From positions 3,077 to 67,076 of the forward strand of contig CAYWLQ010000009.1 in the NCBI GenBank assembly GCA_964458775.1: DNA of 64,000 nucleotides. Reading direction: 5' to 3'. Under the pieces are notes generated by a model. That model was given only the letters and a program-made list of their open reading frames with translations, had not been told where the DNA came from and did no database searches. Both the position numbers and the translations under genes were made by a program. This document shows positions 1 through 64,000 of this stretch, one piece after another. This DNA comes from an uncultured Myxococcales bacterium (lineage in GTDB: Bacteria; Myxococcota_A; Polyangia; JAAYKL01). Positions within the stretch are counted from its first letter, which is position 1; every line of letters begins with the position of its first letter.

Positions 1-19
1 GCTGGATAGAAAATGGCGA

Positions 20-610
20 GTGATTGCCATTGCTGGAATTACAGTCGTTTGTTGTTCTGCATGGCCGATGTATACAAGCGGCATTATCGATACATGGACA
101 GCATGGGCCGGCTCTATCTTTGCTTATCAAAACGATTGGCAGACAGATCTAACATTTAAACATGTATTTGGTGTCCGAAGTCTACTTCTACAATTTGGGG
201 GCTCTTGTCCATCGCTTGTTCCTGTTGCGTTAATTATATTGTTAATTCTCTTCCGCTATAGAAACAGGTTTTATCAAGATATATTACCGGGGGTATTCTT
301 CTCAATTTCATTGAGTTTTGTCTATGCCCATGACTACGACTTGGCCGCATGTGCTATTATCGCAACGCCTCTAATATTCCAAATTCAGTCTCGTCCGGTA
401 TTCCAGATAGTTGCCGTTGTTAGCTCACTTTTTCTCTTTTTTCCTCAACGTATCTGGATTTACTTAGGTTTTGACTGGGCAGCTAGAAGCAGAGAAGTTG
501 CATTGATTGTCCTCACTTCATTGTTGTTTTTTTCGATGTCAAAGCACTCCTCAAATTCATCTTCTCACATTGGAAAAACCACTACACGCTCAGGTAAATT
601 GGAAGTATAA
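20..610 (+). CDS. hypothetical polytopic membrane protein; may be the 3' part of a gene that starts before the window
   Basis: Hydrophobic segments throughout and no recognisable catalytic motif. The ORF sits at the window edge. Confidence 0.3.
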   Translation: MIAIAGITVVCCSAWPMYTSGIIDTWTAWAGSIFAYQNDWQTDLTFKHVFGVRSLLLQFGGSCPSLVPVALIILLILFRYRNRFYQDILPGVFFSISLSFVYAHDYDLAACAIIATPLIFQIQSRPVFQIVAVVSSLFLFFPQRIWIYLGFDWAARSREVALIVLTSLLFFSMSKHSSNSSSHIGKTTTRSGKLEV

Positions 611-716
611 TTTGATTTCAAAACAATGAACTATATTAACACATCTCATATGTTAGCGGCAACGGGTCTACCGTTGCATATTTACGCTAGAACACTCCTT
701 AATGAAACTGAAATAG

Positions 717-2210
717 ATGCCGCAATTATCTAATATTTTAAACGCAATAAAAAGGATATTTTCAAACTATGCTGTCTTAAGCATAGGGATTATCCTGTGC
801 ATTGCGGCAATTTTTTGGAATGCACTTAGGATTTATAACAGTTCCGATATTTGTCATGTTTCTGGCGCATGGCTGACTCTAGCGTCCGATTTTGCAAACG
901 GTATTTTCTATCGAGATTTGTATGATAATTCCACTGGATTTGGAGGCACGAGGTTTTTCCCTCTGCTTTTTATTATGCAATCTGGGATTTTCTTTTTTGG
1001 TATGGATACTTTAGTCGGAGCCCATCTAGTGTCTATTGGCATCGGAGTACTATTTCTTGTTCTTCTCGTAAAGTTTATGTTCCGCCTAACTGGTGATAGG
1101 GCAATAGTTTTTGTATTGTTAGGCCTTTTGTTTTTTACCAAACCCTTTATCATGGCCGTCGGTACCGCGAGAGGCGACTTACTTCCAGTTTTATTGAACA
1201 TTGTCGGCATCTATTTTGTACTCTATAACAAATCTCAAATTGAAAAACGGCTTTTAATTGCTACCATCTTCTTTTTGTCGGCTCTATCCGCCAAATTTAC
1301 ATCTATAAACGGTATAACAAGTGTTGTCATCTGGCTGTGGATGCAAGGTGACAAAAGATTATCGATAAAACTATCTGTCATTTACACAGCCGGTGTTTCG
1401 TTGATGCTCGTATTTTTCTATGTATCATCCGGCGGTAGATTTCTCGAAATTTTTACCACTTGCGCGACCGCAGACACTTCGCTTTATTTTATTTTGTCTG
1501 CACCGGTTAGATTTGTAACAAAGTTTTCACCCTATGATTTTTTTTCCACAGTACTTTTCTTGTGGGCATTGTTTTACTCCAGAAATAACACTACTAATTC
1601 TCCGGAAAAAAGCTTGGTATTCTGGTACTTTGTTACATCGATAATTCAAACAGTCATTGTATACTCTTCTCCGGGTACAATTGAAAATCATCTTATAGAC
1701 ATGGTAACCGCCTCTTTGTTGTTTATTGCAATACATCGTAACGAACACAAATTTTACAGAAAAGATTTGGTTCCTTTTTGGATGGGTATATTTTGTTTAT
1801 TGGCAGCAATTGGTATGATGCGCCATGATTTCAACTCTCTTCTCAAAGGCAAAGGCAGATATCCTACCGAATTGATATCATTTTTAAATAATTATAACTC
1901 TATATTGAGTGAAAACCCAACTATCCCTTTGATTGCCGGCAAAACAGTCTTTTTGCAGGATGCATTTATGTACCGGCTGTTTGTCAAAACCGATAAGACC
2001 GCAGAAGCTGAGATGCACCAACTTCTTAGTAAAAAGAAATTTGAAGTTATTGTCCTCATGTATAATGCAGCCCATCCATTTCAAACTAACTGGTATAGTG
2101 AAATTCATTTTGGGAGTTCATTTATTGAGTTGTTAAATCAAAACTATAGATATTCAAAACAGATCGGAGAGCATTACATATATTTGCCAAATGGTTCAAT
2201 TGGAAACTGA
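717..2210 (+). CDS. polytopic membrane protein (about 10 TM) with a C-terminal soluble domain; possibly a GT-C-like membrane glycosyltransferase linked to the polysaccharide locus
   Basis: Many hydrophobic helices and a long C-terminal non-membrane tail. The call is by context only. Confidence 0.3.
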   Translation: MPQLSNILNAIKRIFSNYAVLSIGIILCIAAIFWNALRIYNSSDICHVSGAWLTLASDFANGIFYRDLYDNSTGFGGTRFFPLLFIMQSGIFFFGMDTLVGAHLVSIGIGVLFLVLLVKFMFRLTGDRAIVFVLLGLLFFTKPFIMAVGTARGDLLPVLLNIVGIYFVLYNKSQIEKRLLIATIFFLSALSAKFTSINGITSVVIWLWMQGDKRLSIKLSVIYTAGVSLMLVFFYVSSGGRFLEIFTTCATADTSLYFILSAPVRFVTKFSPYDFFSTVLFLWALFYSRNNTTNSPEKSLVFWYFVTSIIQTVIVYSSPGTIENHLIDMVTASLLFIAIHRNEHKFYRKDLVPFWMGIFCLLAAIGMMRHDFNSLLKGKGRYPTELISFLNNYNSILSENPTIPLIAGKTVFLQDAFMYRLFVKTDKTAEAEMHQLLSKKKFEVIVLMYNAAHPFQTNWYSEIHFGSSFIELLNQNYRYSKQIGEHYIYLPNGSIGN

Positions 2211-2252
2211 TAAGAGTCTCTGTGGCTGGCTTTGTTATGTAAAATTGATGAT

Positions 2253-3803
2253 TTATTTTAGCAATTTGGCAAATCTTGCCTGAATCTTTTCAGGTAATAG
2301 CTTAATTATAAAGATTTTATCTTCCTTTCTAAAAATCAGTACCCAAATAGCGAACAAAATCGCAATACCGGCAATCATGCTTGAAACAGCCAATCGAGCC
2401 CAGCTGTCAATATTGAATAATTTGACTGGCAGCGCGAAAACGATAACAACAGGGATTGACAGCAAGGGATACAGCATGGGCCTTAAAATCGTGCTTAGTT
2501 TTTCATTCATAATCTTTGCAGCATATATGGGTTTGATTATACAACTATCGATTGTAAACATGATCATGCCTGATATTGCGATACCATAAATGCCAAGAGC
2601 AGTGAAATATGAAAGAAATACGGCAATAGCAACGTAAATAAAACCGCACACTAGCGATTGAATTGCAGGCGTTTTTACTCTATTGAAAGATATGAAAACG
2701 GTACCCAAAGAAACAGTTGAAACATGAAGCGGCAACATGACGAGCATGAGACTTAGGAGCATCCAGGTATGGGAAAACTCTTCACCTACCCAGATAGTCA
2801 TTAGATTGTATGATTGAACTACTAAGACACCACAAACAATTGACATGAATACGCCGGTCGATTTGATTGACATTGTCACGACATATTTTAAGCGCTTCAA
2901 ATCATTCCGTGCATATGCTGCCATAATAAGCGGCATGACGAGCGTAGACAATACCGAAACTACTGACATCACAGCGTTTAGCCATTGCTCCGCGACTGCC
3001 CATTCACTGGCTTCAACCACACCAACAAAACGATTGGCAATAAGTATATTCGAACGGGAATATAGCAGAACACCTACCAAACTAACAATACTCCAAACCG
3101 ACATGCGTAGAATTTCTCGGAGTTTTTCTTTGTCAAAGATTCGTGGTTTTATAACCATCTCAGGTGTTAACTTACGCCAGTAATAAACTCGAATAATATT
3201 AGCCAAAATTGACACAATAAGTAACGACAATCCAGTGTAGAAAATTTTTGGAGCATCAAACGTGAAGAATAGAACTATTAAAACTGTGCGCCCGATATGT
3301 TTGAATATCTCTACACCCTGTTCAACATCCAACCTATTGTTAGCAAAGATAGGAGCTGTAAATACTGCGCATCCTACATTTAATACAAAGGCGATCGATG
3401 AAAAGAGCATTAGGGAAAAAAAATCGTCTTTTAACTCTAGCGGAATAGTAAATATTTCCCCAAGACTGTAAAGTATAATCGTCCATACAGGAATTTGGAT
3501 TATAGATAAAACTAAGTTGGCTCGAAGGGCAGTATTAAAAGTATTATTTCCTTCAATCCAATCCTTTCTTTGTATATCAACTATTAGGAACCGAGAAGTT
3601 GCACCGTTAATTGAATTTGTAATAAATATTATATACTCGGACAGCATATAAGCCATGGGTACAAAACCGTACGCAACTTTTCCCAGATGATTTACCAGAT
3701 AAGTAGTAAGCCACATTCCAACTACAATACGTGACGCTACGCCGATGACAATTAAGAGTAAATTCTTAAGAACTTGTTTTTTTTCAGATATTCTTTCAGA
3801 CAT
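2253..3803 (-). CDS. wzx: Wzx-type polysaccharide flippase (MOP/PST superfamily)
   Basis: About 500 aa with 12-14 predicted TM helices, of typical Wzx length and architecture. The likely start is the internal Met (MSERISEKK) preceded by AAGG, so the ORF track's start at 3842 is probably too long. The gene lies inside the glycosyltransferase/Wzy cluster. Confidence 0.6.
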   Translation of the reverse strand: MSERISEKKQVLKNLLLIVIGVASRIVVGMWLTTYLVNHLGKVAYGFVPMAYMLSEYIIFITNSINGATSRFLIVDIQRKDWIEGNNTFNTALRANLVLSIIQIPVWTIILYSLGEIFTIPLELKDDFFSLMLFSSIAFVLNVGCAVFTAPIFANNRLDVEQGVEIFKHIGRTVLIVLFFTFDAPKIFYTGLSLLIVSILANIIRVYYWRKLTPEMVIKPRIFDKEKLREILRMSVWSIVSLVGVLLYSRSNILIANRFVGVVEASEWAVAEQWLNAVMSVVSVLSTLVMPLIMAAYARNDLKRLKYVVTMSIKSTGVFMSIVCGVLVVQSYNLMTIWVGEEFSHTWMLLSLMLVMLPLHVSTVSLGTVFISFNRVKTPAIQSLVCGFIYVAIAVFLSYFTALGIYGIAISGMIMFTIDSCIIKPIYAAKIMNEKLSTILRPMLYPLLSIPVVIVFALPVKLFNIDSWARLAVSSMIAGIAILFAIWVLIFRKEDKIFIIKLLPEKIQARFAKLLK

Positions 3804-3931
3804 TCTCTGAGACCTTTTGTATGAAAACGTTTTACAACGCAATTGGTGGAATGGCTTATCGCAATATGATTAAAATGAGTGTATTTTTTGAAACTCTGCT
3901 TTACAAAAAGCAATCGTATCATATGGAGATA

Positions 3932-4792
3932 CTAAAACTCAAATGCCGCTCTAATATCATTTAGTCTAGTTAAAGATTTCGAAGAAATAGAGACCGCTAC
4001 ATGATGTTCTTTCATTTTCTTTTTAAATTCTACCAGGCCTGCAAGACTCAAAGGTACATGATCGTAATAGTCATGAGTGTGCTTTACCGGATCGTTGTAG
4101 TGTCCGGAGTTGTCTAATCCCAAAACCTGCGATACGTAAATGCCGTAAAGAGTATATTCTGACAATCTGAGTTGACCGCAAAGAACCCTTTGCCAACTTT
4201 TGTTTTGTTTTATTTCTATAGTATGAAACATACTTTTAAGAATTTGTTTTTTCCAAAAAATGAAAGGCGCTACGTAAATATCTGATATCGTGTTGAAACC
4301 ATTTAAGTTAAAAATATCAGCAGAAGTTCTTTGCCAAACGTCAAATTCAGGAATGCTATTTTTCAATGGTTCACAGTATAGGCTGATATTATCCTCTCTT
4401 ACAAAATTTTCCAAACAAAACTTCTTTACGAAAAAAGTATCTGAGTCAATGATTAGGAAAAAGGGCTCCGGCAGCAACTCACCTATGGATAGCTTCACAA
4501 TTTGTTGTCTTATCCAACCTCTCACAGGTAGTGTTTTGAGGCTCAAGTACCATTTTTTTGAAATAGGAAAGGGAATAATCCATCTAGGTAGGAAATCTTC
4601 CTGAAATAATACTTTTGTACGATATGATTCCAAATGTCTAAATAGATAGTAGTCATTTTTTGGAACAATCAAATAGTGTATTATTGAATCTTCTACATAT
4701 CTATTCACGCTATCCACAAGTAATCTACATGGTTCATAATCAATGTGATAGCTGGGCGTTACAATCGCTAGTTGTGTCTTATCAATAGGCAA
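3932..4792 (-). CDS. putative GT-A fold (nucleotide-diphospho-sugar) glycosyltransferase
   Basis: N-terminal 'LAIVTPSYH..' beta-strand start and 'FFLIIDSDTFF' DxD-like motif. Cytoplasmic, and located in the polysaccharide cluster. Confidence 0.4.
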   Translation of the reverse strand: MPIDKTQLAIVTPSYHIDYEPCRLLVDSVNRYVEDSIIHYLIVPKNDYYLFRHLESYRTKVLFQEDFLPRWIIPFPISKKWYLSLKTLPVRGWIRQQIVKLSIGELLPEPFFLIIDSDTFFVKKFCLENFVREDNISLYCEPLKNSIPEFDVWQRTSADIFNLNGFNTISDIYVAPFIFWKKQILKSMFHTIEIKQNKSWQRVLCGQLRLSEYTLYGIYVSQVLGLDNSGHYNDPVKHTHDYYDHVPLSLAGLVEFKKKMKEHHVAVSISSKSLTRLNDIRAAFEF

Positions 4793-5117
4793 GGAAACTA
4801 CTCCTTTTTAAAAATGGCTTTTTAGTTAAGTACACTTTTATTGCCACGTCAACAAAGAGAGAAATTACATATTCATATCTTTAATGAATTCAAATCTTGA
4901 AAAAATCAATTTCTGGTGTGCCGGTCTGAAATTGTTCGATAAAAAGTGATTTAGGGGAAAGTGTCTTGCAATCATCAAGAAGAAGAAATAGATATAGCAA
5001 ACAGTGCAAAAACACTTCAAATTTGATTTCAAATGAGTCAAAAGCGCTGAAAGATTAGACAATAGATTCTCCATGGGCCGGAGGGCTCAGAGCTAACAAT
5101 TTGTACGGAGGACAAAA

Positions 5118-6431
5118 ATGGATATAAGCGTATTTGGACTAGGATATGTAGGCGTCGTGAGCATGGCTTGTTTGGCTTCCAGAGGACATCGAATGATAGG
5201 TGTCGATGTCAATTCAACAAAAATCGATTTGATCAACGACGGGAAGTGCCCGATCGTGGAAAAGGATCTTCCTGAGCTTTTGTTGCTGGGAAAGCAAAAA
5301 GGGCTCATTTCAGCAACAAACAGCGCTGAAAAAGCTATTGCCGAATCAGTGTTGTCTATTATTTGTGTCGGTACTCCCAGTAGGGCAAACGGCAGCCTTA
5401 ATACATCATATCTGGAGAACGTATGTAAAGATATCGCCTTATGCCTGAAAAACAAGGGAGCAGAACATATCCTTGTTTTTCGCAGCACCATGCTGCCGGG
5501 GACGGCGATTGATACAGTCATCCCGCTCCTTGAAAAACATTCCGGTTTGACCGAAGGAAAAGATTTTCACGTTGTCTTTAATCCGGAATTCCTTCGGGAA
5601 GCCACCGCAGTTTTCGATTTCAACAATCCGCCCAAAACCGTAGTGGGCGGAAGAAATCCAGCCATTGTGCTGAAAGTGCTGGATGTCTATCAAGGCATTC
5701 CCGGGCCGATGATCGGCACCACTTTAGAAGCGGCTGAAATGGTCAAGTATCTGGACAACAATTTTCATGCGTTAAAAATTACGTTTGCAAATGAAGTCGG
5801 CCATATTTGCAAAAAGCTGAATATTGACAGTCATAAAGTAATGGAAATCTTTTTACAGGATACCAAGCTGAACATCTCAAGTTACTACCTGTGGCCGGGT
5901 TTTGCTTTCGGCGGATCTTGTCTTCCCAAAGACCTCAGAGCTGTCACCTACTTGTCAAAAATGCTCGACCTGGAAACACCTATGCTCAATTCGATGATGA
6001 TAAGCAACCAGGCCCAAATTCTTGCCGTAATCAAACGCGTAATCGCTCACGGTAAAAAGAAAATCGGAATCGCCGGTTTTAGTTTCAAAGCCGGGACCGA
6101 CGATCTGCGTGAAAGTCCGATGATTGAGGTAATTGAAACATTATTGGGAAAGGGATACGACCTCAAACTCTACGACAAGAATGTCAATCTTGCCAGATTG
6201 ATGGGAGCAAACAAGGACTACATCGAAAACCGAATTCCGCATATCGCTTCTCTGATGGTCAGCACACTGGATGAAATTATTGCAGACAGAGAGTTGATCA
6301 TCGTCGGTAATCGCGCTGAAGAATTTACCCGGTTGTTGACGGTGTGCAGAGAAGACCAAATTATTTTTGATTTGGTTAGAATTGGAAATCAAATCAACTC
6401 AAAGGCGGGATATGATGGAATTTGCTGGTAA
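5118..6431 (+). CDS. NDP-sugar dehydrogenase (UDP-glucose / UDP-ManNAc / GDP-mannose 6-dehydrogenase family)
   Basis: N-terminal Rossmann 'ISVFGLGYVGVV' and the catalytic-Cys motif 'GFAFGGSCLPKDLRA'. 437 aa. Confidence 0.85.
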   Translation: MDISVFGLGYVGVVSMACLASRGHRMIGVDVNSTKIDLINDGKCPIVEKDLPELLLLGKQKGLISATNSAEKAIAESVLSIICVGTPSRANGSLNTSYLENVCKDIALCLKNKGAEHILVFRSTMLPGTAIDTVIPLLEKHSGLTEGKDFHVVFNPEFLREATAVFDFNNPPKTVVGGRNPAIVLKVLDVYQGIPGPMIGTTLEAAEMVKYLDNNFHALKITFANEVGHICKKLNIDSHKVMEIFLQDTKLNISSYYLWPGFAFGGSCLPKDLRAVTYLSKMLDLETPMLNSMMISNQAQILAVIKRVIAHGKKKIGIAGFSFKAGTDDLRESPMIEVIETLLGKGYDLKLYDKNVNLARLMGANKDYIENRIPHIASLMVSTLDEIIADRELIIVGNRAEEFTRLLTVCREDQIIFDLVRIGNQINSKAGYDGICW

Positions 6432-7608
6432 GAAAGTTCTTATTGTTGTCGAAAATTTGCCGAGCCCGTTTGATCGCCGAGTTTGGCAGGAGGCCAACGC
6501 GCTCAAAGAAAAGGGTGCCGTTGTCTCTATCATTTGTCCGACTGGAAAAGGGTATGAGAAAAAATACGAGTGCATTGACGGCATTCATATCTATCGACAC
6601 AACTTGCCCCTGGATGCAGACGGGGCTCTCGGCTACCTTCACGAGTATTCGGCTGCGCTGTTCTGGGAATTTTTTCTCACCTGTAAGGTTCTGGTGAAAC
6701 ATGGTTTTGATGTAATTCATGCATGCAACCCTCCTGATTTAATTTTTCTGACCGCATTGCCGTTTAAACTGTTCGGTAAGAAATTTGTTTTTGATCATCA
6801 CGACATTAATCCGGAGCTCTATATCGCCAAGTTCAATAAGAAAGGTCTCTTCTATCGACTTATGCTGCTGTTTGAGCGCTTAACGTTTGCCGGCGCAGAT
6901 ATGAGCATTGCGACAAATCATTCTTACAAAGAGATAGCGATAACCAGAGGGAAAATGCCTGCCGAGCGCGTTCATGTGGTTAGAAGCGGTCCGAGTCTCG
7001 ATAGACTCAAAATTAAACCGCCGGTGCCGGAATTGAAAAAAGGAAGGAAATATTTGGTCGGCTACGTCGGAGTGATAGGTAAGCAAGAAGGACTGCAATA
7101 CCTAATTGATGCTGCAAGCTACATCGTGAAAAAAAAGAAAAGAGAAGACATTCATTTTATTTGCGTCGGCGGCGGCACAGAATTGGAAAAAGTCAAACAG
7201 TATGGGAGAGAACAAGGCGTTGCAGACTACTTTACTTTTACCGGTCGAGTGCCGGACGAGGAAATGCTTGATGCTCTTAATACCGCAGATGTTTGTGTCA
7301 ATACGGATGAGTACAACGAAATGAATGATAAATCGACTATGAACAAGATCATGGAATACATGGCATTAAAAAAACCGATCGTTCAGTTCGAGCTCAAAGA
7401 AGGCAGGTTCTCGGCACAAGAGGCTTCGCTATATGCCGATAGAAATAATGCTGAAGACATGGCAGAAAAAATTGTGATGCTGTGTGACAATCCGGATATG
7501 CGAACAACGATGGGAGAATTTGGATACAACCGTGTAAAGAATGAGCTGGCTTGGACATATGAAAAGGAAAATCTGTATTCGGCTTACAGACAGATTTGGA
7601 AAAATTGA
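6412..7608 (+). CDS. glycosyltransferase family 4 (GT-B, RfaB-like)
   Basis: 'KVLIVVENLPSP', 'HACNPPDL' and a C-terminal GT4 EX7E-like region. The start overlaps the dehydrogenase stop by about 20 nt, which suggests translational coupling. Confidence 0.8.
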   Translation: MMEFAGKKVLIVVENLPSPFDRRVWQEANALKEKGAVVSIICPTGKGYEKKYECIDGIHIYRHNLPLDADGALGYLHEYSAALFWEFFLTCKVLVKHGFDVIHACNPPDLIFLTALPFKLFGKKFVFDHHDINPELYIAKFNKKGLFYRLMLLFERLTFAGADMSIATNHSYKEIAITRGKMPAERVHVVRSGPSLDRLKIKPPVPELKKGRKYLVGYVGVIGKQEGLQYLIDAASYIVKKKKREDIHFICVGGGTELEKVKQYGREQGVADYFTFTGRVPDEEMLDALNTADVCVNTDEYNEMNDKSTMNKIMEYMALKKPIVQFELKEGRFSAQEASLYADRNNAEDMAEKIVMLCDNPDMRTTMGEFGYNRVKNELAWTYEKENLYSAYRQIWKN

Positions 7609-7633
7609 ATAGTACCATTTTAGACTTGTGCTT

Positions 7634-8806
7634 TCATTCATTCTCAAAAAAACTATTTATTTTCTTATCCAATTCATCAAAAGCCTTATCCCCCAAAATA
7701 AATGAAGAATTCTTTTGCCATGCCCTCTCACTTAATTCTTTCCATCGCTTTTTTTGATCTATCAGATGCTCTAATGCATCAATCAGCGAGGACTCATCCG
7801 AAAAGAAACATGCCGATTGGTCATCCAGATCAAACCCGCGTGCACCAATTTTTGTTGTCAATAGCGGCAATTTTGCGGAAATAAATTCCGCCACTTTGAG
7901 ACTGCTTCCGGAACCGGAGAAGATTGGATTAATTGCAATGTCAGCCATTTTAAAGAACGGTTCGATCCGTGGCACTTTGCCATATGACTCCAAAAGTTCA
8001 TTGTATTTCTTCGCCGGAAGTACACTTCCGACAATTGATATTCTTATTCCTAACTCTTTCAAACGATTGTAATAGTGCTCAGAGAAAGATATTAGAAACT
8101 CAGCTCCCTCAACATTTGGACCATATATACTGGCCGGGAATAATAGAACAGTGTCCTCTATATGAAAACAAAGCTGTGCACGAACCTCAACTTTGAGATT
8201 TTCATCTTCTGAATAGAGACTCGCATCTATTCCGTTCGGCAGTAAATATACCTCTGATTTTCCACCCAAATTTTCGAAATACTCAGCATCCGACGGCGTA
8301 CAACACAAAGTGATATCAGCTAAAAGATGTGCTTCGCTCTCAATATCACGAAGCCGGTTTCTAATTCTTAAAGATTTTGTATATCGAGCATGTTCCACGT
8401 TATGCGTATTAAAAATTTTCAAGCCCTTAAATTTTTTCAGCCCCCAAATCGTATAAGGGGAATCAGAGACTAAAATATCTGCATCAGCCAAATATTTTCT
8501 ATGCAGCATCTTTCCCAAAATACGCAACTTGAAATCGATCCAAAACGCCGGAATACCAAATCGATATCCGATTCTTGACATCAAGGTAAACAATGATGAA
8601 GATTCTGTAACTTCTCCGATTTGCTTTGGATGGTTAATGGGAGCACCGTCGATCAATCGCTTGTTCGCTAATGACAGGATCAATACATCATATCCACGAT
8701 TATTAAAACCATAAGCAATAAAACTAGTACGAAGATTTCCACCGGAAATAACCGGATATACTCTCAAAGGGGAAACAATTACAACCTTCTTTTTTGTTTT
8801 CATCAA
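7634..8806 (-). CDS. glycosyltransferase family 4
   Basis: 'KVVIVSPLRVYPVISGG' N-terminus and GT-B C-terminal domain pattern. 390 aa. Confidence 0.7.
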   Translation of the reverse strand: MMKTKKKVVIVSPLRVYPVISGGNLRTSFIAYGFNNRGYDVLILSLANKRLIDGAPINHPKQIGEVTESSSLFTLMSRIGYRFGIPAFWIDFKLRILGKMLHRKYLADADILVSDSPYTIWGLKKFKGLKIFNTHNVEHARYTKSLRIRNRLRDIESEAHLLADITLCCTPSDAEYFENLGGKSEVYLLPNGIDASLYSEDENLKVEVRAQLCFHIEDTVLLFPASIYGPNVEGAEFLISFSEHYYNRLKELGIRISIVGSVLPAKKYNELLESYGKVPRIEPFFKMADIAINPIFSGSGSSLKVAEFISAKLPLLTTKIGARGFDLDDQSACFFSDESSLIDALEHLIDQKKRWKELSERAWQKNSSFILGDKAFDELDKKINSFFENE

Positions 8807-8932
8807 TCACCGCTCTGAAAAAATTTTTTTTGATAAATAAATAAACATAATCAACTTAGATTATGCATTTATTCTATCTAACTCTTATATCTCATCGATT
8901 TGAATAACTAAGCTAATTTCATATACGCTCTT

Positions 8933-10402
8933 TTATCCGTCATCTTTTAAGCCGCCTGTCTGCATGACCAAATTCGAAACACATGCTATAGGGGTACACA
9001 GCAAGATGGCAGAATCTGTGCAACCTAAACCTACGTCACCATAACATTGTACCAAAAAGATGGGTATCATGCACATAGCTGCAGTGGCTGTTACACGATG
9101 GATTGATTTTTGACTTGTGCGATATGTCCTACTTGCAAGAAAAACTCCAACCGGCATAAAAATCCATGTAAGAAAAAATCCGAAAATTCCCGTATATGCT
9201 AGGTGTCCCAATAAGTGATTATGTGGATTATATCGGTAGTTGTACTCAAAGACTATTCCAATCAAAGGCTCATCATATGGATGTCCCCATCCGGTTCCAA
9301 ACAAGGGTCTTTTACGAAATGTTTGTATTAAATTGTAATTTTCCACATGGCGAACCCAGTTTGATGCGTCTCGATCGTCTCCAACTGAAATTATACTGTG
9401 CACCGGTGCAAATATTTTTGAGTTAGAATTCATTCCTGCAATAAAATACAATATTATTATCGGCATCATTACCAAAATAACGCGAATAAACCACCAGCGT
9501 AATTGACTCTTTATGTTAAAAAAGATGGTAATCATGCCGAATGCCAATGAAACGAAAGCAATTCGTCTATCATTGACAATGATGCCGTACATTACAATGC
9601 CGCCTACTACCAGAAGATTAACAAGTGCCTTTTTCGTTTTTTCTTCTATTAGATTTGCAACAAGAATAAGTTCTAATAGTACAAACCACACTGTCTCATA
9701 GTGGGTCATAACGTATTCAACCTGCAAACCCTGCGGACGTACAAAGGCAAAGTAGAAATATGCGCCTTCCACAACGTGAGCTATGCATGCTATTGCCAGG
9801 CCGATTGCCAAACGCCGAAAATCCTTTTCAGTCTTAAACGCACGCATACAAATAATTAAAAATAACGCAGACCATAAAGGAGTTCGCATTTGATAAAAAG
9901 CTTCCGTGAGATTTCCGCCTCTTAAAACCCCATAGGTTGTTGAAAAAATAACGGCACCGAGAGCTGCCAATGAAGCTATTTTCATTGGCTTGGCTGCTGT
10001 ATAGGTAAGATGCCTATCGATATTATTTCGCGTTATTGTACGAACTAGAATAACGATTAAAAAGATGACAAATACGATTTCTTGAATACTGAATATCAAA
10101 ATGGGAATACCGGTTAGGTTATGCAACAGTCCATAGATAATATTTCCAAATAGAGTTAAGGGTCCATTCCATATGCCGGAGGCAGGAATGTGCGCTGGAT
10201 TATTGACGAGAAGTAAGAAGATCCAAAAGGCCAACACTGTATGACGAAGCGGCAATCGGATTATAGCAATGATAGCAGCAATCGCCAAAAAAGGGGCAAT
10301 CGCTACAGCAATATTTCCGTTGGTTAATCCTAAAAGCACTGCCACCGCTAAAACTGAGACAACAGAAAGAAGTATATTATATTTATTTGCCAAACTGAGC
10401 AT
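8933..10402 (-). CDS. wzy: Wzy-like polysaccharide polymerase / O-antigen-ligase family membrane protein
   Basis: About 12 TM helices with a large periplasmic loop. The position matches a Wzx/Wzy pathway. Confidence 0.5.
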   Translation of the reverse strand: MLSLANKYNILLSVVSVLAVAVLLGLTNGNIAVAIAPFLAIAAIIAIIRLPLRHTVLAFWIFLLLVNNPAHIPASGIWNGPLTLFGNIIYGLLHNLTGIPILIFSIQEIVFVIFLIVILVRTITRNNIDRHLTYTAAKPMKIASLAALGAVIFSTTYGVLRGGNLTEAFYQMRTPLWSALFLIICMRAFKTEKDFRRLAIGLAIACIAHVVEGAYFYFAFVRPQGLQVEYVMTHYETVWFVLLELILVANLIEEKTKKALVNLLVVGGIVMYGIIVNDRRIAFVSLAFGMITIFFNIKSQLRWWFIRVILVMMPIIILYFIAGMNSNSKIFAPVHSIISVGDDRDASNWVRHVENYNLIQTFRKRPLFGTGWGHPYDEPLIGIVFEYNYRYNPHNHLLGHLAYTGIFGFFLTWIFMPVGVFLASRTYRTSQKSIHRVTATAAMCMIPIFLVQCYGDVGLGCTDSAILLCTPIACVSNLVMQTGGLKDDG

Positions 10403-10473
10403 ATCCTATTTTTCTTCTAAAACCTGTATTCTTGTATTAAGGAAATTCAGCTACTATGCACCGGCTTGTACTG

Positions 10474-10683
10474 TTACCGCTGCAACCACCACATACTTGG
10501 CGGAGGAGTCGTTTCAATCAAGTCAGCAACGATAAATATAAGAGCCAATGCATACAAAACCACAAAAATAAACACGCCGACAAGAGCTCTTATCAGCCCG
10601 CGTCTAGGAGAAGGAGATCTTGCGAAAAAAGACGGAATACCTACCATCGCAAAAATAATAGAAAGTGCAATAAGTTTGTCCAT
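10474..10683 (-). CDS. small two-TM membrane protein
   Basis: 69 aa with two hydrophobic helices. Its start lies directly next to the stop of the upstream beta-barrel gene. Confidence 0.3.
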   Translation of the reverse strand: MDKLIALSIIFAMVGIPSFFARSPSPRRGLIRALVGVFIFVVLYALALIFIVADLIETTPPPSMWWLQR

Positions 10684-12039
10684 CTACGGTTCCATATATC
10701 TCTTTCGCGCTGCAATATTTATATATACTATAAATTCCTCAAATGCTCTTACTCGAAGATTCTCCGACCACAATTCTGCCCACCTTGCGTTGCTTGTAAT
10801 ACCAAAATTCAATCTTATATCCGAATTAAACCCTGATTCCGATGAAAGCAAATAGCTTGCTCCCAGATTTAAATATGCCGTTGTGGGATAATCTGTTGGA
10901 ATAATGTCTGCCTCTGGGTTTCTATTGGCAAATGAAGTTGTGAACAAAGATGAAATAGTCCCCGAAGCAAGAATCGACCATTCTGACGTTAAATCCAAAT
11001 CTATTCCAATAGAGAACAGTAACCTTTGTCTACTTGATGCTGTCATTTGATCCAAGTAAGAATTGTAAGTTCCGGACATGTTCAAGTTTAAAATTTTTCG
11101 TTTCTTTAAATTAAATCGTTGGCTGTATGCGATTGTTCCCAAGGGCGATACCTGTGATGACGATAAGCTATCATCTAAGCCGGTCTCTCTTTCATAATCG
11201 TTGTCACCAATTACATACAACGCAAGCAAACCGGCCGAAATGCTAAGCATTAAATTTTCTGTGAAGGCGTGGCGCCAACCTGTTGTGCCTTGAATGGTTA
11301 AAAGATTCATTCCGGGAACAAACATGTTGATGCCGATAATGGCGGCGGCATTCAATTCATCACGCCTTGTGATCGCATGATTGTGGTTTAAACTCAAAGT
11401 AGTTTGATATCGATCCGCTAAGCGAACTTCTTCGCTTTCGCTGTAACCATATGTTCGATATGTGTTAAAAGATAAAGAGATCCCGCTGCCTGCACGACGA
11501 CTCCATCGCTTGTTCAACCCTAAAGACGATGTAATGTTGTAAAAAAAAAGCTCTTGTGCGGGCAGTAAATTGGCTGGAACTTCATTATCAGACACAGAGC
11601 TGTAAAGGGCAGTACTATAATCTAAAAATCCGTTTCTTATTCCTGCTTCTGCTGAAAGAGTCAAGGTACGGGACAGACCGGTAGATAATTGCAATCCTCC
11701 TTGTTGATACAAATTGAGTCTAAATCTGTCTTGCACCATTACATTATTGGATAGTGTGAGAAAGTAGGTTGTTACAAATCGAATTCTTCTAGAAGATATA
11801 GTAAGAACAATTCCGGGTGCTACGTTAGCCTGTGAGGAAACAATACCGGTCTGCCCTTCTTGTGAGCTTATCTCTTCTTCACCTGATGTGTATATATTTG
11901 CAAATAAACCTGTACGACTTCCAACTGTTATACTGGTTTCTAAATCAACATCTGTACTGCTGAATACATGTGTTGAAGAACAGATATTCATTAAAATTAC
12001 GATTGCAAAATGCAACCGAACATGCAAACGAAAATTCAT
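10684..12039 (-). CDS. outer-membrane beta-barrel protein, candidate Wzp-like polysaccharide export porin
   Basis: Signal peptide, then alternating hydrophobic/polar beta-strand pattern rich in S/T/G/N/Y over 451 aa. The gene overlaps the upstream short OPX gene by 4 nt (ATGA). Confidence 0.45.
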   Translation of the reverse strand: MNFRLHVRLHFAIVILMNICSSTHVFSSTDVDLETSITVGSRTGLFANIYTSGEEEISSQEGQTGIVSSQANVAPGIVLTISSRRIRFVTTYFLTLSNNVMVQDRFRLNLYQQGGLQLSTGLSRTLTLSAEAGIRNGFLDYSTALYSSVSDNEVPANLLPAQELFFYNITSSLGLNKRWSRRAGSGISLSFNTYRTYGYSESEEVRLADRYQTTLSLNHNHAITRRDELNAAAIIGINMFVPGMNLLTIQGTTGWRHAFTENLMLSISAGLLALYVIGDNDYERETGLDDSLSSSQVSPLGTIAYSQRFNLKKRKILNLNMSGTYNSYLDQMTASSRQRLLFSIGIDLDLTSEWSILASGTISSLFTTSFANRNPEADIIPTDYPTTAYLNLGASYLLSSESGFNSDIRLNFGITSNARWAELWSENLRVRAFEEFIVYINIAARKRYMEP

Positions 12040-12635
12040 TCTACAACGATGACATCACCGGCTTTGAGCCTAAAATTAATTCCATATCTCGAACTCGTGG
12101 TGAGACTGTTGTAATTGAAACGTATTCTATCCGGCAACTCCTTGGATCTCAAAACATATATACTTTTTTTATTCGCAAACTCTGTTAATCCGCCTGCCTG
12201 CGCCAGTATATCAAGAATTGTATCATTTGTTCTGAGTTCAATTCTTCCCGGAGATGCAATCTCTCCTAAAACGGTTACATATTCTGGAGATACTTGTCGA
12301 GATATTACTACCACTCTAACATCGTGAACTATTCCCCCTTGCTCAAGTTTATTCTTTATTAAATCTGCTGTTTCTAAAGGCGTAGTTCCTACTACCGACA
12401 ACTCTCCTACAAGGGGTAAGCTGATTACACCATCCATGCGTACTCGGTATATTCCTGAAATCTGTGATTGATCCCAAACCACAACCTCAACTTCATCGCC
12501 ATACTGTATTCGGTATTCTTGAATTTTTAACTCTTCAGCCGCCGGTAGGTGCTCTACCCAGACAAACGGAGAACCGCATGATAGTTGTAGTAATGATGTT
12601 ACAAAAAGACTTAAACAATTAAAAAACAAACGCAT
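12036..12635 (-). CDS. wza: short (class-3-like) Wza/OPX polysaccharide export protein
   Basis: Signal peptide followed by Poly_export (PES) and SLBB motifs ('YRIQYGDEVEVVVW', 'DGVISLPLVGELSVVGTT', 'LDILAQAGG', 'AGDVIVV'). Only 199 aa, so the C-terminal outer-membrane-spanning helix of full-length Wza is absent. Confidence 0.8.
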   Translation of the reverse strand: MRLFFNCLSLFVTSLLQLSCGSPFVWVEHLPAAEELKIQEYRIQYGDEVEVVVWDQSQISGIYRVRMDGVISLPLVGELSVVGTTPLETADLIKNKLEQGGIVHDVRVVVISRQVSPEYVTVLGEIASPGRIELRTNDTILDILAQAGGLTEFANKKSIYVLRSKELPDRIRFNYNSLTTSSRYGINFRLKAGDVIVVE

Positions 12636-12660
12636 ATCTCACCTATTATATTTTTTTCTT

Positions 12661-14124
12661 TCATATTCTATCTGATTCGTCTAACTCACCCAATACCGGG
12701 ATGCCGAGCACGCGTGATACCTGCCATGTCTCCAAAATAAGTCCGGTTTTTAAATCTGCAAAAACCGATAAAAAAGCACCGAGAAACAATCCTGCGACGA
12801 TTGCACCGATTATAATTAACTTTGTTTTTGGACCGCTTGGTCCAGTAGGCATGCGTGGAGGCTGAGTAACTTGAAATCGATATTTGAGAGCGCTTTTCGC
12901 GGCTTCGTATTGGATATTTGCGTTTAGCAGCGCTTCCTCTGCGGTATTTCTGGCAATTTTTGCTCTTGTATACTCTTCTAATTTCTCTTCATCCTCAATA
13001 GAGAGTTTTTGTTCCCTGGAAACAGCAGAAACTGCGCTTGGCCTTCCTCTGCGTATCGTGGGCATCGTAGTAGACGATGCGGCAGCAGCCAGCTCTTTTG
13101 CTTTGGTAATACGGGCCAAAATAGTTTCTTGCTCAGATCTAATCTTTTCAATTGAAGGCGGAGGAGAAGAGAGGAGCTTGACAAGTTGTTCTGCCTTAAT
13201 AACCTCAGGATGTTGCGGTCCCATGGTCAACTGTAGTTCAGCCAATCTACTTTTTGCTTCGTTTACTCTCTGCAAATATGTCTGTTGAAGCAACTCCGTC
13301 TCCCGCCTTTTAAGATTGAGCTCTCGTTCAAGGTCCTCGATATCCTCACCGATTTGAACAGCGGCGGAAGTCGGCTCCGGTTCAATTTTGGGGGATAATA
13401 CCTTTGGGGGTTTCCTATCGGTCTCATCGGATGCAGCAATAGGGATCTTATCCTTGTTATATATTTCACGATAACGTTGTTCTGCATCACTGAGAATTTC
13501 GTCTGCTCTAGCGAGTCGCATTTTGGCCGTTTCAATATTTACCAAATAACCTGTGTCTTCTTGGTTAAGTTGGTCTTCTAAATAATTATTTACGAGTTTT
13601 TCAGCAATAAGAAATGCCATCTTTGCATCTCTCCAAATTACATTAAAAGTAACCACATTACCTTCGGACCAAACGCTAAAATTTTCATAGAAATAATCAG
13701 TTACACCGTCCAGTAATTGTTCTTCTGTGGGAGAGTTGTCTGAAATAAAAGAAAAAATATAAGCTCTAATTTTCCCCAAAGGCGATCTGTTTTTTTGTGC
13801 ACTGTCGACAAGATTTAGATCTTTTACAATAGATTTTATGTTTCCTCTGGATCTGATTAATTCAATAGACGAATTGCGTTCTTCATAAGGCCGGATGTCT
13901 ATTAACTTTCCTGATGGGTGGGTTAAAATACTCGCACTCACACGATATGTTATCGGAAGCACCTGAATCAGCGCGATACTCAAACCGACAACAAAAAACA
14001 GAACCGCTCCAATCATAATTCGATGACGCATTATAGAGCGCCATACGAATCCTATCAAATACCAAGCGTCGCTCAATAAATGCGCCAATTCATTTTCGGT
14101 TTCAACGTTTTTGTTATCTTCCAT
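12661..14124 (-). CDS. polysaccharide co-polymerase (Wzz/PCP family) without a fused kinase domain
   Basis: N-terminal TM, a long coiled-coil periplasmic region, and a C-terminal TM 'KLIIIGAIVAGLFLGAFLSVFADL'. No Walker motifs. Confidence 0.65.
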   Translation of the reverse strand: MEDNKNVETENELAHLLSDAWYLIGFVWRSIMRHRIMIGAVLFFVVGLSIALIQVLPITYRVSASILTHPSGKLIDIRPYEERNSSIELIRSRGNIKSIVKDLNLVDSAQKNRSPLGKIRAYIFSFISDNSPTEEQLLDGVTDYFYENFSVWSEGNVVTFNVIWRDAKMAFLIAEKLVNNYLEDQLNQEDTGYLVNIETAKMRLARADEILSDAEQRYREIYNKDKIPIAASDETDRKPPKVLSPKIEPEPTSAAVQIGEDIEDLERELNLKRRETELLQQTYLQRVNEAKSRLAELQLTMGPQHPEVIKAEQLVKLLSSPPPSIEKIRSEQETILARITKAKELAAAASSTTMPTIRRGRPSAVSAVSREQKLSIEDEEKLEEYTRAKIARNTAEEALLNANIQYEAAKSALKYRFQVTQPPRMPTGPSGPKTKLIIIGAIVAGLFLGAFLSVFADLKTGLILETWQVSRVLGIPVLGELDESDRI

Positions 14125-14304
14125 ATTTTCTTTTCTATTCGTATTGATATCACTACCTACATCAATATCAATTAAATTTGTTACATTTGCTTACACTATT
14201 ATAGTTCTTAATATCAATTTTATTAGTCCATGATGAATACGCTATATAACATCTTTTTTTTCCTGTGAGGAAAAATGCAGATTAAAAGATCTAAGAAAAG
14301 TACG

Positions 14305-16785
14305 TCAGTCTTTTAGCCGCATACCAAGTAGGTAGCCGTATAGAGCGGTCTTGCCGCGCATGGTCTGTTGGGGAGTGAACTCCGAGTGTGCATATACATA
14401 TCTGGTATTGAAAAACATCTCGGCTCGCGGCCAGTTACCCGGTGCTTCGGGATAGCATTTCTCTGTCATCCAGCTGGGTTTACCCATTATACTATTGGGC
14501 GTCCAGTCATTAAGGCCCATATAGGGAGTATGCCCCGGATGCATTCCCGGGGTACCGTCATTTCGGCCGGAGGTATAGGCTGCTTCAATGCTGCGCTTGT
14601 TCGCCAGGGGAGTGGTTGCGGTGGTCATCTGGATGAGGTTGGCCGGATTGCGCCCCATGCTCCAGTCGGCCTCCAGCACCAGTGCCCTTTCGAAGAAGGC
14701 TTTGTCCGCCGGATCCGTTGCAACCGCGTGGGCCAGGATCGTTCGATGAACAAACTGGATGGTGTGAAAGTAGCCTGTCAGGTTATCTGTAGACCGTCTT
14801 GAAGGTCGCGTTTTTGAGTAGCCGGCTTCCTTTTCCTTTGCCTGGCGGATGACTGAGTTTCGCATATCGGCATGAAGCTGTTTATGGTGAACTTCCCGTT
14901 CAGTGGTCAGATAGGCGGCCATGGCATAGAGCTGGTTGCGTTTGAGGTGTTGAGTAAATTCCGAAGTGCCGTCTGTGACGAGGCTCTCTTCTTTTATAAT
15001 ATCTTCATAAGCGGTATCGCCGGTTAGATTATAGAGAAAAGCCGCAGCGGTCATACGAAAATCTCGGCCATAGAAGCCGGATTCTCCCACTCCCTGAAGG
15101 GTATCCGGCATTTGTTCAGGCAGGTTTGATGCGTAGTTCCAAGCTTCCAGAGCCGCATTGAGATAGGTGTCGGATAAATCCTTATTTCCAAAAATTCTAA
15201 ATGCCTCAGACAGCATGGCGGCGTTTGTCGCATTTGCCCACGCCGCAATCGCCGTGTTGTCGGCCTGATACAATATATTGGTTTTCCTGTCCGGATTTGA
15301 CAAACCGTGGCTGTAGCCTCCTTCAAATCGCATAGATAACCAAAAATCGACTTCATTGCGTGCTTCATCGATAATATCCGGGATACCGTTGCCGCTCTCT
15401 GCTATACCCAGCTCGTCCGAGGAGATGGCGCCGCGGGTGAGAATGTACGGCAGGAGCATATCGTAGATGATAGAAACATGTCCAATGTGGCGGTCCCAGT
15501 CCAGTGCGTCGCTGTGGCCTCCCTTTGCGTTAGGATTTTCAGGGCTGCCCTCCTTGATGTACTTGGCAAAGAAATCCGGTTGATCCCATCGATCACCTCC
15601 GCCCTCCCATTCCGGCCTATACGGATGCATGTCAGTAATTAACACCTTGCAGTTCTTGGGATCTTTTCCGGGAATCCATAGGGGACGGCGAGGTACGGGA
15701 GTCATGTCCATGTTGTCCTGACCGATTCGCATGTAGAAGAATCCAAGTACAGAGACCCTAAAAGGCTCAAACACCGCACGCTCGCCTATGACGAAGTTTT
15801 GACTCGCGCCTACCCCTTCAACGACCAATCGGTATACTCCAGGTGCATGATTTCCGTCGAAATCAACATTCCATACATCAGATTGAATTAAATGATATCC
15901 TTGGACCTCGGCACTGTTCTTTTTCCAGAAAGAGACTTTTCCTACTTCATTGGATTCTTTGGTTTCTATATTATACAAGTACACCTTGTTACCTTCGAAA
16001 GACGCATAGTCACGAGCGCCGCCGTCCCCCATCCACATATAAAGATCCGCCGCCTTCACTGCAGACTTAGGATGATACCCCGAAAGGTTTACATGAATCG
16101 CTTCGGAGCGATTATTAAAAATATCAAAGGTAAAGCTATACTTCTCCACATCCGTGTTGGTCGCGGGATCTATAATCAATGTATATGTTTTGCCTTGGAC
16201 CATGGGGCGGGGCAGCTTGAGAAATATATGGTGTTCCATGGTGTGCTCAAATCGATAGTCGTTCCACCTCCATTCCCCTATTGCCATTCCATTCAGCTTT
16301 GACTTTCGATAGCTTGCCGTAGGATGAATTCCTTTATCGCTGTAGTGTTCGTCGTCCGTAGAGGTAACTGTCCAGGACGAAAGGGACCCGGTCGCCGAAG
16401 TGTTTAGCGGCTTGTCATAGCGTACTGTATAGTTATCTATTTGGTCATTGCAGTTTTCATAGGGGCAAGAGTTGTGACCGTTATCTCTGAAGAAAACATC
16501 CCCGTCCCGAAAACGCACCATCAAGTAGTCTTGATCGAGTACCTTTACACCCCTAAACTTCTTTTTTTCAAAGCCCTCTTCATCCGGATCGCGAGATGTA
16601 TCCCATAACGGGTCAGTATCCTTTCCTGAGGTACCGGTCGTTGTGGTTTTCTGTTGTTCATTGATGTGTTCTTCAGAAGAAGACGAGCTTTTCGTGTTGC
16701 ATGCCTTGCTAGCGCAGGCGGCAATCAAGACAGTAAGGCTCAAATAAATCGCTACAGCTCCGAATCGAAAAATTACATTATTCAT
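14305..16785 (-). CDS. secreted lipoprotein, glycoside hydrolase family 9-like (Ig-like N-domain plus (alpha/alpha)6 catalytic domain)
   Basis: Lipobox 'LIAAC'. 'AKGGHSDALDWDRH' resembles the GH9 'GGWYDAGD' motif, with an Ig-like domain upstream of it. The start was taken at MNNVIF (16785), which has an AGGGA RBS. Confidence 0.5.
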   Translation of the reverse strand: MNNVIFRFGAVAIYLSLTVLIAACASKACNTKSSSSSEEHINEQQKTTTTGTSGKDTDPLWDTSRDPDEEGFEKKKFRGVKVLDQDYLMVRFRDGDVFFRDNGHNSCPYENCNDQIDNYTVRYDKPLNTSATGSLSSWTVTSTDDEHYSDKGIHPTASYRKSKLNGMAIGEWRWNDYRFEHTMEHHIFLKLPRPMVQGKTYTLIIDPATNTDVEKYSFTFDIFNNRSEAIHVNLSGYHPKSAVKAADLYMWMGDGGARDYASFEGNKVYLYNIETKESNEVGKVSFWKKNSAEVQGYHLIQSDVWNVDFDGNHAPGVYRLVVEGVGASQNFVIGERAVFEPFRVSVLGFFYMRIGQDNMDMTPVPRRPLWIPGKDPKNCKVLITDMHPYRPEWEGGGDRWDQPDFFAKYIKEGSPENPNAKGGHSDALDWDRHIGHVSIIYDMLLPYILTRGAISSDELGIAESGNGIPDIIDEARNEVDFWLSMRFEGGYSHGLSNPDRKTNILYQADNTAIAAWANATNAAMLSEAFRIFGNKDLSDTYLNAALEAWNYASNLPEQMPDTLQGVGESGFYGRDFRMTAAAFLYNLTGDTAYEDIIKEESLVTDGTSEFTQHLKRNQLYAMAAYLTTEREVHHKQLHADMRNSVIRQAKEKEAGYSKTRPSRRSTDNLTGYFHTIQFVHRTILAHAVATDPADKAFFERALVLEADWSMGRNPANLIQMTTATTPLANKRSIEAAYTSGRNDGTPGMHPGHTPYMGLNDWTPNSIMGKPSWMTEKCYPEAPGNWPRAEMFFNTRYVYAHSEFTPQQTMRGKTALYGYLLGMRLKD

Positions 16786-17051
16786 GTTGTTTCCCTTCCG
16801 CACAGAACCTATTTTTGAATATCTATCAATCCAACAATACAAAACAAACGTTTTCGTAACAATTGCCTTTTGTGAAATGGCACGACTTTGGAAGGAGTCC
16901 CATTCCCGATACTGTTATATCTGTCTAGAAACCGAAAGAAACACCGCAAATCGAAACCCAAACTCTGCCTTAATTGCAAATATACGCGTCATTTTCAATT
17001 GGTTTTTCAGTTGCTAAATTCGAAAGAAGGCTGCCATGGTTATCAGAATGC

Positions 17052-17675
17052 CTACAAAGAGTCTTTAGATTTAGGCTTGAAGACAATACTTCCCAAAACT
17101 TGTTCTTGACCGATAATTTCAACTGTTCTGCGAACATCTTTGAAAGTTGTCCTTCCTAACCTAACGCAAAGTATTACAGCATCCACTTTCCGGCAGAGTG
17201 ATATGGGAGATGTGTTGTTTATCACAGAATTCACAGCGAAAACAAAACGCATATTTTGATTTTGATTTTCATTTTCTGAATATTTATCAAGCATCCACTC
17301 TGCTGTTATAAGTTGCTTTTCCGTCGTCACACCCAGAGTGGGAAGGTCCACGAATTTGTAGGGAAATTTGCTGTCTTCTTGCCCATGAACGCTTAAGTCG
17401 TGTTCGGTAACCTGGTTGTCAGCCCTATTGGAAGCATTCACTACCCAAATCAAATCGTGGGGTTCTCTAACGGCCATCAAACCAATTCCATGTGCAAATT
17501 CCAGAACGTCGATATCGTCGGTTACCGGAACCAGTGCAAGCGAAGCCCATTTCTTTCTCCGTACCATCTCGTACCAGATGTGCTGCACAGCCAAGGGAGG
17601 AAGTGCAGCATCAAGGTAGAGCTTTTTTTCGCTGTGCCTATTTTTTTTAGGGTATCTAGTAATTATATCGGTCAT
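17052..17675 (-). CDS. BY-kinase/ParA-fold-like protein lacking a Walker A P-loop (degenerate)
   Basis: The C-terminal 'VDAVILCVRLGRTTFKDVRRTVEIIGQEQVLGSIVFKP' matches the BY-kinase C-terminal consensus. The expected P-loop position reads 'KKWASLALVPV' instead of GxxGxGKS/T. Confidence 0.35.
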   Translation of the reverse strand: MTDIITRYPKKNRHSEKKLYLDAALPPLAVQHIWYEMVRRKKWASLALVPVTDDIDVLEFAHGIGLMAVREPHDLIWVVNASNRADNQVTEHDLSVHGQEDSKFPYKFVDLPTLGVTTEKQLITAEWMLDKYSENENQNQNMRFVFAVNSVINNTSPISLCRKVDAVILCVRLGRTTFKDVRRTVEIIGQEQVLGSIVFKPKSKDSL

Positions 17676-17905
17676 GTTTGTTATATTACAAATTGTAAGT
17701 CACAATGATATTAAGCGATAATCTTTTTAAGTAAAACAGAAATCATACTGATATAAGTAATCTGTATGTCATTGTGATAAGCAGGCACTAACCTCTTCAA
17801 CTATTAGAACATCTATTCTATTCTGTCGAATACTCAAAGCCGCAAACACTACATGTTCTAAGTTCAGCGAGTTCACTGTGTCACACATGAAAGAAACATA
17901 ATGTT

Positions 17906-19345
17906 TTAGTAGGCGTTCTGTCGTGTCTTGCGCCCGAAAACTGTCAGAAAAATAATTTTTAGGTCGAGCAGCGGGGTCCACTCCCGGATGTAGCGGAGGT
18001 CGTATTCCACGCGTTTTTGCATTTTCTCATCAGTATCGGTTTCACCCCGGTAGCCGTTCACTTGGGCCAAGCCGGTAATGCCCGGTTTTACTTTATGCCT
18101 TACCATGTAGTGATCTATAAGACCGCGATATTGCTCGTTGTGGGCGACCGCATGGGGCCTTGGGCCGACGATGGACATTTTTCCGGTAATCACATGCAGA
18201 AATTGGGGTAACTCGTCCATCGAAGTTTTTCTCAAAAAGGCACCGATCCGTGTTATCCGCGGGTCGTCTTTTGTTGCTTGACGGACATCCGTACCGTTTT
18301 CCATGACGCTCATTGATCGAAACTTCAACACATCAATTGGTTCACCGTTGAGACCGTAGCGAGTTTGTTTGAAAAAAACCGGACCCTTACTGGTCAACTT
18401 AATGGCAAGTGCAATAGCAATCATGGGAATTGCGGTAATGGCTAACAAAACTATACCAAGCAATACATCTTCAATCTGCTTTACCGCACCCATCATACCG
18501 TTGTATGGCGATTCTACGATTCCTAGCACGGACACATCGCCAAGTTGACTCCAACGCGGGGCGGTTCTTCTGGAAAGCAGGTTGAACCCGCTGAAATCGT
18601 GCGCGATGTAAATGGATGCGGTGGTGCGTCCCAATTGCCTTGTCAGTTCGGCAATGCGAGATTCGGCCCTCATGGGTAAGGCGATGTAGACACGATCAAT
18701 ATCTCCATTTTGGGCGCTTTCGACCAGCTCTTGGTAGTTACCTAAGAAGGGGCCGAGGGCTTCGCTGCCATCCGGTCGTCGTTTCACATTACGGTCTTCG
18801 TAATGTCCTACAATATCAATTCCGAGCCAGGGTTTCAGGGTAATACTTTTAGCAAGTTGCGCGCTCATGTTGGTTACGCCGGCAATGACTGCTTTTTTTG
18901 TATTATGACCGCCGGCTCTCACGGTTCTGAGCGCAACAGCTACTAATACGTGGCAGATCGAAACAAACAAGGGAGCCATAATGAACCAGGTTGTTGTAAT
19001 AATGCGAGAATAACTGTCAGTTACTTTGGCCATAAAGCCAATCATCAACAGTCCGGCGATAGCGATAGCCCAGGCAGACCAAATTCGACCGATGTGCCCC
19101 GAAAGATTATCATCCCGATAGGAGCTGTATACTCCGCTTATCTCGGCGAACAAGCCAAAAAGCAATGCTCCCAAAATGCCTGAAACGAGATAAAAACTCA
19201 TCCACGGCTGCCCGAAAATCAAACAGGTTGCATATAGCACCAGCACAATTGTCAAGCCATCCGTAATACGGGCAAGCCACCGCATAATTGTAATATTTTC
19301 AAATATTTTTTGAATTAAGCTAATTTTCAACATACACAATAACAA
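17906..19345 (-). CDS. polyprenyl-phosphate hexose-1-phosphate transferase (WbaP/EpsB-type priming glycosyltransferase)
   Basis: N-terminal TM block, and a C-terminal bacterial sugar transferase domain ('KGPVFFKQTRYGLNGEPIDVLKFRSM', 'DELPQF', 'MSIVGPRPH'). Confidence 0.85.
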   Translation of the reverse strand: MLLCMLKISLIQKIFENITIMRWLARITDGLTIVLVLYATCLIFGQPWMSFYLVSGILGALLFGLFAEISGVYSSYRDDNLSGHIGRIWSAWAIAIAGLLMIGFMAKVTDSYSRIITTTWFIMAPLFVSICHVLVAVALRTVRAGGHNTKKAVIAGVTNMSAQLAKSITLKPWLGIDIVGHYEDRNVKRRPDGSEALGPFLGNYQELVESAQNGDIDRVYIALPMRAESRIAELTRQLGRTTASIYIAHDFSGFNLLSRRTAPRWSQLGDVSVLGIVESPYNGMMGAVKQIEDVLLGIVLLAITAIPMIAIALAIKLTSKGPVFFKQTRYGLNGEPIDVLKFRSMSVMENGTDVRQATKDDPRITRIGAFLRKTSMDELPQFLHVITGKMSIVGPRPHAVAHNEQYRGLIDHYMVRHKVKPGITGLAQVNGYRGETDTDEKMQKRVEYDLRYIREWTPLLDLKIIFLTVFGRKTRQNAY

Positions 19346-19435
19346 ATAAGATTGCCCCCTTTAAGATATATTTTCGGCAACTAAATAACCGACTAATTTT
19401 TCTTTGTCAAACAACAATTTTGCAAATATCAATCA

Positions 19436-21208
19436 CTACTTTTTTTCGTCAAACTTACCTTTAGTTTTTGGTGCATCAACACCGATCAGGGTTGCTCTGG
19501 CAGAGTCGATGGGGGGAATTGTGCTAATGGGTTCACGATTAGCGGCCGGCGGAACTGAGCTTGTTTTTCTTATCGAGTGTTGGACCATGGTGTCCTTCTT
19601 AATCGTTTTCTCCAATTCCTTCATCATAGCTTCCATCTGTTGAAATCGAATCTCCAGGGACAATAACCCTGCATTTGTACCGGTCTTGGTTTGGTCGTCT
19701 TTTTTGTTATTAGTGTCAAGCAACGGCTCTGTCTTACTAAGCTTTGATTCCAAGCCGCTTAGGCGTTCCTCAAAAGATGCGATAATCGTCTGGGGGCTCT
19801 TGGATAATGCTTTGGACTGTTGCTCCAATTCGGTTAATGCCGCTTCAAATGCTGAAAATCGTCGGTCCATTCCGGCCAAATGATTTTTTATCGACAACTG
19901 CGCTTTTTTCAATTCTTCTATTTCTTCCAGATTATCGCTTTTAGGAACAGCATCACTTGATGCAGATGTTCTTCCTTCAACGAGTTCGGAGGACCTTTGC
20001 TCCAGCTTTTTAACCCGGCTCTCAAGCTTCTTGAGGACTATCTGGGTATCCCACAAATCTTCGAATTGACCGGCAAAATTTTCACTGTGCTCTCCTGCAC
20101 CGACCGACCGTCCCAGCCGAGCTATCGCAATCTCAATATCGGCAAAGCGACTTTCGATTTCTAAAGACAGTGATTCCAACTCACCTTTTCCAATTCCGGA
20201 ATCGGGTTTGGGCGGTACGGAAGAAAGTCCGGTAATTTGACTTAAAAGATCATCAATACGGTCTTGAAAATAGAACTCCCGCTCAGTGCCCTTCCCTTCC
20301 ATATTGGTTATTGCGGCTTGGAGAGCATCAATCTGAGAATTTCTCTCATGAGCCGACAGACTAATCCTTTCCATGTTTACTTCGATCTGCCTATCAGCGG
20401 GTTGCATCTTTGCCGAGGGGTCTTTCAAAACAGCATAAATCTCGTCAATCGTACGATCGCTTTTTGCAGCAACCGCCTTAATCATAGATTTAAGTTCAGC
20501 GTAAAACTCGGCTCCCTCAGCTGCCACAGCGTTGATGAACAGTCCGTTATCCGTAACGGAATTTCGAGTTTCTTGCGTTAGCTCGTTCAGCTGCTTTTGA
20601 AGCTCTAGTATCATCTCAGACTGTCTAGATAGCCGGTCTGCAAACACATTTGATATTTTATGCTGCGATTCGACAGCTTCTACTGAAACATCGAAGCCTT
20701 TTGACAACTCCAACGGTGAGACACTGTTCGTCACCGGCATTTTCGAATTAGAGCTGACCTTTTGCGATGTTGGTTCGTAATTTTGTGCATCTGTTGCTTT
20801 GGGCGGAGGAGGGTAGCTGTCCGTGCTGTGCACACCGAACAACGGATTAACGAGCAGCTTTTGAGCCAGATTGACAACAGCCTCCACTTCACGACGGTCT
20901 ACGATATGTCGAATCCCTTCAAGGCTAACAACGGCTTCCTTTGAATTTGCCACAACAATTACCGGAATATTGGTGCGGGCCGCAAGGCGAAATAGCAGAT
21001 TGAATTCCCCTGCATTTTCATCAATTCCACAAATAACAAGAGCAGGAGAATTAAGATGAAAACGCCGCATCGCCGTCGAAAAATCTGATACCTTAACAAT
21101 CTTGAGCCGGCCTTCCTCCCGATTGTCTAATATAGTACAAAATTCGTCTGCATTAACCGCCAATACAGTGAGCACCTGACTCACATCTTCTTTATGGTTA
21201 CCATCCAT
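19436..21208 (-). CDS. FrzS/AglZ-like protein: N-terminal pseudo-receiver domain plus a long coiled coil
   Basis: The first 120 aa or so follow the REC pattern ('VLTVLAVNAD', 'PALVICGID', 'IPVIVVANS') with a degenerate acidic pocket. About 400 aa of heptad-rich, Glu/Leu/Lys/Ser-rich coiled coil follow. Confidence 0.4.
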   Translation of the reverse strand: MDGNHKEDVSQVLTVLAVNADEFCTILDNREEGRLKIVKVSDFSTAMRRFHLNSPALVICGIDENAGEFNLLFRLAARTNIPVIVVANSKEAVVSLEGIRHIVDRREVEAVVNLAQKLLVNPLFGVHSTDSYPPPPKATDAQNYEPTSQKVSSNSKMPVTNSVSPLELSKGFDVSVEAVESQHKISNVFADRLSRQSEMILELQKQLNELTQETRNSVTDNGLFINAVAAEGAEFYAELKSMIKAVAAKSDRTIDEIYAVLKDPSAKMQPADRQIEVNMERISLSAHERNSQIDALQAAITNMEGKGTEREFYFQDRIDDLLSQITGLSSVPPKPDSGIGKGELESLSLEIESRFADIEIAIARLGRSVGAGEHSENFAGQFEDLWDTQIVLKKLESRVKKLEQRSSELVEGRTSASSDAVPKSDNLEEIEELKKAQLSIKNHLAGMDRRFSAFEAALTELEQQSKALSKSPQTIIASFEERLSGLESKLSKTEPLLDTNNKKDDQTKTGTNAGLLSLEIRFQQMEAMMKELEKTIKKDTMVQHSIRKTSSVPPAANREPISTIPPIDSARATLIGVDAPKTKGKFDEKK

Positions 21209-21513
21209 TAAAACCCTCCCACAGTTCCAACAATCAAGAAGTTACCAATCGTATATAACATCATTACCTATACATGTATTTCAAATCAATACCACACTAT
21301 TTCGCCTGACAATCTGACTCTTCATAGAAAATATCAAGTTCTAAAGTTCGGAACCTACAACGATAAATGTGCTCGCAATTTCAAGCATCCGCTTTATCCT
21401 TATATGTGGCTAAATAGCTATATTAGGAATACGCAAACAGCGTTGAATCTCAAATCGTTACTTTATAAAAGAATAATCTAACGCCTCTTGAATTCAAATT
21501 CTGCTTTTGGTAT

Positions 21514-22272
21514 TTGGCAACGATGGCGGATGGTCTTTCATCATTGACACGTCACACATCGGTTTGGACTTGCTCGGTTTCCACAATTCTCTCAGCAGTC
21601 GAATCTATTTCTCCTTGGCTTTCTGACAGCGAGCAGAAACGTTTTGACAAATTTGTGTTTGAAGAAGACAGATATTCTTATGCTGCAGGCAGGATTTTGC
21701 TTAAAACCGTATTGTCACATTGCTTGACGGATATTTCACCAACATCTTGGAGAATTCTTCCGGATGAGCGAGGCGCTATCCATATAGATCCCAAACAAAA
21801 CCTGTCGGGAGCAAACATCAATCTCTCCAGGCGGCGAGATCGGGTCGCCTGCATTGTCGGTAATCGGCGAGTCGGAATCGATATTGAGAACATTTCCCGC
21901 GATGTGGATATTGAAGGAATTGCAAGAACAGTGTTTACGGACTTGGAGTCGGCCGACATGATGAAGCTTTCTCTTACTAATCGTCGACTATTTTTTTTTG
22001 AGCGGTGGTGTCTCAAAGAGGCGTATGTTAAAGCGCTTGGCGTCGGCTTTCATCTGGCACCCAACCGGTTTAGGCTTGTCCAAGGAAAAGGGGGGCGGTA
22101 TTTCGTGGAGCACCTAGATGTTGTCGGCAGAATCGGTCCTCTATTTCCCAATCAATTTCAATTTGAAATTTCTAATCCCGATGATTCACACATTCTTGTT
22201 GCCGCTCATGAGATTCATCCATCAGAGAGCGTCGACTTTGAAATAAGGGATTGTTCCGCTGTGCTTTTCTGA
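21514..22272 (+). CDS. Sfp/EntD-type 4'-phosphopantetheinyl transferase
   Basis: 'VGIDIENI' and 'FFERWCLKEAYVKALGVGF' (W/KEA..KA.G) motifs. Confidence 0.7.
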   Translation: MATMADGLSSLTRHTSVWTCSVSTILSAVESISPWLSDSEQKRFDKFVFEEDRYSYAAGRILLKTVLSHCLTDISPTSWRILPDERGAIHIDPKQNLSGANINLSRRRDRVACIVGNRRVGIDIENISRDVDIEGIARTVFTDLESADMMKLSLTNRRLFFFERWCLKEAYVKALGVGFHLAPNRFRLVQGKGGRYFVEHLDVVGRIGPLFPNQFQFEISNPDDSHILVAAHEIHPSESVDFEIRDCSAVLF

Positions 22273-22311
22273 CTTACCGAGCGCTCTTTCTTGTTTACAA
22301 GTAGGTGTTAA

Positions 22312-24012
22312 TTACCATGGATGAACCTCGTCTATGATTCTAACAGGACGATCATCTTTTGTATTGGAGGCATTGTTCTTAGAATCATCTTTGGGCTTTG
22401 TATTCGGATCATCAGGTTTGGTTTGTGGTGTATTAACATGGGGACGCAATACGATTTTTTCGGAATGAGTGTTTGATGCGGGTTTTGACTTGTTGTCAGG
22501 TAATAATTGAACAACTAGTTTTGTATTCTTGTCAAATACTACATCTTTTCGAAAAACTATAAATCCCGAAGCGGTTATTTCTATAGAGTGTTTCTGCTGA
22601 TCGTACGGTACATGCAAATTTACGGATCCAAGAGGATTGAGAACACCGTCAATGGAGACTTGTGCATTGGGAGGCGATACATCAATTTCTAAAGCGACTG
22701 TTTGATTTGCAAAAGAAAGTGTCGCTTTTTCATTTTCAGTTTTTGTGTCCCTGCTATTTTTGTCAATAGTATTTGTATTATCCACAGAAGACGGACTCTT
22801 TTCATTAACAACACCTGTTTCAGCCGGAAGTGTTGTAACTAGGGGAGTTAAAGGTGTTTCTTTTTTGTCGGCTTGATTGTTCTGAACCAAGAGTTGGTAA
22901 GCTGCTATTGCCAAGATCATAGCTGCTATTGTCAGAGCGGCAATAATCACTCCAAATCCTCTGTTTTGTTTCGGTTTGCTGATAGTCTCTGTCAATTGCA
23001 GAGATGTATTGTCAGTCTGATAGTTTCCAGTTTGTAAATCAAAAGAAGAGCTAAGTGCAGAATCTCTAAAACGTGTTACTCCCAAACCGGTTTGGCAAGC
23101 TGTATTTGGTGAGAATTGATTAATAGCCCTCCTAAAAGAGGCAGCATCTGCAAATCTTTTGCCTGGATTTTTTTCAATGGCCTGCATTACAGCATCGGAT
23201 AATGCAGGCGGAATTGAGGGCACCAACTCACAAGGACTCGGAGGTGTCTCTCCGATAATCTTCAGAAGAAGCATTGTAAGTGCTTTTTCTTCAAAAGCAG
23301 TTTTACCTGTCAAAATTCTGTAGAGAATTAGTCCGACAGAGAAGATGTCGGTATGGTGAGTAATATTTGTTTCACCGCGAGCCTGTTCGGGTGACATATA
23401 TGAAGGAGTTCCTAGAAGTTCGCCGGTACGTGTCAAACCTTCATGTTCACTCTCTTCTTCTTTAATTTTAGAAATTCCAAAATCTACAAGTTTAACATAG
23501 TCTTCTGCATCTCGATTACAGACCAAAAAGATATTCGCCGGTTTTAGGTCACGATGAATAATCCCCTTTGAATGAGCAGCTTCCAATGCTGATAATACTT
23601 GTATAGTAATATGACAAGCTCTTTCGGGATCAAGTCGCTTTCCATCTGCCAGACATGTTGCTAGATCTATCCCATCAAGATATTCCATAACAATATAGAG
23701 TTCGCCGCTTTCAGTGAATCCCATATCTGTGACATCAACGATGTGATCATGACCGATTGCAGAGGCAGCTTGTGCTTCACGACGAAAACGCTCCGCAACA
23801 CCTGGGTCATGCGCATACTCTGCATGTAGTAGTTTTATGGCTAGTCTACGATTTATAAGTTTGTGTTTAGCCTCATAGACTACCCCCATGCCGCCTCGTC
23901 CGAGCATACGAACAAGCTCATATTTTTTTTCAAGAATTCGACCAATATAGGGGTCGGCCAGTTGTGTATCTCTCAATCGAACATCTCCGCTGAATCCATT
24001 AAATGGTCGCAA
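22312..24012 (-). CDS. Hanks-type Ser/Thr protein kinase with TM segment and C-terminal PEGA domain
   Basis: 'LGRGGMGVVYEA', 'AIK', 'HRDLKPANIFL', 'DFGISK' and 'SPEQ'. TM 'IIAALTIAAMILAIAAY'. C-terminal 'VSIDGVLNPLGSVNLHVPYDQQKHSIEITASGF' is a PEGA fold. Confidence 0.9.
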   Translation of the reverse strand: MRPFNGFSGDVRLRDTQLADPYIGRILEKKYELVRMLGRGGMGVVYEAKHKLINRRLAIKLLHAEYAHDPGVAERFRREAQAASAIGHDHIVDVTDMGFTESGELYIVMEYLDGIDLATCLADGKRLDPERACHITIQVLSALEAAHSKGIIHRDLKPANIFLVCNRDAEDYVKLVDFGISKIKEEESEHEGLTRTGELLGTPSYMSPEQARGETNITHHTDIFSVGLILYRILTGKTAFEEKALTMLLLKIIGETPPSPCELVPSIPPALSDAVMQAIEKNPGKRFADAASFRRAINQFSPNTACQTGLGVTRFRDSALSSSFDLQTGNYQTDNTSLQLTETISKPKQNRGFGVIIAALTIAAMILAIAAYQLLVQNNQADKKETPLTPLVTTLPAETGVVNEKSPSSVDNTNTIDKNSRDTKTENEKATLSFANQTVALEIDVSPPNAQVSIDGVLNPLGSVNLHVPYDQQKHSIEITASGFIVFRKDVVFDKNTKLVVQLLPDNKSKPASNTHSEKIVLRPHVNTPQTKPDDPNTKPKDDSKNNASNTKDDRPVRIIDEVHPW

Positions 24013-25472
24013 TATGCACAGCTTACAGTATTCTCTCCTCGTTTTATCATCATAGGCTCAACAGATTCATTATGCGATACATGAGTAATGCATAGGCTGT
24101 TGGGGCAAGATATTTGAGGAATTCCTGTCATTCGACAGGGAAGTCGAAGTTGCATTTTGCGAACCACCTGTCCGCTTTTTATTATGTTAATGCGACATCC
24201 TGGTGAAATCGCTGCAACAGATCTCATTTCATCTTCTGTAAGTTCTCGACCTTCAATCATCAGTATTCCTTTAACTGCATCGGGTCTTCTAATCGATTTT
24301 ACAGTTCCTGCGCGATAAATATCACGTCGTTCACGCACCTGAAGCAGTCTGATCAACAACTCTTCCTGATAGGCTTTTACATGGTCAATAACTACTCCAT
24401 AATCACGGATTGGTCGTATTGAGAACTCAGTTCTGACCGGTTTTACAACCACCGGGAGGTCCTCAATAAATTCTGCTTCTTCTCCCGCCTCTTTCCATCT
24501 TTCGCCGTTATAGTCAGAACCCAATAGACCTAGAGATAGGGCCAATTCTACAAGTCGTGTCGGAACACCGTTTCCGGCCTGTCGCTTATAGATTGACTTG
24601 GGATGACTGTCCAATGCAGATGTTATTGAAGGCCATGTTTTGTCAATTGGTAAGGGATGCATAAGGCCGAATGATTCCCTTGTTGTTTTCATCATCTTTG
24701 GTGTAAATTCACAATCCGCCTTCGCTCGGTCAAGTTCTTGTTGGTCAGGTATGCGTTCTTTCTGAATTCGAGTTTGATAAAGAATATCAACTTTATTTGC
24801 CATTTCTGCTAAGGACCCATATATCTTTATCTCTACTCCGGCGTTTCTTGCCATTTCTGCAAATATTGGAGGAAGTGACAGATTTGTTGGAGAAAACATA
24901 TGCAACCGTACTCCCGAAAACTTAGTAAGTGCGTTTACAAGGGAATGAACAGTTCTTCCGTATTTCAAATCCCCAGCCACACCTATATCAAAATCCTCCA
25001 ATCGACCGAGGTGCTCCCTAATGGTAAACAAATCCAAAATTGTTTGTGTCGGATGTTCATGCTTGCCGTCACCGGCGTTGAAAACCGGAATCTCAAGATG
25101 ACGAGCTGCCAACCTTGCGGATCCGTCTAAATGATGACGAATGATTAGCACATCACAATTGTAAGCTTCATACATATCTAAGGTATGCCGAAGAGACTCG
25201 CCCTTTTGTACGGAAGTTCCCTCCGTACTCGAAAATCCGGTAACGCTTAAACCTAGGCGCATTGCTGCTATTTCAAAGCTGGTTCTGGTTCGCGTTGAAT
25301 TTTCATAGAACAAAAGAGCTGCAATAAGATCTTTGTTAGCAGCTAAACGATATATATCAGTATTTCTGGCAAAAAGGGCGGTTTTCATAATCTGAGCTTG
25401 GTCCATAATATAAAGAAGCTCTTCTTTAGTAAATTGATGAATGTCTGTAAAATCTCTGTTTATGAACTGCAT
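23973..25472 (-). CDS. pyrB: aspartate carbamoyltransferase, fused catalytic (PyrB) and regulatory (PyrI) chains
   Basis: PyrB motifs 'STRTR', 'HPTQ' and 'HPLP'. The C-terminal 150 aa or so carry PyrI features ('YGVVIDHV', the Zn site 'CPNSLCITH...CAYCDH'). Confidence 0.85.
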   Translation of the reverse strand: MQFINRDFTDIHQFTKEELLYIMDQAQIMKTALFARNTDIYRLAANKDLIAALLFYENSTRTRTSFEIAAMRLGLSVTGFSSTEGTSVQKGESLRHTLDMYEAYNCDVLIIRHHLDGSARLAARHLEIPVFNAGDGKHEHPTQTILDLFTIREHLGRLEDFDIGVAGDLKYGRTVHSLVNALTKFSGVRLHMFSPTNLSLPPIFAEMARNAGVEIKIYGSLAEMANKVDILYQTRIQKERIPDQQELDRAKADCEFTPKMMKTTRESFGLMHPLPIDKTWPSITSALDSHPKSIYKRQAGNGVPTRLVELALSLGLLGSDYNGERWKEAGEEAEFIEDLPVVVKPVRTEFSIRPIRDYGVVIDHVKAYQEELLIRLLQVRERRDIYRAGTVKSIRRPDAVKGILMIEGRELTEDEMRSVAAISPGCRINIIKSGQVVRKMQLRLPCRMTGIPQISCPNSLCITHVSHNESVEPMMIKRGENTVSCAYCDHLMDSAEMFD

Positions 25473-26113
25473 AGATATCCTTTTTGCTCACAAGTTGCTT
25501 ATATATGGAAAACCGAGGTATATGGAGACGGTCATTGAATTTTGCCCGCTCTTCTTTACCTTAAGTAGTTTTATCAGGAAATCTTAGAACGCCCAATCAT
25601 AAGAAATCGAAAAATAAATTATATGCCTTTTTGTTTAGGTGTTAGTTATAAACACAAGACAAACAATGCAAAAATTGTCCTTGGATTGTCATTGGCATGT
25701 GGTGTAAAAAAAACCTAGACTGTGAATAACTTTTATTCATTGACTTGGCTGCGTTTCTCATATATTAGCCTCATTCTTATTTTTCAAGTATGCAAAGGAC
25801 ACCCTTGTTGTCAAATTATCGATAATATTCAGTATGTTACGCTTGTTGTCTGTTTTTGATAACAAACTTTAAGGTTAACAACATTGTTTCAGCCTCCCTG
25901 TGGATAACCTGTGGACAAATCGTGTAAAAGGTCATTTTATTGAATCATCACGGATATACACAAAATCGAGTATGTCCAATTCATTGCGGTTAACTTACTG
26001 TTGGTGATAGACTGCTATTGTAATGCTGATGACAGTCAAAATAGATTATTCTTTCACTCGACAATTTGCGATTGTTCATTCATTTTTCAACATAACGTTT
26101 TTGAGGTTGAAAT

Positions 26114-26776
26114 TTGAATAAACTCGTAAAAACTCTGTCTACTGTAAAGAAGGAAGCACCTGAACAAACCACAGATGCTTTAACTGATTTGAAGCTTGTG
26201 GAGCGTTCGAGAAAAGGTGATGACACAGCGTTTGCAGAACTGGTCGTGCGATATCAGAATAAAGTATATTCGATCGCATTAGGAATGATAAAGAATAGAG
26301 AAGATGCCATGGATATAACACAAGATGCTTTTGTAAAGGTCCACCGGTATCTAGATAATTTTCAAGGAAACTCAAGCTTTTATACCTGGCTCTATAGAAT
26401 TGTAATTAATCTATGCATAGATCACATTCGCAAAGAAGGTCGAAGAGCAAATACTGATTTTGATGAGAAGCATTTGTATTCAAGTGAAACTAATGAAAAC
26501 AATGATATTCTGCCTCATAATTCAGACAATAATCCATCCAAACTTCTTGGAAGGAAAGAAATGGCTTTAAGAATTCAGGATGCTGTAAATGATCTTCCAG
26601 AATATCATAGAGCAGTCATAGTAATGAGAGAGATAGAGGGACTTTCCTACACTGAAATGGCAAAAACAATGAAGGTATCAAAAGGGACAATAATGTCGCG
26701 ACTGCACCATGCCCGTCAAAAACTGAAAAAATCCCTGGAACCGTATTTGGAGGGGGAGTTGCTGATACAAGAGTAG
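26114..26776 (+). CDS. ECF (group 4) sigma-70 family sigma factor
   Basis: Region 2 'YQNKVYSIALGMIKNREDAMDITQDAFVKVHRYLDNF...FYTWLYRIVINLCIDHIRK' and region 4 'LSYTEMAKTMKVSKGTIMSRLHHARQKLKK'. TTG start. Confidence 0.85.
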   Translation: MNKLVKTLSTVKKEAPEQTTDALTDLKLVERSRKGDDTAFAELVVRYQNKVYSIALGMIKNREDAMDITQDAFVKVHRYLDNFQGNSSFYTWLYRIVINLCIDHIRKEGRRANTDFDEKHLYSSETNENNDILPHNSDNNPSKLLGRKEMALRIQDAVNDLPEYHRAVIVMREIEGLSYTEMAKTMKVSKGTIMSRLHHARQKLKKSLEPYLEGELLIQE

Positions 26777-26785
26777 GAGCGTGAA

Positions 26786-27328
26786 ATGAAAAACATAACA
26801 CAGAAGCTGATTGAACAATATGCAGATGGAGAATTGCCTTTGAATAAGGCAAAAACAGTAAAAACGCTCCTTGATAACTCCAGTAATGTAGATTTGTCCG
26901 TTGAGGAAATCAAACGTATAGGTTCTTTATTAAGGCTAATGAATGAAGAAACCGCAAAAGATGTATCGTTTGACGGATTGGCTGATAAGGTTCTTGCAGA
27001 GATTAAAACCGATAGAACCTCATTATCATATGCGGAGAAATTAAAGGTTTGGTTATCTGAAGTTATAGAAAATAGACGTGGTATATGGATTCCGGCTTCC
27101 GCTATCGCATGTGCTGCATGTTTGGCCGCTGTCTTGCTTCCGTCATTGTCTCCGTCAACAACAGCTAATTCCCATACGTTTGATACAAATATTGTTTTGC
27201 ACTCGACAGTTTCCGGAAAAGGATCTCATATAGCAACTGTGGATTTCGGTATGGAGTCCGGATTACAATATGCGGTTGAAGATGGAATGGGAAATCGCGT
27301 AGGTGTGGTTTGGATATTGGAGAAATAG
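26786..27328 (+). CDS. membrane-anchored anti-sigma factor (putative)
   Basis: Lies immediately downstream of the ECF sigma, 10 nt after its stop. An N-terminal anti-sigma-like helix region is followed by a single TM ('IACAACLAAVLLPSL') and a small periplasmic tail. Confidence 0.5.
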   Translation: MKNITQKLIEQYADGELPLNKAKTVKTLLDNSSNVDLSVEEIKRIGSLLRLMNEETAKDVSFDGLADKVLAEIKTDRTSLSYAEKLKVWLSEVIENRRGIWIPASAIACAACLAAVLLPSLSPSTTANSHTFDTNIVLHSTVSGKGSHIATVDFGMESGLQYAVEDGMGNRVGVVWILEK

Positions 27329-27356
27329 ATATTAATTTAGGCGATTTGGGAAAAAA

Positions 27357-27842
27357 ATGGATGCTGTAAAAATAAGAAAAATATTTGTCATTGTACAAGC
27401 ATTGTCATTAATGGCAGTTTTCCATATCGCGGATGCAGCGATTGCTGCTACAAAATGCGAGATTCTCTCAATAAAAGCTTCTTCAGACGGCAAGGGTGTT
27501 GATCCGGCGGTAGCAAGATATGCCAAAATTTTCAAAAACGAACCCTTTGCTAAGTTTAACAGCTTTGCATTGATTGATCGACAACCGGTTGATATTGAGC
27601 TTAATGTTCCTAAAAATCTTAAGTTACCGGAAAATATTTCTGCATCTTTAAAACTTAACAAGTATTCTGATGGTAAATTTGATTTAACTTTAGCACTTTC
27701 ACGTTTGTCTAAATCTCCTGTTAACATTAACGGAATTGCCTCTCCGGGAAGTCCCATATTTGCTGCCGGAATGAAGAGCGATAACGGTATATGGATTTTC
27801 GGCGTTGTTTGTGATGGACCTGAAGTCGGCATAACTCCTTGA
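27357..27842 (+). CDS. secreted hypothetical protein
   Basis: N-terminal signal peptide and no recognisable motif. Co-oriented with the sigma/anti-sigma pair. Confidence 0.3.
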   Translation: MDAVKIRKIFVIVQALSLMAVFHIADAAIAATKCEILSIKASSDGKGVDPAVARYAKIFKNEPFAKFNSFALIDRQPVDIELNVPKNLKLPENISASLKLNKYSDGKFDLTLALSRLSKSPVNINGIASPGSPIFAAGMKSDNGIWIFGVVCDGPEVGITP

Positions 27843-27905
27843 TTTGTTATATAAGCAGTTCAAAACTTGACTCTCTTTCATTAACCTTCGATTCTGACCT
27901 TTAGA

Positions 27906-29231
27906 ATGATGTTGCCGTTAAAATTGCGGACACCTTTGACTAATATTGTTTGTTTCATTCTTTTGACAGGATCTGTTTGTTTCTCACAAACGGTTCTGTC
28001 AGACAGTTCACTTGATTTACAAAGCAGTTTGGAGATTGGCATTGTCTCCTTAGATGAAGATATCTTCGTCTTAACTAATATTGAACAACATATATCGGTT
28101 AAAGGTTTTTCAGTTGTGTTTTCGGGTCCTTTTAGATTACGAATTGTTGATCACGAACCAAGCGATTTAGGTGTCCTTCGAAGTCAAGATTGGGATGAAC
28201 CTTCTGATTTTGCCAGGATTGTTCCCGTTCTGTCTTTTATGAGAAAATTTGAAAGCGGTTTGATAGATTTTAGTGCAGGGCAATTAAATGGAGTATCAAT
28301 TGGTAACGAAACTATTGTATCCAAATACTTCAACTCTGTTGATATGGATAGATATAAGGGGGGTATTCATCTTCAAGGAGAATACAGATTTAACGGTGCG
28401 GAATTACTTGTAGATGATATTGTATCTCCCAATATTGGTGCTTTGCGTTTGTATCTTGCTCCAATTTCTTGGTTTTCAGACACAGAATGGTCTGACAGAC
28501 TGCAACTGTGTTTTTTGTCAGGAATTGATTTTAGATCTCCGCTTAGAGCCTATGACAACGGGATACACACTTTTTTTACCGGCGGCGGAGAAATAGATCT
28601 GCGTCTGATAGAGCGAGAACGATTATTGCTTGGAAACTATTTTGTAACAGCTGCTATGAACGGAGATATTGGTCTTCATTTAGGTATGACGCTGAATTGG
28701 AGCATTCTTTCTTCCGACAAACTCGGTCTGTTTTTAAAAGGAGAATACCGATATTCCGGACCAAAGTATTTTCCTGCATTATTCAATCCTTTTTATGACT
28801 ATAATAGATTTCATTTTACTAAAACCGATTCTCCTCCAAATGCTACCTTTGCTGATCATGCAGTTTTTGGATCCGGGGAATCTTTTGCCCATGGATTTAT
28901 GGCAGAGATTTTGTTTGAGTGGAGAAACAAGCTTCAAATTAGTGCAAGATATGACACAGCAGGAAGAGATCGTCTTCATTGGATAATGTTTCAATTGGGA
29001 GTTTTTCCACTAAAAGGATATCAAATAAAGGGATTTTTTGCCGGACAGAGCATTGAGGGATCTCAATGGATGTTTAGTGAAAATCCGATATTTGGAATTG
29101 AGGCAAGGGGGAAAATATGGAAACCTATTGATTTGTTTTTCTTTTTCACTAGACGATGGCGAAACATTCCCGAAGATAACAGATCGGCAAACGAATTGGG
29201 CGGCGGAATAGGATGTTATGTGTCATATTAA
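27906..29231 (+). CDS. secreted / outer-membrane hypothetical protein (possible beta-barrel)
   Basis: Signal peptide and beta-rich composition. 441 aa. Confidence 0.3.
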   Translation: MMLPLKLRTPLTNIVCFILLTGSVCFSQTVLSDSSLDLQSSLEIGIVSLDEDIFVLTNIEQHISVKGFSVVFSGPFRLRIVDHEPSDLGVLRSQDWDEPSDFARIVPVLSFMRKFESGLIDFSAGQLNGVSIGNETIVSKYFNSVDMDRYKGGIHLQGEYRFNGAELLVDDIVSPNIGALRLYLAPISWFSDTEWSDRLQLCFLSGIDFRSPLRAYDNGIHTFFTGGGEIDLRLIERERLLLGNYFVTAAMNGDIGLHLGMTLNWSILSSDKLGLFLKGEYRYSGPKYFPALFNPFYDYNRFHFTKTDSPPNATFADHAVFGSGESFAHGFMAEILFEWRNKLQISARYDTAGRDRLHWIMFQLGVFPLKGYQIKGFFAGQSIEGSQWMFSENPIFGIEARGKIWKPIDLFFFFTRRWRNIPEDNRSANELGGGIGCYVSY

Positions 29232-29351
29232 TATAATAGGGAGACTGCGGCAGTTGCTGTCGGAGATTTTCTTTATGAAAATGTGCATTTACATATTGCA
29301 CTGCAACTGTTAGCATGAAACTCAGGTATCTGAACCTGAAGAGGTACACCA

Positions 29352-31136
29352 GTGGATAGATGTCCTCATTGCAGTCAGAGTCATGCCGGCACTAATCATT
29401 TCTGTCCTGTGACGGGATTGCCTGTCGCACTAGGGCCGAGATTGTTGTCGGCGAAATTGCTGGATAAGTACACTGTTATCAACATTCTAGGAGAAGGCCC
29501 GATTGGCATCGTTCTTGAAGTTGAGGATATTGTTACTCGTATACGCTACGCAGCCAAGCTTATTCATCCTCGTTTTACCAAGGGTCCTAACATAGCCGAA
29601 AACCTTATTAAGGATATAAAACAAGTCCAGTCCGTTTCTTGTGACAATATTGCACAAATAGTCAAGGTGGGAAGGGATTCAGGCGCTGCCGTAGTGGTTA
29701 TTCGAGAACTTATGATAGGAGAGTGTCTTTCATCCAGAATAGAGAATATCGGTCAATTTGCAGTTAAGCCTGCAATCGAAATAACCCGTGAAATATTGAC
29801 AGCATTACATGCTATTCATCAAATAGGTGTATTGAACTTGGATCTTTCACCATCCGACGTCTTTTTAATATCGGGAGCAAAAGGTACTCAAGTCAAATTG
29901 GTGGATATTGGAGAGCGCCATGTTAAAGCTTCTCTTCCAAGCGATTTCTCCGAAGCGGTAGGCTACAAATATTTTGCACCTGAACAACTTGATAAAAGTC
30001 GTCAACCCAACTTCCGTTCGGATATTTACGCAGCGGGAATGATTCTCTATCAGATGCTGACAGGAACTGTACCTGTCGGTGACCCTATTCCGCCAAAAGA
30101 TTGTAGAAAAGATATCTCTGATGATCTTTCTCAAGCGGTACTCAAAGCGATATCTTCGGTTCCCGGTCAGAGACATCAGACCGCACAAGAATTTATACGC
30201 GATTTGGATGCTGTGCTTGTAGAAACTTCAAAAAGCGGAAATACAGGTTCTGTATCTAAGATACCTGCTGTTATAGTTCGAGACAATTCTTCTTTGAATG
30301 CAAAACCTGTTTCAGATGCTGTTGAAACTGAACCTGTTGCAAAAGCAACATCATCAGAAGAAGTCGTTGTTCCAAAACAAAAAAACCAATCAGAAACCGC
30401 TTCCGTAATTGTAGAGATGCCGGAGATAGAAATTCCTCGTTCTCCAACAAAAACAATAGCCGTAATTGCTTTGTTGTTACTCCTAGCGGGCGTTGCCGCT
30501 TGGTTTTTTGTAATAAAAGACTTTGACACATCAACATCTGAGCCATCGTTGCCTGAGGTTCAAATAACAATAGAGGTATCTCCTTCTGATGCTACGGTCT
30601 TTGCGGACGGAAAGAAAGTTTCCGGTTCTCCGGCGGTTTTGCGGCTTCCGGCAGATAACAGTCTTCATACAATAGCAGTTAAGGCAGATGGATATGAGTC
30701 TATTGAGCGCGATGTTCGCCTGGATCGATCAAAAACAGTGAAAATTGAACTTATGGAAATAATACAACCTGATGAACCTTCTGACTCCAATATTGCCGCT
30801 GCTCCTATTTTGACAGAGGCTCGAAACCTTGACGCAGAAAAGGGTACAATCGAATCTGATACAGCTGACATCAAGAATGTCAGCAAAGAGGAAAAAGCCG
30901 TCAAAGCCGAACTTTCAAACAAAAGTTCGGTTGGAACGAGATCTGCCTCAACAGGAAAAAAAGCGGACACAAAGAAAACAACAGTTTCAACCAAACCTGC
31001 TGTTGACTCAGTCGTAAAATCAAAAAAGACATCAGTAGAAAAACCGAGTAATCCTGTTGCTAAAGTACCTAATGATGAGGAACCGCCCAAAACAAAGAAT
31101 TTGGAGGGTTTTCGAACAGTCAATCCGTTTGAGTAA
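29352..31136 (+). CDS. zinc-ribbon, degenerate Hanks-kinase (probable pseudokinase), TM and PEGA-domain protein with a Lys-rich tail
   Basis: N-terminal 'CPHC...FCPVTG' zinc ribbon. The kinase-like domain has 'GEGPIGIV' and 'AAK', but the catalytic loop reads 'NLDLSPSD' (not HRDLKPxN), DFG reads 'DIG', and APE reads 'APEQ'. TM 'IAVIALLLLLAGVAAWFFVI'. PEGA 'ITIEVSPSDATVFADGKKV...HTIAVKADGY'. Lys/Thr/Pro-rich C-terminal tail. Confidence 0.65.
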   Translation: MDRCPHCSQSHAGTNHFCPVTGLPVALGPRLLSAKLLDKYTVINILGEGPIGIVLEVEDIVTRIRYAAKLIHPRFTKGPNIAENLIKDIKQVQSVSCDNIAQIVKVGRDSGAAVVVIRELMIGECLSSRIENIGQFAVKPAIEITREILTALHAIHQIGVLNLDLSPSDVFLISGAKGTQVKLVDIGERHVKASLPSDFSEAVGYKYFAPEQLDKSRQPNFRSDIYAAGMILYQMLTGTVPVGDPIPPKDCRKDISDDLSQAVLKAISSVPGQRHQTAQEFIRDLDAVLVETSKSGNTGSVSKIPAVIVRDNSSLNAKPVSDAVETEPVAKATSSEEVVVPKQKNQSETASVIVEMPEIEIPRSPTKTIAVIALLLLLAGVAAWFFVIKDFDTSTSEPSLPEVQITIEVSPSDATVFADGKKVSGSPAVLRLPADNSLHTIAVKADGYESIERDVRLDRSKTVKIELMEIIQPDEPSDSNIAAAPILTEARNLDAEKGTIESDTADIKNVSKEEKAVKAELSNKSSVGTRSASTGKKADTKKTTVSTKPAVDSVVKSKKTSVEKPSNPVAKVPNDEEPPKTKNLEGFRTVNPFE

Positions 31137-31186
31137 AATGATCTTGTGCAAGAATGTAGAAAAAAATTGATGTGAGAGGAGAGTAA

Positions 31187-32305
31187 ATGAAGCGTATCGT
31201 TCCTATTATCATCCTGTGTATCGGTGTCGTCGCTGCTTCTCCGGCACTTTGTCAGAAAAAAAAAGCTAAGGTACTGTTTGACGCCGGAGTAACTGCTCTT
31301 GAACAGAAAGACTATTCCAAAGCATTGCAATCATTTCAGGATGCATATTCACTAAGTCCTCATTGGGCTGTTTTAGCTCATATCGGCACATGTTATGCCA
31401 GATTGGATCAACCGGAAAAAGCAATACAAAGTTTTCAAACCTATCTGGAAGAAGGAGGCAAACAAATTCCCCCTGATGAAAGAAAAACAGCCGAGGAAAT
31501 GATAGTACAACAAAAGCGTAAACTCGGTACTTTAGTTTTGTCTGTGGGGAAAGACGGTGTTGAAGCACTTATAGATGGGGAATCTATCGGTAAATCACCA
31601 TTCAATGATATTGTTCTGTCTCCCGGCTTGCATGAGATTGCTGTAATCTTTGGACCGAGTGATATTGTAAAGCGTAAAATTGACTTGCTTTCGGGACAGG
31701 AGTTTATTCTTCGCATTGAGCAAGAAAAGCATGTTTCCACAGCACCCGAGACGACTTTGGTACAAGAATCAGAATCGAAACCCAAAAAATCCGAAACAAA
31801 AACATCTCAAATGGAAGAGACAAATCCGGTTTTTAGTGCTCCGCCTTCTTCTTCTGAAAAGGTAAAAGGAAGTGCTGTTCCATTCGGATTATCTCTGGGG
31901 CTGACAATAGCCGACCTTATAGCAACGGGTGTAAGTTGGGGACTATTTTCTTATTATAACTCTTCCGCAAAGAACTATAAAAACGATTTGGATTTGCAGG
32001 TTGAAATTTACGGTTGGGATTTTACTTGGGAAGAAACCTGTTCGCAGATTAAGGTTTCGACAAAATCAGAAGAGTATTACTGTAATACAGAACTGAATCG
32101 AAGAGATTTTGTAAAGAAAGCAGATACCTGGAAAATTGTAGGCATTGCCACCTCAGCAGCGTTGGGTGTAACCCTTACAACTACTCTAATATTCGGTCTC
32201 AATCGTCATTGGTTCGGCGGAAGCAAAAACAATGAAGCTGCACTTTCTTTTATTCCCTTTGTAAGCCCTAAAGAAAACGGTTTTGTTTTGAGTTTATCAT
32301 TCTAA
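31187..32305 (+). CDS. TPR-repeat, PEGA-domain, C-terminal membrane-anchored protein
   Basis: Signal peptide. TPR-like 'DYSKALQSFQDAYSLSP...AHIGTCYARLDQPEKAIQSFQTYL'. PEGA 'LVLSVGKDGVEALIDGESIGKSPF...HEIAVIFG'. Two C-terminal TM helices. Confidence 0.55.
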   Translation: MKRIVPIIILCIGVVAASPALCQKKKAKVLFDAGVTALEQKDYSKALQSFQDAYSLSPHWAVLAHIGTCYARLDQPEKAIQSFQTYLEEGGKQIPPDERKTAEEMIVQQKRKLGTLVLSVGKDGVEALIDGESIGKSPFNDIVLSPGLHEIAVIFGPSDIVKRKIDLLSGQEFILRIEQEKHVSTAPETTLVQESESKPKKSETKTSQMEETNPVFSAPPSSSEKVKGSAVPFGLSLGLTIADLIATGVSWGLFSYYNSSAKNYKNDLDLQVEIYGWDFTWEETCSQIKVSTKSEEYYCNTELNRRDFVKKADTWKIVGIATSAALGVTLTTTLIFGLNRHWFGGSKNNEAALSFIPFVSPKENGFVLSLSF

Positions 32306-32420
32306 CCTCCCTCAGTATTTGACAATAACTTCATCTGCGTTACGAATAAGCAGAAGGCTGAACTGTACTGCAAACAAAAAAACAGTAGATCGATTAGTAG
32401 ATCTCAAGGAGGCGGTTTAA

Positions 32421-32912
32421 ATGACACAAATTACTTTCAAAGGAAATCCGTTAAATACAGTAGGAACCTTGCCTAACAAGGGAAACGTTGCTCCCAAATT
32501 TTCTCTTGTCGGTCTTGACCTTAGAGATATGGAACTAAAAGATTTTTCAGGGAAGAAGGTTCTAAATATTTTTCCAAGCATTGATACTCCTGTATGTGCA
32601 ACATCGGTTCGCAAATTCAACGAACATGCTGCTTCGAAACCGGGTGTTGTTGTACTAAATATCTCAGCAGATCTTCCTTTTGCTCAACAACGTTTTTGCG
32701 GTGCAGAAGGAATAGACAAAGTTGTAATGCTGTCTTCTTTTCGTTCTAACTTTGCAACTGACTACGGTCTACAAATAGCTGACGGTCCCTTAGCAGGGCT
32801 TTGTTCCAGAGCGGTAATCGTTCTCGATGAACAGAACCGAGTGGTTTACACCCAGCAAGTAAAAGAAATAGCCGAAGAACCTGACTACGAAGCAGCTTTA
32901 GCAGTGTTATAG
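32421..32912 (+). CDS. tpx: thiol peroxidase (atypical 2-Cys peroxiredoxin Tpx)
   Basis: 'FPSIDTPVCATSVRKFN' peroxidatic-Cys motif and a resolving Cys. 163 aa. AAGGAGG RBS 10 nt upstream. Confidence 0.9.
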   Translation: MTQITFKGNPLNTVGTLPNKGNVAPKFSLVGLDLRDMELKDFSGKKVLNIFPSIDTPVCATSVRKFNEHAASKPGVVVLNISADLPFAQQRFCGAEGIDKVVMLSSFRSNFATDYGLQIADGPLAGLCSRAVIVLDEQNRVVYTQQVKEIAEEPDYEAALAVL

Positions 32913-33022
32913 AAAAGCATTTACATGATTTGTTTCTTGCTTCAAGGGATGAACATTTTTCTCATTTGCCGCAAATTCCAATTGTTTAGGAAAAGAATTA
33001 TTGAATCCAAAATTATCGGCTG

Positions 33023-34507
33023 TTACTTAGCGGCGTTAAAGGTAACCCACAGCCAGGCTCCCTGTCTAAAAACCCTCAGCACCACTGTTGTCCCTGCTTT
33101 TACCTTTTTTGCTTCATTCTTAAAGTCAGCAGAGGTTTTAACCGGTGTTCGATTAATTTCGAGAATAATATCTCCCTGCTGAAGCACACCGTATGCAGGA
33201 CTGTCTGCAGATATGCCTGTTACTACAGATCCAAAGGCTACATCATCTGCTCCCAATCGACGCTTTAGTCGTTCGTCAAGGTTTTCCAGGGTCAACCCAA
33301 AATCATTTTCACTTTTTGAACCTGTGGCAGTTTTGCTCTCTGTTTCATTGGACGGCATTTTTCCTATTTCGATCTTTAGAGTTGTTTCTTTACCGTCACG
33401 AAAAACCTTAAAAGGAGCTGTGGTGCCCGGCTTTATTTTGGCCACCATATGCGGAAGCTGTTTGGATTCTTTTAACGGCTTGCCGTCAACGGTTAAAATA
33501 ACATCGCCGGGTTTCATTCCGCCTTTGGCTGCAGGAGAGTCGGGAGTAACATTGGCTACCACAGCTCCGGTCTTTCCTGATAGACCGAAGGCTTTTGCCA
33601 ATTCCTCGGTCATAGGTTGAAAAGCAATTCCCAACCATCCTCTAACAACTTCTCCGCCTGAACTCAAAGACTCAATTACGCTTGCTGCAAGACTGGAAGG
33701 AATAGCAAAACCGATTCCCTGTCCCTGAGGATTTATGGCGGTATTTATTCCAATTACTTCACCTTTAAGATTAAAAAGAGGTCCTCCCGAATTTCCCGGA
33801 TTTATAGAAGCATCTGTTTGGATAAAATTGTCATAAGGCCCGGCACCGATAACACGTTCTTTTGCAGATACAATGCCGGAAGTTACGGTGTGATCCAATC
33901 CGAACGGATTTCCGATAGCCACTACGTGGTCTCCCACTTTAAGAGAATCAGAATCACCAAAAGTAACCATAGGCAAATTGGTTTTTGCATTAAGATTCTT
34001 TATTTTCAGCAAAGCAACATCTGTACGCTCATCCGCGCCGACTAACTCAGCCGTAAATATTTGCTCATCCGAAAGTTGAACCTCTATTTCATCAGCTCCG
34101 GAAATAACATGGTTGTTGGTTACCACCAAACCGCTCTTATCGATAATAAAACCGGAACCCAAACTTCTCTGCTCAGGAAGCTGATTGGGCATAGGAGAGC
34201 GTCTAGGTTGTCCGAAAAACCATTCAAAAATATCCGGACCGAAGGGCATCATATTGGGAGACATTTTAGGTTTAGATTTGGTTCGAATATTGACCACAGC
34301 AGGAGATACCCTTTCTACCAAGGGTGCAAGCGATACACGAGGATCATAGGAGGTTGGATTAAGAGGTGCAGAGGCCTTAGTCTGTTTGTCTTCCGAACTT
34401 TTCTGACTATTAGCCGGCGAAGCTCCACAGGCTACAGCTACAACCACGGCTATAATAATGCCGACCGCAGTATATCTCATTATATGTGTTTTTTTATTGT
34501 TTTTCAT
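33023..34507 (-). CDS. htrA: periplasmic serine endoprotease DegP/HtrA family with two PDZ domains
   Basis: Signal peptide. Trypsin-like catalytic triad context 'TNNHVI', 'TDVALLKI' and 'GNSGGPLFN'. Two PDZ-like segments. Confidence 0.9.
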   Translation of the reverse strand: MKNNKKTHIMRYTAVGIIIAVVVAVACGASPANSQKSSEDKQTKASAPLNPTSYDPRVSLAPLVERVSPAVVNIRTKSKPKMSPNMMPFGPDIFEWFFGQPRRSPMPNQLPEQRSLGSGFIIDKSGLVVTNNHVISGADEIEVQLSDEQIFTAELVGADERTDVALLKIKNLNAKTNLPMVTFGDSDSLKVGDHVVAIGNPFGLDHTVTSGIVSAKERVIGAGPYDNFIQTDASINPGNSGGPLFNLKGEVIGINTAINPQGQGIGFAIPSSLAASVIESLSSGGEVVRGWLGIAFQPMTEELAKAFGLSGKTGAVVANVTPDSPAAKGGMKPGDVILTVDGKPLKESKQLPHMVAKIKPGTTAPFKVFRDGKETTLKIEIGKMPSNETESKTATGSKSENDFGLTLENLDERLKRRLGADDVAFGSVVTGISADSPAYGVLQQGDIILEINRTPVKTSADFKNEAKKVKAGTTVVLRVFRQGAWLWVTFNAAK

Positions 34508-34817
34508 GACTCACATTTCTCCCTAAAACAGGCATATTTGCCGTTTCAAAAATATGAACATTTGAGAGAAAAAGTTATTTCATAAAAAAAATAAAAAACC
34601 AGTGTAGTTGTGTCTTGTCTTGCTTACGAAGTAGTAAGAAAAGGTCAACAGAATTGTCCTAATTCTTTATAATAAACATATCAAAGAAGATACTTAATGA
34701 CTAGCATGACGCAATATCTATAACATAAAGCGATAATCCAAATTGGTCTTTATATATACAATATCTCAATATGCATGAAACGTTAGTAAGAAATATTCCT
34801 CTAAAGCATGGAGTTCT

Positions 34818-35930
34818 TTATGTTTTTAGCAGAACAAATACAGCAATAGACACAATCGCAATGAAACAAGCAACAATAAGTCCATAGCGATCAATGAGAG
34901 TAATCCAATTTGAAATAGCCGCGTGTGATTCTGAATCTTTTTCAAATATAACATTTTCCGAAACAAGAAAATCGGATTGAACTATATTCATTTTTACTCG
35001 GTTATAGACTGCGATCATTACAGGTATGTAGAGAACTGCTATCATTTCACCGAATATTCGAGGTTCATATATGTTCCCTACAACCAAAAGAGGAGAGAAA
35101 AATATTACACTCCATATTTCAATTCTTTTTAGTTTTTGAGGAATATACTTTCTGAGCATCATCCAAATAATAGGCAAAAAACCGATGCTAGATAAAAACT
35201 GAGCTGTATTGCTGAACGGTTTTTTTGCGATCCATTTAATGTTGTTTAGTACTCTAAGTTTGTTGCCGATATAAAAATGCAACGGTTCATTTTCATTCTC
35301 TGTCAGAATAAGGCTTATAAGTATTCGACATGCAAAAAAAACCGCTGCTAAACCAAAAAGAACAACGAGATGATTCTTGGTTTTCAGTTTATCGAGGGAT
35401 AATAAAACAAAAAGAGGAACTAAAAAAACAATGGATTCTCTGTTAATGGCCCCTAGTATCATTACCAATAATAAACAAGACCACTTTTCTTTTAAAATAT
35501 AATAGAAACCCGCAACCATAAAAAAGACGGCCGCTGTATCATATGGGTAGTAAACAGCCCAAACATGCTTCAACAAAAAAGGAAATGTTAAAAAAGCGAC
35601 AAATAAAACAGAAAAACAATATGATATCGCACTATTTAGATAGATTCTAAAAACTTTATAAATAAATACTATTGTCAGCAACGAGAAACAAAATTCAAAT
35701 ACAAAAAAAGCATTCCCAATCTTCATTCCCAATAGCTCAACAAAAAACCTGGACAATAAGGGAACAAGAATTCTATGCCCAAAAGGAAGCTTAGCCGTCA
35801 AGTTATAAAGCTGTTCCCATGTTGCACCGTGATATTCCGTATTCATCTGAAATCTGAGTACCGTATATGAAAATGCAACAATTATTGGAAATAATATAAT
35901 TGTTAGATATTCCCTCTTCATATAAGCCAT
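34818..35930 (-). CDS. hypothetical polytopic membrane protein
   Basis: 370 aa with about 10 TM helices and no catalytic motif recognised. Confidence 0.3.
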   Translation of the reverse strand: MAYMKREYLTIILFPIIVAFSYTVLRFQMNTEYHGATWEQLYNLTAKLPFGHRILVPLLSRFFVELLGMKIGNAFFVFEFCFSLLTIVFIYKVFRIYLNSAISYCFSVLFVAFLTFPFLLKHVWAVYYPYDTAAVFFMVAGFYYILKEKWSCLLLVMILGAINRESIVFLVPLFVLLSLDKLKTKNHLVVLFGLAAVFFACRILISLILTENENEPLHFYIGNKLRVLNNIKWIAKKPFSNTAQFLSSIGFLPIIWMMLRKYIPQKLKRIEIWSVIFFSPLLVVGNIYEPRIFGEMIAVLYIPVMIAVYNRVKMNIVQSDFLVSENVIFEKDSESHAAISNWITLIDRYGLIVACFIAIVSIAVFVLLKT

Positions 35931-36166
35931 ATACTAAATATCAAATAAGTCTTACACAAGAACTTTAATTGTATTTTGTAATAAATCGTTATTTTATATG
36001 CAAAAAAAACCAATCGATAAAAAAGCAAATTTTAAACTTGTGATAAAAGATAAAGATCTATTTGACTAACAGCATCCCTCGTCTTTTCTTGCTTATGGAT
36101 CAGTGATTTATATTTTTTTGGTATGCCCGCATTAACAATAATTTTCTGTTAACTTAAGTTGTATTG

Positions 36167-37297
36167 TTATAGTTTTGCCCTTAACGCATACCATCCTATG
36201 TTTATAGAGAACTCACATGGGTCGCAGCTTTCGCTTGCGTTAAGGCATGGTTCGCAGGTTTTATTAATCGATAGAACTGCACCTTCGGCGTCTGTTACAT
36301 TTTCTCGCCAGATGTCGGTAAACTGATTGGTTGAGTCGTAGTTAGCGGAATAGAGTTCAACATAAAAATTTATTGAATCTGTGGCTTCGTCATACATTGG
36401 ATAGTCACCGATACCTTGATTGTAGAGTGCCTCCGGAATGTAAATTCCAAGCACCCAAGCTTTATTCGGTCCGGCATTTCCTTGCGCCCAAAGATCTAAT
36501 TCCTTTTCTCCATTGTATTCGTACCAATTGGCATAAAACACATCTAGCAAAACATCTTTGCCGTCGTGCATTGCGATATAGTCAATATTGTTACCGTCAA
36601 GTAAGACTGCCGCCTCATCGTCAATTCCTACAGGTATTGAGAAGTTATCTAATGCAAATCCTCCTACTCCTAAACATAAGGGCAATCCCCAGAGATCTAC
36701 ACAAACATCTCCACATTTGCATGGATCATCTTCTGCAGATTCATCACACATCGGATAACAATAGTTTTCAGAGTATCTGGTCGACGGAAAAACCCAGCTT
36801 CCGCATTCAGAATTTTCACAGCATTCTTCTAAATCGCTACAGATGCTTCCCTCACAATCGTTGTATACACAGTCGCTGTCAGCATCGGTGTCAGCATCTG
36901 CATCTGCATCCGAATCTGTATCGGCATCAGCATCGGTATCGGCATCGATATCGGCATCAGTATCAGCATCGGCATCAGCATCTGAATTGCCGGTACATCC
37001 TTCGCATATTCCCCATTTTTGTCCGCTGCTTTCACATTCTTGAACTCCGGTTCCTCCTTCTGCACATGGACAGACTTTTAGATCACCGGGAACACACGTT
37101 TCTGAACCCAAACAACCTTTACACGGTCCCCAAGAGTTACCGTCTTCACTACAGACCTGAACCCCTGACGTATTTGTTCCGGGACACGGGCAATCTTCTT
37201 GTAAACCGGGAGGACATCCTAGAATTTCACTTGTACAGCCGAACAGTCCATTAAGATATGTCAATGCAATCAATAACGTTGCTATCGTGCGAATCAT
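36167..37297 (-). CDS. cysteine-rich-repeat lipoprotein with internal (Asp-Ala/Asp-Thr)n low-complexity tract
   Basis: Lipobox 'LFGC'. Three tandem Cys-rich repeats of the form C.C.G..G.Q.C...G..WG.C.GC (similar to the cysteine-rich repeats seen in myxobacterial secreted proteins). A 38-aa [37 protein letters not shown] tract, then a Cys-containing C-terminal domain. Confidence 0.5.
   Translation of the reverse strand: MIRTIATLLIALTYLNGLFGCTSEILGCPPGLQEDCPCPGTNTSGVQVCSEDGNSWGPCKGCLGSETCVPGDLKVCPCAEGGTGVQECESSGQKWGICEGCTGNSDADADADTDADIDADTDADADTDSDADADADTDADSDCVYNDCEGSICSDLEECCENSECGSWVFPSTRYSENYCYPMCDESAEDDPCKCGDVCVDLWGLPLCLGVGGFALDNFSIPVGIDDEAAVLLDGNNIDYIAMHDGKDVLLDVFYANWYEYNGEKELDLWAQGNAGPNKAWVLGIYIPEALYNQGIGDYPMYDEATDSINFYVELYSANYDSTNQFTDIWRENVTDAEGAVLSINKTCEPCLNASESCDPCEFSINIGWYALRAKL
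36875..36988 (-). repeat. tandem hexanucleotide (GCATCR)n repeat encoding (Asp-Ala)n
   Basis: Plus-strand DNA reads ...gcatcggtgtcagcatctgcatctgcatccgaatctgtatcggcatcagcatcggtatcggcatcgatatcggcatcagtatcagcatcggcatcagcatct... Confidence 0.8.
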
Positions 37298-37356
37298 CGC
37301 GAGCTCCTTTTCTTAATCCATAACTTCAAAAAGCAGTTTAAGGATTTTCTAATATC

Positions 37357-38868
37357 CTATTTAAAAACGAAGGTGATATCCAGCTCTAGACTAATAAAAC
37401 GAGGTAAATTGTTTTTATCTGAAAGTAATGTGCGTGTTTTTTCATCCATGGTTTTTGCGGCAGAAGATGCGTCGGCGTTTTCGTCAGCAGCCGGCAGAGC
37501 ATTAATTTGACCCAATTCGCTGCATACCTTGGAAGTGCTTTTTAAACTCTGCCTAATTGGATCGTATACTCTTGAGCAAGCATATTTCCAGAAAGGCAAA
37601 AGCCACTGTACGTGAACACCGAAGGCTACTGACGGAGCGGCAAAAAAATTAACCCCGATTTCAGGTGTTACGGTAAAACCCTTAAGAGATACGATCTCTC
37701 GTCTTTTGGAAAGCGTACTTATTGTTTCTTGGTACTCTTCCGGAATATCAAACATCGATCCGTCTAATCCCTCAGTGTTTTGTGCAAACAAAAGCCAGGA
37801 ATGGCCGAAATCTATTCCTATATACGGATCCACGGGAAATCTTCTAACCGGATGAATTCGCAAACCGCCGAAAACTCCTGCATATACAAAAGCCTTGTCA
37901 GCATTTAGAAATACTTCTACGTCGGTAGAAATCGGCATTTGGTGATCAAAGGCAACAGCGGTAAACGATAGAGAGACATAAGAAGCTATACGAACTCCCA
38001 ATCTGATACGACCTCCGTAACCCTTTTTTGCCGATTCGCATATTCCTTCACGCATGCACCATGAAAACATAAATCCCAACTCACCGAACATTCCGGAGTG
38101 ATCCCATTTCTTCCAATCTTTTTTCTTTTTGGGAGCATCATCTAAATCTGAAACTGTAAACTCATCCTCAATTTCAATTTCTTCAGGCTCTTCATGAACC
38201 TCAGGTAATTTTTGAATCACAGGTAAAGGTTCAAAAGCCTCCGACTTTATGAGACGTTCCGGATTTGCCATATAAATTTCGGGAAAAGGTGCGTGCATAG
38301 GATCAGGGCTTTTTCCCAGTAGGTTTGCAACCACGACTGCCGTTGCAGGAATGAACGCTTCTGAGCGATACGGGATTTCCCCTCTAAAAGGAAGTTTAAC
38401 AGTTAATAATCTTATCGATCCTGTTTTAACGTTCATAGCAGCCATATCCAAGAAGTGCTCTTTGGAAACTGTTTCATGGATGTTTGAAATAATAATCAAG
38501 TCAGCGCCGATAGAAACACCTGCTTCTTTTAGTTGAAACCGTGTAGGTTTTCCTTCGACCCCTTTTTTATTTAGTGCTTTATCAACCTCTTGTTCTTTTT
38601 TTACATCATATCCTTGAAGCTTTAGTTGCTCTTTTATTTCCTCAAAACACAACTTTAGTTCCGACAAAGTTAGAGTTCCGAAGGTTGAAGCCGCCCCTGC
38701 TATCGGCAACTGAACGGTGTCTTGCTGTAATCCCGCTTCTGCAGATTCAGAATCGTTAGGCAAAGTTGACTGTTCATCAGCAAAAACACTTTTTGGAAAG
38801 AACCAAATTGTACAAACAGAAAAAATTATAATTATTAATTGTAACAAGCTTTTAAAAAATCTTTCCAA
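37357..38868 (-). CDS. secreted hypothetical protein (signal peptide, beta-rich C-terminal half)
   Basis: N-terminal signal peptide 'IIIIFSVCTIWFFPKSVFA'. No enzymatic motif found. Confidence 0.3.
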   Translation of the reverse strand: MERFFKSLLQLIIIIFSVCTIWFFPKSVFADEQSTLPNDSESAEAGLQQDTVQLPIAGAASTFGTLTLSELKLCFEEIKEQLKLQGYDVKKEQEVDKALNKKGVEGKPTRFQLKEAGVSIGADLIIISNIHETVSKEHFLDMAAMNVKTGSIRLLTVKLPFRGEIPYRSEAFIPATAVVVANLLGKSPDPMHAPFPEIYMANPERLIKSEAFEPLPVIQKLPEVHEEPEEIEIEDEFTVSDLDDAPKKKKDWKKWDHSGMFGELGFMFSWCMREGICESAKKGYGGRIRLGVRIASYVSLSFTAVAFDHQMPISTDVEVFLNADKAFVYAGVFGGLRIHPVRRFPVDPYIGIDFGHSWLLFAQNTEGLDGSMFDIPEEYQETISTLSKRREIVSLKGFTVTPEIGVNFFAAPSVAFGVHVQWLLPFWKYACSRVYDPIRQSLKSTSKVCSELGQINALPAADENADASSAAKTMDEKTRTLLSDKNNLPRFISLELDITFVFK

Positions 38869-39009
38869 TATGATCTATCCGCATGAAATTGTCATTTCAT
38901 GGCAAAAAAACCCGCAAATATAAATAACGATACATTGCAAAAAAAATTAAGCTTGCCTTGACTGTCAGTTTTCTGTTGAGAATGGACTTCTTGTGGTAGA
39001 AGTATCACA

Positions 39010-40560
39010 ATGTTACGCTTCTATTGCGGAGGTGCCAAGTTGGGGATGACATTTATTGAAGCAGCCCAAGAAATACTAGAGAGAACCGGCATTCCTATGC
39101 ACGCAAAGGATATCGCAGAAAAAGCTATTGCTTCCGGTATATTATCACATGTGGGGAAAACACCTGTTCAAACCATGTCCGCACAATTATCAGCTACTGT
39201 GCTAAAAGGAGGAGATACCTTCACAAAAATTCGTCCGGGAGTGTTTGCTCTTACCAAGTGGAAAGATACAAGCACCAAAACAAATAAAAATCAGAGTCTC
39301 AAGACAGACTCGGTATCTTCGTCGACAATGAAATCATTGAATGAATCCATACCCATTGTGCCTCGTGAATTGGAGAGTGCTGTTTTTGAAAAAGAGTCTG
39401 AGGAAAAAGTACAGACATCTTTCGTAGATGGAATTTCAACGAACAGTGTATTGCAGAAAAAACGAAAACGCAGGAGGAAGAAAGCATCTAAAGCATCCTC
39501 TTCCTCTATTCCGGCAAATGAAATGGGAGGTATTGTAACAGTGTCTGACTGTCTTACAGACAAAAAAATCGAGATTTCTTCCGACGCTGTCTTGGAAAAG
39601 GAGGAGAGGGGGAAGTTTGAAAAGGCTGATTTAAGCATTTCTTCCGACATCCTCTTGGAAAAAGGGAATAGGAGGGATTTTGAAACTTCTCGTAAAACAC
39701 TTAATAAAACTGAAGTTGTTGAAGACAGAGAAAAAACGAGTGTAAAACTTACAAAAAAAAATGTTGCTGTATCAAAGCAACAGAACACTGCTTCTCCTTT
39801 GGATTTCAACCGTGATGAAATAGTTGATTATATAGAAAAGATCTTGCGAAAATCTTCTCGTCCCATACCTGCAGAAAAGATTGTTGAAGAGCTGGAGATT
39901 TCTTTCAAAGACGGAATCACCCTTATAGAAGCACTTATAATGTCCGATTCTTTTGAAAGGGAGCGTTCCGGTCGAATGCCTCGTTTTGTTAGACATAGGG
40001 GCGGATATGCTTTGCTTGAACGAGAAGTTAACAGCGAAATTGTAACACTTGAAAATCAAATCACAGAGATCAGAAGCAGGTTGTCTTATCTAGCTGAGCG
40101 TCAAATACTAAAAAAACTACGCAGTATGTCAGCTAATACATTCGTTCAAGTTATGATTATATTTTTGGAAAGACTTGGATTCGGCTCAGTCAAACCGATT
40201 TCTGTTAAAGATGATAACGGATTCTATCTGTCAGTTAAGGATAAATCGCGTAGCGGATCTTTTAGAACCGCAATTGTACTGAGACGAGATCCTGCCGAAT
40301 TCATTTTAACTGAACATGAAGTAATGGAGTTGAGAGGAACAATTCATCATTTTAACGCTATGGGAGGAATGATATTTACCACCGGACGAGCAAATGAGAA
40401 GGCTTGTGAAGAGGGACAAATTGCCAATTTACCTCCGGTTGCAGTGATTGACGGTGAGACACTAGCAAGAGAGCTCGTAAGATTGGGAGTAGGCGTCAAA
40501 GATCGTATTGTACGTCTTGCGATTTATGATGATGTTTTCTTTAATAAGATAGAATCCTAA
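39010..40560 (+). CDS. HARE-HTH (winged-helix) N-terminal domain fused to an Mrr-like restriction-endonuclease-fold C-terminal domain with degenerate catalytic residues
   Basis: N-terminal 'MTFIEAAQEILERTGIPMHAKDIAEKAI..GKTPVQTMSAQLSATVLKGGDTFTKIRPGVFALTKW' is HARE-HTH-like. C-terminal 'FVQVMIIFLERLGFGSV...DDNGFYLSV...AIVLRR...GGMIFTTGRANEKACEEGQ...VAVIDGETLARELVRLGVGV' follows the Mrr_cat pattern, but the GiD and QxK positions are replaced. An internal 2x repeat '(I)SSDAVLEKEERGKFEKADLS / ISSDILLEKGNRRDFETS' lies in the middle. Confidence 0.55.
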   Translation: MLRFYCGGAKLGMTFIEAAQEILERTGIPMHAKDIAEKAIASGILSHVGKTPVQTMSAQLSATVLKGGDTFTKIRPGVFALTKWKDTSTKTNKNQSLKTDSVSSSTMKSLNESIPIVPRELESAVFEKESEEKVQTSFVDGISTNSVLQKKRKRRRKKASKASSSSIPANEMGGIVTVSDCLTDKKIEISSDAVLEKEERGKFEKADLSISSDILLEKGNRRDFETSRKTLNKTEVVEDREKTSVKLTKKNVAVSKQQNTASPLDFNRDEIVDYIEKILRKSSRPIPAEKIVEELEISFKDGITLIEALIMSDSFERERSGRMPRFVRHRGGYALLEREVNSEIVTLENQITEIRSRLSYLAERQILKKLRSMSANTFVQVMIIFLERLGFGSVKPISVKDDNGFYLSVKDKSRSGSFRTAIVLRRDPAEFILTEHEVMELRGTIHHFNAMGGMIFTTGRANEKACEEGQIANLPPVAVIDGETLARELVRLGVGVKDRIVRLAIYDDVFFNKIES

Positions 40561-40579
40561 ACGGAACAAATAGATCCAA

Positions 40580-43144
40580 ATGGCAGAAAAAAACAACAAC
40601 ATGTCTTTTTCTTTTTCTGATGCTGAAATGCCTGTTCGTTTTGGACGATATATGCTGCTTCGCAGAAAAAGTTTGGAATCAATAGGTGAACACTTTTTGG
40701 CATTGTGGGGTGTTGATGAAGGAATAGATCAACTGCGTATGGTTCGTGCTATCTATCGATCAGTTGCAGAAGACGAAGACTTTGTGGCTATGTTTACAGA
40801 AGAAGCTCGTTCCTTATCACAACTATCAAGCTCCAATGTTGTACGAATTGTTGAGGTCGGAAGCGAAAGCGGAATTCCGTTTGTTGCTCAAGAGCATGTA
40901 GAAGGTATTACGCTTGAACGCCTGCTTCAGATTTCGGAAGAGCGCGGGATACGATGCCATTGGGAACTTGCTGCACACGTAGCTGCTGAAATGCTTCGCG
41001 GGCTTGATCATGTTCATCGTCGTGAAGATGTTAGAGGTATTCCGTTGGCAATGCGTCACGGAGATATAAGACCTCCAAATGTGCTGATTTCCTTTAATGG
41101 TGAGGTTAAACTTACCAATTTCAGCTCTTCTTTGTATTATATGGTTCATAAAGGCACAAACACTCGATTCGAAACCGAACGCGGAATGTATGCATCGCCG
41201 GAAGGACGTCGTTCGGCCTCAAAAGGGGCAACCGCAGCCGGTGATTTATGGGGAGTATCTGTTTCTCTTCTCGTTATGCTTGAAGGATTGTCGGCACTAA
41301 AACAAATCAACTCATTTGTTGCAGACGGCGAGTCTTTAACCTCTGTAGCATACAGGATAAGAGAAATACCCAAACGTCTCAATCTTCTCTTGGCTAGAGC
41401 CCTTCATATAGATCCGCGCCATCGATTTGATACTGCATCTGCAATGAGAGATGCTTTGTTAGAAATTCTTAAAGAAAACGGTGTCGGTCATCCTCCTGAT
41501 GATCTATCTGCCTTTGTTAAGGATCTGGGTTCTCAAGAAAGAGAAGAAGAAGAAAAAATAGTTAGAACCATGTTAGGAAGGGAAGCGAGTATGTCTCTTG
41601 ATGAATTGTCTGATTCATCAAAAATTGCGCCCGGAACTGTATTAGACGGCAAATATCATTTGTTAAGACTCATAGGCGAAGGTGGTATGGGGCAAGTCTT
41701 TGAAGCGGAGCATTTGGGTATAGAAAAGCGTCTGGCAGTTAAAGTTCTTCACGAACGTGTACTTCACGATCAAGTCGCGGTGGAGCGTTTTCGCCGAGAA
41801 GCTAGAATTCTAGGCGGACTTGGTCATCCCAATATTGTCAGCGTTACTGACTACGGAGTTACTGTTGAAGGAAACTACTACTTGGCAATGGAGCTTCTTG
41901 ACGGAAAGAGCCTTGGTTCAAAATTAGAAAAAAACGAGGCAATATCTCCTGTAGAAATTATGGATATAATGATTGCGGTTTGTAACGGTCTTACTGCTGC
42001 TCATGCAGCCGGAGTAGTGCATCGTGACCTTAAGCCGGACAACATATTTCTAACAAGAACAGGTCCTCGAATTGTCGATTTTGGCATAGCCAAACGGACA
42101 GATTTCGATGATGAAGAGCGCTCGCTAACGAAAACCGGCAATATCTGCGGCACAGTGGAATATATCTCACCTGAACACATCGGAGGTCAAAATACAGATC
42201 ATAGGGTAGATATATACACAGCAGGGCTAATTATCTACGAAGTGCTTACAGGTACTACTCCTTTTAAGGGGCGCAATATTGCTGAGACGATGAACCGAAT
42301 TATGACAGACAAGATTACCGCTCCAAGAAAACGCACAGGCAACAAACTAATTCCTAAACCGTTGGAGGATATTTGTCTTAAAGCAATGTCTCGCGATCCG
42401 GCAAAGCGTTATCAGTCTGCTGAAGAAATGCGATTGGCATTAGAAGCTGTTAGAGCTGAAGTATTTCAGATGACAATGATTGAGTCTTTGGGAAATTCAA
42501 AAAAAACCAAAACTCTCCATACTGTTGCATTATTAGGATTGTCAGGTGCTATGTTGTTGTCTGCAATACTGATATATTTTTTTAAACTTAACTCGGTCAA
42601 TGAAAACAAGGTATCAGTTACTCTACCATTGTCTTCGGAAATAAAAAAAGCCGAACCCTTACCCTCAATTCATGACAATGATGATAGTCATGTTGAAGAA
42701 AAACTGACAAAATCTGAGAATAATATCGCCGAAAACACAACAGAAGACACAGCTTCATTTTTCAATTCTGTCAATGAAGGAGAAATAACCTTAGAAGAGC
42801 TCTTAAGCCAAGGAGAAGCAGCCTTGAAGAGACTTGATCTGGCCGGTGCTGCTTATCACTTTAAGATGGCGTCAGAGAGAGATCCTCGAAATCCACGAGG
42901 TTGGTACGGACAAGGAAGAGTTTGGTTTGAACGGAACGACCCTCAAAGAGCCGTCATAATGATTCAGAAAGCACTAAAATTGGATCCAGGTAGATATAAA
43001 TGGCGTGTTTTTTTAGGAAAAATCTACATGTCAATTGGAGACAGAGAGCGAGCAGTTCGAGAATGGAAAAGAGTTCTGCTGACACGCCCCAACCATTCAG
43101 AAACTTTACAATTGCTTTCAGCTTCAGGTGCACCGTCTGACTAG
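40580..43144 (+). CDS. tandem pseudokinase plus active Hanks Ser/Thr kinase, with TM and C-terminal TPR repeats
   Basis: Domain 1 is degenerate ('MRHGDIRPPNVLI', 'KLTNFSSS', no Gly loop). Domain 2 is canonical ('GEGGMGQVFEA', 'AVK', 'HRDLKPDNIFL', 'DFGIAK', 'SPEH'). TM 'LLGLSGAMLLSAILIYFF'. C-terminal TPR ('AAYHFKMASERDPRNPRGWYGQGRVWFERNDPQRAV...'). Confidence 0.85.
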   Translation: MAEKNNNMSFSFSDAEMPVRFGRYMLLRRKSLESIGEHFLALWGVDEGIDQLRMVRAIYRSVAEDEDFVAMFTEEARSLSQLSSSNVVRIVEVGSESGIPFVAQEHVEGITLERLLQISEERGIRCHWELAAHVAAEMLRGLDHVHRREDVRGIPLAMRHGDIRPPNVLISFNGEVKLTNFSSSLYYMVHKGTNTRFETERGMYASPEGRRSASKGATAAGDLWGVSVSLLVMLEGLSALKQINSFVADGESLTSVAYRIREIPKRLNLLLARALHIDPRHRFDTASAMRDALLEILKENGVGHPPDDLSAFVKDLGSQEREEEEKIVRTMLGREASMSLDELSDSSKIAPGTVLDGKYHLLRLIGEGGMGQVFEAEHLGIEKRLAVKVLHERVLHDQVAVERFRREARILGGLGHPNIVSVTDYGVTVEGNYYLAMELLDGKSLGSKLEKNEAISPVEIMDIMIAVCNGLTAAHAAGVVHRDLKPDNIFLTRTGPRIVDFGIAKRTDFDDEERSLTKTGNICGTVEYISPEHIGGQNTDHRVDIYTAGLIIYEVLTGTTPFKGRNIAETMNRIMTDKITAPRKRTGNKLIPKPLEDICLKAMSRDPAKRYQSAEEMRLALEAVRAEVFQMTMIESLGNSKKTKTLHTVALLGLSGAMLLSAILIYFFKLNSVNENKVSVTLPLSSEIKKAEPLPSIHDNDDSHVEEKLTKSENNIAENTTEDTASFFNSVNEGEITLEELLSQGEAALKRLDLAGAAYHFKMASERDPRNPRGWYGQGRVWFERNDPQRAVIMIQKALKLDPGRYKWRVFLGKIYMSIGDRERAVREWKRVLLTRPNHSETLQLLSASGAPSD

Positions 43145-43153
43145 CAATAAATA

Positions 43154-43190
43154 GGCGCTCCTTCGTTTTTTATAACAAAAGAGCGCCCAT
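43154..43190. terminator. candidate bidirectional intrinsic terminator between convergent genes
   Basis: ggcgctc...(long loop)...gagcgcc inverted repeat followed by cattttaat. It lies between the stop at 43144 (+) and the stop at 43221 (-). Confidence 0.3.
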
Positions 43191-43220
43191 TTTAATCTAA
43201 AACAGGTTAAGATTATTGGA

Positions 43221-44537
43221 CTAACTGCCTGCTGTCATAGTAAAAGGAAGAAATTTTGCGCGATTCGGATGCCTCAACTTGTTCATTGCCTTCATCTCTA
43301 TTTGGCGAATTCGTTCTCTTGTGACTTTAAACCTCAAACCTACGTCATCAAGTGTGTGTTCGTTCATTGACTCAATTCCATAACGCATTCTAAGGACAAG
43401 CTCTTCTCTAGGTTCCAAGGTGGATAAAGCTTTTCTGGTCTTTTCTGATGTGTCTTTACTTAGGGCAATTTCTTGTGGTGAAGCGTTTCGATCATCTTCC
43501 AGTAGATCACAGAGAACTGCATCATTATCATCCCCGCCGATGGGCATGTCTATGCTTACTGTTTCCTTGGTAATATGAAGCAGCATTTCTACCTTAAAAA
43601 CATCCATTTCCATTTGTGCGGCAAGTTCTTCTAAAGACGGTTCTCTCTGAAGCTCTTTTGACAGTTTTTCTCTAAGATGTCCGAGTTTACGTTTGTAATC
43701 AGAAATGTGAACCGGAATACGTATAATTCTCGAATGATCATCAAGAGCTCTTGATACAGCTTGTCTTATCCACCAGGTTGCGTATGTGCTGAAGCGGAAT
43801 CCCAATCTATGGTCATATTTTTCTGCTGCGCGCATCAGGCCGATATTTCCTTCTTGTATTAGGTCAAAAAGCGGCATTCCCCTGTTTTTGTATCTTTTAG
43901 CAATTGAAACCACCAAACGCAGGTTAGATTCGACAATGCGCATTCGCATTCGTCTTATGCTTTCCTCATGTATGAAGAGCTTGTCACACAATATTTGAAG
44001 GTTTTTCTCTGATATTCCTAACTTATTTTCAACTTCAAGTATTTGGTTTTCCGCTTGTTTTGCTGCGGTATCCATATCGCGCAAAGTATGTAAATTCAGA
44101 CGGCTGGGCCATGAGCACATAGCCTGCTTCTGAAATGCAGCATCAGCCTTGCGAAGTAGTTTTCGGATTTCAAACATCTTCATGCCGGCAATCTTTTCGC
44201 AACGCTTAATGGTTTGGGCGGCCTGTTTTTGGATCTCGTTACATTGATGTAACTGTTCAATAGTTTGATAAAGAAGTTTTCGCTCAGAGGCATCTTCTGT
44301 TTCTGTTTCTTTGTCAAAATCATATTCAGCTTGCTCAACAAACTGCACAGGAATAGAAATTCCGAATTTTTCTATTAGAGCAGATACCTTTGCTTCTTCT
44401 TCAACAATTTTCTCACCGATTGCTGTTTCATCTTCTCTAGTAAGCAGTTTAAAACGAGCTATTCTCTTTAAATAGTCACCGATTGCTTCAATTACCCATT
44501 GTTCATTGTTTTTGTTTCGGACACTATTCATGAGCAA
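43221..44537 (-). CDS. RNA polymerase sigma-70 family sigma factor (RpoD-type, group 1/2-like)
   Basis: Region 2 '[61 protein letters not shown]', region 3 'IRIPVH', and region 4 '[29 protein letters not shown]'. At 438 aa it is shorter than a typical RpoD. Confidence 0.85.
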
Positions 44538-44872
44538 ACCTCACCCTCGGTATTTGACCCAAATTGTTGTTTTTTCAAACTTTTAACATCAGCCGTATCC
44601 AAGTTCGCGCGAAGCTCGGCCGCATCTAAACGTGTTTTATTGCAACAAGTGAACCAAAGTGTTTTTTGTAATGGAATATTTTCTTGTAAATACTGTAACA
44701 TTATGAAATGACAAATATATTTATGCGGCATGCTCTTTGTTGAATGTAAAAAACCTATTAGATGTTGAAAACATAATTGGCATTTTTAGCAGTTAGCAGG
44801 ACATTGATGTCGTAGTTTGAAATGAAAATGTATAGCCAAAAAACTTTGAATGTATAACATCTGAAAGCAACT

Positions 44873-45703
44873 ATGCGTAAGACAGACTGGCGACAATTGT
44901 CATTTTCATTTAAACAGGATTCTTCACAAGATGTGATTTCTAATAATTTTGAAGATTTACAAAATGAAGGAGCGGTTTTGTCACGAGCCGTTGACTCCGG
45001 AGCAGAGGCTGAGTTGGATGCACACAGGATGAGAATTCAAGGATATCTCACTGTATACATGCCGGAACCGGTAAAGTTGGTTTTTACTAAAAACCATAGT
45101 ACCATGATTTCATTTAGAAGAAGAGAAGGTTGCATCTATCTTAGACTTCATAAAATGTTCAGACATGCTGACGAAAACATGCTCAATCATCTTCTTGATT
45201 TCTTAAAAACAAAAAAAAACCGCGATTCTTCTGCCATAAATAAATTTATTGCTGACCACTCCCAAGAAATAGATAGTAACAAAAGTGTACGGAGAAGTAT
45301 GTTGGAAGTCCAAGGACGCTATTTCAATTTGGAAGAGGTATTGGCGCGAACAGCTGAACGTTATTTTGGGGGACAAGTAGATGTTAGTATCGGATGGGGG
45401 CGAGCTCCTAATGTAAGAAAGCGTAAAGGTCGATTCAAAACTATAAGTCGAGCACTTGCAACCTATAGTTACAATGAACGAATAATTAGAGTAAGTCCGA
45501 TTCTTGATGCTCCTGATATTCCCTCATACGTTATAGACTGGATTGTATATCATGAAATACTTCATCATGTTATTCCGGTAAAGAAGAGCGGTTCCAAACA
45601 TATTTATCATTCAGCACAGTTTCGTTCTTTAGAACGAGGGTTTGAACATTTTGAAAAAGCAAAAAAATGGGAAACAGAAAATATTGAAAGAATACTTCGA
45701 TAA
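44873..45703 (+). CDS. YgjP/DUF45-like (WLM/SprT-like) zinc metallohydrolase
   Basis: C-terminal 'VIDWIVYHEILHHVIPVKKSGSKHIYHSAQFRSLERGF' gives HExxH plus a downstream His/'HSxxF'. Upstream 'GWGRAPNVRKRKGRFKTISRALATYS...IIRVSPIL' matches the DUF45 core. Confidence 0.6.
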   Translation: MRKTDWRQLSFSFKQDSSQDVISNNFEDLQNEGAVLSRAVDSGAEAELDAHRMRIQGYLTVYMPEPVKLVFTKNHSTMISFRRREGCIYLRLHKMFRHADENMLNHLLDFLKTKKNRDSSAINKFIADHSQEIDSNKSVRRSMLEVQGRYFNLEEVLARTAERYFGGQVDVSIGWGRAPNVRKRKGRFKTISRALATYSYNERIIRVSPILDAPDIPSYVIDWIVYHEILHHVIPVKKSGSKHIYHSAQFRSLERGFEHFEKAKKWETENIERILR

Positions 45704-45771
45704 TCAACAACAGTTTTAGAAGATGATTTTTGTAGAAGTTAAAAACCTTCGGAAATGATTATCACCGAAGG

Positions 45772-45848
<77 letters not shown>

Positions 45849-45960
45849 AGCGGCGCGCATTTGTTACTTGATCAGGTGAGTTTTTGTCAAGTGATAACAT
45901 CAGTAAGTTGCATTTTTTGTTTTAATTGCAAAAAAATACTCAATGTTTGTGCTGCATGTC

Positions 45961-45989
45961 TTGACATGTACATCACTTCGCGATAGGGC
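45961..45989 (+). promoter_or_regulatory. candidate sigma-70-type promoter for rpsT (TTGACA -35, weak -10)
   Basis: TTGACA at 45961-45966, a 17-nt spacer, then tagggc. AAGGAGG RBS at 46003-46009. Confidence 0.25.
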
Positions 45990-46019
45990 TTCTCGTCCTT
46001 TGCTAAGGAGGCTTTTAAG

Positions 46020-46283
46020 TTGGCAAATCATAAGCAGTCGAAAAAAAGAACTCGTCAGAATGTAAAACGTGTTGCACGTAATCGTCCGATCCGCACTAAA
46101 CTGAGATCCGGAATTAAGAAGGTACGTGCAGAAATATCTGCAGGTAAGACTGATGATGCTAAGGCAGCTCTAGTAACAGCGGTAAAACAGTTAGATAAAT
46201 CTGTGACAAAGGGCATTATGCACAAGAAGACCGCTTCACGCCTTATCTCAAGATTAACAATAGCTGTTAACAAACTTCAGTAA
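46020..46283 (+). CDS. rpsT: 30S ribosomal protein S20 (bS20)
   Basis: 'ANHKQSKKRTRQNVKRVARNRPIRTKLRSGIKKVR...' is a typical bS20 sequence. TTG start with a strong SD. Confidence 0.9.
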   Translation: MANHKQSKKRTRQNVKRVARNRPIRTKLRSGIKKVRAEISAGKTDDAKAALVTAVKQLDKSVTKGIMHKKTASRLISRLTIAVNKLQ

Positions 46284-46380
46284 TTATCGGTATTGTTCGG
46301 CTTTCTGCAATAGATTCAAGGATATACATCAATCGGTAAAGGTGTATTGTTTGTTATGCAATCATTACTGTGCAGTTGGA

Positions 46381-47382
46381 TTAACTGCGTTTGGGCGGAC
46401 ACAAATCGACTAGTGTTTCTTCCATTATCAAACCGGATGATCGCCTTGCAGATTTCATCTGATAATCAGCATATGAAAGGCGTAACAATGCCTGCTCCAA
46501 CTCTGTTCCGCGAAAACCCCGAGCTTGTGTGATCAGCTTTTTTATCATAAACGGAGGAGAGCCGGAGATCGATGCGAACTCTCTTTCATCTGTTCCCAAA
46601 TGAAGATGGATTCTGATTTTGAGCAGTTGCCTGATATGTCTAGCCAGCATTGCATTTAGAGCTATTGGCTCTTCTTGTCTTTTCAATAAACCTTCAAGTA
46701 ATGACAAGGCTTTGTCGGAGTCTCCTCGACCGACAGCATCAACCAGTTCAAATACAGAATGCTGTCTTACAGTTGTAATCGTTTCAGAAACATCATCTTC
46801 TTCTACACATCTTTTAGTACCCACAAACAATCCTAGTCTCTGAACTGCATCATCAAGAGCTCCGCAGTCCGGACCTACAGCGGCTGCAATCGCAGACAAT
46901 GCTTCAGGAGAAAGACGCACATTAGAGGATTTTGCTCGCCACCTTATAAAGGACAAAATATCTGATTCTTTTAGAGAGTTAAACTCAACAAGGAAACCTC
47001 TTTGTTTAGCTGTTTTGGTAAGAGCTCTTCTTGCATCAAAAGAATCTCCTATCAATACCAGACATGCTGTTGGAGAAGGATTGTTTAAGTATGTCTCTAA
47101 GTCCTTTTGACTCTCCGTTGAAAGCTTATGTGCATCTTCAACAATTACCAAACATTTTGTAGCCATCATTGGAATCTGTGAGGCGATTCTTATTATTTCG
47201 TTTCCGGTAGTAACGTTTCCCTTAAGCTCATGAAGATTGTATCTTCCCATTGGATGAGACAATACTGTTCTTTTAATCTTTTCCACAATTCTATCTATAA
47301 AGAAACGTTCTTTCCCGGATATGACATACACAAAATTAAGGTTGTTTTCATTTAGATTGTCGATAAAAGAACACTGTTCCAT
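46381..47382 (-). CDS. holA: DNA polymerase III delta subunit
   Basis: 333 aa. 'FVYVISGKERFFIDRIVEKIK' N-terminus, a 'CLVLIGD' box, and a helical C-terminal domain. Convergent with rpsT, as in many bacteria. Confidence 0.7.
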   Translation of the reverse strand: MEQCSFIDNLNENNLNFVYVISGKERFFIDRIVEKIKRTVLSHPMGRYNLHELKGNVTTGNEIIRIASQIPMMATKCLVIVEDAHKLSTESQKDLETYLNNPSPTACLVLIGDSFDARRALTKTAKQRGFLVEFNSLKESDILSFIRWRAKSSNVRLSPEALSAIAAAVGPDCGALDDAVQRLGLFVGTKRCVEEDDVSETITTVRQHSVFELVDAVGRGDSDKALSLLEGLLKRQEEPIALNAMLARHIRQLLKIRIHLHLGTDEREFASISGSPPFMIKKLITQARGFRGTELEQALLRLSYADYQMKSARRSSGLIMEETLVDLCPPKRS

Positions 47383-47607
47383 AAATGTAAGATTATCATA
47401 ATCTATTTGAGTAAAATATCTTCATTTTGAAACAATGCTTTTTTATCTTTTATGAGAAGAGATTGAATCTTTTGTTTTGAGATATTTTCAAGACTGGACT
47501 TTTGAACAGCGGATTTATTAATCATTGATTGAGTTTGACAACGACTTATACGTTATGCTTTAAACAGTCAATTCACGAAATGTAAATTTCAATGGAGGAG
47601 ATTTTAA

Positions 47608-48759
47608 ATGTTAAAGATAATAAAAGGTTTTGTCATTGCCGGTTTGTTTATACTTGGTTGTAGTAAGAACGGTCCTTGTCCGGACAAATCCGACTATCTC
47701 GGTGATAAACCAGGAAAAGATACAAAACAGTGGTGTGAAAAAAAACTTGCTGATGGAAAAACTGTAAAAGACGGTCAGTTCTATATATGGCATTCTCCAA
47801 CGCAAAAGAAGATTGAAGGCTTTTATAAAGAAGGAAAAAAAGAAGGAACTTGGACGAGCTACCATCCAAACGGAAAAAAGAAAGATGTTGGAAATTTTGT
47901 TAATAACAAAAGAGAAGGACTATTGACCGTATGGAACCAAAATGGAGTTAAGATTAGCGAAGGAACGTATTCAAACGGAAAAAAAATTGGAACTTGGACA
48001 TCTTGGTATGAAAACGGAAAAATGAAGGCCCAAGGTGAGTGGAAAAACGGCCGACGTAATGGTAAATGGATACGATACGACAAAAACGGCAAGGTAGCAA
48101 CAGAAGGATTCCATAAAGAAAACAAGGAAGTCGGTCAATGGACTCATTTTTATCCCAACGGTGCAAAGAAAGAAGTCGGCACTTATGACAAAAACAAAAA
48201 GAAAACAGGTAAATGGCAGCTTTGGTATGAAAATGGGAAACTGCGTTCAAAAGTTACCTATAAAGGCGGAAAAAAGAACGGATTATCAGTAAATATGTAC
48301 AATGGCGGGAAGAAGAAATCAGAAGGATCGTGGGTTTCTGACAAACAACAAGGCCAATGGACCTACTGGTATGAGAACGGTCAATTAAAATCAGAAGGAA
48401 GTTTTAACAAAGGCAAACGAGATGGTTTATGGACTTACCAGTATGAAAACGGTCAGAAAAAATCAGAGGAAAATCTTTCAAATGACAAAAGGAACGGACA
48501 AGCTACTTATTGGTACGAAAACGGTCAAACAGCATCTGCCGGAAATTTCAAAAACGGTACAAGAATAGGCAAATGGACTTTTTGGTATGATAACGGAAAG
48601 AAAAAGTTTGAAGGTGATTTCGAAAACAATACAGTTGCTGAAGGCGCAACATTCTTTGATATTAACGGTAGGAAGATGAACCCGCCTGATAATATTAAAG
48701 AGTTTCTATTTCCACCTAAAGAAAAAGTAGACCCAAAGCTTAAAACGACAACGATTTGA
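47608..48759 (+). CDS. lipoprotein built of MORN-variant (YwqK-family) repeats
   Basis: Lipobox 'ILGCS'. About 12 tandem repeats of roughly 23 aa with consensus 'G.W..WYENGK.KSEG.Y.NGK..G'. Confidence 0.7.
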   Translation: MLKIIKGFVIAGLFILGCSKNGPCPDKSDYLGDKPGKDTKQWCEKKLADGKTVKDGQFYIWHSPTQKKIEGFYKEGKKEGTWTSYHPNGKKKDVGNFVNNKREGLLTVWNQNGVKISEGTYSNGKKIGTWTSWYENGKMKAQGEWKNGRRNGKWIRYDKNGKVATEGFHKENKEVGQWTHFYPNGAKKEVGTYDKNKKKTGKWQLWYENGKLRSKVTYKGGKKNGLSVNMYNGGKKKSEGSWVSDKQQGQWTYWYENGQLKSEGSFNKGKRDGLWTYQYENGQKKSEENLSNDKRNGQATYWYENGQTASAGNFKNGTRIGKWTFWYDNGKKKFEGDFENNTVAEGATFFDINGRKMNPPDNIKEFLFPPKEKVDPKLKTTTI

Positions 48760-48858
48760 AGTAAAAAATTTTATGTTGATAACCTATTATCCTCACCTAT
48801 TCTTTTAAGTTGAAAATTAATTTTTTAATTCAAGAAAAACATTCTTTGAATATTACTA

Positions 48859-50271
48859 TCAAATATTGTTTTTTCCCCAAAAAGCAAATAACAGATCTGC
48901 TGCATTGGTCTGAGTAGGTCCGGTTATTAAAAGCTCATTTAGTGTATCAAAAAAAGCATAAGAATTATTGTCATCTAAGAACGCCTGAGGGTTCATATTT
49001 TGACTTTTTGCACGACGGATTGTTTGAACGGTTGCTGCTGCTCCGGCTGCGTTAGTCGGACCGTCCTTTCCGTCTGTGGCCAAAGATAAAAAAACAACAT
49101 CGTTCATTTGATCCATCAAAGAAGCTTCTATTGCTGCAGATAAAACAGTCTCTTGGTTTCTTCCGCCGGTTCCCATACCCTTAACAGTAACCGTTGTTTC
49201 TCCTCCCCAAATTAAACATGAAAGTTCATTGTCAGAAGTTGTTCTTTTGGCTTTTTGTACAATGTGAGCAACTTTTTTGCCGACGTCTTGGGCTTCCCCG
49301 TTTAGCGTTTCAGAAATCAACAAGCTTTTCACTCCCATGCTGTTTAAGCATGAATCGGCTGCATTGGCTGCCTGTCTGTTTCCGCCGATAATAAAATTAT
49401 TGACACGTTCAAACACCGGATTATTTGGCTTGCATGTTTCTGAAATACTACCGGATGCTCCGTTTTCAAGATGTGAAATAACAGTTTCAGGAATTCGCTT
49501 TGTCAGGTTTAAATTATTTAGACAAGCAAGGGCATCATCATATGTTGAAGAATCCGGAGCAGTCATTCCTGAACCGATCGTGTCCAAATCATCATCAGCA
49601 ACGTCAGACAGAATAAGAGAAACAACTTGCGCAGGTGATGCTTCCAAGGCCAACCTTCCTCCTTTGATTGCAGACAAATGCTTTCTGACAATATTCAGCA
49701 TTTTTATATCAGCTCCGGAAAGCAACAGCTCTGAAGTAACACATTGTTTATCCTTGAGAGATAATCCAGCGGCAGGAAGTGCTAAGAGGGATGATGCTCC
49801 TCCTGAAATCAATACGATAAGAAGGTCGTTTTCGGTAAGATCGGCTGCGAATGAGAGCACCTGATTTGCAGCAAACAGACTTGATTCATCCGGCAGAGGG
49901 TGTGAGGATTTTATTATCCTTACGGTTCCGTTATTCCAAGAGCGATTTTCTGAATTATCATGTGTTGCTACAATTCCTGTCTCAATTCTATTCCCAAGTA
50001 TGTTCCATAAAGCATGTGTCATACCACATGCTGCCTTTCCTCCGCCTACAACTCTAATACGTTGAATTTTTTCAAGTGAAATTCTATGGGAATTAACCAA
50101 TAGACATCCATTTTGATAGTACACTGCATTGTCAATGCAAGTCACAGGATCTATAGCGTTAAGTGCAGAGTTAATAGCTGATACAGCAAAGGAACAAAAA
50201 GAACTTTGTTTAAGGCTTCTAGGTATTGAAAGGATTTGGGGAAACCTACCGTCAGTTTCAACAACGGTCAT
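48859..50271 (-). CDS. glycerate kinase (glycerate 2-kinase, MOFRL/DUF4147 family)
   Basis: 'VVGGGKAACGM', 'LISGGASSLL', 'SDVADDDLDTIGSGMT' and 'LIWGGETTVTVKGMGTGGRNQE'. Confidence 0.8.
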   Translation of the reverse strand: MTVVETDGRFPQILSIPRSLKQSSFCSFAVSAINSALNAIDPVTCIDNAVYYQNGCLLVNSHRISLEKIQRIRVVGGGKAACGMTHALWNILGNRIETGIVATHDNSENRSWNNGTVRIIKSSHPLPDESSLFAANQVLSFAADLTENDLLIVLISGGASSLLALPAAGLSLKDKQCVTSELLLSGADIKMLNIVRKHLSAIKGGRLALEASPAQVVSLILSDVADDDLDTIGSGMTAPDSSTYDDALACLNNLNLTKRIPETVISHLENGASGSISETCKPNNPVFERVNNFIIGGNRQAANAADSCLNSMGVKSLLISETLNGEAQDVGKKVAHIVQKAKRTTSDNELSCLIWGGETTVTVKGMGTGGRNQETVLSAAIEASLMDQMNDVVFLSLATDGKDGPTNAAGAAATVQTIRRAKSQNMNPQAFLDDNNSYAFFDTLNELLITGPTQTNAADLLFAFWGKNNI

Positions 50272-50284
50272 GATCTTTCCGCCC

Positions 50285-51367
50285 CTATATTTCTTCTACA
50301 GTCGGTTTAGAAGATAGTAGAACTGAAGCAAGCTTAACAAGAGGAATGGCAGATGAATAATCCATTCGAGATGATCCTACGACACCAATTTGCCCCTCTA
50401 GGCCGGTTCTTCCAAACGGAGCACTTATCATAGCGCAGCCGTCAAAGCTTTCTCCTCCTTCTCTGCCGATAATCACAACTAGCTTGTCTGTTTCTTCTGC
50501 TGCTTGGTCCAATAGAGCTAAAATGCGGCTTTTTTCTTCTAAAAACAACATAAGTTCTTTTAATTTGTCTCTAAGTTCAGGTTGAGCCGCCAATCTACTT
50601 CGGCCGTCTACAACTAATTCTGAACCGTCGTTTATGCTATTCTTCAATGCCTCTGTTCCAAGTTCTGTCGCTTGTTTTCTCATAGCATCACATTTTTTTT
50701 CGGCGTCTTCAAGTTCAGCCCTTAGAATCTCTCTGGTTTCATTGAGAGTTCTTCCTGAAATAAGATCACCCAAATAGTTGTGAACTCTTTCCAATTCGCG
50801 ATCATTTAAGGGTACCTGAGTTTTCACATAGGTATTATGTACCAAACCCTCTCTTGTAATTATTACTGCGAGAAGCGAACCCGGTGCAAAAGGAATGAAA
50901 CGGAGCTGTTTGATAACCGATTCTGTAAGCGAAGGTGTTATAACAAGAGCTGCCTGATTAAGAAAGTCAGAGAGAATTCGAACAGTTTCTTGTCTAATAT
51001 CAGGATTTGTTTTGTCGAGAGTTCTTAACTGCTTCATTGCAGCATTTCCCGGCAATGACATTTGCGTGGAAGTCTCATTTCTGAGAGTATCAACAAAAAG
51101 CCGCAATGCTCTATCAGTAGGTATTCTTCCGGCAGAAGTATGAGGTTGTGTGAGGTACCCCATTTCTGAAAGAGCGTGAAGTTCTCGTCTTATGGTAGCC
51201 GGAGAAAAACCCAGGTTGCCGACAATAGATAATCCTGTTGAACTAACCGGTCTTCCTGACGAAACGTAGGAGGCTACTAAATGAAAAAGTATTTGTTTAC
51301 GCCTTTTATCTACATGTTCCTGATCAATTGTTGTTTTTGTCATTTTTTTTATTTTCCCTAACACCAT
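50285..51367 (-). CDS. hrcA: heat-inducible transcription repressor HrcA
   Basis: N-terminal winged helix 'RRKQILFHLVASYVSSGRPVSSTGLS...GFSPATIRRELHALSEMGYLTQPHTSAGRIPTDRALRLFVD' and a C-terminal HrcA domain. Confidence 0.85.
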   Translation of the reverse strand: MVLGKIKKMTKTTIDQEHVDKRRKQILFHLVASYVSSGRPVSSTGLSIVGNLGFSPATIRRELHALSEMGYLTQPHTSAGRIPTDRALRLFVDTLRNETSTQMSLPGNAAMKQLRTLDKTNPDIRQETVRILSDFLNQAALVITPSLTESVIKQLRFIPFAPGSLLAVIITREGLVHNTYVKTQVPLNDRELERVHNYLGDLISGRTLNETREILRAELEDAEKKCDAMRKQATELGTEALKNSINDGSELVVDGRSRLAAQPELRDKLKELMLFLEEKSRILALLDQAAEETDKLVVIIGREGGESFDGCAMISAPFGRTGLEGQIGVVGSSRMDYSSAIPLVKLASVLLSSKPTVEEI

Positions 51368-51406
51368 TACTTGACATAAACCTAAAAATCGTTTGTATCA
51401 GAAACT

Positions 51407-51817
51407 ATGCTCCAATTCACGGACGAACTTTCACATGAGCAGCCATTGGCCGGCAAAAAAGTTCTTTTTGCCGAAGATCAAGAACATCTGCGCACTATCA
51501 TAGTAATGATGTTAAAAGAACTTGGAGCTGACGTCATTCCTGTCGGGGACGGCTCAAGTGTTCTGCAACACTACAAAGATGATTATGAGGACATTGATCT
51601 AGTTCTGATGGATGTTAAGATGTCCGGACTTGCCGGAACCGAAACTTTTCAGCGTTTAATTGAAATGGATCCTGCTGTTAAGGTAGTGCTTACTTCAGGC
51701 ACAACTCCGGACGAAGATATTATGGATCTGCTGCAAAAACACAAGGGCGGTTTTATAGAAAAACCTTTTAATTTAAGTCTCTTAGGTGATGTCTTACAGC
51801 AGGTTCTTCAGGGATAA
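51407..51817 (+). CDS. single-domain response regulator (CheY-like receiver)
   Basis: 'KKVLFAEDQEHLR', 'DLVLMDVKMSGLAG', 'KVVLTSG', and the conserved K in 'FIEKPF'. Confidence 0.8.
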   Translation: MLQFTDELSHEQPLAGKKVLFAEDQEHLRTIIVMMLKELGADVIPVGDGSSVLQHYKDDYEDIDLVLMDVKMSGLAGTETFQRLIEMDPAVKVVLTSGTTPDEDIMDLLQKHKGGFIEKPFNLSLLGDVLQQVLQG

Positions 51818-51827
51818 AGAGGTTTGT

Positions 51828-52415
51828 TTAGTTAGTAGACTTTTTTGCAGGAGACGATGCTGATGCTGCACCTTTGTACTGGGCATTATATTTCTGAATA
51901 AGTTGATCTGTAAGATCCATATGTGACGGACCCCAAACTACAGCTCCGGCAGAACGGTCAAAAATCATAGTATATCCTTCTGTTTTACCTATCTGCTCCA
52001 AGATTTTTTGCATCTTTTCAAGAATATCTTGTGTGAATTCAGCTTCTTTCGTGCTCAACTCTCTTTGAAATCTGGCATATGACTGCTGTAATTCATTAAC
52101 AGATTGATAATACTCTTCAACTTTCTTCTGCATGGCTTCTTTGGTCAGTATATCCTGCTGTTTTTCGAGGGTGCTTTTCATATCGATGATTTTCTTTTCC
52201 TCTGATTCAATTTTCTTTTGCAGCTTGTCTTTTAGTTTTGTCAGCTTGTCCATTGCTGCTTTACCTTCTACTGTTTCGTTTAAAGCGCGGCGCAAATCAA
52301 CATAGGCAAGCTTGATTTTATCCTGAGCCATTGCTGCTGTTACCCCTGCTGTGATCATTAGCGCTGCCAATACTGCTGAAATCATACGAATTTTCATTTT
52401 CTTACTCCTGCTCAA
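51828..52415 (-). CDS. skp: periplasmic chaperone Skp (OmpH)
   Basis: Signal peptide plus a coiled-coil Lys/Glu-rich body, directly downstream of bamA. Confidence 0.8.
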   Translation of the reverse strand: MSRSKKMKIRMISAVLAALMITAGVTAAMAQDKIKLAYVDLRRALNETVEGKAAMDKLTKLKDKLQKKIESEEKKIIDMKSTLEKQQDILTKEAMQKKVEEYYQSVNELQQSYARFQRELSTKEAEFTQDILEKMQKILEQIGKTEGYTMIFDRSAGAVVWGPSHMDLTDQLIQKYNAQYKGAASASSPAKKSTN

Positions 52416-52563
52416 TACAACCGCGTAAATGCGAAGCGACGTTTTTTCACGTCGTTTTTTATGCTTTGACCGCTTTGGGGGTCAAACTATTTATATTTTT
52501 TCGACTAGTTTTGTTAAAAACATTGTGCCGAAGATCGAACTCTAACTAACTAAACTCTTGAGT

Positions 52564-55086
52564 CTAAAAGAAATTCCCGAAGGTAAACTCAAACATAAAA
52601 TTATCTTCGTCATTGTATGTTTTTGTGGGCCATCCCCATTCAAAACGAAGAGGTCCCATCGGCGACATCCATCTAAATCCGAAACCTGCAGAAGTTCTGA
52701 GATATACCGGATTACGATTGCAAGGATCATTAAATACATTAATGCCTCTTCCAGTACCTGCCTGACACCAAGTATCTTCTAAATTAAACGAGTTACCTGC
52801 ATCAAAAAATACAACCCCCTTAATTCCCATCATCTCAACAATTGGAAATTCTATTTCAGTATTAAAAGTAACCCGCATATTTCCGCCGATATTAACACCG
52901 TAGTTCATCGGCGATTGATTGGGGTCAAAATTCTTTGAGATAGACAATCTCGGTCCAAGAGACCATGGGTAGAATCCTCTGACATCCATAATACCGCCTG
53001 AACGATAACGATGTACGATGGCTAACCCTTCTGAATTGTTTGAATAGATAAGTCCAAAGTTACCTTGAAAACGAAATACAAGTTTCCAAAACAACGGTGC
53101 ATACCATCTAGAGGAGAGTGAATACCGAGTAAATCCAAAATCTGACACAATATAAGGAGAAGCCCACTCTACAGACAACATATTATAGTGACCCTTGGTC
53201 GGAAACAATCTGTTATTTCTTCTGTCAAAAGCCAGCTTAGCTTGTAAAATGGAAGAAAAACCTTCTTTAAATAAGTGTGCCAGAGGCAAATCGGCAAATC
53301 CTGAATCAATGCTTCTTCCTCCGGAGATAAGCAAGCCTCTGCTTGTATCGGTGTCGACCTTGTCGTAAGAAAGGCTGTAGGTAAGATAGAGTTTTAAATC
53401 ACGATGCCCAAGAGAATGCCCAAGAGTAAGATCCCCTCCTGTTGATCTCTTGTTGTAGTCGATTTGGGACATGACTGTATTATAGATACTAAAAGCTAGA
53501 GTCCAATTGGTATCCAAGAAATAAGGTTCCCAAAAATTTCCCATAAAAATCTGACGCATGGAAGACATCTGGATTTGAAGGGATAGGGTTTGGCCGTGAC
53601 CTAAGAAGTTTTGTTCTGACACTTGAGCTTGCGCAATGAATTTTTCAATGGAGCTAATACCCATTCCCACCTGAAACTGGCCGGTATGCTTTTCTGTTAT
53701 TTCAACCGTAAGACTGATCTTGTCTTTTGAGCTTCCGGGAGTTTCTGTAATGTCGACGCTTTCAAAAAAGCCTAACTGTGTGACTCTGGCTTTTGAAGCT
53801 TCTATTCCGGTTTTGCTGTAACGAGCTCCCTCGTTAACAACTACTTCTCTTCGGATAACTCTGTCTTTGGTTTTTGTATTGCCGCGAATATCTATTCGCT
53901 CAAAATAAACCATCGGTCCGCGAACAATATCGAAAACCAAATCGACTATTCGTGTTTCGGGATTGGTCGGAGTTCCCAAATTAACATTAACGTGAGCATA
54001 GCCCTTATCTTGATAATATCGAGTAATTCGGTTTACATCTTCCATTACCGAAGTTCGAGAAAACCAAGTTTCTCGCTCTGTCTTTGCCATAGAGCGAACA
54101 ACTCTCCTTCCTCCAAGTAACTCAATCGAATTGTTGTTTTCGTCGTGTTCTTGAACTTTTATTCTTCCCACACGATATCTAGGGCCTTCTTCAATCGGAA
54201 TCGATAAAAAAATGTATCGTCGATCAGCTGAAAGTTCAACTCTGGGAGAACCGACCTTTACATCAAGATATCCGTGATCCCAATATACTGCTGAAATAAT
54301 TGTGACATCTTGTTCGAAGTTTTCCTTGTTGAAGGTTCCGGAGCTCGTCAGCATCGAAAGCGGACCTCCGGTTCTGGTAGACAAGTATCGAGCAATAGCA
54401 GCATCGGAAAGAGCTTTGTTTCCCACAAATGATATTCGCTTAACCTCTACTTTTGCATGTTCATCTATTTCAAAAACAACATCGTATGCATTTTCTCCGT
54501 TTTGTTCCAACTTGTAGTCAATAATGGATAAAAAATAACCCTTTTCAGAATACAAATCTCTGATCTTTTGTAGATTTCGATGAATAGAGGGATCATCTAA
54601 GGGTTTATTAGCCTCCAAGTCGATTACTTCTTTAATATCGTCATCATCAATCTCGCTATTACCCTCAAATTTTACCTCATTTACAGCGGGTTTTTCTTCT
54701 ATTGAAAAGACAACGACTACACCGTCCTTGTGCTCTTTGAGGCTGACTTTGATATCGCTGAAAAAACCTATTGCATATAATGATCGAATATCTCGCGCCA
54801 ATCGAGCTTCGTCATAAACAGTATTGGGACGTGTTGAAATATTCGTCCTAATATCGTTTGAGCCCACTCGCTTGTTGCCTACAACCTCAATATCAACGAC
54901 AATTCGATTTCGCGCTTTGTTAGGTGAAAGCTCTGCAAGCTCTTTTTCAAATTCAGCATTTTCATCTGTATCTGTATCTGTATCTTGATCTTGTGCGATG
55001 CTGATTTTTACTTCCGTTAAAACAATAATTGCAATACCGGCTATAACTATTGATATGAATGTATTTGATGATGAGAAACGACGCAT
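52564..55086 (-). CDS. bamA: outer membrane protein assembly factor BamA
   Basis: Signal peptide, multiple POTRA-like modules, and a C-terminal 16-strand barrel ending in 'FEFTFGNFF'. Confidence 0.9.
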   Translation of the reverse strand: MRRFSSSNTFISIVIAGIAIIVLTEVKISIAQDQDTDTDTDENAEFEKELAELSPNKARNRIVVDIEVVGNKRVGSNDIRTNISTRPNTVYDEARLARDIRSLYAIGFFSDIKVSLKEHKDGVVVVFSIEEKPAVNEVKFEGNSEIDDDDIKEVIDLEANKPLDDPSIHRNLQKIRDLYSEKGYFLSIIDYKLEQNGENAYDVVFEIDEHAKVEVKRISFVGNKALSDAAIARYLSTRTGGPLSMLTSSGTFNKENFEQDVTIISAVYWDHGYLDVKVGSPRVELSADRRYIFLSIPIEEGPRYRVGRIKVQEHDENNNSIELLGGRRVVRSMAKTERETWFSRTSVMEDVNRITRYYQDKGYAHVNVNLGTPTNPETRIVDLVFDIVRGPMVYFERIDIRGNTKTKDRVIRREVVVNEGARYSKTGIEASKARVTQLGFFESVDITETPGSSKDKISLTVEITEKHTGQFQVGMGISSIEKFIAQAQVSEQNFLGHGQTLSLQIQMSSMRQIFMGNFWEPYFLDTNWTLAFSIYNTVMSQIDYNKRSTGGDLTLGHSLGHRDLKLYLTYSLSYDKVDTDTSRGLLISGGRSIDSGFADLPLAHLFKEGFSSILQAKLAFDRRNNRLFPTKGHYNMLSVEWASPYIVSDFGFTRYSLSSRWYAPLFWKLVFRFQGNFGLIYSNNSEGLAIVHRYRSGGIMDVRGFYPWSLGPRLSISKNFDPNQSPMNYGVNIGGNMRVTFNTEIEFPIVEMMGIKGVVFFDAGNSFNLEDTWCQAGTGRGINVFNDPCNRNPVYLRTSAGFGFRWMSPMGPLRFEWGWPTKTYNDEDNFMFEFTFGNFF

Positions 55087-55434
55087 ACGCTGATTTTGTT
55101 CCTCCCGATGTCGCCCAAGGGTGACAATTAAGATTTCGACGTTGTACGTCGTGAACGATGTATAGTCAACTACAGTAATCTTTAGAGTTTCTCTAAAAAG
55201 GTGGAAGAGAAAGATTAGATATTATAAATTCAATGAAAACAGTTTCATTTTCGAGAAAGAATGGTCGGCACGGAGAGGCTATTACGGCCGGCGTGGAGAG
55301 AGTACAAATTGCTTTTCGGAAAGCGTCCAAAACCAAGAACAGTCGTTAATTTCAAACATATTGCCATGTTATTGGAAATTTTCGATTGGATTTTTGCATA
55401 ATTGAGGGGCTGTTGAACAAGTAAAGCAGCAAAT

Positions 55435-57039
55435 TTACCCTGTTTTACTCTTGTTTTTTTGCAGACGTTGATAGAGTGCGGCCCCTCTGGCATTTAGCAA
55501 CACCCAGAGTTCTCTAAATTTCGTATAAAAATATCGGTTATTATGATTTATGCGAACAGCTGATTTGACGGCAAAATCTTGTATTTCAGCTGCGGTCTTG
55601 TGATGATGGGTTAGAGAAAAATCAAGAGCAATGCGCAGCTCCTTTACGGTATCTAAATGTGCCTCTGACAGCAGATCGTCAACAGATCTGCTGATATTGT
55701 CTGTGGCTTCTCCAGGAAAAAAGGCTTCGTGTGCTTGACGAGCGAAAGAAATGCTTATGAGCTTATTTAGTAAGCTGCTTACCGCAAAAGCACGTTCGTG
55801 AAAGCTTACTCTTAAGATCCTAAACATTATTTCACAAACGGGATCTCGCATTTCGTATCCGAAGTTGCGATAGTCTCCGGTCAGTCGGTTTTCTGCTTCC
55901 AGTGCGCGCAAGAGAGGGGTCCCCGAATAAATCTCTGTTCGACAGACATTCCACGGCAAATGGTGAACTGTTTCTGCAAAGTCAATTGTGGTTGCTACAT
56001 CTTCAACAGAGCAATCCGGATCAAACAACATTAAATTGAAAGACGGTCTAATGCCGTTTTCCTCGCAGTTGCGAATAGCCTCAATATTATGAAAGTGTTG
56101 ATGGGTTCTTCCTAAATACATTAGCCTTTGGTCTGAAGCGTTTTCAACGCCCAAAAACATATGTACTACTCCAAGTTCTCGCGCTGTTTTTGCAATATCT
56201 TGGGTAATAGATTCAGGCCTTCCCTTTACCCAAAAAACAGGTGTATCAAGACCTCTTCTTTGAAGTGCAGCTGACATTTCGTGCATGCGACGAAGGGTTC
56301 TTTGTCGATTAGGCAGAACAAAGAGATCATCCTGAAAGAAGAAAGTTCTAATATCGCATTGATGGTAGTGATCTGCGATTTCGTCCGCGACGGATTCTAC
56401 TTGACGCAATCTGAGCAGCGGTCCTCCGGCATCTCTACCAAAAGACTGTATAGAACAATATGTACAAGCACCAAAACATCCCCTGGCTGTAATAACAAAA
56501 GCAACAGGCACTCCGCCTACCGAAAACGGACCGGGATTTCTTAACTTCGGTCTTGGAAGTATATCCAAATCTTTTATCGTAGGGCGCGGCGGCTCAACAA
56601 CGATGCCTCCTTCGCTTCGATATACCAACCCTTTTATTCCTTTGAGTTGTTTGCTGTTTTCAAGAGTTTCGACCAATTCATTTAAGGTATGTTCACCCTC
56701 GTGTCTTACAACTGTGTCTATTGCAGAACAGTCTTTTAGAATATTTTCGTAACAAAAGGTAGGCACATGGCCGCCGCATGTAATGTGACCGTCAAATCCT
56801 GCTTTTCGAATTACAGATGCCAAATGCAGATAGTCATTAACTGCAAATTGAAAAGAAATACCGAGACCTATTACATCTGGATTATTTTTAACTATTTGTT
56901 CGGTACATGTGTTTGTATCGTCTTTATTGTTAAAGCGAATTAATTCTGCTTCGTGACCGGCGCTTTCTAAAGAAGCAGCCAAATATCTCAGAGGCAAATT
57001 GTCTTGCTGATCGGGACCTATTAAAGCAATTTTAGCCAT
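55435..57039 (-). CDS. cobalamin (B12)-binding radical SAM (class B) enzyme
   Basis: The N-terminal B12-binding Rossmann region ('KIALIGPD...GLGISFQF...ITCGGHVPT') is followed by '[13 protein letters not shown]', a CxxxCxxC-type radical SAM cluster motif. Start taken at MAKIALIG. Confidence 0.8.
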
Positions 57040-58270
57040 GTAAAGTGCTGTGTTTAAAGTAAAAAGATGATGTACCGACAGATGTTCCTCTTTTAACGAC
57101 AACTTGTATGTGGTGATAGCCTCCGGATGAAGGAAGTTCCCAAATCACACCGCCCAAATTAGAATCAGAAACATTACCGTCTGAGGGAATCCATTCGTAT
57201 TGCAAAGGTCCGTTTCCGCCGCAAACTTCAGCAACCAAACAAACCGACCTTGAACTTAATGCAACCGGAACAATGTTTGTATGGATCGCCTGACTCAAAG
57301 GGGCTTCCTCTTCTGACTGTTTTGGAATAATCGGACTGGGTGCCATTTCGCAAATAAACTCGCACACCGTACAAGTGCCGCCTGAGCTGACCCAGTTAGC
57401 AGGAGCATTGCCTTCACACCAATTCAGGTAGGTCAGTGTTTCTACCTTTTTTGTATGTTCGCCGGCTTCATCACATCTAACATCCATTGTTACTTTTATT
57501 TGTAACTCAGAACGATAAAAACTATCAATGTTCACTTCGGAGGGCCAAAAAACAGTAAATGAAAACCCTTCTGTGTCATCAATTAGGTCCAAAACAGTGA
57601 CTTCGTACAATATTGTCGGATAAGCATAGGATACTTCAATAGAGGGTTTTCCCACTACTGCATCTTTCAAGTCCGCAGGTATTATTATTCGGCCGGAAGC
57701 AATGTTTGCATTTGCTGAATATGCATTTAGGGTTACTCGCGCAGCCAAATTGCTGTCTACCGGTTCGTCGGAGTTGGCGCAAATAGCAAAAGCTTCTGCG
57801 TCTACTCCCGGAGGAGGTGACGAGACAACAAACTCGTTAGGATAGCTGTAATTCGGGCAAGGGTCAGCATCGGAATCAGTATCGGCGTCAGCGTCAGCAT
57901 CGGCATCAGCGTCACCATCGGCATCCATGTCAGTATCGGCATCCATGTCGGCATCAGCATCAGAATCTGCATCTATATCCATATCAGCATCAGCATCTAT
58001 GTCCATATCGGCATCAGCATCAGCATCTATGTCCATATCAGCATCAGCATCAGCATCAGCATCTATGTCCATATCGGCATCAGCATCAGCATCGCCATCA
58101 GCATCTGAATCGGCATCAGCGTCAGATGCCGAGTCACTGCTTAAATCCGTACTGGAATCTGTGTCGAATACGATGTTTTTACTATTGCCCTCTATGCAAC
58201 CCGAAACTGAAGAAAGAAGCAAACCGCACAATATTAAAATAAAGACTGTTTTACGAGGTTTGTTACCCAT
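57032..58270 (-). CDS. lipoprotein with a 93-aa (Asp-Ala / Asp-Met-Asp-Ile)n tract and an unknown Cys-containing C-terminal domain
   Basis: Lipobox 'SVSGC', then '[91 protein letters not shown]'. Confidence 0.5.
57863..58141 (-). repeat. about 280 bp of tandem (GCATCR)n hexanucleotide repeat with a higher-order unit of about 30 nt
   Basis: Plus strand: ...catcagcatcagcatctatgtccatatcggcatcagcatcagcatctatgtccatatcagcatcagcatcagcatcagcatctatgtccatatc... Confidence 0.8.
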
Positions 58271-58485
58271 TTTATCACCTCATTATCGGTTTAGTAGCAA
58301 ATTCTACAGCCATTATACCCGCAAAGAGAACAAAAGAGAACCGCACATTGTATAAATATAAATGGGTACAAGTTACATAATGCACACATGCAAAATATGA
58401 CTTTTCAACCGACAATCATTAAAAAAACGGCTTCGGTTTATCCGTGTAATTGTGTTCTATTTGTGCATGTGTCACAATGCGCTTT

Positions 58486-59844
58486 ATGAAGCGTCTTCTT
58501 GTAGTTGATGACGAAGAATCTATTAGGCTGACCCTATCCTCAATGCTTGAGAGAAAAGGCTACAGTGTTACAACCGTTAGTTCCGGAGCTTTGGCTCTGG
58601 AAAAGCTCGGCCAAGACACCTTTGATGCTGTTTTGACAGACGTTCGTATGCCTGACATGGACGGGATTACGTTAACAAAAGAGATTATTTCTAAAAACCT
58701 TCCGGTCACAGTAATTGCAATGTCGGCTTACGGTTCGGTGGAAAATGCAGTGGAAGCTATGAAAGCCGGCGCTTATGATTATATAACCAAGCCGTTTAAG
58801 ACAGACGAAGTTTTGCTAACTCTTATGAAAGCGGATGAACGAGAAAGGCTTAAACGTGAAAATGCCTTTTTAAAAGCCGAATTGGGTGAGTCAGTTGCTT
58901 CCAGATGCATTGTCGGCCAATCAGAATCGATGACCCGATTGTTTAAATTGATTTCTAAAATAGCAGACTATAAATCTACAGTATTAATTACAGGGGAATC
59001 GGGCACAGGCAAAGAGTTGGTTGCCAGAGCGCTTCACAACAGTTCATCAAGAGCAAACAAACCATTTGTGGCGGTCAACTGCGGTGCTATTCCTGAAACC
59101 CTGTTGGAATCAGAGCTGTTCGGATATAAAAAAGGCGCATTTACAGATGCTCAGCAAGACAAAACCGGAATTTTTGCTGAAGCTGAAGGGGGCACACTTC
59201 TTTTGGATGAAATAGGAGAGCTTCCTCTACCGCTTCAGGTTAAGCTTCTTAGGGTTTTGCAAGAGGGAACAATCCGAAGAGTTGGAGATACCAAGGACAT
59301 TAACGTGAATGTTCGTGTGGTTGCTGCTACCATTCGAGATTTGTCCTTTGAAGTACAAGAAGGAAGATTTCGAGAGGATTTATTTTACAGGTTAAATGTT
59401 CTGCCGGTTCATATTCCTCCTTTGCGCGAACGAGCCGGAGATATTGTTCTTCTTATTAAGCATTTTATAGATCATCATAATCGTAAACTTGGCCGTAACG
59501 TTAATGGATTTTCTCCGGAGGCTGAAAGAGTCCTGTTATCCTATAACTGGCCCGGCAACGTCAGGGAACTTGAAAATACCATTGAAAGAGCGGTGGTATT
59601 ATGTGAGGGAGACAGAATTGCTGTAGAGGATTTGCCTGAAAGAATTAGAGGATTCCAAAATTCAACCCATACTGTGTTTTCCGATAGCGAAATATCTATC
59701 AAAAAAGCTGTGAGAATTATGGAAAAAGAACTCATCAGTCGAGCTCTGAGAAAAACAGGCGGCAATCGAACTCTTGCTGCAAAGCATTTAGAAATTAGTC
59801 ATCGAGCTTTGCTTTACAAAATCAAGAGTTACGGTTTGGAATAG
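58486..59844 (+). CDS. sigma-54-dependent two-component response regulator (NtrC family)
   Basis: Receiver ('LLVVDDEESIR', 'DAVLTDVRMPDMDG'), AAA+ sigma-54 activator ('GESGTGKELVARALH', 'GAFTDA', 'ESELFGY'), and C-terminal Fis-type HTH. Start taken at MKRLLVV. Confidence 0.9.
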   Translation: MKRLLVVDDEESIRLTLSSMLERKGYSVTTVSSGALALEKLGQDTFDAVLTDVRMPDMDGITLTKEIISKNLPVTVIAMSAYGSVENAVEAMKAGAYDYITKPFKTDEVLLTLMKADERERLKRENAFLKAELGESVASRCIVGQSESMTRLFKLISKIADYKSTVLITGESGTGKELVARALHNSSSRANKPFVAVNCGAIPETLLESELFGYKKGAFTDAQQDKTGIFAEAEGGTLLLDEIGELPLPLQVKLLRVLQEGTIRRVGDTKDINVNVRVVAATIRDLSFEVQEGRFREDLFYRLNVLPVHIPPLRERAGDIVLLIKHFIDHHNRKLGRNVNGFSPEAERVLLSYNWPGNVRELENTIERAVVLCEGDRIAVEDLPERIRGFQNSTHTVFSDSEISIKKAVRIMEKELISRALRKTGGNRTLAAKHLEISHRALLYKIKSYGLE

Positions 59845-59897
59845 CAGATACAAAAAGAACAGCGGCATTATAGCTGGTAACAAAGCGGAATAAAAAA

Positions 59898-61781
59898 ATG
59901 CAGCGAAAACCCTTCGCAACAATAACACAGGATGGAATAGTAAACAGCATCAATTACGAAGCAGTTGTTACACTTGGCATTCCTGCTGATTCGCTTGTAG
60001 GAAACTCAATACTTTCACACCTTATCGAACCTCACAGGCTGAGATTTGAATGCGAGTTGTCGGCAGTTCTAAATGAAACTGAACAATATGGAAAAGCTTA
60101 CTGCACGGTAGTAGGGGCAGACGGAGTGGGGCGCAAGCTGAGCTTTGCGATGACGTCAAATAAGGACGGAACGGCGGATCTTGTAATTCTTCCATATCGC
60201 TCACCCAATTCCTATCAAGGTTCATTTATTACTTCTCTATTTGATTCGGGACGTATTCTTCCTGTAGCAAAACATATTTTGTCAATAATAAGAAAAGCTG
60301 CAACCAAGGAAGAGCTTCTTACAGACGGTCTAAAAATTCTTGCAGAAGCGGTCGGTGCTGACGGGGGGGCAATATTGGAGTGGGAAAGCATTCGCGAAAA
60401 CGCACCCGCCTTAACGATCGGAAACTTTGATAACTCCCATTTGGCCGGAGTTTTTCGCTCTGCGATTATGGCAAGACTTACTCGCGGTGATGTTGTTGTA
60501 AAAGAAACCTCGCTGGACGGAAGTGATTCCAGCGCGTGTCTTTTAATTATGCCTCTTTTAACCGGACCGGTTCCTTTTGGAGTTGTGTTGCTTCAAATAG
60601 CCAGAGATACGGAATTGGTTCCGGAAGAACAACAGGGACTGGTTGTTTTGGGCGAAATAATGGGACTTGGAGTTAAAGCGCTGACGTCAGCTCCTAAGCA
60701 TCGTCAAGTTCGATCTTATTATAGCAATGATAATGAGGCTTCTTTAGCGCTTGGAAGACTATCTTCCGGATTTACACACGAGATAAACAATGCAGCGACT
60801 ATTCTTAGAAATAACATAGAACAAGTACTCCGCAAAGGAGACATGATAAATGCTACTACCGAGACAGCAGTAAAAGATTCTTTGAGTGCGCTGGAAACTA
60901 TGCATGATTTAACTCAAGCGCTTAAGGTTTTCGGCCCTGAAGAGACAACAATGTTTGAGCAGGTTAATCTGCTGCGTATTCTTGATATCGTCAGCAGATC
61001 AGTGCGTTTTTACGCTAAACGCGGAATAAATATATCTTTGGAGCATCCCGAAAATGATATTCCGCTTGTTAGAGCCCGAAGCCATCATCTGACACGAGTG
61101 TTTTTTCTCATTTTCGTTGAGTTATTTGATGCATCACAAGATGCCGGAATTGAGCTGGGAGTTCAGATTTCCTTTAAGGTAGAAGCCGGTATTGTTTCGT
61201 TATCTATTACTGTGTCTGCCGGTCCCTTCAGCCTTCCTGCTGTTTTGTTAGCTCAACTGGAACAGGGCGGTACACTTGCGGGCCAAGTAATAGAGGCAGG
61301 CGGAGTGCTTTCCCATTCAGTTGACCACCAAGGAAATATGAATATTACAATTGCTCTAAAGGAATCTTCAGGTCATTCAACACCCCGTATGAGTTCAATT
61401 GCAGCATCACCCAGAAGGCGAGGAACAATTCTAATTGCTGACGATGAAGTAGCTGTTATTCGATCTTTACGAAGAGTTTTAGACCAATTTTACGACATTT
61501 TTGCTGCTCGATCAGGCGAAGAAGCTTTGGAGATTTTAAAAACCAACCCGCATATTGAGGTGGTTTTATATGATGTGTCTATGCCCCGAATGGGAGGTAT
61601 TGAGTTCTTTGAAGAACTGCAAAAACAAGGTTTAAGTCAAACTCATCAAATTGTATTTGTCAAAGCGGGATCATATGATCCGGAAGTTATGGATTTTCTA
61701 TCTTCAATAAGTAATCCGGTAGTTGACAAACCGTTTGATATTCCTACGCTTAATGACATAATAGCATCTATGCTAATATAG
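59898..61781 (+). CDS. hybrid sensor histidine kinase (GAF/PAS-like N-terminus, HisKA, HATPase, C-terminal receiver)
   Basis: H-box 'GFTHEINNAATIL'. ATPase G-boxes further downstream. C-terminal receiver 'TILIADDEVAVIRSL...VVLYDVSMPRMGG'. Confidence 0.75.
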   Translation: MQRKPFATITQDGIVNSINYEAVVTLGIPADSLVGNSILSHLIEPHRLRFECELSAVLNETEQYGKAYCTVVGADGVGRKLSFAMTSNKDGTADLVILPYRSPNSYQGSFITSLFDSGRILPVAKHILSIIRKAATKEELLTDGLKILAEAVGADGGAILEWESIRENAPALTIGNFDNSHLAGVFRSAIMARLTRGDVVVKETSLDGSDSSACLLIMPLLTGPVPFGVVLLQIARDTELVPEEQQGLVVLGEIMGLGVKALTSAPKHRQVRSYYSNDNEASLALGRLSSGFTHEINNAATILRNNIEQVLRKGDMINATTETAVKDSLSALETMHDLTQALKVFGPEETTMFEQVNLLRILDIVSRSVRFYAKRGINISLEHPENDIPLVRARSHHLTRVFFLIFVELFDASQDAGIELGVQISFKVEAGIVSLSITVSAGPFSLPAVLLAQLEQGGTLAGQVIEAGGVLSHSVDHQGNMNITIALKESSGHSTPRMSSIAASPRRRGTILIADDEVAVIRSLRRVLDQFYDIFAARSGEEALEILKTNPHIEVVLYDVSMPRMGGIEFFEELQKQGLSQTHQIVFVKAGSYDPEVMDFLSSISNPVVDKPFDIPTLNDIIASMLI

Positions 61782-61834
61782 CATTTCAGAAATTTACTTT
61801 TTAGAGTGTGCTGTTTTACAAAACGTTACGTAAT

Positions 61835-63562
61835 TTATTTTTTGAATAGTGCATCAAGATCTGCCAAAGCGGCCGATCTTGATTTGGGAGGTTGTCTTCC
61901 TGACGGAGGCAATGGAGCTCTCTCACCGGAAGCAGGGGGGCGCATTTCGGGCCGGCTGAAATCGGGTGTCGGCTTTAAACTCAATGCTATTCGTTGTTTT
62001 TCGGGAACTACTTCAAGCACACGAGCTTTTACCTGCTCACCGATGCGAACAATCTGAGCCGGATCCTCAACAAAATCATTGGAAATCTGTGATACATGAA
62101 CCATTCCTTCAACAGAAAGTCCAATATTAACAAATGCTCCGAATCTCGTAATATTAGTTATTACTCCATCAAGAGTCATCCCGGGTTTAAGATCCCTAAT
62201 GCTCTTCAAGAAAGAATTAAAACGTTTGCCGGCAGGAAGTACAGCTAAACGTGCTCCTGGTTTTCCCTTTTTTGAAGAGCTTTTATTCCGGTTACGGCGA
62301 TCCCAAGATGAAAGTGCCTTACCTTCGGCTAAAATTTCTTTAAGTTCTTCTTCGTCAACTTCTCTTGTGAATTCTCCAAGTCTCAGAGACAAAGGATCAA
62401 CTCGTCCCCATTCCCGTCCCGGTTTTAAAGCCCTCCGACCTAATACCACAGCACTGCTTTCGCTTTTTCCGATAGATAGAATTTTTCTTGCTTCTGCCAA
62501 CGCAATGTCATGAATCCATTGAGCGGGGAGCTCACCAAGAAGGTCTTGCAGTGTTGACAATCGCTCCTTGTCTTCACAAGTTACGGGTAATACGGCGGCA
62601 TCCGGTTTGTGTTTGGAAATCAGTGAACCGGCTATGGACTTTATGTCGTCTCCAATTGGTATTTCTAAGTGTTCAACGATGTCTCCTCTGCGATCTAAAA
62701 TTGCAATTCCTATCGGATCGCGAGGACTGTCAACATATACAGAAATTGCCAAAGTAGCCTGTAAAGACGGTGTATTCAACAAACCAAGATAGGCAGTACG
62801 AGCAGTTTCAAGCGCTTGATGTTCGGATCTTTCCGTTAATTTCAACCTAATAGCCGTTTCCAAATCTTTTGAAATTAATTCTTCAACAATAGATTCTGCA
62901 CCTCTTTTTTGTGCAGCTAAACCCATTCCGGAAAGTCTTGCAATTGTTTGAGCTTGTATTTTAGGCCAAGGAAGCTCCATGCTTGTTTCGAGTATGTCCG
63001 CTTTTTCACCGCGTCTGGCTGCAAGCCATTTGTAACCGGTGATTTCATCGATAATATTTTTCGATGAAACATAGTTTTCAAAGTCAGAAGCATCCGGGTG
63101 TTCGGGGTTTTTGAATTTAATATTTATAAAACCTTCTGACATACTCAGTGTTACTGAGGCTCTCCATAGTTCTATATGTGCCTTAGTAGCTAACAGCCAA
63201 TCATCATGATTGGCATATCCGGAACGTTGACATATTCGTGCGATTCGTTCCAAAGCTTCAACTTCATGGGAATCCATAGTCAAAGCCAAGCTTCCGTCCG
63301 GAAGAGTTAGTTTGCTCATTGCAAGAGTTCGTCTCAGACTAATTGCTGCATTTTTCCATTTTGTAAATGATCTGTGTAAATCAGCAAGTTGAGCAAGGGT
63401 TTCAGCCCGAAAACTGTTTAGCGATACATCATTGTTTATAAGCAGTGTTTTTAGATCCACTCCGGGTCTATCTAAAGAGCGACCCAATCGTTGTAGAGCG
63501 GTCCGATCAGCCTGCTCAAACAAATCCTTTTTGACATTCTTAATAAAATTAATAAAATCCAT
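61835..63562 (-). CDS. Tex-like RNA-binding protein (YqgF/RNase-H-like, HhH, C-terminal S1 domain)
   Basis: 'DPIGIAILDRRGDIVEHL' is YqgF-like. The C-terminal S1 domain reads 'GMTLDGVITNITRFGAFVNIGLSVEGMVHVSQIS...GEQVKARVLEV'. Confidence 0.6.
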   Translation of the reverse strand: MDFINFIKNVKKDLFEQADRTALQRLGRSLDRPGVDLKTLLINNDVSLNSFRAETLAQLADLHRSFTKWKNAAISLRRTLAMSKLTLPDGSLALTMDSHEVEALERIARICQRSGYANHDDWLLATKAHIELWRASVTLSMSEGFINIKFKNPEHPDASDFENYVSSKNIIDEITGYKWLAARRGEKADILETSMELPWPKIQAQTIARLSGMGLAAQKRGAESIVEELISKDLETAIRLKLTERSEHQALETARTAYLGLLNTPSLQATLAISVYVDSPRDPIGIAILDRRGDIVEHLEIPIGDDIKSIAGSLISKHKPDAAVLPVTCEDKERLSTLQDLLGELPAQWIHDIALAEARKILSIGKSESSAVVLGRRALKPGREWGRVDPLSLRLGEFTREVDEEELKEILAEGKALSSWDRRNRNKSSSKKGKPGARLAVLPAGKRFNSFLKSIRDLKPGMTLDGVITNITRFGAFVNIGLSVEGMVHVSQISNDFVEDPAQIVRIGEQVKARVLEVVPEKQRIALSLKPTPDFSRPEMRPPASGERAPLPPSGRQPPKSRSAALADLDALFKK

Positions 63563-63650
63563 ACCTTGTTACCTGCGCCGGGATCGAACCCTTTCTGCAC
63601 ATTTATTCCTATTTTGTTTTTTTGAAATTCAATCGGTTGTGCCGGTCTAT

Positions 63651-63968
63651 CTATCTAACAACAGACCCTCTCACACAACGAGCGCGACACTGACCCCGAT
63701 ACTGAATTCCTAACTCGTTAACGGCTCCGGAAACTCCCACGATAATTGCCTGCTTTGCACCTTTTCGAGTAGATGTCCACATAACGTGGGATACTTGTTC
63801 TTTGAGCTCACCGCTCTCTACTATTTTTACAGCCTCATTCTGATCAGGCAAGCGCCAATCTGAAAAACCCATAAAATTTAAACTTTGGCAATATGATTCA
63901 GCCTCAGAAAGATTAACATCGTTGCCGTTATGTTCTCGTTTAACTGTCAACCCCGAAACATCAAACAA
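63651..63968 (-). CDS. DUF1566 (Lcl C-terminal-like) domain protein; possibly N-terminally incomplete at the window edge
   Basis: 'GFSDWRLPDQNEAVKI' matches the WRLP-type DUF1566 core. Confidence 0.4.
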   Translation of the reverse strand: MFDVSGLTVKREHNGNDVNLSEAESYCQSLNFMGFSDWRLPDQNEAVKIVESGELKEQVSHVMWTSTRKGAKQAIIVGVSGAVNELGIQYRGQCRARCVRGSVVR

Positions 63969-64000
63969 AGGTCCCTGTATTGGCTGAGACGGTATCGGTT

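Follow-up and report, generated by a model that had tools for sequence, protein, structure and literature searches.

The locus described here raises the question of how a polysaccharide assembled by a Wzx/Wzy pathway would cross the outer membrane when the only OPX protein encoded comprises 199 amino acids. The original prediction had answered with a three-part export arrangement of the myxobacterial type, made up of a polysaccharide co-polymerase (PCP) without fused kinase, a class-3 OPX and a Wzp-type porin.

Gene content and sugar-assembly enzymes

The Wzx/Wzy pathway genes span positions 2253-19345 of the window (the whole 64-kb stretch of DNA that was analyzed), and the gene cluster is intact. 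An initiating phosphoglycosyl transferase, a Wzx flippase and a Wzy polymerase, by which such a pathway is recognized, are located within this one locus. The interval 1-21208 contains the following features:

20-610, outer gene at the edge of the interval
717..2210, + strand, 497-aa polytopic membrane protein with multiple hydrophobic segments; locus membership uncertain
2253..3842, - strand, Wzx flippase (Polysacc_synt, 36.1 bits, cut-off 28.2)
3932..4792, - strand, DUF6492 protein (PF20102, E 2e-29), possible GT-A-type transferase
5118..6431, + strand, NDP-sugar 6-dehydrogenase (three UDPG_MGDP_dh domains)
6367..7608, + strand, GT4 glycosyltransferase (Glyco_trans_1_4, Glycos_transf_1, Glyco_transf_4); true start probably near 6412
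7634..8806, - strand, GT4 glycosyltransferase (Glyco_trans_1_4, Glyco_transf_4)
8933..10402, - strand, Wzy repeat-unit polymerase (Wzy_C; NCBIfam Wzy_EPS)
10474..10683, - strand, 69-aa protein with two TM helices (3-21, 34-52); start codon immediately after the barrel stop
10684..12039, - strand, 451-aa EpsX/Wzp-like porin, an outer-membrane beta-barrel of 18 strands in the AF2 model
12036..12635, - strand, 199-aa class-3 (D1D2) EpsY-like OPX (Poly_export 39-110, SLBB_2 120-198)
12661..14124, - strand, 487-aa EpsV-like PCP of the PCP-2 type without kinase domain (NCBIfam EpsV)
14305..16842, - strand, GH9 glycoside hydrolase (Glyco_hydro_9, E 5e-17) with N-terminal hydrophobic signal or anchor
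17052..17675, - strand, 207-aa stand-alone BY-kinase-like protein, C-terminal half homologous to tyrosine kinases
17906..19345, - strand, initiating polyprenyl-phosphate hexose-1-phosphate transferase, a large monotopic PGT of the WcaJ type (Bac_transf, CoA_binding_3)
19436..21208, - strand, 590-aa protein rich in coiled coil, upstream of the primer gene; locus membership uncertain

All genes of the complete assembly line that had been named beforehand were thus located, and profile searches of the ORFs returned Poly_export, SLBB_2, Wzy_C, Polysacc_synt and Bac_transf; the GH9 gene, the 207-aa kinase-like gene and the 69-aa ORF had been omitted from the earlier list. The GC content of the window is 35-48%, as expected from the predicted low-GC genome, and the source lineage (approximately 40% GC) is poorly sampled. 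Towards the borders of the interval, the 497-aa protein had no match in Pfam and NCBIfam. Only weak matches of the coiled-coil type were obtained for the 590-aa protein in profile searches, and comparison of its N-terminal 130 residues with the PDB revealed no receiver domain.

The initiating transferase reached 499.5 bits with TIGR03023 (WcaJ_sugtrans; cut-off 410.75) and 141 bits with the EpsZ model. The original designation as a WbaP-like primer was replaced, because the equivalog cut-off of WcaJ, which transfers Glc-1-P, was passed and that of WbaP was not. Both GT4 enzymes were confirmed by their Pfam domains, and the one at 7634..8806 is 56% identical to its counterpart in the metagenomic relative L001. 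The gene originally called GT-A is present; its Pfam family is DUF6492, which leaves a GT-A fold as a possibility. This protein carries a DSD motif at residues 116-118, preceded by a hydrophobic strand, and no relative was found in the PDB. The predicted NDP-sugar dehydrogenase was corroborated by its three domains and by a TIGR03026 score of 394 bits, exceeding the cut-off. Its scores with AglM (279 bits) and TuaD (219 bits) were higher than with UDP-ManNAc dehydrogenase (151 bits); judged by these scores, it is closest to UDP-glucose dehydrogenases. It is reasonable to expect an acidic polymer, and an EPS instead of an O-antigen.

Approximately 12-14 hydrophobic segments were counted in Wzx. 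The best NCBIfam model for Wzy was Wzy_EPS (E 4.7e-91, residues 9-483). In the PDB the GH9 protein matched CelD endoglucanases (E 3.5e-13), and related loci contain a GH5 'Cellulase' gene in place of the GH9 gene.

The short OPX and the adjoining barrel

The Poly_export (PES) domain of the OPX scored 63.1 bits with PF02563 (cut-off 28), and the protein terminates with the SLBB_2 domain at residue 198 of 199. Searches for Wza_C and GfcC to E<=10 gave no match. The earlier description of a 199-aa protein with PES and SLBB domains and no C-terminal helix is therefore accurate. The best NCBIfam model was EpsY (E 7e-40), and the best PDB match was the 186-aa short OPX 9n9a (E 1e-15), which is presumably the WzaB structure of the M. 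xanthus BPS translocon. Alignment with the class-1 OPX Wza of E. coli is confined to D1-D2: residues ~59-227 of Wza align with PES (D1) and SLBB (D2), whereas D3 and the D4 amphipathic helix, the outer-membrane pore of Wza, are missing here. A phmmer search against all six-frame ORFs of the 64-kb window found neither a second OPX nor a full-length Wza homologue. The criteria for class-3 (Saidi et al. 2022) or D1D2 OPX proteins (Schwabe et al. 2022) also include a length of <=280 aa and the presence, at a distance of no more than five genes, of a gene for a beta-barrel; here the OPX has 199 aa and the barrel gene adjoins it. In 7/7 homologues Cys20, where the signal region ends, is kept without exception, and the lipobox is non-canonical, with Gln at position -3 here and in several close relatives. 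The OPX is a putative lipoprotein. Type-2 signal peptides, together with lipidation, are typical of class-3 OPX proteins, though not universal.

At the junction of the two genes (GTA GAA TGA / ATG AAT) the OPX stop and the barrel start share ATGA, and this 4-nt overlap is kept in six loci, namely this one and five relatives. The AF2 model of the 451-aa protein, calculated from a 32-sequence alignment (mean pLDDT 83.3, pTM 0.78), displays a helix at residues 3-20 followed by 18 strands. The strands are amphipathic, and all fold-search matches to the model were OM barrels. The protein is thus confidently modeled as a signal peptide plus 18-stranded beta-barrel and not as a soluble protein, and the translational coupling proposed for it agrees with the ATGA overlap. 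In a crude count, 15 Arg versus 10 Asp/Glu occupy lumen-facing strand positions of the model, an excess that would fit an anionic cargo. An identity as Wzi capsule-anchoring barrel was rejected, since the Wzi Pfam family remained unmatched at E<=10.

The NCBIfam EpsX model (NF041842) gave no match with the window's own barrel, and the link to EpsX is therefore transitive. The model was matched by 10/32 members of the barrel family; the homologue P0014 matched EpsX with E 1e-7 and the window-barrel profile with E 7e-18, and the homologue P0003 carries a faint precomputed match to PF28089 (Pfam EpsX). The family is small: 56 representatives were recovered from 1.84 billion proteins at E<=1e-3, and when one genome per GTDB species was scanned with a peptide pattern and then by tblastn, no member was found.

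The 69-aa protein follows the barrel in the metagenomic relatives L001-L005 with 46-59% identity, and comparison of its gene with that of L001 gave pN 0.26 and pS 0.64. The core order pseudokinase...PCP-OPX-barrel-69aa-Wzy is kept in L001 and L003-L005; L002 covers the part from PCP to the 69-aa gene. In the M. xanthus BPS translocon WzcB-WzaB-WzpB, a class-3 OPX docks on a Wzp porin (PMC12819527), as is predicted here. WzaB ends in Phe-Phe and has a twin-Arg contact motif, whereas the OPX described here has the invariant end ...GD(V/I)I(I/V)VE and His-Asp, respectively. If contacts between OPX and barrel exist, the sequences suggest residues other than those mapped in WzaB. It is a tentative and rather doubtful idea that this small, poorly sampled clade has a class-3 OPX/porin translocon of a separate sub-type, in which the 69-aa protein would be an extra component not yet described, e.g., coupling or gating the barrel-OPX-PCP assembly, and the OPX would dock via its invariant ...IVVE C-terminus instead of Phe-Phe.

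The co-polymerase, its kinase-like neighbor and alternative readings

The best NCBIfam model for the PCP was EpsV (E 1e-40, residues 24-482 of 487), and matches to Wzz and GNVR were weak. TM helices were located at residues 38-56 and 436-454, on either side of a long periplasmic domain, and are followed by a conserved cytoplasmic C-terminal tail of 33 residues. No kinase domain was found in the PCP to E<=10. The original term 'kinase-less' holds for the PCP itself but is incomplete for the locus, which encodes a stand-alone degenerate BY-kinase-like protein. TIGR03018 was matched by 9/10 members of the 207-aa family in the C-terminal half, and hhalign comparison of the family with genuine BY kinases gave a probability of 96% (E 4e-9, 80 columns). 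When genuine BY kinases were used as phmmer queries, the 207-aa protein was the sole window ORF matched (E 9e-8), and no genuine BY kinase was found across the window. Walker A GK[ST] is missing from the N-terminal half in 10/10 members, the last 20 residues of the family contain no Tyr, and in the 207-aa protein the Walker B Asp is replaced by Asn. This protein is homologous to kinases and has neither Walker A nor Tyr tail; a pseudokinase resembling EcpK is therefore the probable partner of the PCP. The sequences thus point to the 207-aa protein as the probable pseudokinase partner of the PCP, in the manner of the published EcpK/EpsV arrangement (PMC12004946).

One could instead regard the 207-aa protein as the remnant of a kinase that has decayed, or as a small regulator without relation to kinases, leaving the PCP without cytoplasmic partner. 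The alignment to BY kinases is limited to ~80 residues, the AF2 model reached a pLDDT of 36, and there is no direct match to a named pseudokinase family. Nevertheless, this reading is improbable: nine relatives keep the full length with 51-73% identity, the gene, two genes from that of the PCP, is syntenic with it in four other loci (L001, L003-L005), the PCP retains its 33-residue tail, and EcpK/EpsV and HfsB/HfsA provide a published precedent (PMC12004946). Even less credence is given to the view that the barrel serves as a lectin anchoring a capsule in the manner of Wzi, or as a general porin, and lies beside the OPX gene by chance, with the polymer leaving elsewhere. The overlap retained in six loci, an OPX that has no membrane-spanning domain and is the only one found in the window, the EpsX matches of family members and the unmatched Wzi Pfam family all argue against it, and EpsX and WzpB are experimentally required for export (PMC9601211, PMC12819527).

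It is possible, though not our expectation, that the same machinery yields a polymer attached to the cell as capsule or coat, as in the M. xanthus spore-coat pathway, and not a free exopolysaccharide. The EPS, spore coat and biosurfactant polysaccharide pathways of M. xanthus share the PCP/OPX/barrel plan (PMC9601211), and sequence does not discriminate secreted from attached products. Against attachment stand the best curated models, which are those of the EPS pathway (EpsY, EpsV, Wzy_EPS), and a Pfam search that found no Wzi-type anchor.

Export model, comparison with known systems and significance

The class-3 OPX/Wzp-porin reading is supported because Wzy, PCP and OPX best match Wzy_EPS, EpsV and EpsY and relatives of the barrel match EpsX. 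With a probability of roughly 0.8 the locus encodes a Wzx/Wzy pathway whose product is a heteropolysaccharide, either secreted or capsular, and whose export end is of the Myxococcus-EPS, class-3 OPX type. In this pathway the WcaJ-type transferase would load hexose-1-phosphate, probably glucose, on undecaprenyl phosphate, and the two GT4 enzymes, possibly with the DUF6492 protein, would finish a short repeat unit, which probably contains uronic acid provided by the NDP-sugar dehydrogenase. The unit would be flipped over the inner membrane by Wzx and polymerized by Wzy together with the EpsV-like PCP-2, whose oligomeric state would probably be set by binding of the 207-aa pseudokinase-like protein and not by tyrosine phosphorylation. 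The polymer would then pass a periplasmic ring of the D1D2 OPX, itself predicted to be unable to span the outer membrane, and exit via the translationally coupled barrel. Trimming or release of the polymer would probably be the task of the GH9 enzyme.

The M. xanthus EPS system (EpsZ, Wzx, Wzy, EpsV, EpsY, EpsX, EcpK) shares the Wzx/Wzy mode, a PCP-2 without kinase domain, a ~200-aa D1D2 OPX with an 18-stranded barrel next to it, and a kinase-like protein that stands alone and lacks catalytic motifs. The scores obtained with the Eps models (136, 140 and 306) lie far under the equivalog cut-offs (320, 800 and 670, respectively); consequently, the proteins are distant homologues of the M. xanthus Eps proteins, not orthologues. 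The GC content is ~40% here and ~69% in M. xanthus. Further differences are the WcaJ-type primer, the GH9 gene and the conserved 69-aa membrane protein of the present locus, in which no EpsW-type receiver was found, and the position of the pseudokinase gene, which in M. xanthus EPS belongs to a second cluster.

WzcB of the BPS pathway carries an active fused kinase, unlike the PCP described here. A kinase-less PCP with a stand-alone kinase-like protein devoid of catalytic residues and Tyr tail is also known from HfsA/HfsB of Caulobacter crescentus and other PCP-2/pseudokinase pairs (PMC12004946), although the export components of the holdfast pathway are unlike those found here. VpsN/VpsM of Vibrio cholerae and other surveyed pairs likewise combine an OPX of <=280 aa lacking the C-terminal helix with a neighboring OM barrel (PMC9601211), whereas the barrel family found here is small. 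In contrast to E. coli Wza-Wzc, the PCP lacks the kinase and there is no Wzb phosphatase. The barrel has no sequence similarity to the synthase-pathway porins AlgE, PgaA, BcsC and PelB; it has no TPR/periplasmic domain, and its partner is an OPX of a Wzx/Wzy pathway.

Among the OPX classes, class 3 is the most frequent (PMC9603273), and 453 pairs of short OPX and barrel were reported across 10 phyla (Schwabe et al. 2022, PMC9601211). The mechanism of such systems was published in 2022, 2025 and 2026 (PMC9601211, PMC9603273, PMC12004946, PMC12819527). The three-part arrangement itself was recovered as predicted, but it is not rare: this design has been in the literature since 2022 and is recognized as common, so the locus is a new example and not a new kind of system, and because the arrangement is widespread its occurrence in a low-GC genome is expected. 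Current understanding is unchanged by the locus. With it the composite OPX/beta-barrel translocons gain a member that is divergent, low in GC and from an uncultured source, and the contact motifs of the locus, unlike those mapped in WzaB, are of comparative use. A specific candidate for a component missing so far is the 69-aa protein. Kinase-less PCP, pseudokinase, D1D2 OPX and barrel are found here as a full package outside the characterized myxobacteria, which supports the generality claimed in the literature for phosphorylation-independent PCP-2 systems and for Wzp-type porins.

Gene content of the locus

The window has a GC content of 35–48%, and its first 21 kb contain 16 intact ORFs. These were assigned using Pfam and NCBIfam models, and the genes of the core region are listed below.

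Genes of the exopolysaccharide locus: window coordinates, strand, product and basis of assignment
2253–3842, −, Wzx (Polysacc_synt)
3932–4792, −, DUF6492 protein (PF20102)
5118–6431, +, NDP-sugar dehydrogenase (TIGR03026, 394 bits, above cut-off)
6367–7608, +, GT4 glycosyltransferase
7634–8806, −, GT4 glycosyltransferase
8933–10402, −, Wzy (Wzy_C; NCBIfam Wzy_EPS, E = 4.7e-91, nearly full length)
10684–12039, −, 451-aa predicted barrel protein (no Pfam or NCBIfam family match)
12036–12635, −, OPX export protein, 199 aa (Poly_export and SLBB_2)
12661–14124, −, PCP co-polymerase, 487 aa (NCBIfam EpsV as top model)
14305–16842, −, GH9 hydrolase, 845 aa
17052–17675, −, 207-aa protein (no Pfam match)
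17906–19345, −, large monotopic phosphoglycosyl transferase (WcaJ equivalog, 499.5 bits against a cut-off of 410.75 bits)

The original prediction had described a WbaP-like primer. The phosphoglycosyl transferase was recovered, but its score above the WcaJ equivalog cut-off does not support the WbaP-like assignment. The closest equivalogs of the NDP-sugar dehydrogenase are UDP-glucose 6-dehydrogenases. For the DUF6492 protein, a candidate GT-A enzyme, no solved relative was found in the PDB.

No role could be assigned with Pfam and NCBIfam to the flanking ORFs 20–610, 717–2210 and 19436–21208. The first two, both on the plus strand at the left window edge, encode polytopic membrane proteins without a family match, perhaps additional enzymes that modify the polysaccharide or are GT-C-like; ORF 20–610 may be truncated by the window edge. 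For the 590-aa protein (19436–21208), an N-terminal receiver-like domain was considered but dropped, as neither Pfam nor the PDB supported it.

The export module and its relation to the M. xanthus EPS machinery

The OPX consists of a Poly_export domain (residues 39–110) and an SLBB_2 domain (120–198), and the chain ends at residue 199. No match to Wza_C or GfcC was obtained at E ≤ 10, and the alignment to E. coli Wza is limited to the domains D1–D2. The best solved relative is the 186-aa short OPX 9n9a (E = 1e-15). The stop codon of the OPX gene overlaps the start codon of the barrel gene (GTA GAA TGA / ATG AAT). A phmmer search of all six-frame ORFs of at least 50 aa detected no second OPX in the 64-kb window. 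These results agree with the original prediction of a short PES plus SLBB protein that lacks the C-terminal membrane-crossing part and is translationally coupled to the barrel gene.

Cys20, where the signal region ends, is invariant in the OPX family, comprising the window protein and its homologues in L001–L006. The C-terminus ...GD(V/I/A)I(I/V)VE is invariant in the window and in the five metagenomic contigs L001–L005; the distant homologue from the Desulfobacterales locus L006 ends in ...IIVP. WzaB, the OPX of the M. xanthus BPS pathway, carries a C-terminal Phe-Phe contact motif, which is replaced by ...GD(V/I)I(I/V)VE in the window OPX, and a twin-Arg contact motif, which is replaced by His-Asp. 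Since neither motif is conserved, the proposed interfaces must differ in detail.

The AlphaFold2 model of the 451-aa protein (32-sequence alignment; mean pLDDT 83.3, pTM 0.78) has a signal helix at its N-terminus and exactly 18 strands after it, with alternating hydrophobic and polar faces. In a Foldseek search the top TM-scores were obtained for 18-stranded barrels (AlgE, 0.46; chitoporin; Occ porins), and no solved barrel structure related by sequence was found in the PDB. Judged by this model, the protein is an 18-stranded outer-membrane barrel, as the beta-barrel assignment had anticipated. The inward-facing positions comprise 15 Arg, no Lys and 10 Asp/Glu; the whole mature protein is net negative. 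This inward-facing Arg excess fits an anionic cargo, for which it provides crude support.

The barrel family is small. An exhaustive HMMER search of 1.84 billion proteins returned 56 representatives at E ≤ 1e-3. No member was detected in a set of one genome per GTDB species, scanned by peptide pattern and then by tblastn.

Three proteins have M. xanthus EPS models as their top NCBIfam matches: the OPX matches EpsY (E = 7e-40), the PCP matches EpsV over its full length (E = 1e-40) and Wzy matches Wzy_EPS. All three scores lie well under the equivalog cut-offs. The window barrel itself did not match the NCBIfam EpsX model. This model was matched by 10 of 32 members of the barrel family, among them P0014 (E = 1e-7 to EpsX and 7e-18 to the window barrel profile), and for one close barrel homologue there is a faint precomputed match to Pfam EpsX. 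Because of these top models and the EpsX matches within the barrel family, the core machinery is, by sequence comparison, best regarded as distantly homologous to the EPS machinery of myxobacteria and not as a mere analogue. The proposed Myxococcus-type plan is therefore retained, the barrel being linked to it via its family members.

Conserved neighbours and a kinase-like protein

Besides the gene for the 207-aa protein, described below, two genes of the locus had been overlooked. One encodes the CelD-like GH9 hydrolase, in place of which L003 (12077–13285), L004 (9217–10287) and L005 (9071–10258) carry a GH5 'Cellulase'. Loci of this type consistently include an accessory glycoside hydrolase, GH9 in the window and GH5 in the relatives, which hints at a beta-glucan-like backbone. 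The other is a 69-aa ORF (10474–10683, minus strand) that starts directly after the barrel stop codon. Its product, two hydrophobic helices with a positively charged loop, matches no known family and was not found when JGI metagenome contigs were scanned with a pattern. The ORF follows the barrel gene in all five related loci (46–59% identity) and is under purifying selection (pN 0.26 versus pS 0.64).

PCP, OPX, barrel and 69-aa ORF occur in the same order in L001–L005, with a 4-nt overlap between the OPX and barrel genes. L002 is a short contig which covers this part only; in the other four the pseudokinase-like gene of the 207-aa family lies upstream, with or without an intervening glycosyltransferase, and Wzy lies downstream.

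The PCP indeed lacks a fused BY-kinase as originally predicted, but a separate kinase-like protein of 207 aa had been missed. It has nine relatives at 51–73% identity, and the BY-kinase model TIGR03018 is matched, in its C-terminal half, by nine of the ten family members. A genome scan with the family alignment yielded no hits other than genuine BY kinases of Desulfobacterales, which served as comparators and not as relatives of the locus. These kinases contain Walker A (GEGKS), Walker A' (DCDLR) and Walker B (DSPP) motifs and Tyr-rich tails. They match the 207-aa family with 96% probability (E = 4e-9, 80 columns), and the 207-aa protein is the only window ORF they match. Family members lack both a P-loop GK[ST] in the N-terminal half and a tyrosine within the last 20 residues, and the Walker B Asp is replaced by Asn in the window copy. 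The AF2 model reached a pLDDT of only 36, too low to confirm the fold; a PDB profile search gave no match. On sequence grounds, the protein fits the BY-pseudokinase/PCP-2 pairs EcpK/EpsV and HfsB/HfsA (PMC12004946).

Genuine BY kinases are encoded in the Desulfobacterales loci L006 (7701–11122) and L010 (8384–10177), with two in tandem in Desulfonema magnum. The L006 kinase adjoins a PCP and a short OPX of roughly 200 aa.

Genomic surroundings, proposed export route and novelty

The only non-coding RNA detected with Rfam is one tRNA, which lies outside the locus. A 499-aa fused PyrB-PyrI (OTCace_N and OTCace joined to PyrI and PyrI_C) is encoded at 23973–25472 (−). Three Hanks-type Ser/Thr kinase genes lie within 20 kb (22312–24012, −; 29352–31136, +; 40580–43144, +). 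One product carries a PEGA domain; a second, 854 aa long, contains two or three stretches that resemble kinases, plus a TPR-like tail. The nearby 59898–61781 protein best matches myxobacterial EspA/EspC receiver regions.

Following the published class-3 OPX model (PMC9601211, PMC9603273, PMC12819527), repeat units would be assembled on undecaprenyl phosphate, flipped across the inner membrane by Wzx and polymerised by Wzy and the PCP. The polymer would then pass through a periplasmic OPX ring docked beneath the barrel and leave the cell via the barrel.

The class-3 OPX/porin arrangement was defined in 2022 (PMC9601211, PMC9603273), with 453 short-OPX/barrel pairs across 10 phyla (PMC9601211). 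Class 3 is the commonest class, with about 46–49% of all OPX proteins (PMC9603273). Publication of the pseudokinase partnership followed in 2025 (PMC12004946), and that of a biochemical mechanism in 2026 (PMC12819527). The OPX, the barrel, BamA (52564–55086, −) and ribosomal protein S1 (61835–63562, −) are singletons at 90% identity, the latter two among about 15 billion proteins. The singleton status of BamA and S1 indicates that the source lineage is very sparsely sampled. The locus is a divergent new example of a known arrangement, from a poorly sampled lineage.

What the first reader, a model, noticed from the sequence alone, without database searches (positions are those of the whole stretch)
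17052..17675. BY-kinase-like protein with no P-loop sitting between the primer GT and the PCP
The C-terminal half of this 207-aa protein follows the BY-kinase/ParA-fold consensus (VDAVILCVRLGRTTFKDVRRTVEIIGQEQVLGSIVFKP compared with the xDGVLLVVRAGKT...LGVVLN pattern). Where Walker A should be, it reads KKWASLALVPV. The PCP in this locus has no kinase domain. So the locus may use a catalytically dead BY-kinase paralog as a structural partner of the PCP. That would be a pseudo-enzyme regulator of chain length or export, which is not a standard component.
Basis: partly seen in the sequence, partly recalled or inferred. Interest (0 to 1): 0.55.

Follow-up and report, generated by a model that had tools for sequence, protein, structure and literature searches.

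The report
Dead tyrosine-kinase partner of polysaccharide co-polymerase
This small conserved protein has the fold of a bacterial tyrosine kinase but has lost every catalytic motif, and it most likely acts as a non-enzymatic scaffold for the kinase-less co-polymerase of an exopolysaccharide export machine; this arrangement was described in 2025 for EcpK/EpsV of Myxococcus xanthus, so it is a new member of a known kind.

Summary
ORF 17052-17675 (-) encodes a conserved 207-aa protein under purifying selection (dN/dS about 0.09).

- **Motifs:** Walker A, A' and B and the C-terminal Tyr cluster are all absent. No frame near the ORF hides a P-loop. No real BY-kinase lies anywhere in the 64 kb.
- **Locus:** it is a Myxococcus-EPS-type Wzx/Wzy locus with EpsZ-like PHPT, EpsV-like PCP without a kinase, EpsY-like OPX, a putative beta-barrel, Wzy and Wzx.
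- **Homology:** the protein's clade matches (hhalign 99.3%, E 5e-20) the clade that sits beside epsD, where ecpK lies in M. xanthus, in a Byssovorax MAG eps cluster.
- **PCP tail:** the PCP ends in a 32-residue cytoplasmic tail that aligns with the post-TM2 linker of fused kinases.

Blocher et al. 2025 (PMC12004946) showed that EcpK is a BY pseudokinase that binds EpsV, and HfsB/HfsA in Caulobacter is similar. I file this as a divergent new member of a known kind. Binding to the PCP is inferred here, not shown.

The parts
17052..17675 (-). BY pseudokinase (207 aa), EcpK-like. BY-kinase fold without Walker A/A'/B or a Tyr tail.
17505..17531 (-). Residues 49-57 (VPVTDDIDV): the loop after beta-1 where Walker A (GxxxxGK[ST]) sits in BY-kinases. 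Here it is acidic and has no Gly/Lys/Ser-Thr signature.
   Evidence: Global hhalign register pairs 'pgeGKS' with 'PVTDD-ID'. AF2 secondary structure: E45-50, loop, H58-69. None of the top 150 family representatives has a BY-kinase-type Walker A at this position. The regex found only two stray matches elsewhere in the proteins (P0033 residue 71, P0119 residue 108), which I did not inspect.
17424..17450 (-). Residues 76-84 (IWVVNASNR): the position of Walker A' (hhhhDxDxR). Both Asp are replaced (N80, S82).
   Evidence: hhalign alignment 'rvLLvDaDLRr' vs 'rVLVVNAS'. Family alignments.
17223..17246 (-). Residues 144-151 (FVFAVNSV): the position of Walker B (hhhhDTPP). Degenerate. Most family members read AVDS; this protein reads AVNS.
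   Evidence: PDB VpsO alignment. hhalign. Family alignment.
12661..14124 (-). PCP-2 without a kinase domain (487 aa), EpsV-like. The putative membrane partner.
   Evidence: NCBIfam NF041864 EpsV is the best hit, E 9.7e-41 (139.8 bits, below the 800-bit cut-off). Weak Wzz and GNVR Pfam hits. No BY-kinase match in any frame of the window.
12664..12759 (-). Cytoplasmic C-terminal tail of the PCP (residues 456-487, DLKTGLILETWQVSRVLGIPVLGELDESDRI). The predicted docking segment for the pseudokinase.
   Evidence: Aligns with the post-TM2 linker of fused Wzc-type kinases and shares the motif E.WQV.R.L.IPVL.E with Byssovorax EpsV tails. The EpsV tail is the modelled EcpK-binding element (PMC12004946).
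17906..19345 (-). Initiating phosphoglycosyl transferase (PHPT), WcaJ/EpsZ-like.
   Evidence: TIGR03023 E 1.2e-149, above cut-off. Pfam Bac_transf and CoA_binding_3.
14305..16842 (-). GH9-like glycoside hydrolase, probably a lipoprotein, lying between the pseudokinase and the PCP.
   Evidence: Pfam Glyco_hydro_9 E 5e-17. The same gene follows the pseudokinase in the closest relative, L024.
12036..12635 (-). Short periplasmic OPX protein, EpsY-like.
   Evidence: NF041843 EpsY E 7.1e-40. Pfam Poly_export and SLBB.
10684..12039 (-). 451-aa protein overlapping the OPX gene by 4 nt. Candidate outer-membrane beta-barrel partner (EpsX-like). The evidence is weak.
   Evidence: No Pfam or NCBIfam hit. 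The orthologue in L021 has a faint PF28089 EpsX hit. An HMM of 4 orthologues hits L004 EpsX at E 1e-5 in a 7-sequence set. Same gene order as EpsY-EpsX in L003 and L004.
8933..10402 (-). Wzy-type repeat-unit polymerase.
   Evidence: NF041870 Wzy_EPS E 4.7e-91. Pfam Wzy_C.
2253..3842 (-). Wzx-type flippase.
   Evidence: Pfam Polysacc_synt E 6.2e-9.

Best explanation
The 207-aa product is a bacterial tyrosine (BY) pseudokinase of the EcpK type. It keeps the Rossmann-like BY-kinase core but cannot bind or hydrolyse ATP and has no tyrosines to phosphorylate.

It is the cytoplasmic half of a split, phosphorylation-independent PCP-2. It docks on the roughly 32-residue C-terminal cytoplasmic tail of the kinase-less EpsV-like co-polymerase (12661-14124). 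That tail supplies the alpha-1/beta-1 element which is part of the kinase domain in fused Wzc proteins.

By binding and possibly oligomerising under the membrane, it stabilises or organises the PCP assembly. That assembly couples Wzy polymerisation to export through the EpsY-like OPX and putative beta-barrel translocon.

Shown here: the fold, the loss of motifs, conservation, homology to the myxobacterial eps-cluster clade, and linkage to the PCP module. Inferred: the physical interaction with the PCP tail, oligomerisation, and a requirement for polysaccharide synthesis.
For: Fold:
- AF2 model pLDDT 84.9, pTM 0.83.
- The Foldseek PDB top 49 hits are all BY-kinase domains: Wzc 3la6 E 9.5e-6, VpsO, BceF, CapAB, Etk. 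This is the same set reported for EcpK (PMC12004946).

Sequence:
- hhalign family profile vs BY-kinase profile: 93.6%, E 2e-7.
- TIGR03018 E 1e-4. VpsO E 0.003.

Motif loss:
- Seen. The last Tyr is Y132, 75 residues from the C-terminus.

A functional gene:
- 37 invariant columns among 10 close homologues.
- 648 cluster representatives at E<=1e-3.
- dN/dS about 0.09.

Link to EcpK:
- Clade-to-clade hhalign: 99.3%, E 5e-20 over 144 columns.
- P0182 lies between epsC and epsD homologues in a complete Byssovorax eps cluster, next to epsD as ecpK (MXAN_7447) is in M. xanthus.

Locus and synteny:
- The best NCBIfam hits of the neighbours are EpsV, EpsY and Wzy_EPS.
- The order pseudokinase-PCP-OPX-445aa-Wzy is conserved in L019-L021, and PHPT-pseudokinase-GH9 in L024.
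- The PCP tail aligns with the fused-kinase linker and with EpsV tails.
- There is no BY-kinase and no LMW-PTP CxGNxCR[ST] motif in the 64 kb.

Published experiments:
- EcpK is needed for EPS synthesis and binds EpsV (PMC12004946).
Against: - The M. xanthus EcpK sequence could not be retrieved, so the link to the characterised protein runs through a positional orthologue in a Byssovorax MAG.
- Identity to that clade is only about 22-26%.
- The window protein lacks the long Lys/Arg-rich C-terminal helix described for EcpK. It ends ...FKPKSKDSL. It also carries an insertion (residues about 83-105, low pLDDT) and a basic N-terminus that the description of EcpK does not mention.
- No co-fold or interaction test with the PCP tail could be run.
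- Only 64 kb of the genome is visible, so an active BY-kinase and a phosphatase could be encoded elsewhere.
- In this window the gene is nearer to the PHPT than to the PCP.
Confidence: 0.75

Rival explanations
1. The pseudokinase acts on or with the initiating phosphoglycosyl transferase (EpsZ-like, 17906-19345), or another cytoplasmic step, rather than on the PCP. For example, it could serve as an allosteric activator or an assembly factor for repeat-unit initiation.
For: In this window and in the closest relative L024 the gene directly follows the PHPT. Regulation of EpsZ through a small protein partner (EpsW) is known in M. xanthus (PMC12802240).
Against: - In L019, L020 and L021 the gene sits at the PCP-OPX module with no PHPT next to it.
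- In L022 it sits between the EpsX and Wzx genes.
- In L003 and L004 it lies about 9 kb from the PHPT.
- The PCP tail keeps the linker motif that contacts the kinase domain in fused proteins.
- EcpK was shown to bind EpsV (PMC12004946).
Confidence: 0.08
2. The protein partners with, or regulates, a catalytically active BY-kinase encoded outside the 64-kb window. This would be a pseudokinase-kinase heteromer as in eukaryotes, so the pathway would still depend on phosphorylation.
For: Only a window of the genome was seen. M. xanthus itself encodes two active BY-kinases elsewhere (PMC12004946).
Against: No BY-kinase and no LMW-PTP CxGNxCR[ST] motif were found in the 64 kb. In M. xanthus, loss of BtkA, BtkB or PhpA has little or no effect on EPS (PMC12004946). 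The protein has no Tyr in its last 75 residues to act as a substrate.
Confidence: 0.07
3. The protein still binds a nucleotide or another ligand through non-canonical residues and has an enzymatic or switch function.
For: The overall NTPase fold is retained. Most family members keep an Asp in an 'AVDS' motif near the Walker B position.
Against: - The P-loop is replaced by an acidic, variable loop with no conserved Gly, Lys, Ser or Thr across 66 diverse members. The near-invariant residues are W34, W43, A61, D165, G189 and G195.
- The window protein has Asn at the 'AVDS' Asp position.
- Both Walker A' aspartates are lost.
Confidence: 0.05
4. The ORF is a decaying remnant of a former BY-kinase gene with no function.
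For: All catalytic motifs are gone. No Pfam family matches.
Against: - dN/dS is about 0.09 against the nearest orthologue.
- There are 37 invariant columns among homologues of 48-73% identity.
- The family has hundreds of cluster representatives, all without Walker A.
- Synteny is conserved.
- The fold is predicted with confidence.
Confidence: 0.02

Closest known systems
EcpK (MXAN_7447, also called WzeX) of Myxococcus xanthus, the BY pseudokinase partner of the PCP-2 EpsV (Blocher et al. 2025, PMC12004946)
   Same: - A stand-alone small cytoplasmic protein with a reduced BY-kinase Rossmann-like core.
- Its Foldseek matches are the same PDB set: Wzc, Etk, VpsO and CapAB.
- It has no Walker A/A'/B and no Tyr-rich tail.
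- It is encoded in a Wzx/Wzy EPS locus whose PCP lacks a kinase domain and whose export uses a short OPX plus a separate beta-barrel.
- The PCP has a short C-terminal cytoplasmic tail.
- The window's clade is homologous (hhalign 99.3%) to the clade that sits beside epsD, where ecpK lies in M. xanthus, in a Byssovorax eps cluster.
   Different: - Identity to that clade is low, about 22-26%.
- The gene position differs: next to the PHPT and a GH9 gene rather than next to epsD and epsC.
- There is no long Lys/Arg-rich C-terminal helix, only ...KPKSKDSL. Instead the N-terminal 27 residues are basic and disordered.
- There is an extra insertion at residues about 83-105.
- The genome is low in G+C (40.7%).
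- The neighbouring Eps-like proteins score far below NCBIfam equivalog cut-offs.
- The M. xanthus sequence itself was not compared.
HfsB/HfsA of Caulobacter crescentus (holdfast pathway)
   Same: A stand-alone BY-kinase-like protein without catalytic residues or a Tyr tail. It works with a PCP-2 lacking a kinase domain in a Wzx/Wzy pathway and is needed for stability of the PCP (as summarised in PMC12004946).
   Different: HfsB was not compared here because no sequence was available. The locus here is EPS-type and not holdfast-type. The only Hfs hit, HfsE for the PHPT, scores 252 bits against a 750-bit cut-off.
CapB/CapA of Staphylococcus aureus and other bipartite PCP-2b systems
   Different: CapB is an active kinase with Walker A/A'/B and a Tyr cluster, and it cycles with the phosphatase CapC. 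None of these features is present here.
Wzc of Escherichia coli (PCP-2a, fused BY-kinase)
   Different: Wzc is a single polypeptide and an active autokinase with an 8-stranded core and a Tyr-rich tail. The window protein is separate, smaller (6 predicted strands) and catalytically dead.

Membership tests
Catalytic BY-kinase (Wzc/CapB/Etk type) | Walker A P-loop, GxxxxGK[ST] | tested here: not met
   The position reads VPVTDDIDV (residues 49-57) by hhalign and the AF2 secondary structure. No GK[ST] in any frame of 16900-17950. The motif is absent at this position in the top 150 family representatives; two stray regex matches elsewhere in P0033 and P0119 were not inspected.
Catalytic BY-kinase (Wzc/CapB/Etk type) | Walker A' (hhhhDxDxR) and Walker B (hhhhDTPP) | tested here: not met
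   A' position: IWVVNASNR, with both Asp replaced. B position: FVFAVNSV.
Catalytic BY-kinase (Wzc/CapB/Etk type) | C-terminal Tyr-rich cluster as autophosphorylation substrate | tested here: not met
   The Tyr residues are at 8, 20, 35, 106 and 132 only. The tail is ...GSIVFKPKSKDSL. Close homologues also lack terminal Tyr.
Catalytic BY-kinase (Wzc/CapB/Etk type) | BY-kinase fold (SIMIBI-class Rossmann-like core) | tested here: met
Catalytic BY-kinase (Wzc/CapB/Etk type) | Passes curated family models (Pfam, NCBIfam) | tested here: not met
   No Pfam hit at E<=0.1. TIGR03018 scores 21.8 bits against a cut-off of 230.65.
Stand-alone BY pseudokinase with kinase-less PCP-2 (EcpK/EpsV, HfsB/HfsA subfamily) | Structural homology to BY-kinase domains combined with loss of Walker A/A'/B and the Tyr tail | tested here: met
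Stand-alone BY pseudokinase with kinase-less PCP-2 (EcpK/EpsV, HfsB/HfsA subfamily) | Encoded in a Wzx/Wzy-dependent locus whose PCP-2 lacks a BY-kinase domain | tested here: met
   The locus holds a PHPT, PCP (487 aa, ends 32 residues after TM2), OPX, Wzy, Wzx and GTs. No BY-kinase in the window. Linkage is conserved in relatives.
Stand-alone BY pseudokinase with kinase-less PCP-2 (EcpK/EpsV, HfsB/HfsA subfamily) | Sequence homology to EcpK orthologues | tested here: inconclusive
Stand-alone BY pseudokinase with kinase-less PCP-2 (EcpK/EpsV, HfsB/HfsA subfamily) | PCP partner has a short cytoplasmic C-terminal extension that mimics alpha-1/beta-1 of the kinase domain | tested here: met
   The tail DLKTGLILETWQVSRVLGIPVLGELDESDRI aligns with the post-TM2 linker of 12 fused BY-kinases and with EpsV tails. 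This rests on sequence only, with no structure.
Stand-alone BY pseudokinase with kinase-less PCP-2 (EcpK/EpsV, HfsB/HfsA subfamily) | Direct physical interaction with the PCP, and a requirement for polysaccharide synthesis | not testable with these tools
This needs a co-fold, a two-hybrid assay and a deletion mutant.
Stand-alone BY pseudokinase with kinase-less PCP-2 (EcpK/EpsV, HfsB/HfsA subfamily) | Lys/Arg-rich C-terminal alpha-helix (reported for EcpK and several orthologues; not universal) | tested here: not met
   Only 8 residues follow the last strand (KPKSKDSL). Some relatives have long basic tails, for example P0003 ...KKNRRRRPPNKKKRRD.
MinD/ParA deviant-Walker-A ATPases | Deviant Walker A (KGGxGK[ST]) and a closest structural match to MinD/ParA | tested here: not met

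The most novel reading that the evidence does not exclude
This low-G+C clade may be a functionally distinct branch of the BY-pseudokinase superfamily. It is about 200 aa long and has three features of its own: a conserved N-terminal helix LPPLxxQHxWYE, a basic disordered N-terminus in place of the basic C-terminal helix, and an extra insertion. Its PCP binding might be controlled by inputs other than tyrosine phosphorylation. Related family members carry N-terminal FHA or zinc-ribbon domains, which hints at Ser/Thr-phosphorylation or other signals gating a scaffold-driven assembly cycle. A Ser/Thr kinase gene (22312-24012) and a receiver-like coiled-coil gene (19436-21208) flank this locus.
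Probability: 0.12. Interest if true: 0.55.

Novelty: new member of a known kind. Interest (0 to 1): 0.25.

Why it matters
It extends the recently defined phosphorylation-independent PCP-2 subfamily (pseudokinase plus kinase-less co-polymerase) to a divergent, low-G+C lineage known only from uncultured metagenome sequences. It also shows that the family is large: 648 clusters at 50% identity with E<=1e-3, and no canonical Walker A at the expected position in the 150 best.

This supports the published claim that scaffold-type BY pseudokinases are widespread. The result also gives a usable family alignment and signature: Q[HR]xW...WxSLALVP near the N-terminus and VDxVxLCxxLGxT...IGRExxxG at the C-terminus. 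No Pfam or NCBIfam model currently annotates these proteins.

It does not open a new question beyond those already posed for EcpK/EpsV.

Tried and rejected
- **AF2 with only the 10 close homologues.** It failed (pLDDT 36). It was rescued with a 56-sequence alignment.
- **Single-sequence or shallow comparisons to BY-kinases.** These were uninformative. The A1 profile against PDB gave only a chance glutaredoxin hit. hhalign of A2 against Wzc alone gave Prob 0.1. hhalign of A1 against the BY-kinase profile gave 0.5%. Deeper profiles on both sides were needed.
- **Attempts to obtain M. xanthus EcpK.** The afdb50 Foldseek library was not installed.
- **tblastn of the protein against plasmids.** No match.
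- **The listing of cluster members.** It gave no organism names, and literature searches for the sample accessions found nothing. The source organism remains unidentified. The only tRNA in the window is uninformative.
- **Cryptic P-loop after a frame or start correction.** Considered and rejected.
- **MinD/ParA identity.** Considered and rejected.
- **Pseudogene.** Considered and rejected.

Full report
**What is there**

ORF 17052-17675 on the minus strand is real. It has an ATG start and encodes 207 aa. The stop-to-stop frame extends only 8 codons upstream. No frame of 16900-17950 contains a GK[ST] motif.

The window has 40.7% G+C. The flanking intergenic gaps are 230 bp and 209 bp.

**It is a real, conserved gene**

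- A search of 5.8 billion clustered proteins found 9 close homologues (48-73% identity), all unannotated, with 37 invariant columns.
- An exhaustive HMMER search of 1.84 billion cluster representatives, using that 10-sequence profile, found 648 proteins at E<=1e-3 and 160 at E<=1e-10.
- These are mostly 150-250 aa. None of the best 150 has a BY-kinase-type Walker A. A loose regex gave two stray matches, in P0033 and P0119, which I did not inspect further.
- Against the nearest orthologue (L024), dN/dS is about 0.09, with dS near saturation.
- No Pfam family matches the protein or 66 diverse relatives.

**It has the BY-kinase fold**

Sequence evidence is weak but consistent:
- TIGR03018 (tyrosine autokinase): E 9.9e-5 over residues 120-197, far below the curated cut-off.
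- A 66-sequence profile hits the VpsO kinase domain, PDB 6u1q, at E 0.003.
- I built a BY-kinase-domain profile from E. coli Wzc plus 12 diverse plasmid-borne kinases. hhalign of the 37-sequence family profile A3 against it gave Prob 93.6%, E 2e-7 over 142 columns.

Structural evidence is strong:
- AF2 with 10 sequences failed (pLDDT 36). With 56 sequences it gave pLDDT 84.9 and pTM 0.83. The model has six strands and flanking helices, with a disordered residue range 1-27 and a loop at about 83-105.
- Foldseek against the PDB returned BY-kinase domains as all 49 best hits: Wzc 3la6, 7nhr and 9r62; VpsO 6u1q; BceF 6z0p; CapAB 2ved, 4jmp and 4jlv; Etk 3cio. E-values ran down to 9.5e-6 and TMq was 0.53-0.71.

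**It is catalytically dead**

In the hhalign register, checked against the predicted secondary structure:

| BY-kinase motif | Consensus | Window protein |
|---|---|---|
| Walker A | PGEGKS/T | V49-PVTDDIDV-57, an acidic loop after strand S45-P50 |
| Walker A' | hhhhDxDxR | I76-WVVNASNR-84 |
| Walker B | hhhhDTPP | F144-VFAVNSV-151 (most relatives read AVDS) |

The last Tyr is Y132, and the C-terminus is ...FKPKSKDSL. Across 66 diverse members the only near-invariant residues are W34, W43, A61, D165, G189 and G195. None of these is a phosphate-binding residue.

**The locus**

The neighbours form a Wzx/Wzy pathway of the Myxococcus EPS type:

| Coordinates | Product |
|---|---|
| 17906-19345 | PHPT (TIGR03023, E 1e-149) |
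| 14305-16842 | GH9-like hydrolase |
| 12661-14124 | PCP; best hit NF041864 EpsV, E 1e-40 |
| 12036-12635 | Short OPX; best hit EpsY |
| 10684-12039 | 451-aa ORF overlapping the OPX gene by 4 nt |
| 8933-10402 | Wzy; best hit Wzy_EPS, E 5e-91 |
| 6367-7608, 7634-8806 | Two GT4 glycosyltransferases |
| 5118-6431 | UDP-glucose dehydrogenase |
| 2253-3842 | Wzx |

All Eps-type scores are well below the equivalog cut-offs, so these are relatives of the M. xanthus proteins and not orthologues in the strict NCBIfam sense.

The PCP ends 32 residues after TM2. A BY-kinase HMM run over all six frames of the 64 kb finds nothing better than the finding ORF itself (E 0.026). I also found no LMW-PTP CxGNxCR[ST] motif in the six-frame ORFs.

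**Link to the known system**

Blocher et al. 2025 (PMC12004946) showed four things about M. xanthus EcpK (MXAN_7447):
- It is structurally homologous to Wzc, Etk, VpsO and CapAB kinase domains.
- It lacks Walker A/A'/B and the Tyr tail.
- It is important for EPS synthesis.
- It binds the kinase-less PCP-2 EpsV directly. In models it does so through EpsV's 25-residue C-terminal tail, which mimics alpha-1/beta-1 of the Wzc kinase domain.

With HfsB/HfsA of Caulobacter, they proposed a third, phosphorylation-independent PCP-2 subfamily.

I could not obtain the EcpK sequence. I could, however, connect the window protein to the ecpK position in another myxobacterium:
- Family member P0182 comes from a Byssovorax MAG. 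It lies between epsC and epsD homologues in a complete eps cluster.
- The best NCBIfam hits for the genes of that cluster are Wzx_EPS, EpsY, EpsX, EpsW, EpsV, Wzy_EPS, EpsU, EpsC, EpsD and EpsA.
- P0182 thus sits next to the epsD homologue, as ecpK does in M. xanthus. P0181 has the same context.
- hhalign between the two clades gives Prob 99.3%, E 5e-20 over 144 columns, nearly full length. The alignment includes the N-terminal signature Q[HR]xW...WxSLALVP.

**Linkage to the PCP**

- In close relatives the gene order is pseudokinase, an optional GT, PCP (about 490 aa), OPX (about 198 aa), an approximately 445-aa protein, then Wzy (L019-L021).
- In L024 the order PHPT, pseudokinase, GH9 is identical to the window.
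- In a distant member the gene follows the OPX and EpsX genes (L022).
- The PCP tail (DLKTGLILETWQVSRVLGIPVLGELDESDRI) aligns with the post-TM2 linker of fused kinases. It shares E.WQV.R.L.IPVL.E with the Byssovorax EpsV tails.
- So the PCP ends, and the pseudokinase begins, where CapA/CapB and EpsV/EcpK are split.

**Mechanism (inferred)**

The protein most likely docks on the PCP tail at the inner face of the membrane. There it would scaffold PCP assembly without phosphorylation, coupling polymerisation to export.

Differences from the description of EcpK are:
- no long basic C-terminal helix;
- a basic, disordered N-terminus;
- an extra insertion;
- a different position in the locus.

**Verdict**

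The phenomenon has already been published, so this is a divergent new member of a known kind and of modest interest.

Noticed in passing
Proteins P0028, P0036 and P0041 (FHA); P0014, P0017, P0022 and P0023 (zinc ribbon); all: Some members of this Walker-less BY-kinase-like family carry an N-terminal FHA or zinc-ribbon domain fused to the pseudokinase domain. This hints that the scaffold can receive regulatory input, for example phospho-Thr binding.
   Followed up: partly
window 19436-21208 (-): A 590-aa protein lies directly upstream of the PHPT. By eye it has a receiver-like N-terminus followed by a long coiled coil, but it has no significant Pfam or NCBIfam hit. M. xanthus uses the single-domain response regulator EpsW to activate EpsZ (PMC12802240). 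Whether this gene plays an analogous role is untested.
   Followed up: no
window 10684-12039 (-) and 12036-12635 (-): The short OPX gene and the following 451-aa ORF overlap by 4 nt, as EpsY and EpsX do in the Byssovorax locus. The 451-aa protein has no family hit and is only weakly EpsX-like. It may be a divergent beta-barrel half of a composite OPX/beta-barrel translocon.
   Followed up: partly
window 22312-24012 (-) and 26114-26776 (+): A gene with a Ser/Thr protein kinase-like sequence (by eye) and an ECF sigma factor gene lie near the polysaccharide locus. A distant family locus (L022) also has Pkinase, Response_reg and ECF sigma genes next to its OPX-EpsX-pseudokinase module.
   Followed up: no
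window 14305-16842 (-): An 845-aa GH9-like protein with a lipoprotein-like N-terminus sits inside the export module, between the pseudokinase and the PCP. It is conserved in the closest relative, L024. Relatives L019 and L020 instead carry a GH5 (Cellulase) gene further along.
   Followed up: no
window 3932-4792 (-): A DUF6492 protein (E 2e-29) is encoded between the Wzx flippase and the UDP-glucose dehydrogenase genes of the locus. Its function is unknown.
   Followed up: no
window 17052-17675, residues 28-43 of the protein: The helix before beta-1 carries a family-wide signature, LPPLxxQHxWYExxRxRxW, with W34 invariant in 66 sequences. It occupies the position of the helix that bears the EX2RX2R oligomerisation motif in active BY-kinases. 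That motif assignment is from my own knowledge. Whether the helix mediates ring formation or PCP contact is unknown.
   Followed up: no

Follow-up and report, generated by a model that had tools for sequence, protein, structure and literature searches.

The gene at 36167..37297 on the minus strand of the window (the whole stretch of 64,000 nucleotides that was analysed) is genuine and encodes a secreted protein that is predicted to be lipid-anchored, and the reading that we consider likely is that of a lipoprotein in which an extended, disordered spacer of alternating aspartates holds the C-terminal domain off the membrane anchor. The alternating Asp-X (D-X) tract is a generic, interchangeable and dispensable type of linker in the secreted proteins and lipoproteins of this lineage. 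The gene and its parts are:

36167..37297, minus strand: complete lipoprotein precursor gene, 376 aa, with an ATG start and the stop codon at 36167..36169 (ORF list)
37304..37309, minus strand: Shine-Dalgarno sequence AAGGAG, 6 nt 5' of the ATG (direct reading of the sequence)
37235..37297, minus strand: predicted signal peptide and lipobox L-F-G-C, aa 1-21 (sequence pattern only)
37112..37216, minus strand: six-Cys module 1, aa 28-62, CPPGLQEDCPCPGTNTSGVQVCSEDGNSWGPCKGC (regex scan; β-hairpin aa 33-37 / 44-49, AF2 pLDDT ∼88-90)
36995..37096, minus strand: six-Cys module 2, aa 68-101, CVPGDLKVCPCAEGGTGVQECESSGQKWGICEGC (regex scan; β-hairpin aa 73-77 / 83-88, AF2 pLDDT ∼90-92)
36872..36982, minus strand: (Asp-X)18-Asp tract, aa 106-142, net charge −19, predicted to be disordered (translation, AF2 and codon analysis)
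36170..36871, minus strand: C-terminal all-β domain of an unnamed family, aa 143-376, with a Cys-rich head and a long-stranded β body

The product of this strand has homologs (E 1.3e-60 in the first search and 8e-77 in the profile search) and folds confidently (mean pLDDT of 86 for the full-length AF2 model of the 376-aa protein), and the overlapping plus-strand ORFs at 36373..37254 and 36843..37043 were rejected as shadows of the repeat; the identical protein is present in NCBI-derived data as P0001. The N terminus, MIRTIATLLIALTYLNGLFGC, contains Arg3, a hydrophobic core and the lipobox-like LFGC, in which Cys21 is the predicted lipidated residue, with Thr at +2; the AF2 model has a predicted helix at aa 2-14. 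In a sequence-pattern test this region scores as an SPII lipoprotein ([LVI][ASTVI][GAS]C with a positive n-region and a hydrophobic h-region), and the Phe at −2 is uncommon, yet inside the broad PROSITE-type pattern. A Cys is found at the matching lipobox-like position in most members of the C-terminal domain family. Lipidation and outer-membrane sorting of the protein are predicted by sequence rules that come from other bacteria. The initial annotation had described a lipoprotein in which repeated Cys-rich modules are followed by an acidic Asp-X linker and another Cys-rich domain, and each of these elements is supported: the signal peptide and the LFGC lipobox are found, the modules form a tandem six-Cys pair, Asp is in strict alternation throughout aa 106-142, and the C-terminal domain has 12 Cys in aa 143-208, the head, and four more in aa 348-361, the body. 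The host is, judged from sequence, diderm and, as had been supposed, myxobacterial; the BamA encoded at 52564..55086 is most similar to those of metagenome-assembled genomes (MAGs) labelled Myxococcota, Myxococcales or Deltaproteobacteria, and one member of the C-terminal domain family is in a Polyangia MAG.

Asp occupies all 19 odd positions of the 37-residue tract, and the intervening residues are Ala (11), Thr (4), Ser (2) and Ile (1). The tract has AF2 pLDDT values of 43-55 and lacks secondary structure in the model, although it should be noted that a low pLDDT is a proxy for disorder only. In the proposed arrangement, the signal peptide would be cleaved and Cys21 lipidated in a diderm Myxococcota cell; each of the two small, probably rigid modules has six invariant Cys, which could form three disulfides; the tract would be disordered and kept extended by repulsion among its 19 negative charges, and as a tether, or spacer, it would span up to roughly 13 nm between the membrane anchor and the functional domain; and the disulfide-stabilised all-β C-terminal domain would be the functional, probably ligand-binding, part. 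The analysis shows the gene itself, the order of its domains, their predicted order or disorder, the mosaic N termini of the family and the codon statistics; lipidation, outer-membrane location, spacer function and C-terminal binding are points that we infer.

The closest parallels are in the R regions (SD or DSDSDA) of the staphylococcal Clf, Sdr and Fbl proteins, which, like the tract, are alternating X-Asp sequences, disordered, charged and extended, and are located between an anchor and a functional domain. The Ser-Asp repeats of SdrC are disordered and highly extended and resist compaction through charge repulsion (PMC9881980), and the repeat region of Clf and Fbl is a flexible stalk, the length of which influences ligand binding (PMC6533592). 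In both the staphylococcal repeats and the window tract the DNA consists of imperfect short repeats with synonymous variation, and the length differs between lineages. The two systems differ in the anchor, which is an N-terminal lipid in a diderm cell in the window protein as opposed to a C-terminal LPXTG in Clf, Sdr and Fbl, and in the length of the repeat (37 aa versus 100-300 aa in the staphylococcal SD regions); also, X is mostly Ala or Thr where the staphylococcal repeats have Ser, and SdgA/B-type glycosylation of the window tract is therefore not implied. Outside the repeat there is no homology between the window protein and the MSCRAMM adhesins. Membership of that group entails a full-length match above a curated cut-off, an A-domain (N2N3 IgG-like folds) and an LPXTG anchor, but the NCBIfam MSCRAMM models match aa 105-142 only, at 22-24 bits against cut-offs of 999-2500, and the C terminus (...GWYALRAKL) has no LPXTG. 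The Asp-X linker is the equivalent, in diderms and with the anchor at the N terminus, of the Ser-Asp stalk of Gram-positive bacteria. Among Gram-negative bacteria, about half of the outer-membrane lipoproteins of Escherichia coli carry at the N terminus a disordered linker with a part in their sorting (El Rayes et al., bioRxiv 10.1101/2021.01.05.425367). The linkers of RcsF, NlpD and Pal described there resemble D-X tracts in being disordered and in lying between the lipidated Cys and a folded domain, but the E. coli linkers are neither dipeptide repeats nor strongly acidic.

The spacer reading leaves it unexplained why strict alternation with Asp should be favoured above other acidic sequences of low complexity, and selection may act on some specific property, such as cation binding, modification or recognition. 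An alternative is that the tract is primarily a functional polyanion, binding Ca2+/Mg2+, minerals, cationic polymers or surfaces, so that the protein would act as a cation-dependent adhesin or an envelope cation buffer, possibly in addition to a spacer role. The motif D-x-D-x-D opens many Ca2+-binding loops, and the likeness of the tract to the starts of such loops is consistent with this alternative, as are the presence of Asp at 19 of 37 residues in strict alternation and the recurrence of the same alternation in dozens of unrelated proteins, which hints at selection beyond flexibility. However, the TSP3, RTX and EF-hand models of Pfam and NCBIfam do not match, and inspection indicates that the tract, which contains no Gly, lacks both the DxDxDG-type Gly and the required spacing; it does not have the character of a Ca2+-binding Asp-rich repeat of the TSP type 3, RTX or EF-hand-like (DxDxDG) kinds. 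The analogous SD repeats serve as stalks, and the closest homologs lack the tract, which is therefore not needed for the core function of the family. A primary role as a polyanion is unlikely.

The initial annotation also held that the tract is encoded by a near-perfect (GCATCR)n array and that the locus is hyper-mutable, and neither statement survives the analysis of the DNA. The TRF rows at 36879-36982 score 73% matches for period 6 and 79% for period 12; the 18 units comprise ten different hexamers, and no perfect hexamer tandem exceeds 17 nt (2.8 units). Because the array is not near-perfect, there is no basis for calling this locus hyper-mutable. Permutation of synonymous codons inside the tract gives the same periodicity and run length as observed (P about 0.5), and the repeat in the DNA is therefore a consequence of the repeat in the peptide, with no recent slippage shown. 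The tract in the window is an old, codon-scrambled copy without sign of recent slippage, and it lacks the long run of identical DNA units that marks a simple-sequence contingency locus.

These results bear directly on the possibility that the tract DNA is a hypermutable contingency locus in which slipped-strand mispairing in 6-nt steps generates length variants within or between strains. The range of tract lengths among homologs (0-75 aa) would fit such a process, as would the nearly perfect array in one of them (P0002), whose tract DNA consists of 5.9 copies of a 24-nt unit at 92% identity, a fresh tandem duplication. The imperfect 18-bp SD/DSDSDA repeats of staphylococci range from 9 to 52 copies in different isolates, a variation that the authors credit to slipped-strand mispairing (PMC6533592). 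However, the tract in the window is far from perfect and indistinguishable in repeat structure from its codon-permuted controls, and the fbl array, which is far longer, was stable over 30 subcultures (PMC6533592). A change in length by any multiple of 6 preserves the reading frame, so that an on/off switch is not possible. No length variant of the tract was found, because the searched collections contain no near-identical sequence: nothing in them is more than 38-47% identical to the lipoprotein, and the window proteins found in the collection (six of nine checked) are each a singleton at 90% identity. One metagenome scan, with the C-terminal domain profile, detected no relative, not even P0002, and a second, with a wobble-tolerant DNA pattern beside the tract, gave 0 matches; contigs of the same population in SRR8925738 and JGI 3300009542 do not reach the lipoprotein gene, and L004 and L005 (99-100% identity) end ∼1.7 kb before it. 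Hypermutability of this locus is highly improbable, and the case cautions against reading hypermutability off a repeat at the peptide level when the DNA, as here, is codon-scrambled. On the spacer reading, D-X tracts come and go, and lengthen or shorten, over evolution by in-frame tandem duplication and deletion; growth of this kind can be seen in P0002.

The C-terminal domain of ∼235 aa (AF2 pLDDT 96) is uncatalogued and has no relative among solved structures. Its family is rare, with 60 representatives among 1.84 billion proteins; members are recognised by a profile match spanning ∼235 aa in which Cys, W, IP and G positions are conserved, and the window protein belongs to it with 408 bits, together with 44 further representatives at E ≤ 1e-10. 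Nearly invariant in the family are C38, C51, C66, G70, W139, P146, G153, C209 and C216. P0045, P0002, P0046, P0047, P0052 and P0053, among other members, are true homologs (E 8e-77 to 1e-10) that share the conserved Cys, W, IP motif and G positions with the window protein, and most have a lipobox; none of these homologs is annotated or characterised. Their N-terminal stalks differ, having 0-3 Cys modules and either D-X tracts of 0-75 aa or linkers rich in S/T/D/E. Among the 60 representatives, 14 of those examined have D-X tracts of 8-75 aa and the rest have none; a tract either follows the lipobox at once or lies on one or the other side of a Cys module. The tract is not a conserved feature of the family. 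It had been expected from the initial annotation that repeat number would differ among related sequences and that orthologs would retain the tract; the first expectation agrees with the variation among homologs (0-75 aa), but the second does not hold for the closest homolog, P0045, which has two modules and shares the upstream partner gene, for P0053, from the Polyangia MAG, or for P0052, from a MAG with a BamA that shares 73% identity with that of the window.

The modules preceding the tract are two in number by regex scan and translation, not three as had been counted. They are 33-35 aa long with the Cys spacing C-x7-C-x-C-x9-10-C-x8-9-C-x1-2-C, and in an alignment of 23 modules (22 found by regex in 17 proteins, and the module of P0012 added by eye) all six Cys are invariant, and conservation reaches at least 90% at P3, G4, G18 and G26. 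A padded module profile gave only two weak matches against 5.8e9 sequences, because a profile of 33 positions falls short of the bits needed for that number; since the profile is underpowered, the breadth of the module is given by the 22 regex modules in 17 proteins. The initial annotation likened the modules to the cysteine-rich repeats of myxobacterial secreted proteins. The repeats of TraA (TIGR04201), for which a rigid stalk has been proposed (PMC3325183), and the Myxococcus cysteine-rich repeat (TIGR02232) are indeed also tandem, Cys-rich, presumably disulfide-bonded repeats of secreted Myxococcota proteins, but six Cys are invariant in the window modules as opposed to three invariant and two marginal in TIGR04201 (PMC3325183), and the modules are N-terminal, beside the lipobox, whereas the TIGR04201/TIGR02232 repeats precede a MYXO-CTERM tag. 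Neither HMM matches the whole protein or aa 22-105 alone, and no NCBIfam or Pfam family matches aa 22-105 at E up to 10, so that the likeness to the known repeats is not supported. The PDB sequence profile matches to agitoxin (E 0.23) and a fibronectin type I module (E 9) are insignificant, and these were not accepted as evidence. The module of 33 aa, usually found right after the lipobox, is an uncatalogued protein module.

D-X tracts extend well beyond this family. All 38 other database matches, a set chosen for its similarity to either tract or module, have D-X tracts, amounting to 28-137 residues in total, and 34 of them have a lipobox-like motif by a loose pattern. Their C-terminal domains are mutually unrelated and include Lcl_C/DUF1566 (PF07603), a pectate-lyase-type set, expansin-like, esterase, trypsin and fibro-slime domains. 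The distance from the lipobox Cys to the start of the tract is 10-50 residues in most D-X proteins; the window protein differs from most of those found, in which the tract comes right after the lipobox, in having two folded Cys modules between the anchor and the tract. Literature searches on aspartate-rich lipoprotein linkers and myxobacterial low-complexity regions returned no description of D-X tracts in Myxococcota, and alternating Asp-X tracts are a recurrent linker of lipoproteins and secreted proteins in uncultured members of that phylum.

The gene upstream of the lipoprotein gene is relevant to a further reading of these arrangements:

37357..38868, minus strand: upstream neighbour on the same strand, 59 nt from the lipoprotein gene, encoding a 503-aa secreted protein

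The 503-aa protein has no Pfam, NCBIfam or PDB match but shares 43% identity over 447 aa (E 4e-130) with the product of the gene in the same position upstream of P0045, and the 59-nt gap contains no promoter-like or terminator-like site on the minus strand; the gene is a probable operon partner of the lipoprotein gene. The idea of an operon conserved across the family was rejected, since the pairing is true for the closest homolog only and is not kept at three other family loci (L003, L008 and L009). Acidic export signals of lipoproteins occur in Bacteroidota, and Borrelia surface lipoproteins have disordered tethers. By analogy, the lipobox, Cys module and D-X tract might form a sorting or display cassette, in which the acidic tether, and perhaps the module, would be recognised or needed by a machinery that flips lipoproteins to the surface, with the 503-aa protein as a possible outer-membrane partner. 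The cassette is portable: 11 of the 38 tract-sharing proteins have the lipobox, then the six-Cys module and then directly the D-X tract, in front of unrelated C-terminal domains. The usual placement of the tract close behind the lipobox Cys, the effect of disordered N-terminal linkers on lipoprotein sorting in E. coli (bioRxiv 10.1101/2021.01.05.425367) and the upstream pairing kept with P0045 are also compatible with such a role. Nevertheless, many family members keep the lipobox without module or tract, the partner gene is missing at the three loci named above, and in P0048 and P0032 the D-X tracts are internal or C-terminal. A sorting role is quite improbable on this evidence, and we give equally little credence to the broader proposal of a portable display or sorting device that is attached to many unrelated domains and served by dedicated envelope machinery, possibly the 503-aa protein, with the C-terminal domain being a fold absent from solved structures. 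If the cassette were such a signal, it would bear on the surface exposure of Myxococcota lipoproteins.

In annotation, matches of MSCRAMM, TolA and EntC models to D-X proteins are to be treated as low-complexity artefacts, and the six-Cys module and the ∼235-aa domain are candidates for new Pfam entries and structural work. An ortholog of a second D-X gene of the window was sought around BamA in relatives, for a comparison of tract lengths over a short evolutionary distance, but synteny is not conserved there; this second D-X lipoprotein gene is at 57032..58270, and others are present in related loci.

Both the lipoprotein gene and the peptide repeat that it encodes are real. The gene is the single long open reading frame (ORF) of its region, and plus-strand ORFs that overlap it were rejected as shadows of the repeat. 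The gene and its product are laid out as follows.

36167 to 37297, minus strand: lipoprotein ORF, 376 residues, ATG start
6 nt 5' of this ATG, minus strand: Shine-Dalgarno sequence AAGGAG, read from the sequence
Residues 1-21: signal peptide ending in a lipobox-like L-F-G-C (from the translation)
Residues 28-62 and 68-101: two six-Cys modules, C-x-P-G-x4-C-x-C-x9-10-C-x8-9-C-x1-2-C
Residues 106-142: Asp-X tract (from the translation)
Residues 143-376: C-terminal region, with 12 Cys in 143-208 and 4 in 348-361

Aspartate occupies all 19 odd positions of the tract, and X is Ala (11), Thr (4), Ser (2), or Ile (1). The description of the protein in the initial annotation stands apart from two points: only two of the three module copies claimed are present in the translation, and the array encoding the tract, described as a near-perfect hexanucleotide repeat, gives TRF matches of only 73% (period 6) and 79% (period 12). 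It contains 10 different hexamers among 18 units, and no perfect hexamer tandem in it exceeds 17 nt. As a control, codons for the same amino acid were exchanged within the tract in 5000 random permutations; against this null distribution the actual array was unremarkable, lying near the center for period-6 identity, longest tandem run, and number of adjacent identical units (P about 0.5-0.76). Any Asp-X peptide would impose such a nucleotide periodicity, in which no sign of recent slippage is visible. The suggestion that the array is hypermutable is thus unsupported for the window copy, which is short and codon-scrambled. That the tract DNA is a contingency locus, although conceivable on population time scales, is improbable also because steps that keep the frame cannot switch expression; the imperfect repeat array of the staphylococcal Ser-Asp adhesin fbl does vary between isolates, from 9 to 52 units, but this array, though long, was unchanged over 30 subcultures. 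No close relative of the window sequence for a polymorphism comparison was found in protein collections, 90%-identity clusters, or metagenome scans. Short contigs from two other public datasets (Logan SRR8925738 and JGI 3300009542) match about positions 31560 to 34500, with 99-100% identity to the window's TPR, peroxiredoxin, and HtrA genes, which indicates that the same population is present in both. In a homolog, P0002, the tract DNA consists of 5.9 copies of a 24-nt unit (DADADTDS) with 92% identity (positions 530 to 670 of its contig), which is direct evidence that such tracts lengthen when units of several codons are duplicated in tandem; the expansion there is recent, whereas the window tract is decayed.

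The C-terminal domain represents a rare, unnamed family. When 5.8e9 proteins were searched by word index, the matches were the protein itself (P0001, on an NCBI contig of 67.6 kb), two real homologs, P0002 (38% identical) and P0024 (25%), and 36 further proteins that shared the tract alone or module and tract. An exhaustive HMMER search of 1.84e9 proteins with a profile of the C-terminal domain detected only 60 representatives at E<=1e-3, of which 44 reached E<=1e-10. The N termini of the family are mosaic: most members retain the lipobox Cys, Cys modules number 0-3, and 14 of the members examined have Asp-X tracts of 8-75 residues, located next to the lipobox on its C-terminal side or on either side of a module, others having Ser/Thr/Asp/Glu-rich linkers or no linker. 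In the closest homolog, P0045 (E 8e-77), both modules are followed straight away by the domain, with no tract. The tract is also absent from P0053, from a Polyangia metagenome-assembled genome (MAG), and from P0052 (assembly GCA_050303475.1, in which BamA shares 73% identity with that of the window); P0002 has a 50-residue tract ahead of its single module.

Neither the whole protein, nor its N-terminal 84 residues, nor its C-terminal 234 residues had a Pfam match at E up to 10. NCBIfam gave nothing but low-complexity hits, in which the tract aligned to the Ser-Asp repeat part of the staphylococcal SdrC, SdrD, ClfA, and ClfB models, with scores of 22-24 bits against cut-offs of 999-2500. In an AlphaFold2 model of the full-length protein, based on an alignment of 43 sequences, each module contains a β-hairpin (pLDDT about 88-92), the tract has no secondary structure (pLDDT 43-55), and the C-terminal domain is confidently all-β; modeled alone, the domain has a pLDDT of 96.1 and a pTM of 0.91. 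With this domain, Foldseek found no structural relative in the PDB at E<=1e-3 and no match among the predicted viral structures of BFVD, and a profile search of PDB sequences gave no match. The predicted domain may possibly be a new fold.

Asp-X tracts were present in all 38 other proteins matched in the word-indexed search, totaling 28-137 residues (median about 50). A loose lipobox-like pattern occurs within the first 60 residues of 34 of them, and in 11 a six-Cys module lies directly between lipobox and tract. Their C-terminal domains are mutually unrelated; those with names (precomputed Pfam or source names) include Lcl_C/DUF1566 (PF07603), a pectate-lyase-type set, expansin-like, esterase, trypsin, and fibro-slime. 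It should be noted that this set was chosen by similarity to the tract or module and so shows recurrence, not frequency. Independent cases point the same way, and the window itself encodes a second example.

57032 to 58270, minus strand: second Asp-X lipoprotein gene, lipobox VSGC with Cys24
57866 to 58123, minus strand: its (Asp-X)43 tract, 86 residues, closely after the lipobox

No Pfam or NCBIfam family matches the C-terminal domain of this protein. In its tract DNA, higher-order periodicity is seen at 30, 36, and 54 nt (75-81% identity); like that of the first tract, this DNA does not differ from codon-permuted controls. A TTG-start ORF at 55435 to 57102 (minus strand), radical-SAM-like by eye, overlaps the 3' end of this gene by 71 nt; the true start of that downstream ORF is probably an internal codon. 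Among relatives, a further Asp-X lipoprotein lies two genes from the family member at locus L003, and more Asp-X proteins are encoded at loci L001, L012, and L013, including some beside unrelated genes (L012, 8327 to 10144, 116-residue tract; L001, 118 to 687, 48-residue tract). The searchable literature yielded no description of such tracts in Myxococcota, which is weak evidence of absence. Acidic dipeptide-repeat stalks are a known kind of feature; the form seen here, on proteins of uncultured Myxococcota with an N-terminal lipid anchor and joined to two uncatalogued modules, is a new one.

The evidence best supports a modular envelope lipoprotein, in which a lipid anchor would be followed by two small, disulfide-rich, probably rigid modules, an anionic disordered spacer, and a functional β domain. 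Four observations suggest a spacer role: the predicted disorder of the tract; its position between anchor and functional domain, which recurs in dozens of unrelated proteins; its dispensability in the family; and a well-studied analogue, the Ser-Asp repeats of SdrC, which are intrinsically disordered and highly extended, charge repulsion resisting compaction (PMC9881980). About half of Escherichia coli outer-membrane lipoproteins have a disordered N-terminal linker that matters in sorting (bioRxiv 10.1101/2021.01.05.425367). For the modules, the closest functional parallel is with myxobacterial TraA, whose Cys-rich repeats have been proposed to form a "rigid stalk" (PMC3325183), although they do not match the TraA repeat model, TIGR04201. 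The protein is presumably lipidated, Thr at position +2 points to the outer membrane, 37 extended residues would reach roughly 13 nm, and the C-terminal domain may have a binding function. That the tract is a cation-binding polyanion is chemically plausible and compatible with a spacer, but no Ca2+-binding motif or model matched it and the closest homologs manage without it.

Immediately upstream lies a candidate partner gene.

37357 to 38868, minus strand (as the lipoprotein gene): 503-residue secreted protein

This protein had no Pfam, NCBIfam, or PDB match and is 43% identical over 447 residues to the protein whose gene occupies the corresponding upstream position at the P0045 locus (5124 to 6548 of its contig). 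By eye, its C-terminal half has an alternating hydrophobic pattern as in a β-barrel. Conservation of this gene pair, together with the portability of the module-tract cassette across proteins, suggests a less likely reading in which lipobox, module, and tract would form a sorting or display device working with the 503-residue protein; however, three other loci of the family do not have the pair, and the cassette is missing from many members. The findings can help annotation and draw attention to a fold that may be new and to a display cassette that may be portable, but alone they neither overturn nor open a major question. Divergent from the pair, a gene at 39010 to 40560 (plus strand) encodes HARE-HTH and Mrr-type restriction endonuclease domains and is not conserved at the P0045 locus.

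The presence of BamA indicates that the organism is diderm, and several window genes have Myxococcus-type EPS models as their best match, including a polysaccharide biosynthesis cluster at 8933 to 19345.

52564 to 55086, minus strand: BamA (TIGR03303, 611 bits)
8933 to 10402: Wzy_EPS (NCBIfam, below equivalog cut-off)
12661 to 14124: EpsV-like PCP (NCBIfam, below equivalog cut-off)
17906 to 19345: WcaJ/EpsZ-like (NCBIfam)

The best database relatives of this BamA, which served solely for taxonomic placement, are 72-78% identical, and the nearest named ones (65-71%) are from MAGs labeled Myxococcota, Myxococcales, or Deltaproteobacteria. Near the BamA gene of one relative (L013, 5795 to 6802, minus strand) is another member of the C-terminal domain family. 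The G+C content of the window is about 40%, compared with 55-61% in the loci of relatives (L011, L012, and L013; BamA 73-77% identical) and 52-66% in other family loci; the lineage looks unusually AT-rich within a generally GC-rich phylum.

What the first reader, a model, noticed from the sequence alone, without database searches (positions are those of the whole stretch)
39010..40560. HARE-HTH fused to an Mrr-like nuclease fold whose catalytic residues look degenerate
The N-terminal roughly 85 aa match the HARE-HTH winged helix, a module proposed to read modified DNA and typically fused to restriction-type nucleases. The C-terminal roughly 150 aa follow the Mrr_cat order, but the GiD Asp is Tyr and the QxK is LRR. 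This suggests an inactivated PD-(D/E)xK domain retained for DNA binding. The 200-aa middle region is low-complexity Ser/Glu/Lys-rich with an internal duplicated 20-mer. It could be a modification-sensing DNA-binding protein rather than a restriction enzyme.
Basis: partly seen in the sequence, partly recalled or inferred. Interest (0 to 1): 0.6.

Follow-up and report, generated by a model that had tools for sequence, protein, structure and literature searches.

The report
Dead Mrr-type nuclease, two winged helices
This gene encodes a member of a large, uncharacterised, chromosomally conserved Myxococcota protein family that looks like a methyl-directed restriction enzyme (Mrr type) but has lost the cutting residues, so it most likely binds rather than cleaves DNA and databases that call it a "restriction endonuclease" are probably wrong.

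Summary

The Mrr D...QxK motif is absent. Gln219 aligns with Val423 and Lys221 with Arg425. Residues 403-408 (NGFYLS), where the Asp belongs, hold no acid. None of 275 homologues has an acid or Gln at 423 together with Lys at 425.

- Residues about 268-335 form a second winged helix, related to HARE-HTH by profile comparison (92.5% probability). Only about 92-262 is disordered.
- A run of at least five Lys/Arg in the linker is conserved family-wide.
- The family is a core chromosomal gene of Polyangia, Bradymonadia and allied Myxococcota: at least 547 species, housekeeping neighbours, no viral copies. It is not a defence-island gene.

In the window's clade, an orthologous pseudokinase-kinase-TPR gene follows directly in 9 of 10 loci.

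Best reading: a domesticated, non-catalytic Mrr derivative acting as an oligomeric chromosomal DNA-binding protein. Modification sensing is untested. This is a new variant of a known kind, of moderate interest.

The parts
39046..40560 (+). Probable true coding sequence (504 aa plus stop). The mechanical ORF starts at 39010.
   Evidence: At the aligned start 109 of the 111 family sequences read MTF, at the position of M13. GGAGG at 39029-39033 lies 12 nt upstream of ATG 39046. A 100% identical NCBI protein is P0001.
39046..39261 (+). N-terminal HARE-HTH winged helix (ORF residues 13-84). It is the most conserved part of the protein, with an invariant L-S-H-V-G-K-x-P-x-x-T-M.
   Evidence: Pfam PF05066, E 9.4e-17, model positions 1-71 of 71. 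AF2 pLDDT is about 96, with H-H-H-beta-beta topology.
39283..39795 (+). Disordered Ser/Lys/Glu-rich linker (residues about 92-262). Its sequence is not conserved and its length varies from 78 to 417 aa across the family.
   Evidence: AF2 pLDDT is below 50.
39457..39483 (+). Poly-basic patch KKRKRRRKK (residues 150-158) inside the linker. It is the only conserved linker feature.
   Evidence: These columns are R/K in nearly all 111 sequences. A run of at least 5 K/R is present in 91-96% of members of each of the three clades.
39574..39685 (+). Lineage-specific in-frame duplication of about 17-20 aa (copies 39574-39622 and 39637-39685).
   Evidence: the repeat finder reports 49 nt at 78% identity with 63-nt spacing. 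The 38/49 matches compare with 26.6 +/- 1.2 in shuffles. The second copy lies in an insertion shared with only one other of the 111 sequences.
39811..40014 (+). Second, divergent HARE-HTH-like winged helix (residues about 268-335).
   Evidence: AF2 pLDDT is above 90, with H-H-H-beta-beta topology. hhalign of its family profile against the N-terminal domain profile gives probability 92.5%, E 5e-7. No Pfam hit in any of 29 members scanned.
40033..40125 (+). Long single helix (residues about 342-372) joining the second winged helix to the nuclease-fold domain.
   Evidence: AF2 helix 330-360 in M13 numbering, pLDDT above 90.
40117..40557 (+). Mrr-type restriction-endonuclease fold without the canonical catalytic residues (residues 370-516).
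40210..40290 (+). The beta2-beta3 region (residues 401-427) where the D...(D/E/Q)xK motif should lie. G404/Y406 stand in place of Asp, V423 in place of Gln/Glu, R425 in place of Lys.
   Evidence: Alignments are. 0 of 275 homologues have D/E/Q at 423 together with K at 425.
40580..43144 (+). Probable operon partner: an 854-aa protein with a pseudokinase, a Ser/Thr kinase, a transmembrane segment and TPR repeats, 19 nt downstream.
   Evidence: Pfam Pkinase matches in two stretches, plus TPR. The motifs are HGD/NFx against HRD/DFG. No terminator-like site lies between the genes. A full-length orthologue lies directly downstream in 9 of 10 clade-A loci. No other window neighbour is syntenic.

Best explanation
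The gene encodes a domesticated, catalytically dead derivative of an Mrr-type (type IV, modification-dependent) restriction enzyme. It has become a vertically inherited chromosomal protein of Polyangia, Bradymonadia and allied Myxococcota.

**Anatomy (shown).**
- A canonical HARE-HTH winged helix at the N-terminus.
- A variable disordered linker carrying a conserved poly-Arg/Lys patch.
- A second, divergent HARE-HTH-like winged helix.
- A long helix.
- An Mrr_cat fold that lacks the D...(D/E/Q)xK residues.

**Proposed mechanism (inferred).**
- The two winged helices and the basic patch bind DNA.
- The dead nuclease fold keeps the self-association typical of Mrr/MspJI-type domains, so that a dimer or tetramer presents four to eight DNA-binding modules.
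- The protein would then act as a non-cleaving chromosomal DNA-binding or bridging protein, either nucleoid-associated or a global transcription factor.
- In the window's clade it is probably co-transcribed with, and possibly regulated by, a membrane pseudokinase-kinase.

Whether binding depends on a DNA modification is not shown.
For: **Domains and fold.**

**Loss of catalytic residues.**
- The window has G404/Y406, V423 and R425.
- 0 of 275 family members combine an acid or Gln at 423 with Lys at 425.
- The three clades differ in what they retain: clades A and B have E404, V423, R425; clade C has D404, Q/R/H423, V425.
- The rest of the domain stays highly conserved, including R442, H446-H447-Y448, TTG 457-459, A465, E468, D481 and D507. 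This indicates selection for a non-catalytic role.

**Core-gene behaviour.**
- 547 GTDB species carry a relative.
- 616 clusters at 50% identity match at E<=1e-30.
- More than 1500 relatives were found in one clade alone.
- Neighbours are AlaS, MurB and Ddl in clades A and B; ribosomal protein L31 and LipB in clade C; HtrA, Tpx, sigma-70 and HolA in the window.
- No relative was found in viral contigs.
- PADLOC gives domain-level hits only.

**Other support.**
- The conserved poly-basic run.
- Mrr forms tetramers and dimers, and D203A compromises its activity (PMC5435990).
- The kinase linkage.
Against: - No experiment and no residue-level structural superposition was possible, because the tools return no coordinates. 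Inactivity is therefore inferred from sequence and secondary-structure register.
- Position 404 is acidic in 87% of relatives, and H406, R425, D427, R442 and H446/H447 are conserved. This could mark a re-purposed ligand or catalytic pocket rather than a dead one.
- DNA binding by either winged helix is untested. The HARE-HTH of RNA polymerase delta binds polymerase rather than DNA (own knowledge).
- Oligomerisation is inferred only by analogy.
- Linker net charge flips between clades: acidic in B, strongly basic in C. A uniform nucleic-acid-binding role for the linker as a whole is therefore unlikely.
- The kinase linkage is confined to one clade.
Confidence: 0.55

Rival explanations
1. It is an RNA-polymerase-associated factor, analogous to the Firmicute delta subunit. 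The N-terminal HARE-HTH would dock on RNA polymerase. The charged disordered linker would modulate nucleic-acid binding. The C-terminal winged helix plus dead nuclease would add DNA or partner contacts.
For: - The architecture begins like delta: HARE-HTH followed by a long charged disordered region, acidic in clade B at 24% Asp/Glu.
- The N-terminal domain is the most conserved part of the protein.
- The gene has a housekeeping context.
- Foldseek also matches the nuclease-fold N-domain of RNA polymerase subunit Rpb5.
- A sigma-70 family gene lies near in the window.
Against: - No NCBIfam delta-subunit hit.
- The family profile finds no delta chain in the PDB at E<=10.
- The sigma gene is not syntenic in any related locus.
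- No RNA polymerase genes are conserved nearby.
- Linker charge is not conserved.
Confidence: 0.2
2. The old active-site pocket has been re-purposed as a binding site for an anionic ligand, such as a nucleotide second messenger or a phosphorylated partner. The protein would then be a signal-responsive regulator downstream of the adjacent kinase, rather than a general DNA-architectural protein.
For: - Conserved basic and polar residues cluster in sequence around beta3 and alpha2: R425, R/K426, D427, R442, H446, H447, Y448.
- The orthologous pseudokinase-kinase is linked on the same strand in 9 of 10 clade-A loci.
- The linker is Ser/Thr-rich, at about 23% in the window.
Against: - The spatial clustering of these residues could not be checked, because no coordinates were available.
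- The kinase is absent next to the gene in clades B and C.
- H446 is not conserved in clade C.
- There is no known precedent for ligand binding by an Mrr_cat fold (own knowledge).
Confidence: 0.12
3. It is still a functional type IV (modification-dependent) restriction endonuclease with a non-canonical active site.
For: - The Pfam Mrr_cat and HARE-HTH combination is typical of predicted modification-dependent nucleases (PMC10853773).
- The best structural matches are AspBHI and MspJI.
- PADLOC PDC-S02 matches at E 7.8e-13 and mREase_IV at 7.5e-4.
- Position 404 is acidic in most relatives.
- Public annotations call relatives 'restriction endonuclease'.
Against: - The window protein has no acid at or near the Asp position, and no acid, Gln or Lys in beta3.
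- No family member has the complete motif.
- The distribution is core, syntenic and phylum-restricted, among housekeeping genes in three clades.
- No viral copies were found.
- A self-genome-encoded nuclease with two DNA readers and no partner methylase would be unusual as a core gene.
Confidence: 0.06

Closest known systems
E. coli Mrr (EcoKMrr) and Pfam Mrr_cat type IV restriction enzymes
   Same: - Overall plan: a winged helix, a linker and a C-terminal Mrr_cat fold.
- The family HMM matches Mrr residues 163-304 at E 3.7e-15.
- The shared scaffold motifs are kept: TT(S/G)xxxxxA, the DG after the last strand, and a C-terminal D.
   Different: - Mrr D203/Q219/K221 are replaced: no acid at 403-408, V423 and R425.
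- There is an extra N-terminal HARE-HTH and a long disordered linker with a poly-basic patch.
- The winged helix next to the nuclease fold is HARE-HTH-like, not Mrr_N.
- It is a core chromosomal gene rather than a gene of the immigration-control region (one search shows the Mrr context of hsdRMS and mcrBC).
HARE-HTH + restriction-endonuclease fusions predicted by Aravind & Iyer 2012 and seen next to Dnd systems (PMC10853773)
   Same: HARE-HTH is fused N-terminally to a restriction-endonuclease-fold domain, and HARE-HTH is proposed to discriminate modified DNA.
   Different: Those are predicted active nucleases in restriction-modification or defence neighbourhoods. This family has lost the catalytic motif, has two HARE-HTH-type domains, and lies among housekeeping genes.
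Inactive restriction-endonuclease (iREase) domains, e.g. Pfam NA-iREase1 and the iREase inserted in Orc/Cdc6-type ATPases (PMC10853773)
   Same: The concept is the same: a restriction-endonuclease fold that has lost catalytic residues and is kept for a non-catalytic role.
   Different: - The NA-iREase1 score is below its threshold (15.1 against 27 bits).
- There is no NACHT, STAND or AAA+ partner.
- That Pfam model also scores the active EcoKMrr at 40.9 bits, so a hit says nothing about activity.
MspJI / AspBHI modification-dependent endonucleases
   Different: They use an SRA-like reader rather than HARE-HTH and have an intact D...(Q/E)xK. Sequence identity is only 14-20%.
RNA polymerase delta subunit (RpoE) of Firmicutes
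   Same: An N-terminal HARE-HTH followed by a long charged disordered region.
   Different: Delta ends with the acidic tail and has no second winged helix or nuclease fold. There is no detectable specific sequence similarity.

Membership tests
Pfam HARE-HTH (PF05066) | Profile score above the curated gathering threshold over the full model | tested here: met
   61.6 bits against 25.9; residues 13-84 cover model positions 1-71 of 71.
Pfam HARE-HTH (PF05066) | Winged-helix fold with three helices and a beta-hairpin wing | tested here: met
Pfam Mrr_cat (PF04471) | Profile score above the gathering threshold | tested here: met
   40.3 bits against 21; residues 370-487 cover model positions 1-113 of 115. 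All 29 family members scanned match.
Pfam Mrr_cat (PF04471) | PD-(D/E)xK alpha-beta-beta-beta-alpha-beta fold | tested here: met
Active Mrr-type / type IV restriction endonuclease | Catalytic D...(D/E/Q)xK residues (D203, Q219, K221 in EcoKMrr; D203A compromises activity, PMC5435990) | tested here: not met
   Q219 aligns with V423 and K221 with R425. There is no acid at 403-408. 0 of 275 relatives have the beta3 motif.
Active Mrr-type / type IV restriction endonuclease | Defence-type genomic behaviour: patchy distribution, islands, restriction-modification or mobile-element neighbours | tested here: not met
   Synteny with AlaS/MurB/Ddl or L31/LipB is conserved. The window's neighbours are housekeeping genes. 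At least 547 species, all labelled Myxococcota, 'Deltaproteobacteria' or related. No viral loci.
Active Mrr-type / type IV restriction endonuclease | Cleavage of modified DNA | not testable with these tools
   This requires biochemistry.
Pfam NA-iREase1 (PF22722) | Profile score above the gathering threshold, and association with NACHT/STAND NTPases | tested here: not met
   15.1 bits against 27. There is no NTPase domain in the protein or its neighbours. The active EcoKMrr scores 40.9 bits on this model.
RNA polymerase delta subunit (RpoE) | HARE-HTH followed only by an acidic tail; recognised by curated delta-subunit models | tested here: not met
   No NCBIfam hit. No delta chain was found with the family profile in the PDB. 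The protein has an additional winged helix and a nuclease fold.
PADLOC candidate system PDC-S02 / mREase_IV | Full-length match to the system's protein model in a defence context | tested here: inconclusive
   PDC-S02 matches at E 7.8e-13, but only residues 324-501 against model positions 206-381 of 390. mREase_IV matches at 7.5e-4. This is domain-level similarity. The context is not defence-like.

The most novel reading that the evidence does not exclude
A whole bacterial lineage (Polyangia, Bradymonadia and relatives) has turned a modification-dependent restriction enzyme into a core chromatin or transcription protein. In this reading, two HARE-HTH readers and a poly-Arg patch are mounted on an oligomerising dead nuclease. 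The protein reads a DNA modification state epigenetically across the chromosome. In one clade it is controlled by a co-transcribed membrane pseudokinase-kinase. It would be a bacterial counterpart of eukaryotic HARE-HTH chromatin proteins such as ASXL.
Probability: 0.2. Interest if true: 0.7.

Novelty: new variant of a known kind. Interest (0 to 1): 0.45.

Why it matters
If correct, this is a clear case of a defence nuclease domesticated into a core, vertically inherited chromosomal protein across a large part of a phylum known for complex regulation and multicellular behaviour.

It would:
- correct a systematic mis-annotation, since relatives are labelled 'restriction endonuclease' or 'Mrr';
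- add a candidate nucleoid or transcription factor for Polyangia and Bradymonadia, where such proteins are poorly known;
- offer a tractable bacterial system to test what HARE-HTH domains actually recognise, which remains a prediction even for the eukaryotic ASXL-type proteins.

If it is only a generic DNA-binding protein, the finding is of local annotation value.

Tried and rejected
- **Direct PDB sequence searches.** The protein and both family profiles found nothing meaningful, only low-complexity or chance hits.
- **NCBIfam.** No hit.
- **Tandem Repeats Finder.** It found no repeat. The duplication only appears with the repeat finder.
- **Pfam on the middle domain.** No hit, either alone or in 29 relatives. 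The domain's nature rests on AF2 and hhalign.
- **AFDB Foldseek.** Unavailable, so no UniProt-named structural neighbours were obtained.
- **Fixing the Asp equivalent by sequence.** I therefore argue from the whole 403-408 stretch and from the secondary-structure register, not from one column.
- **The alpha1 Glu.** Mrr E172 aligns with V379. The family's E380, present in clade B only, is one residue off. I do not count it as a catalytic residue.
- **Other syntenic neighbours of the window.** Sigma-70, HolA, HtrA and the two upstream secreted proteins have no homologue near any of the 80 related loci.
- **An orthologue in Myxococcus or another model organism.** The named hits are MAGs of Polyangiaceae, Bradymonadaceae, Labilithrix sp. 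and 'Myxococcota'. One MAG is labelled Myxococcaceae. No cultured model strain was identified.
- **Literature.** No paper in the library treats this family. Aravind & Iyer 2012 is not held.
- **Rejected idea.** The weak NA-iREase1 hit is not evidence of inactivity, because the active EcoKMrr scores better on that model.
Full report
**1. The observation**

The window holds an ORF at 39010-40560 on the + strand, 516 aa.
- It is a real gene. An identical protein is on record from an NCBI assembly (P0001), and there are 110 further relatives in the first search. There are 616 representative clusters at E<=1e-30 among 1.84 billion representatives, and more than 1500 relatives of one sub-clade alone.
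- At the aligned start, 109 of the 111 family sequences read M-T-F, at the position of M13. A GGAGG lies 12 nt upstream of that ATG. The likely coding sequence is therefore 39046-40560 (504 aa).
- Residue numbers below are those of the 516-aa ORF.

**2. The domains**

- Pfam places HARE-HTH at residues 13-84 (E 9.4e-17, full model) and Mrr_cat at 370-487 (E 3.8e-10). Both are above their curated thresholds.
- An AlphaFold2 model built on the 111-sequence alignment has mean pLDDT 77.6, and above 90 in all folded parts. It shows:
  - a winged helix at 13-85;
  - a disordered stretch at about 92-262;
  - a second three-helix plus beta-hairpin domain at about 268-335;
  - a long helix at 342-372;
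  - an alpha-beta-beta-beta-alpha-beta domain at 375-492 with a C-terminal helix.
- Foldseek agrees, with MspJI at E 7.5e-5, followed by FokI, AspBHI, the Rpb5 N-domain and Cap4.

**3.

Only about 170 aa are low-complexity: Ser 15.8%, Lys 14%, Glu 10.5%.
- Residues 268-335 fold confidently. A profile of this region aligns to a profile of the family's N-terminal HARE-HTH with hhalign probability 92.5% and E 5e-7.
- Pfam finds nothing in that region in any of 29 members scanned.
- The protein thus carries two HARE-HTH-type winged helices. The second sits just before the nuclease fold, as the Mrr_N winged helix does in E. coli Mrr.
- The linker sequence is not conserved, with one exception: a run of consecutive Arg/Lys, KKRKRRRKK at 150-158 here. 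It is almost invariant in the alignment. A run of at least five is present in 91-96% of members of each clade.
- The 'duplicated 20-mer' is real. The copies are 39574-39622 and 39637-39685, with 38 of 49 nt identical, in frame, 63 nt apart. Shuffles give 26.6 +/- 1.2. In the 111-sequence alignment the second copy lies in an insertion shared with only one other sequence, so it has no family-wide meaning.

**4. The catalytic residues**

I fetched E. coli K-12 mrr. Its motif residues are D203 (G-G-I-D), Q219 and K221 (V-Q-A-K). D203A is the published catalytically compromised mutant (PMC5435990).
- A family HMM of the C-terminal domain aligns to Mrr 163-304 at E 3.7e-15 with no gap through beta3. 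That alignment gives Q219 to V423 and K221 to R425. MAFFT gives the same.
Strand beta3 (418-425, F-R-T-A-I-V-L-R) contains no Asp, Glu, Gln or Lys.
- The Asp equivalent cannot be fixed to a single column by sequence.
- Residues 403-408 are N-G-F-Y-L-S, so no acid is available under any reading.
- Two Asp at 401-402 are not conserved even in the closest relatives.

Across the family, three clades appear:

| Clade | Members | n | Position 404 | Position 423 | Position 425 |
|---|---|---|---|---|---|
| A | the window's clade | 34 | E26 / G6 / S2 | V/I | R |
| B | Polyangiaceae, Labilithrix | 76 | E | mostly V (V64, I7, L2, A1) | R |
| C | Bradymonadaceae-like | 25 | D | Q/R/H | V/I |

- In 275 relatives with a complete domain, none combines D/E/Q at 423 with K at 425.
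- Position 404 is acidic in 239 of 275. It is the best candidate for the ancestral catalytic Asp. The window protein and its nearest relatives have lost that residue too.
- Meanwhile the scaffold motifs shared with Mrr remain highly conserved: T-T-(G/S), A465, D-G at 481-482 and D507. So do the family-specific residues R442 and H446-H447-Y448.
- This pattern fits a domain under strong selection for something other than canonical catalysis.
- I could not make a residue-level 3-D superposition, because the tools return no coordinates. Inactivity is therefore a strong inference, not a demonstration.

**5. Genomic behaviour**

- A scan of one genome per GTDB species found 547 species with a relative. 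All 80 loci returned are labelled Myxococcota, Polyangia, Polyangiaceae, 'Myxococcales' or 'Deltaproteobacteria'.
- Clustering the neighbours of those loci showed conserved housekeeping synteny. Alanyl-tRNA synthetase and MurB lie upstream in Polyangiaceae, and D-Ala-D-Ala ligase lies upstream in several clade-A loci.
- In clade C the gene lies between ribosomal protein L31 and lipoyl transferase LipB, overlapping the latter by a few bases.
- In the window, the neighbours within about 10 kb are HtrA, a Tpx-type peroxiredoxin, a sigma-70 family factor, HolA, glycerate kinase, kinases and secreted proteins of unknown function. There is no methyltransferase, no restriction or defence gene and no mobile-element gene.
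- No relative exists in 2.9 million viral contigs.
- PADLOC gives only domain-level similarity: PDC-S02 at E 7.8e-13 over the helix plus nuclease fold, and mREase_IV at 7.5e-4.
- This is the profile of a vertically inherited core gene, not of a restriction system.

**6. A lineage-specific partner**

- Nineteen bases after the stop codon begins an 854-aa gene (40580-43144). No terminator-like site intervenes.
- It encodes an N-terminal pseudokinase (H-G-D, with N-F-x in place of D-F-G), a canonical Ser/Thr kinase (H-R-D, D-F-G), a membrane segment and TPR repeats.
- A full-length orthologue (660-791 bits, 43-49% identity) follows the target gene directly in 9 of 10 clade-A loci. It is absent there in clades B and C.
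- None of the window's other neighbours is syntenic in any related locus.
- The pair is therefore probably an operon in this clade. A regulatory link, such as phosphorylation of the Ser/Thr-rich linker, is plausible but only inferred.

**7. Most likely mechanism**

- Shown: two winged helices of the HARE-HTH type, a conserved poly-basic patch, an Mrr-type fold without the canonical catalytic residues, and core-gene behaviour.
- Inferred: the winged helices and the basic patch bind DNA. The dead nuclease fold preserves the self-association seen in Mrr (tetramer and dimer, PMC5435990) and in MspJI-type enzymes. The oligomer acts as a non-cleaving chromosomal DNA-binding or bridging protein. I put this at about 0.55.
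- Rivals:
  - a delta-like RNA-polymerase-associated factor (0.2), based on HARE-HTH plus a charged disordered region, but with no specific similarity to delta and no conserved RNA polymerase linkage;
  - a re-purposed anionic-ligand pocket linked to kinase signalling (0.12);
  - a still-active non-canonical nuclease (0.06).
Nothing here tests it.

**8. Comparison with what is known**

- HARE-HTH fused to restriction-endonuclease folds is a described architecture in restriction-modification and Dnd neighbourhoods (PMC10853773).
- Inactive restriction-endonuclease domains are a described concept (same paper; Pfam NA-iREase1).
- This family differs in four ways: it has two HARE-HTH-type domains, a conserved poly-basic patch in a long disordered linker, family-wide loss of the beta3 motif, and a core, housekeeping, phylum-restricted distribution.
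- It meets the Pfam definitions of HARE-HTH and Mrr_cat. It fails the defining catalytic and contextual features of an active type IV enzyme. It is below threshold for NA-iREase1 and lacks that family's NTPase partners. The NA-iREase1 model scores the active EcoKMrr well above threshold (40.9 bits), so it does not diagnose inactivity.
- No paper in the searchable library deals with this family. Public annotations read 'hypothetical protein', 'HTH domain-containing protein' or 'restriction endonuclease (Mrr)'.

**9. Verdict**

'Not a restriction enzyme, dead nuclease fold' is well supported. 'Retained for DNA binding' and 'modification-sensing' are untested.
- Novelty: a new variant of a known kind.
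- Interest is moderate, about 0.45. It is a clean example of nuclease domestication into a core gene of a large lineage and a likely mis-annotation, but the function remains inferred.

Noticed in passing
window 40580-43144 (+): An 854-aa membrane protein with a tandem kinase arrangement. The N-terminal domain is a pseudokinase (HGD; NFS in the window and NFG in orthologues in place of DFG, conserved across them). It is followed by a canonical Ser/Thr kinase, a transmembrane segment and TPR repeats. The gene is probably co-transcribed with the target and is syntenic with it in 9 of 10 loci of the same clade.
   Followed up: partly
window 36167-37297 (-): A 376-aa Cys-rich, apparently secreted protein. 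It contains an Asp-Ala / Asp-Thr dipeptide repeat of about 35 residues ([37 protein letters not shown]). There is no Pfam hit, and no homologue near related loci.
   Followed up: partly
window 37357-38868 (-): A 503-aa protein with an N-terminal hydrophobic signal-like segment, divergently oriented from the target gene. There is no Pfam hit, and it is not syntenic in relatives.
   Followed up: partly
L081:8950-9864 (E. coli K-12 mrr): The active enzyme EcoKMrr scores 40.9 bits (E 2.3e-10) on Pfam NA-iREase1, 'NACHT-associated inactive REase 1', above that model's gathering score of 27. The model does not separate inactive from active Mrr-type domains.
   Followed up: yes
window 43221-44537 (-): A sigma-70 family factor with regions 1.2, 2, 3 and 4, with a long N-terminal extension (region 2 starts at residue 201), lies convergent to the kinase gene. 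It is not found next to the family gene in any of the 80 related loci.
   Followed up: partly
window 29352-31136 (+) and 47608-48759 (+): A further Ser/Thr kinase with a PEGA domain, and a MORN-repeat protein. Together with the many kinases, these fit a Myxococcota-type genome of unusually low G+C (about 40%).
   Followed up: no
L082:8001-10107 and L085:8001-10108: In the Bradymonadaceae-like clade, the family gene overlaps the start of lipB (lipoyl/octanoyl transferase) by 4-17 nt and follows rpmE (ribosomal protein L31). This is a different, equally housekeeping, conserved operon context.
   Followed up: partly
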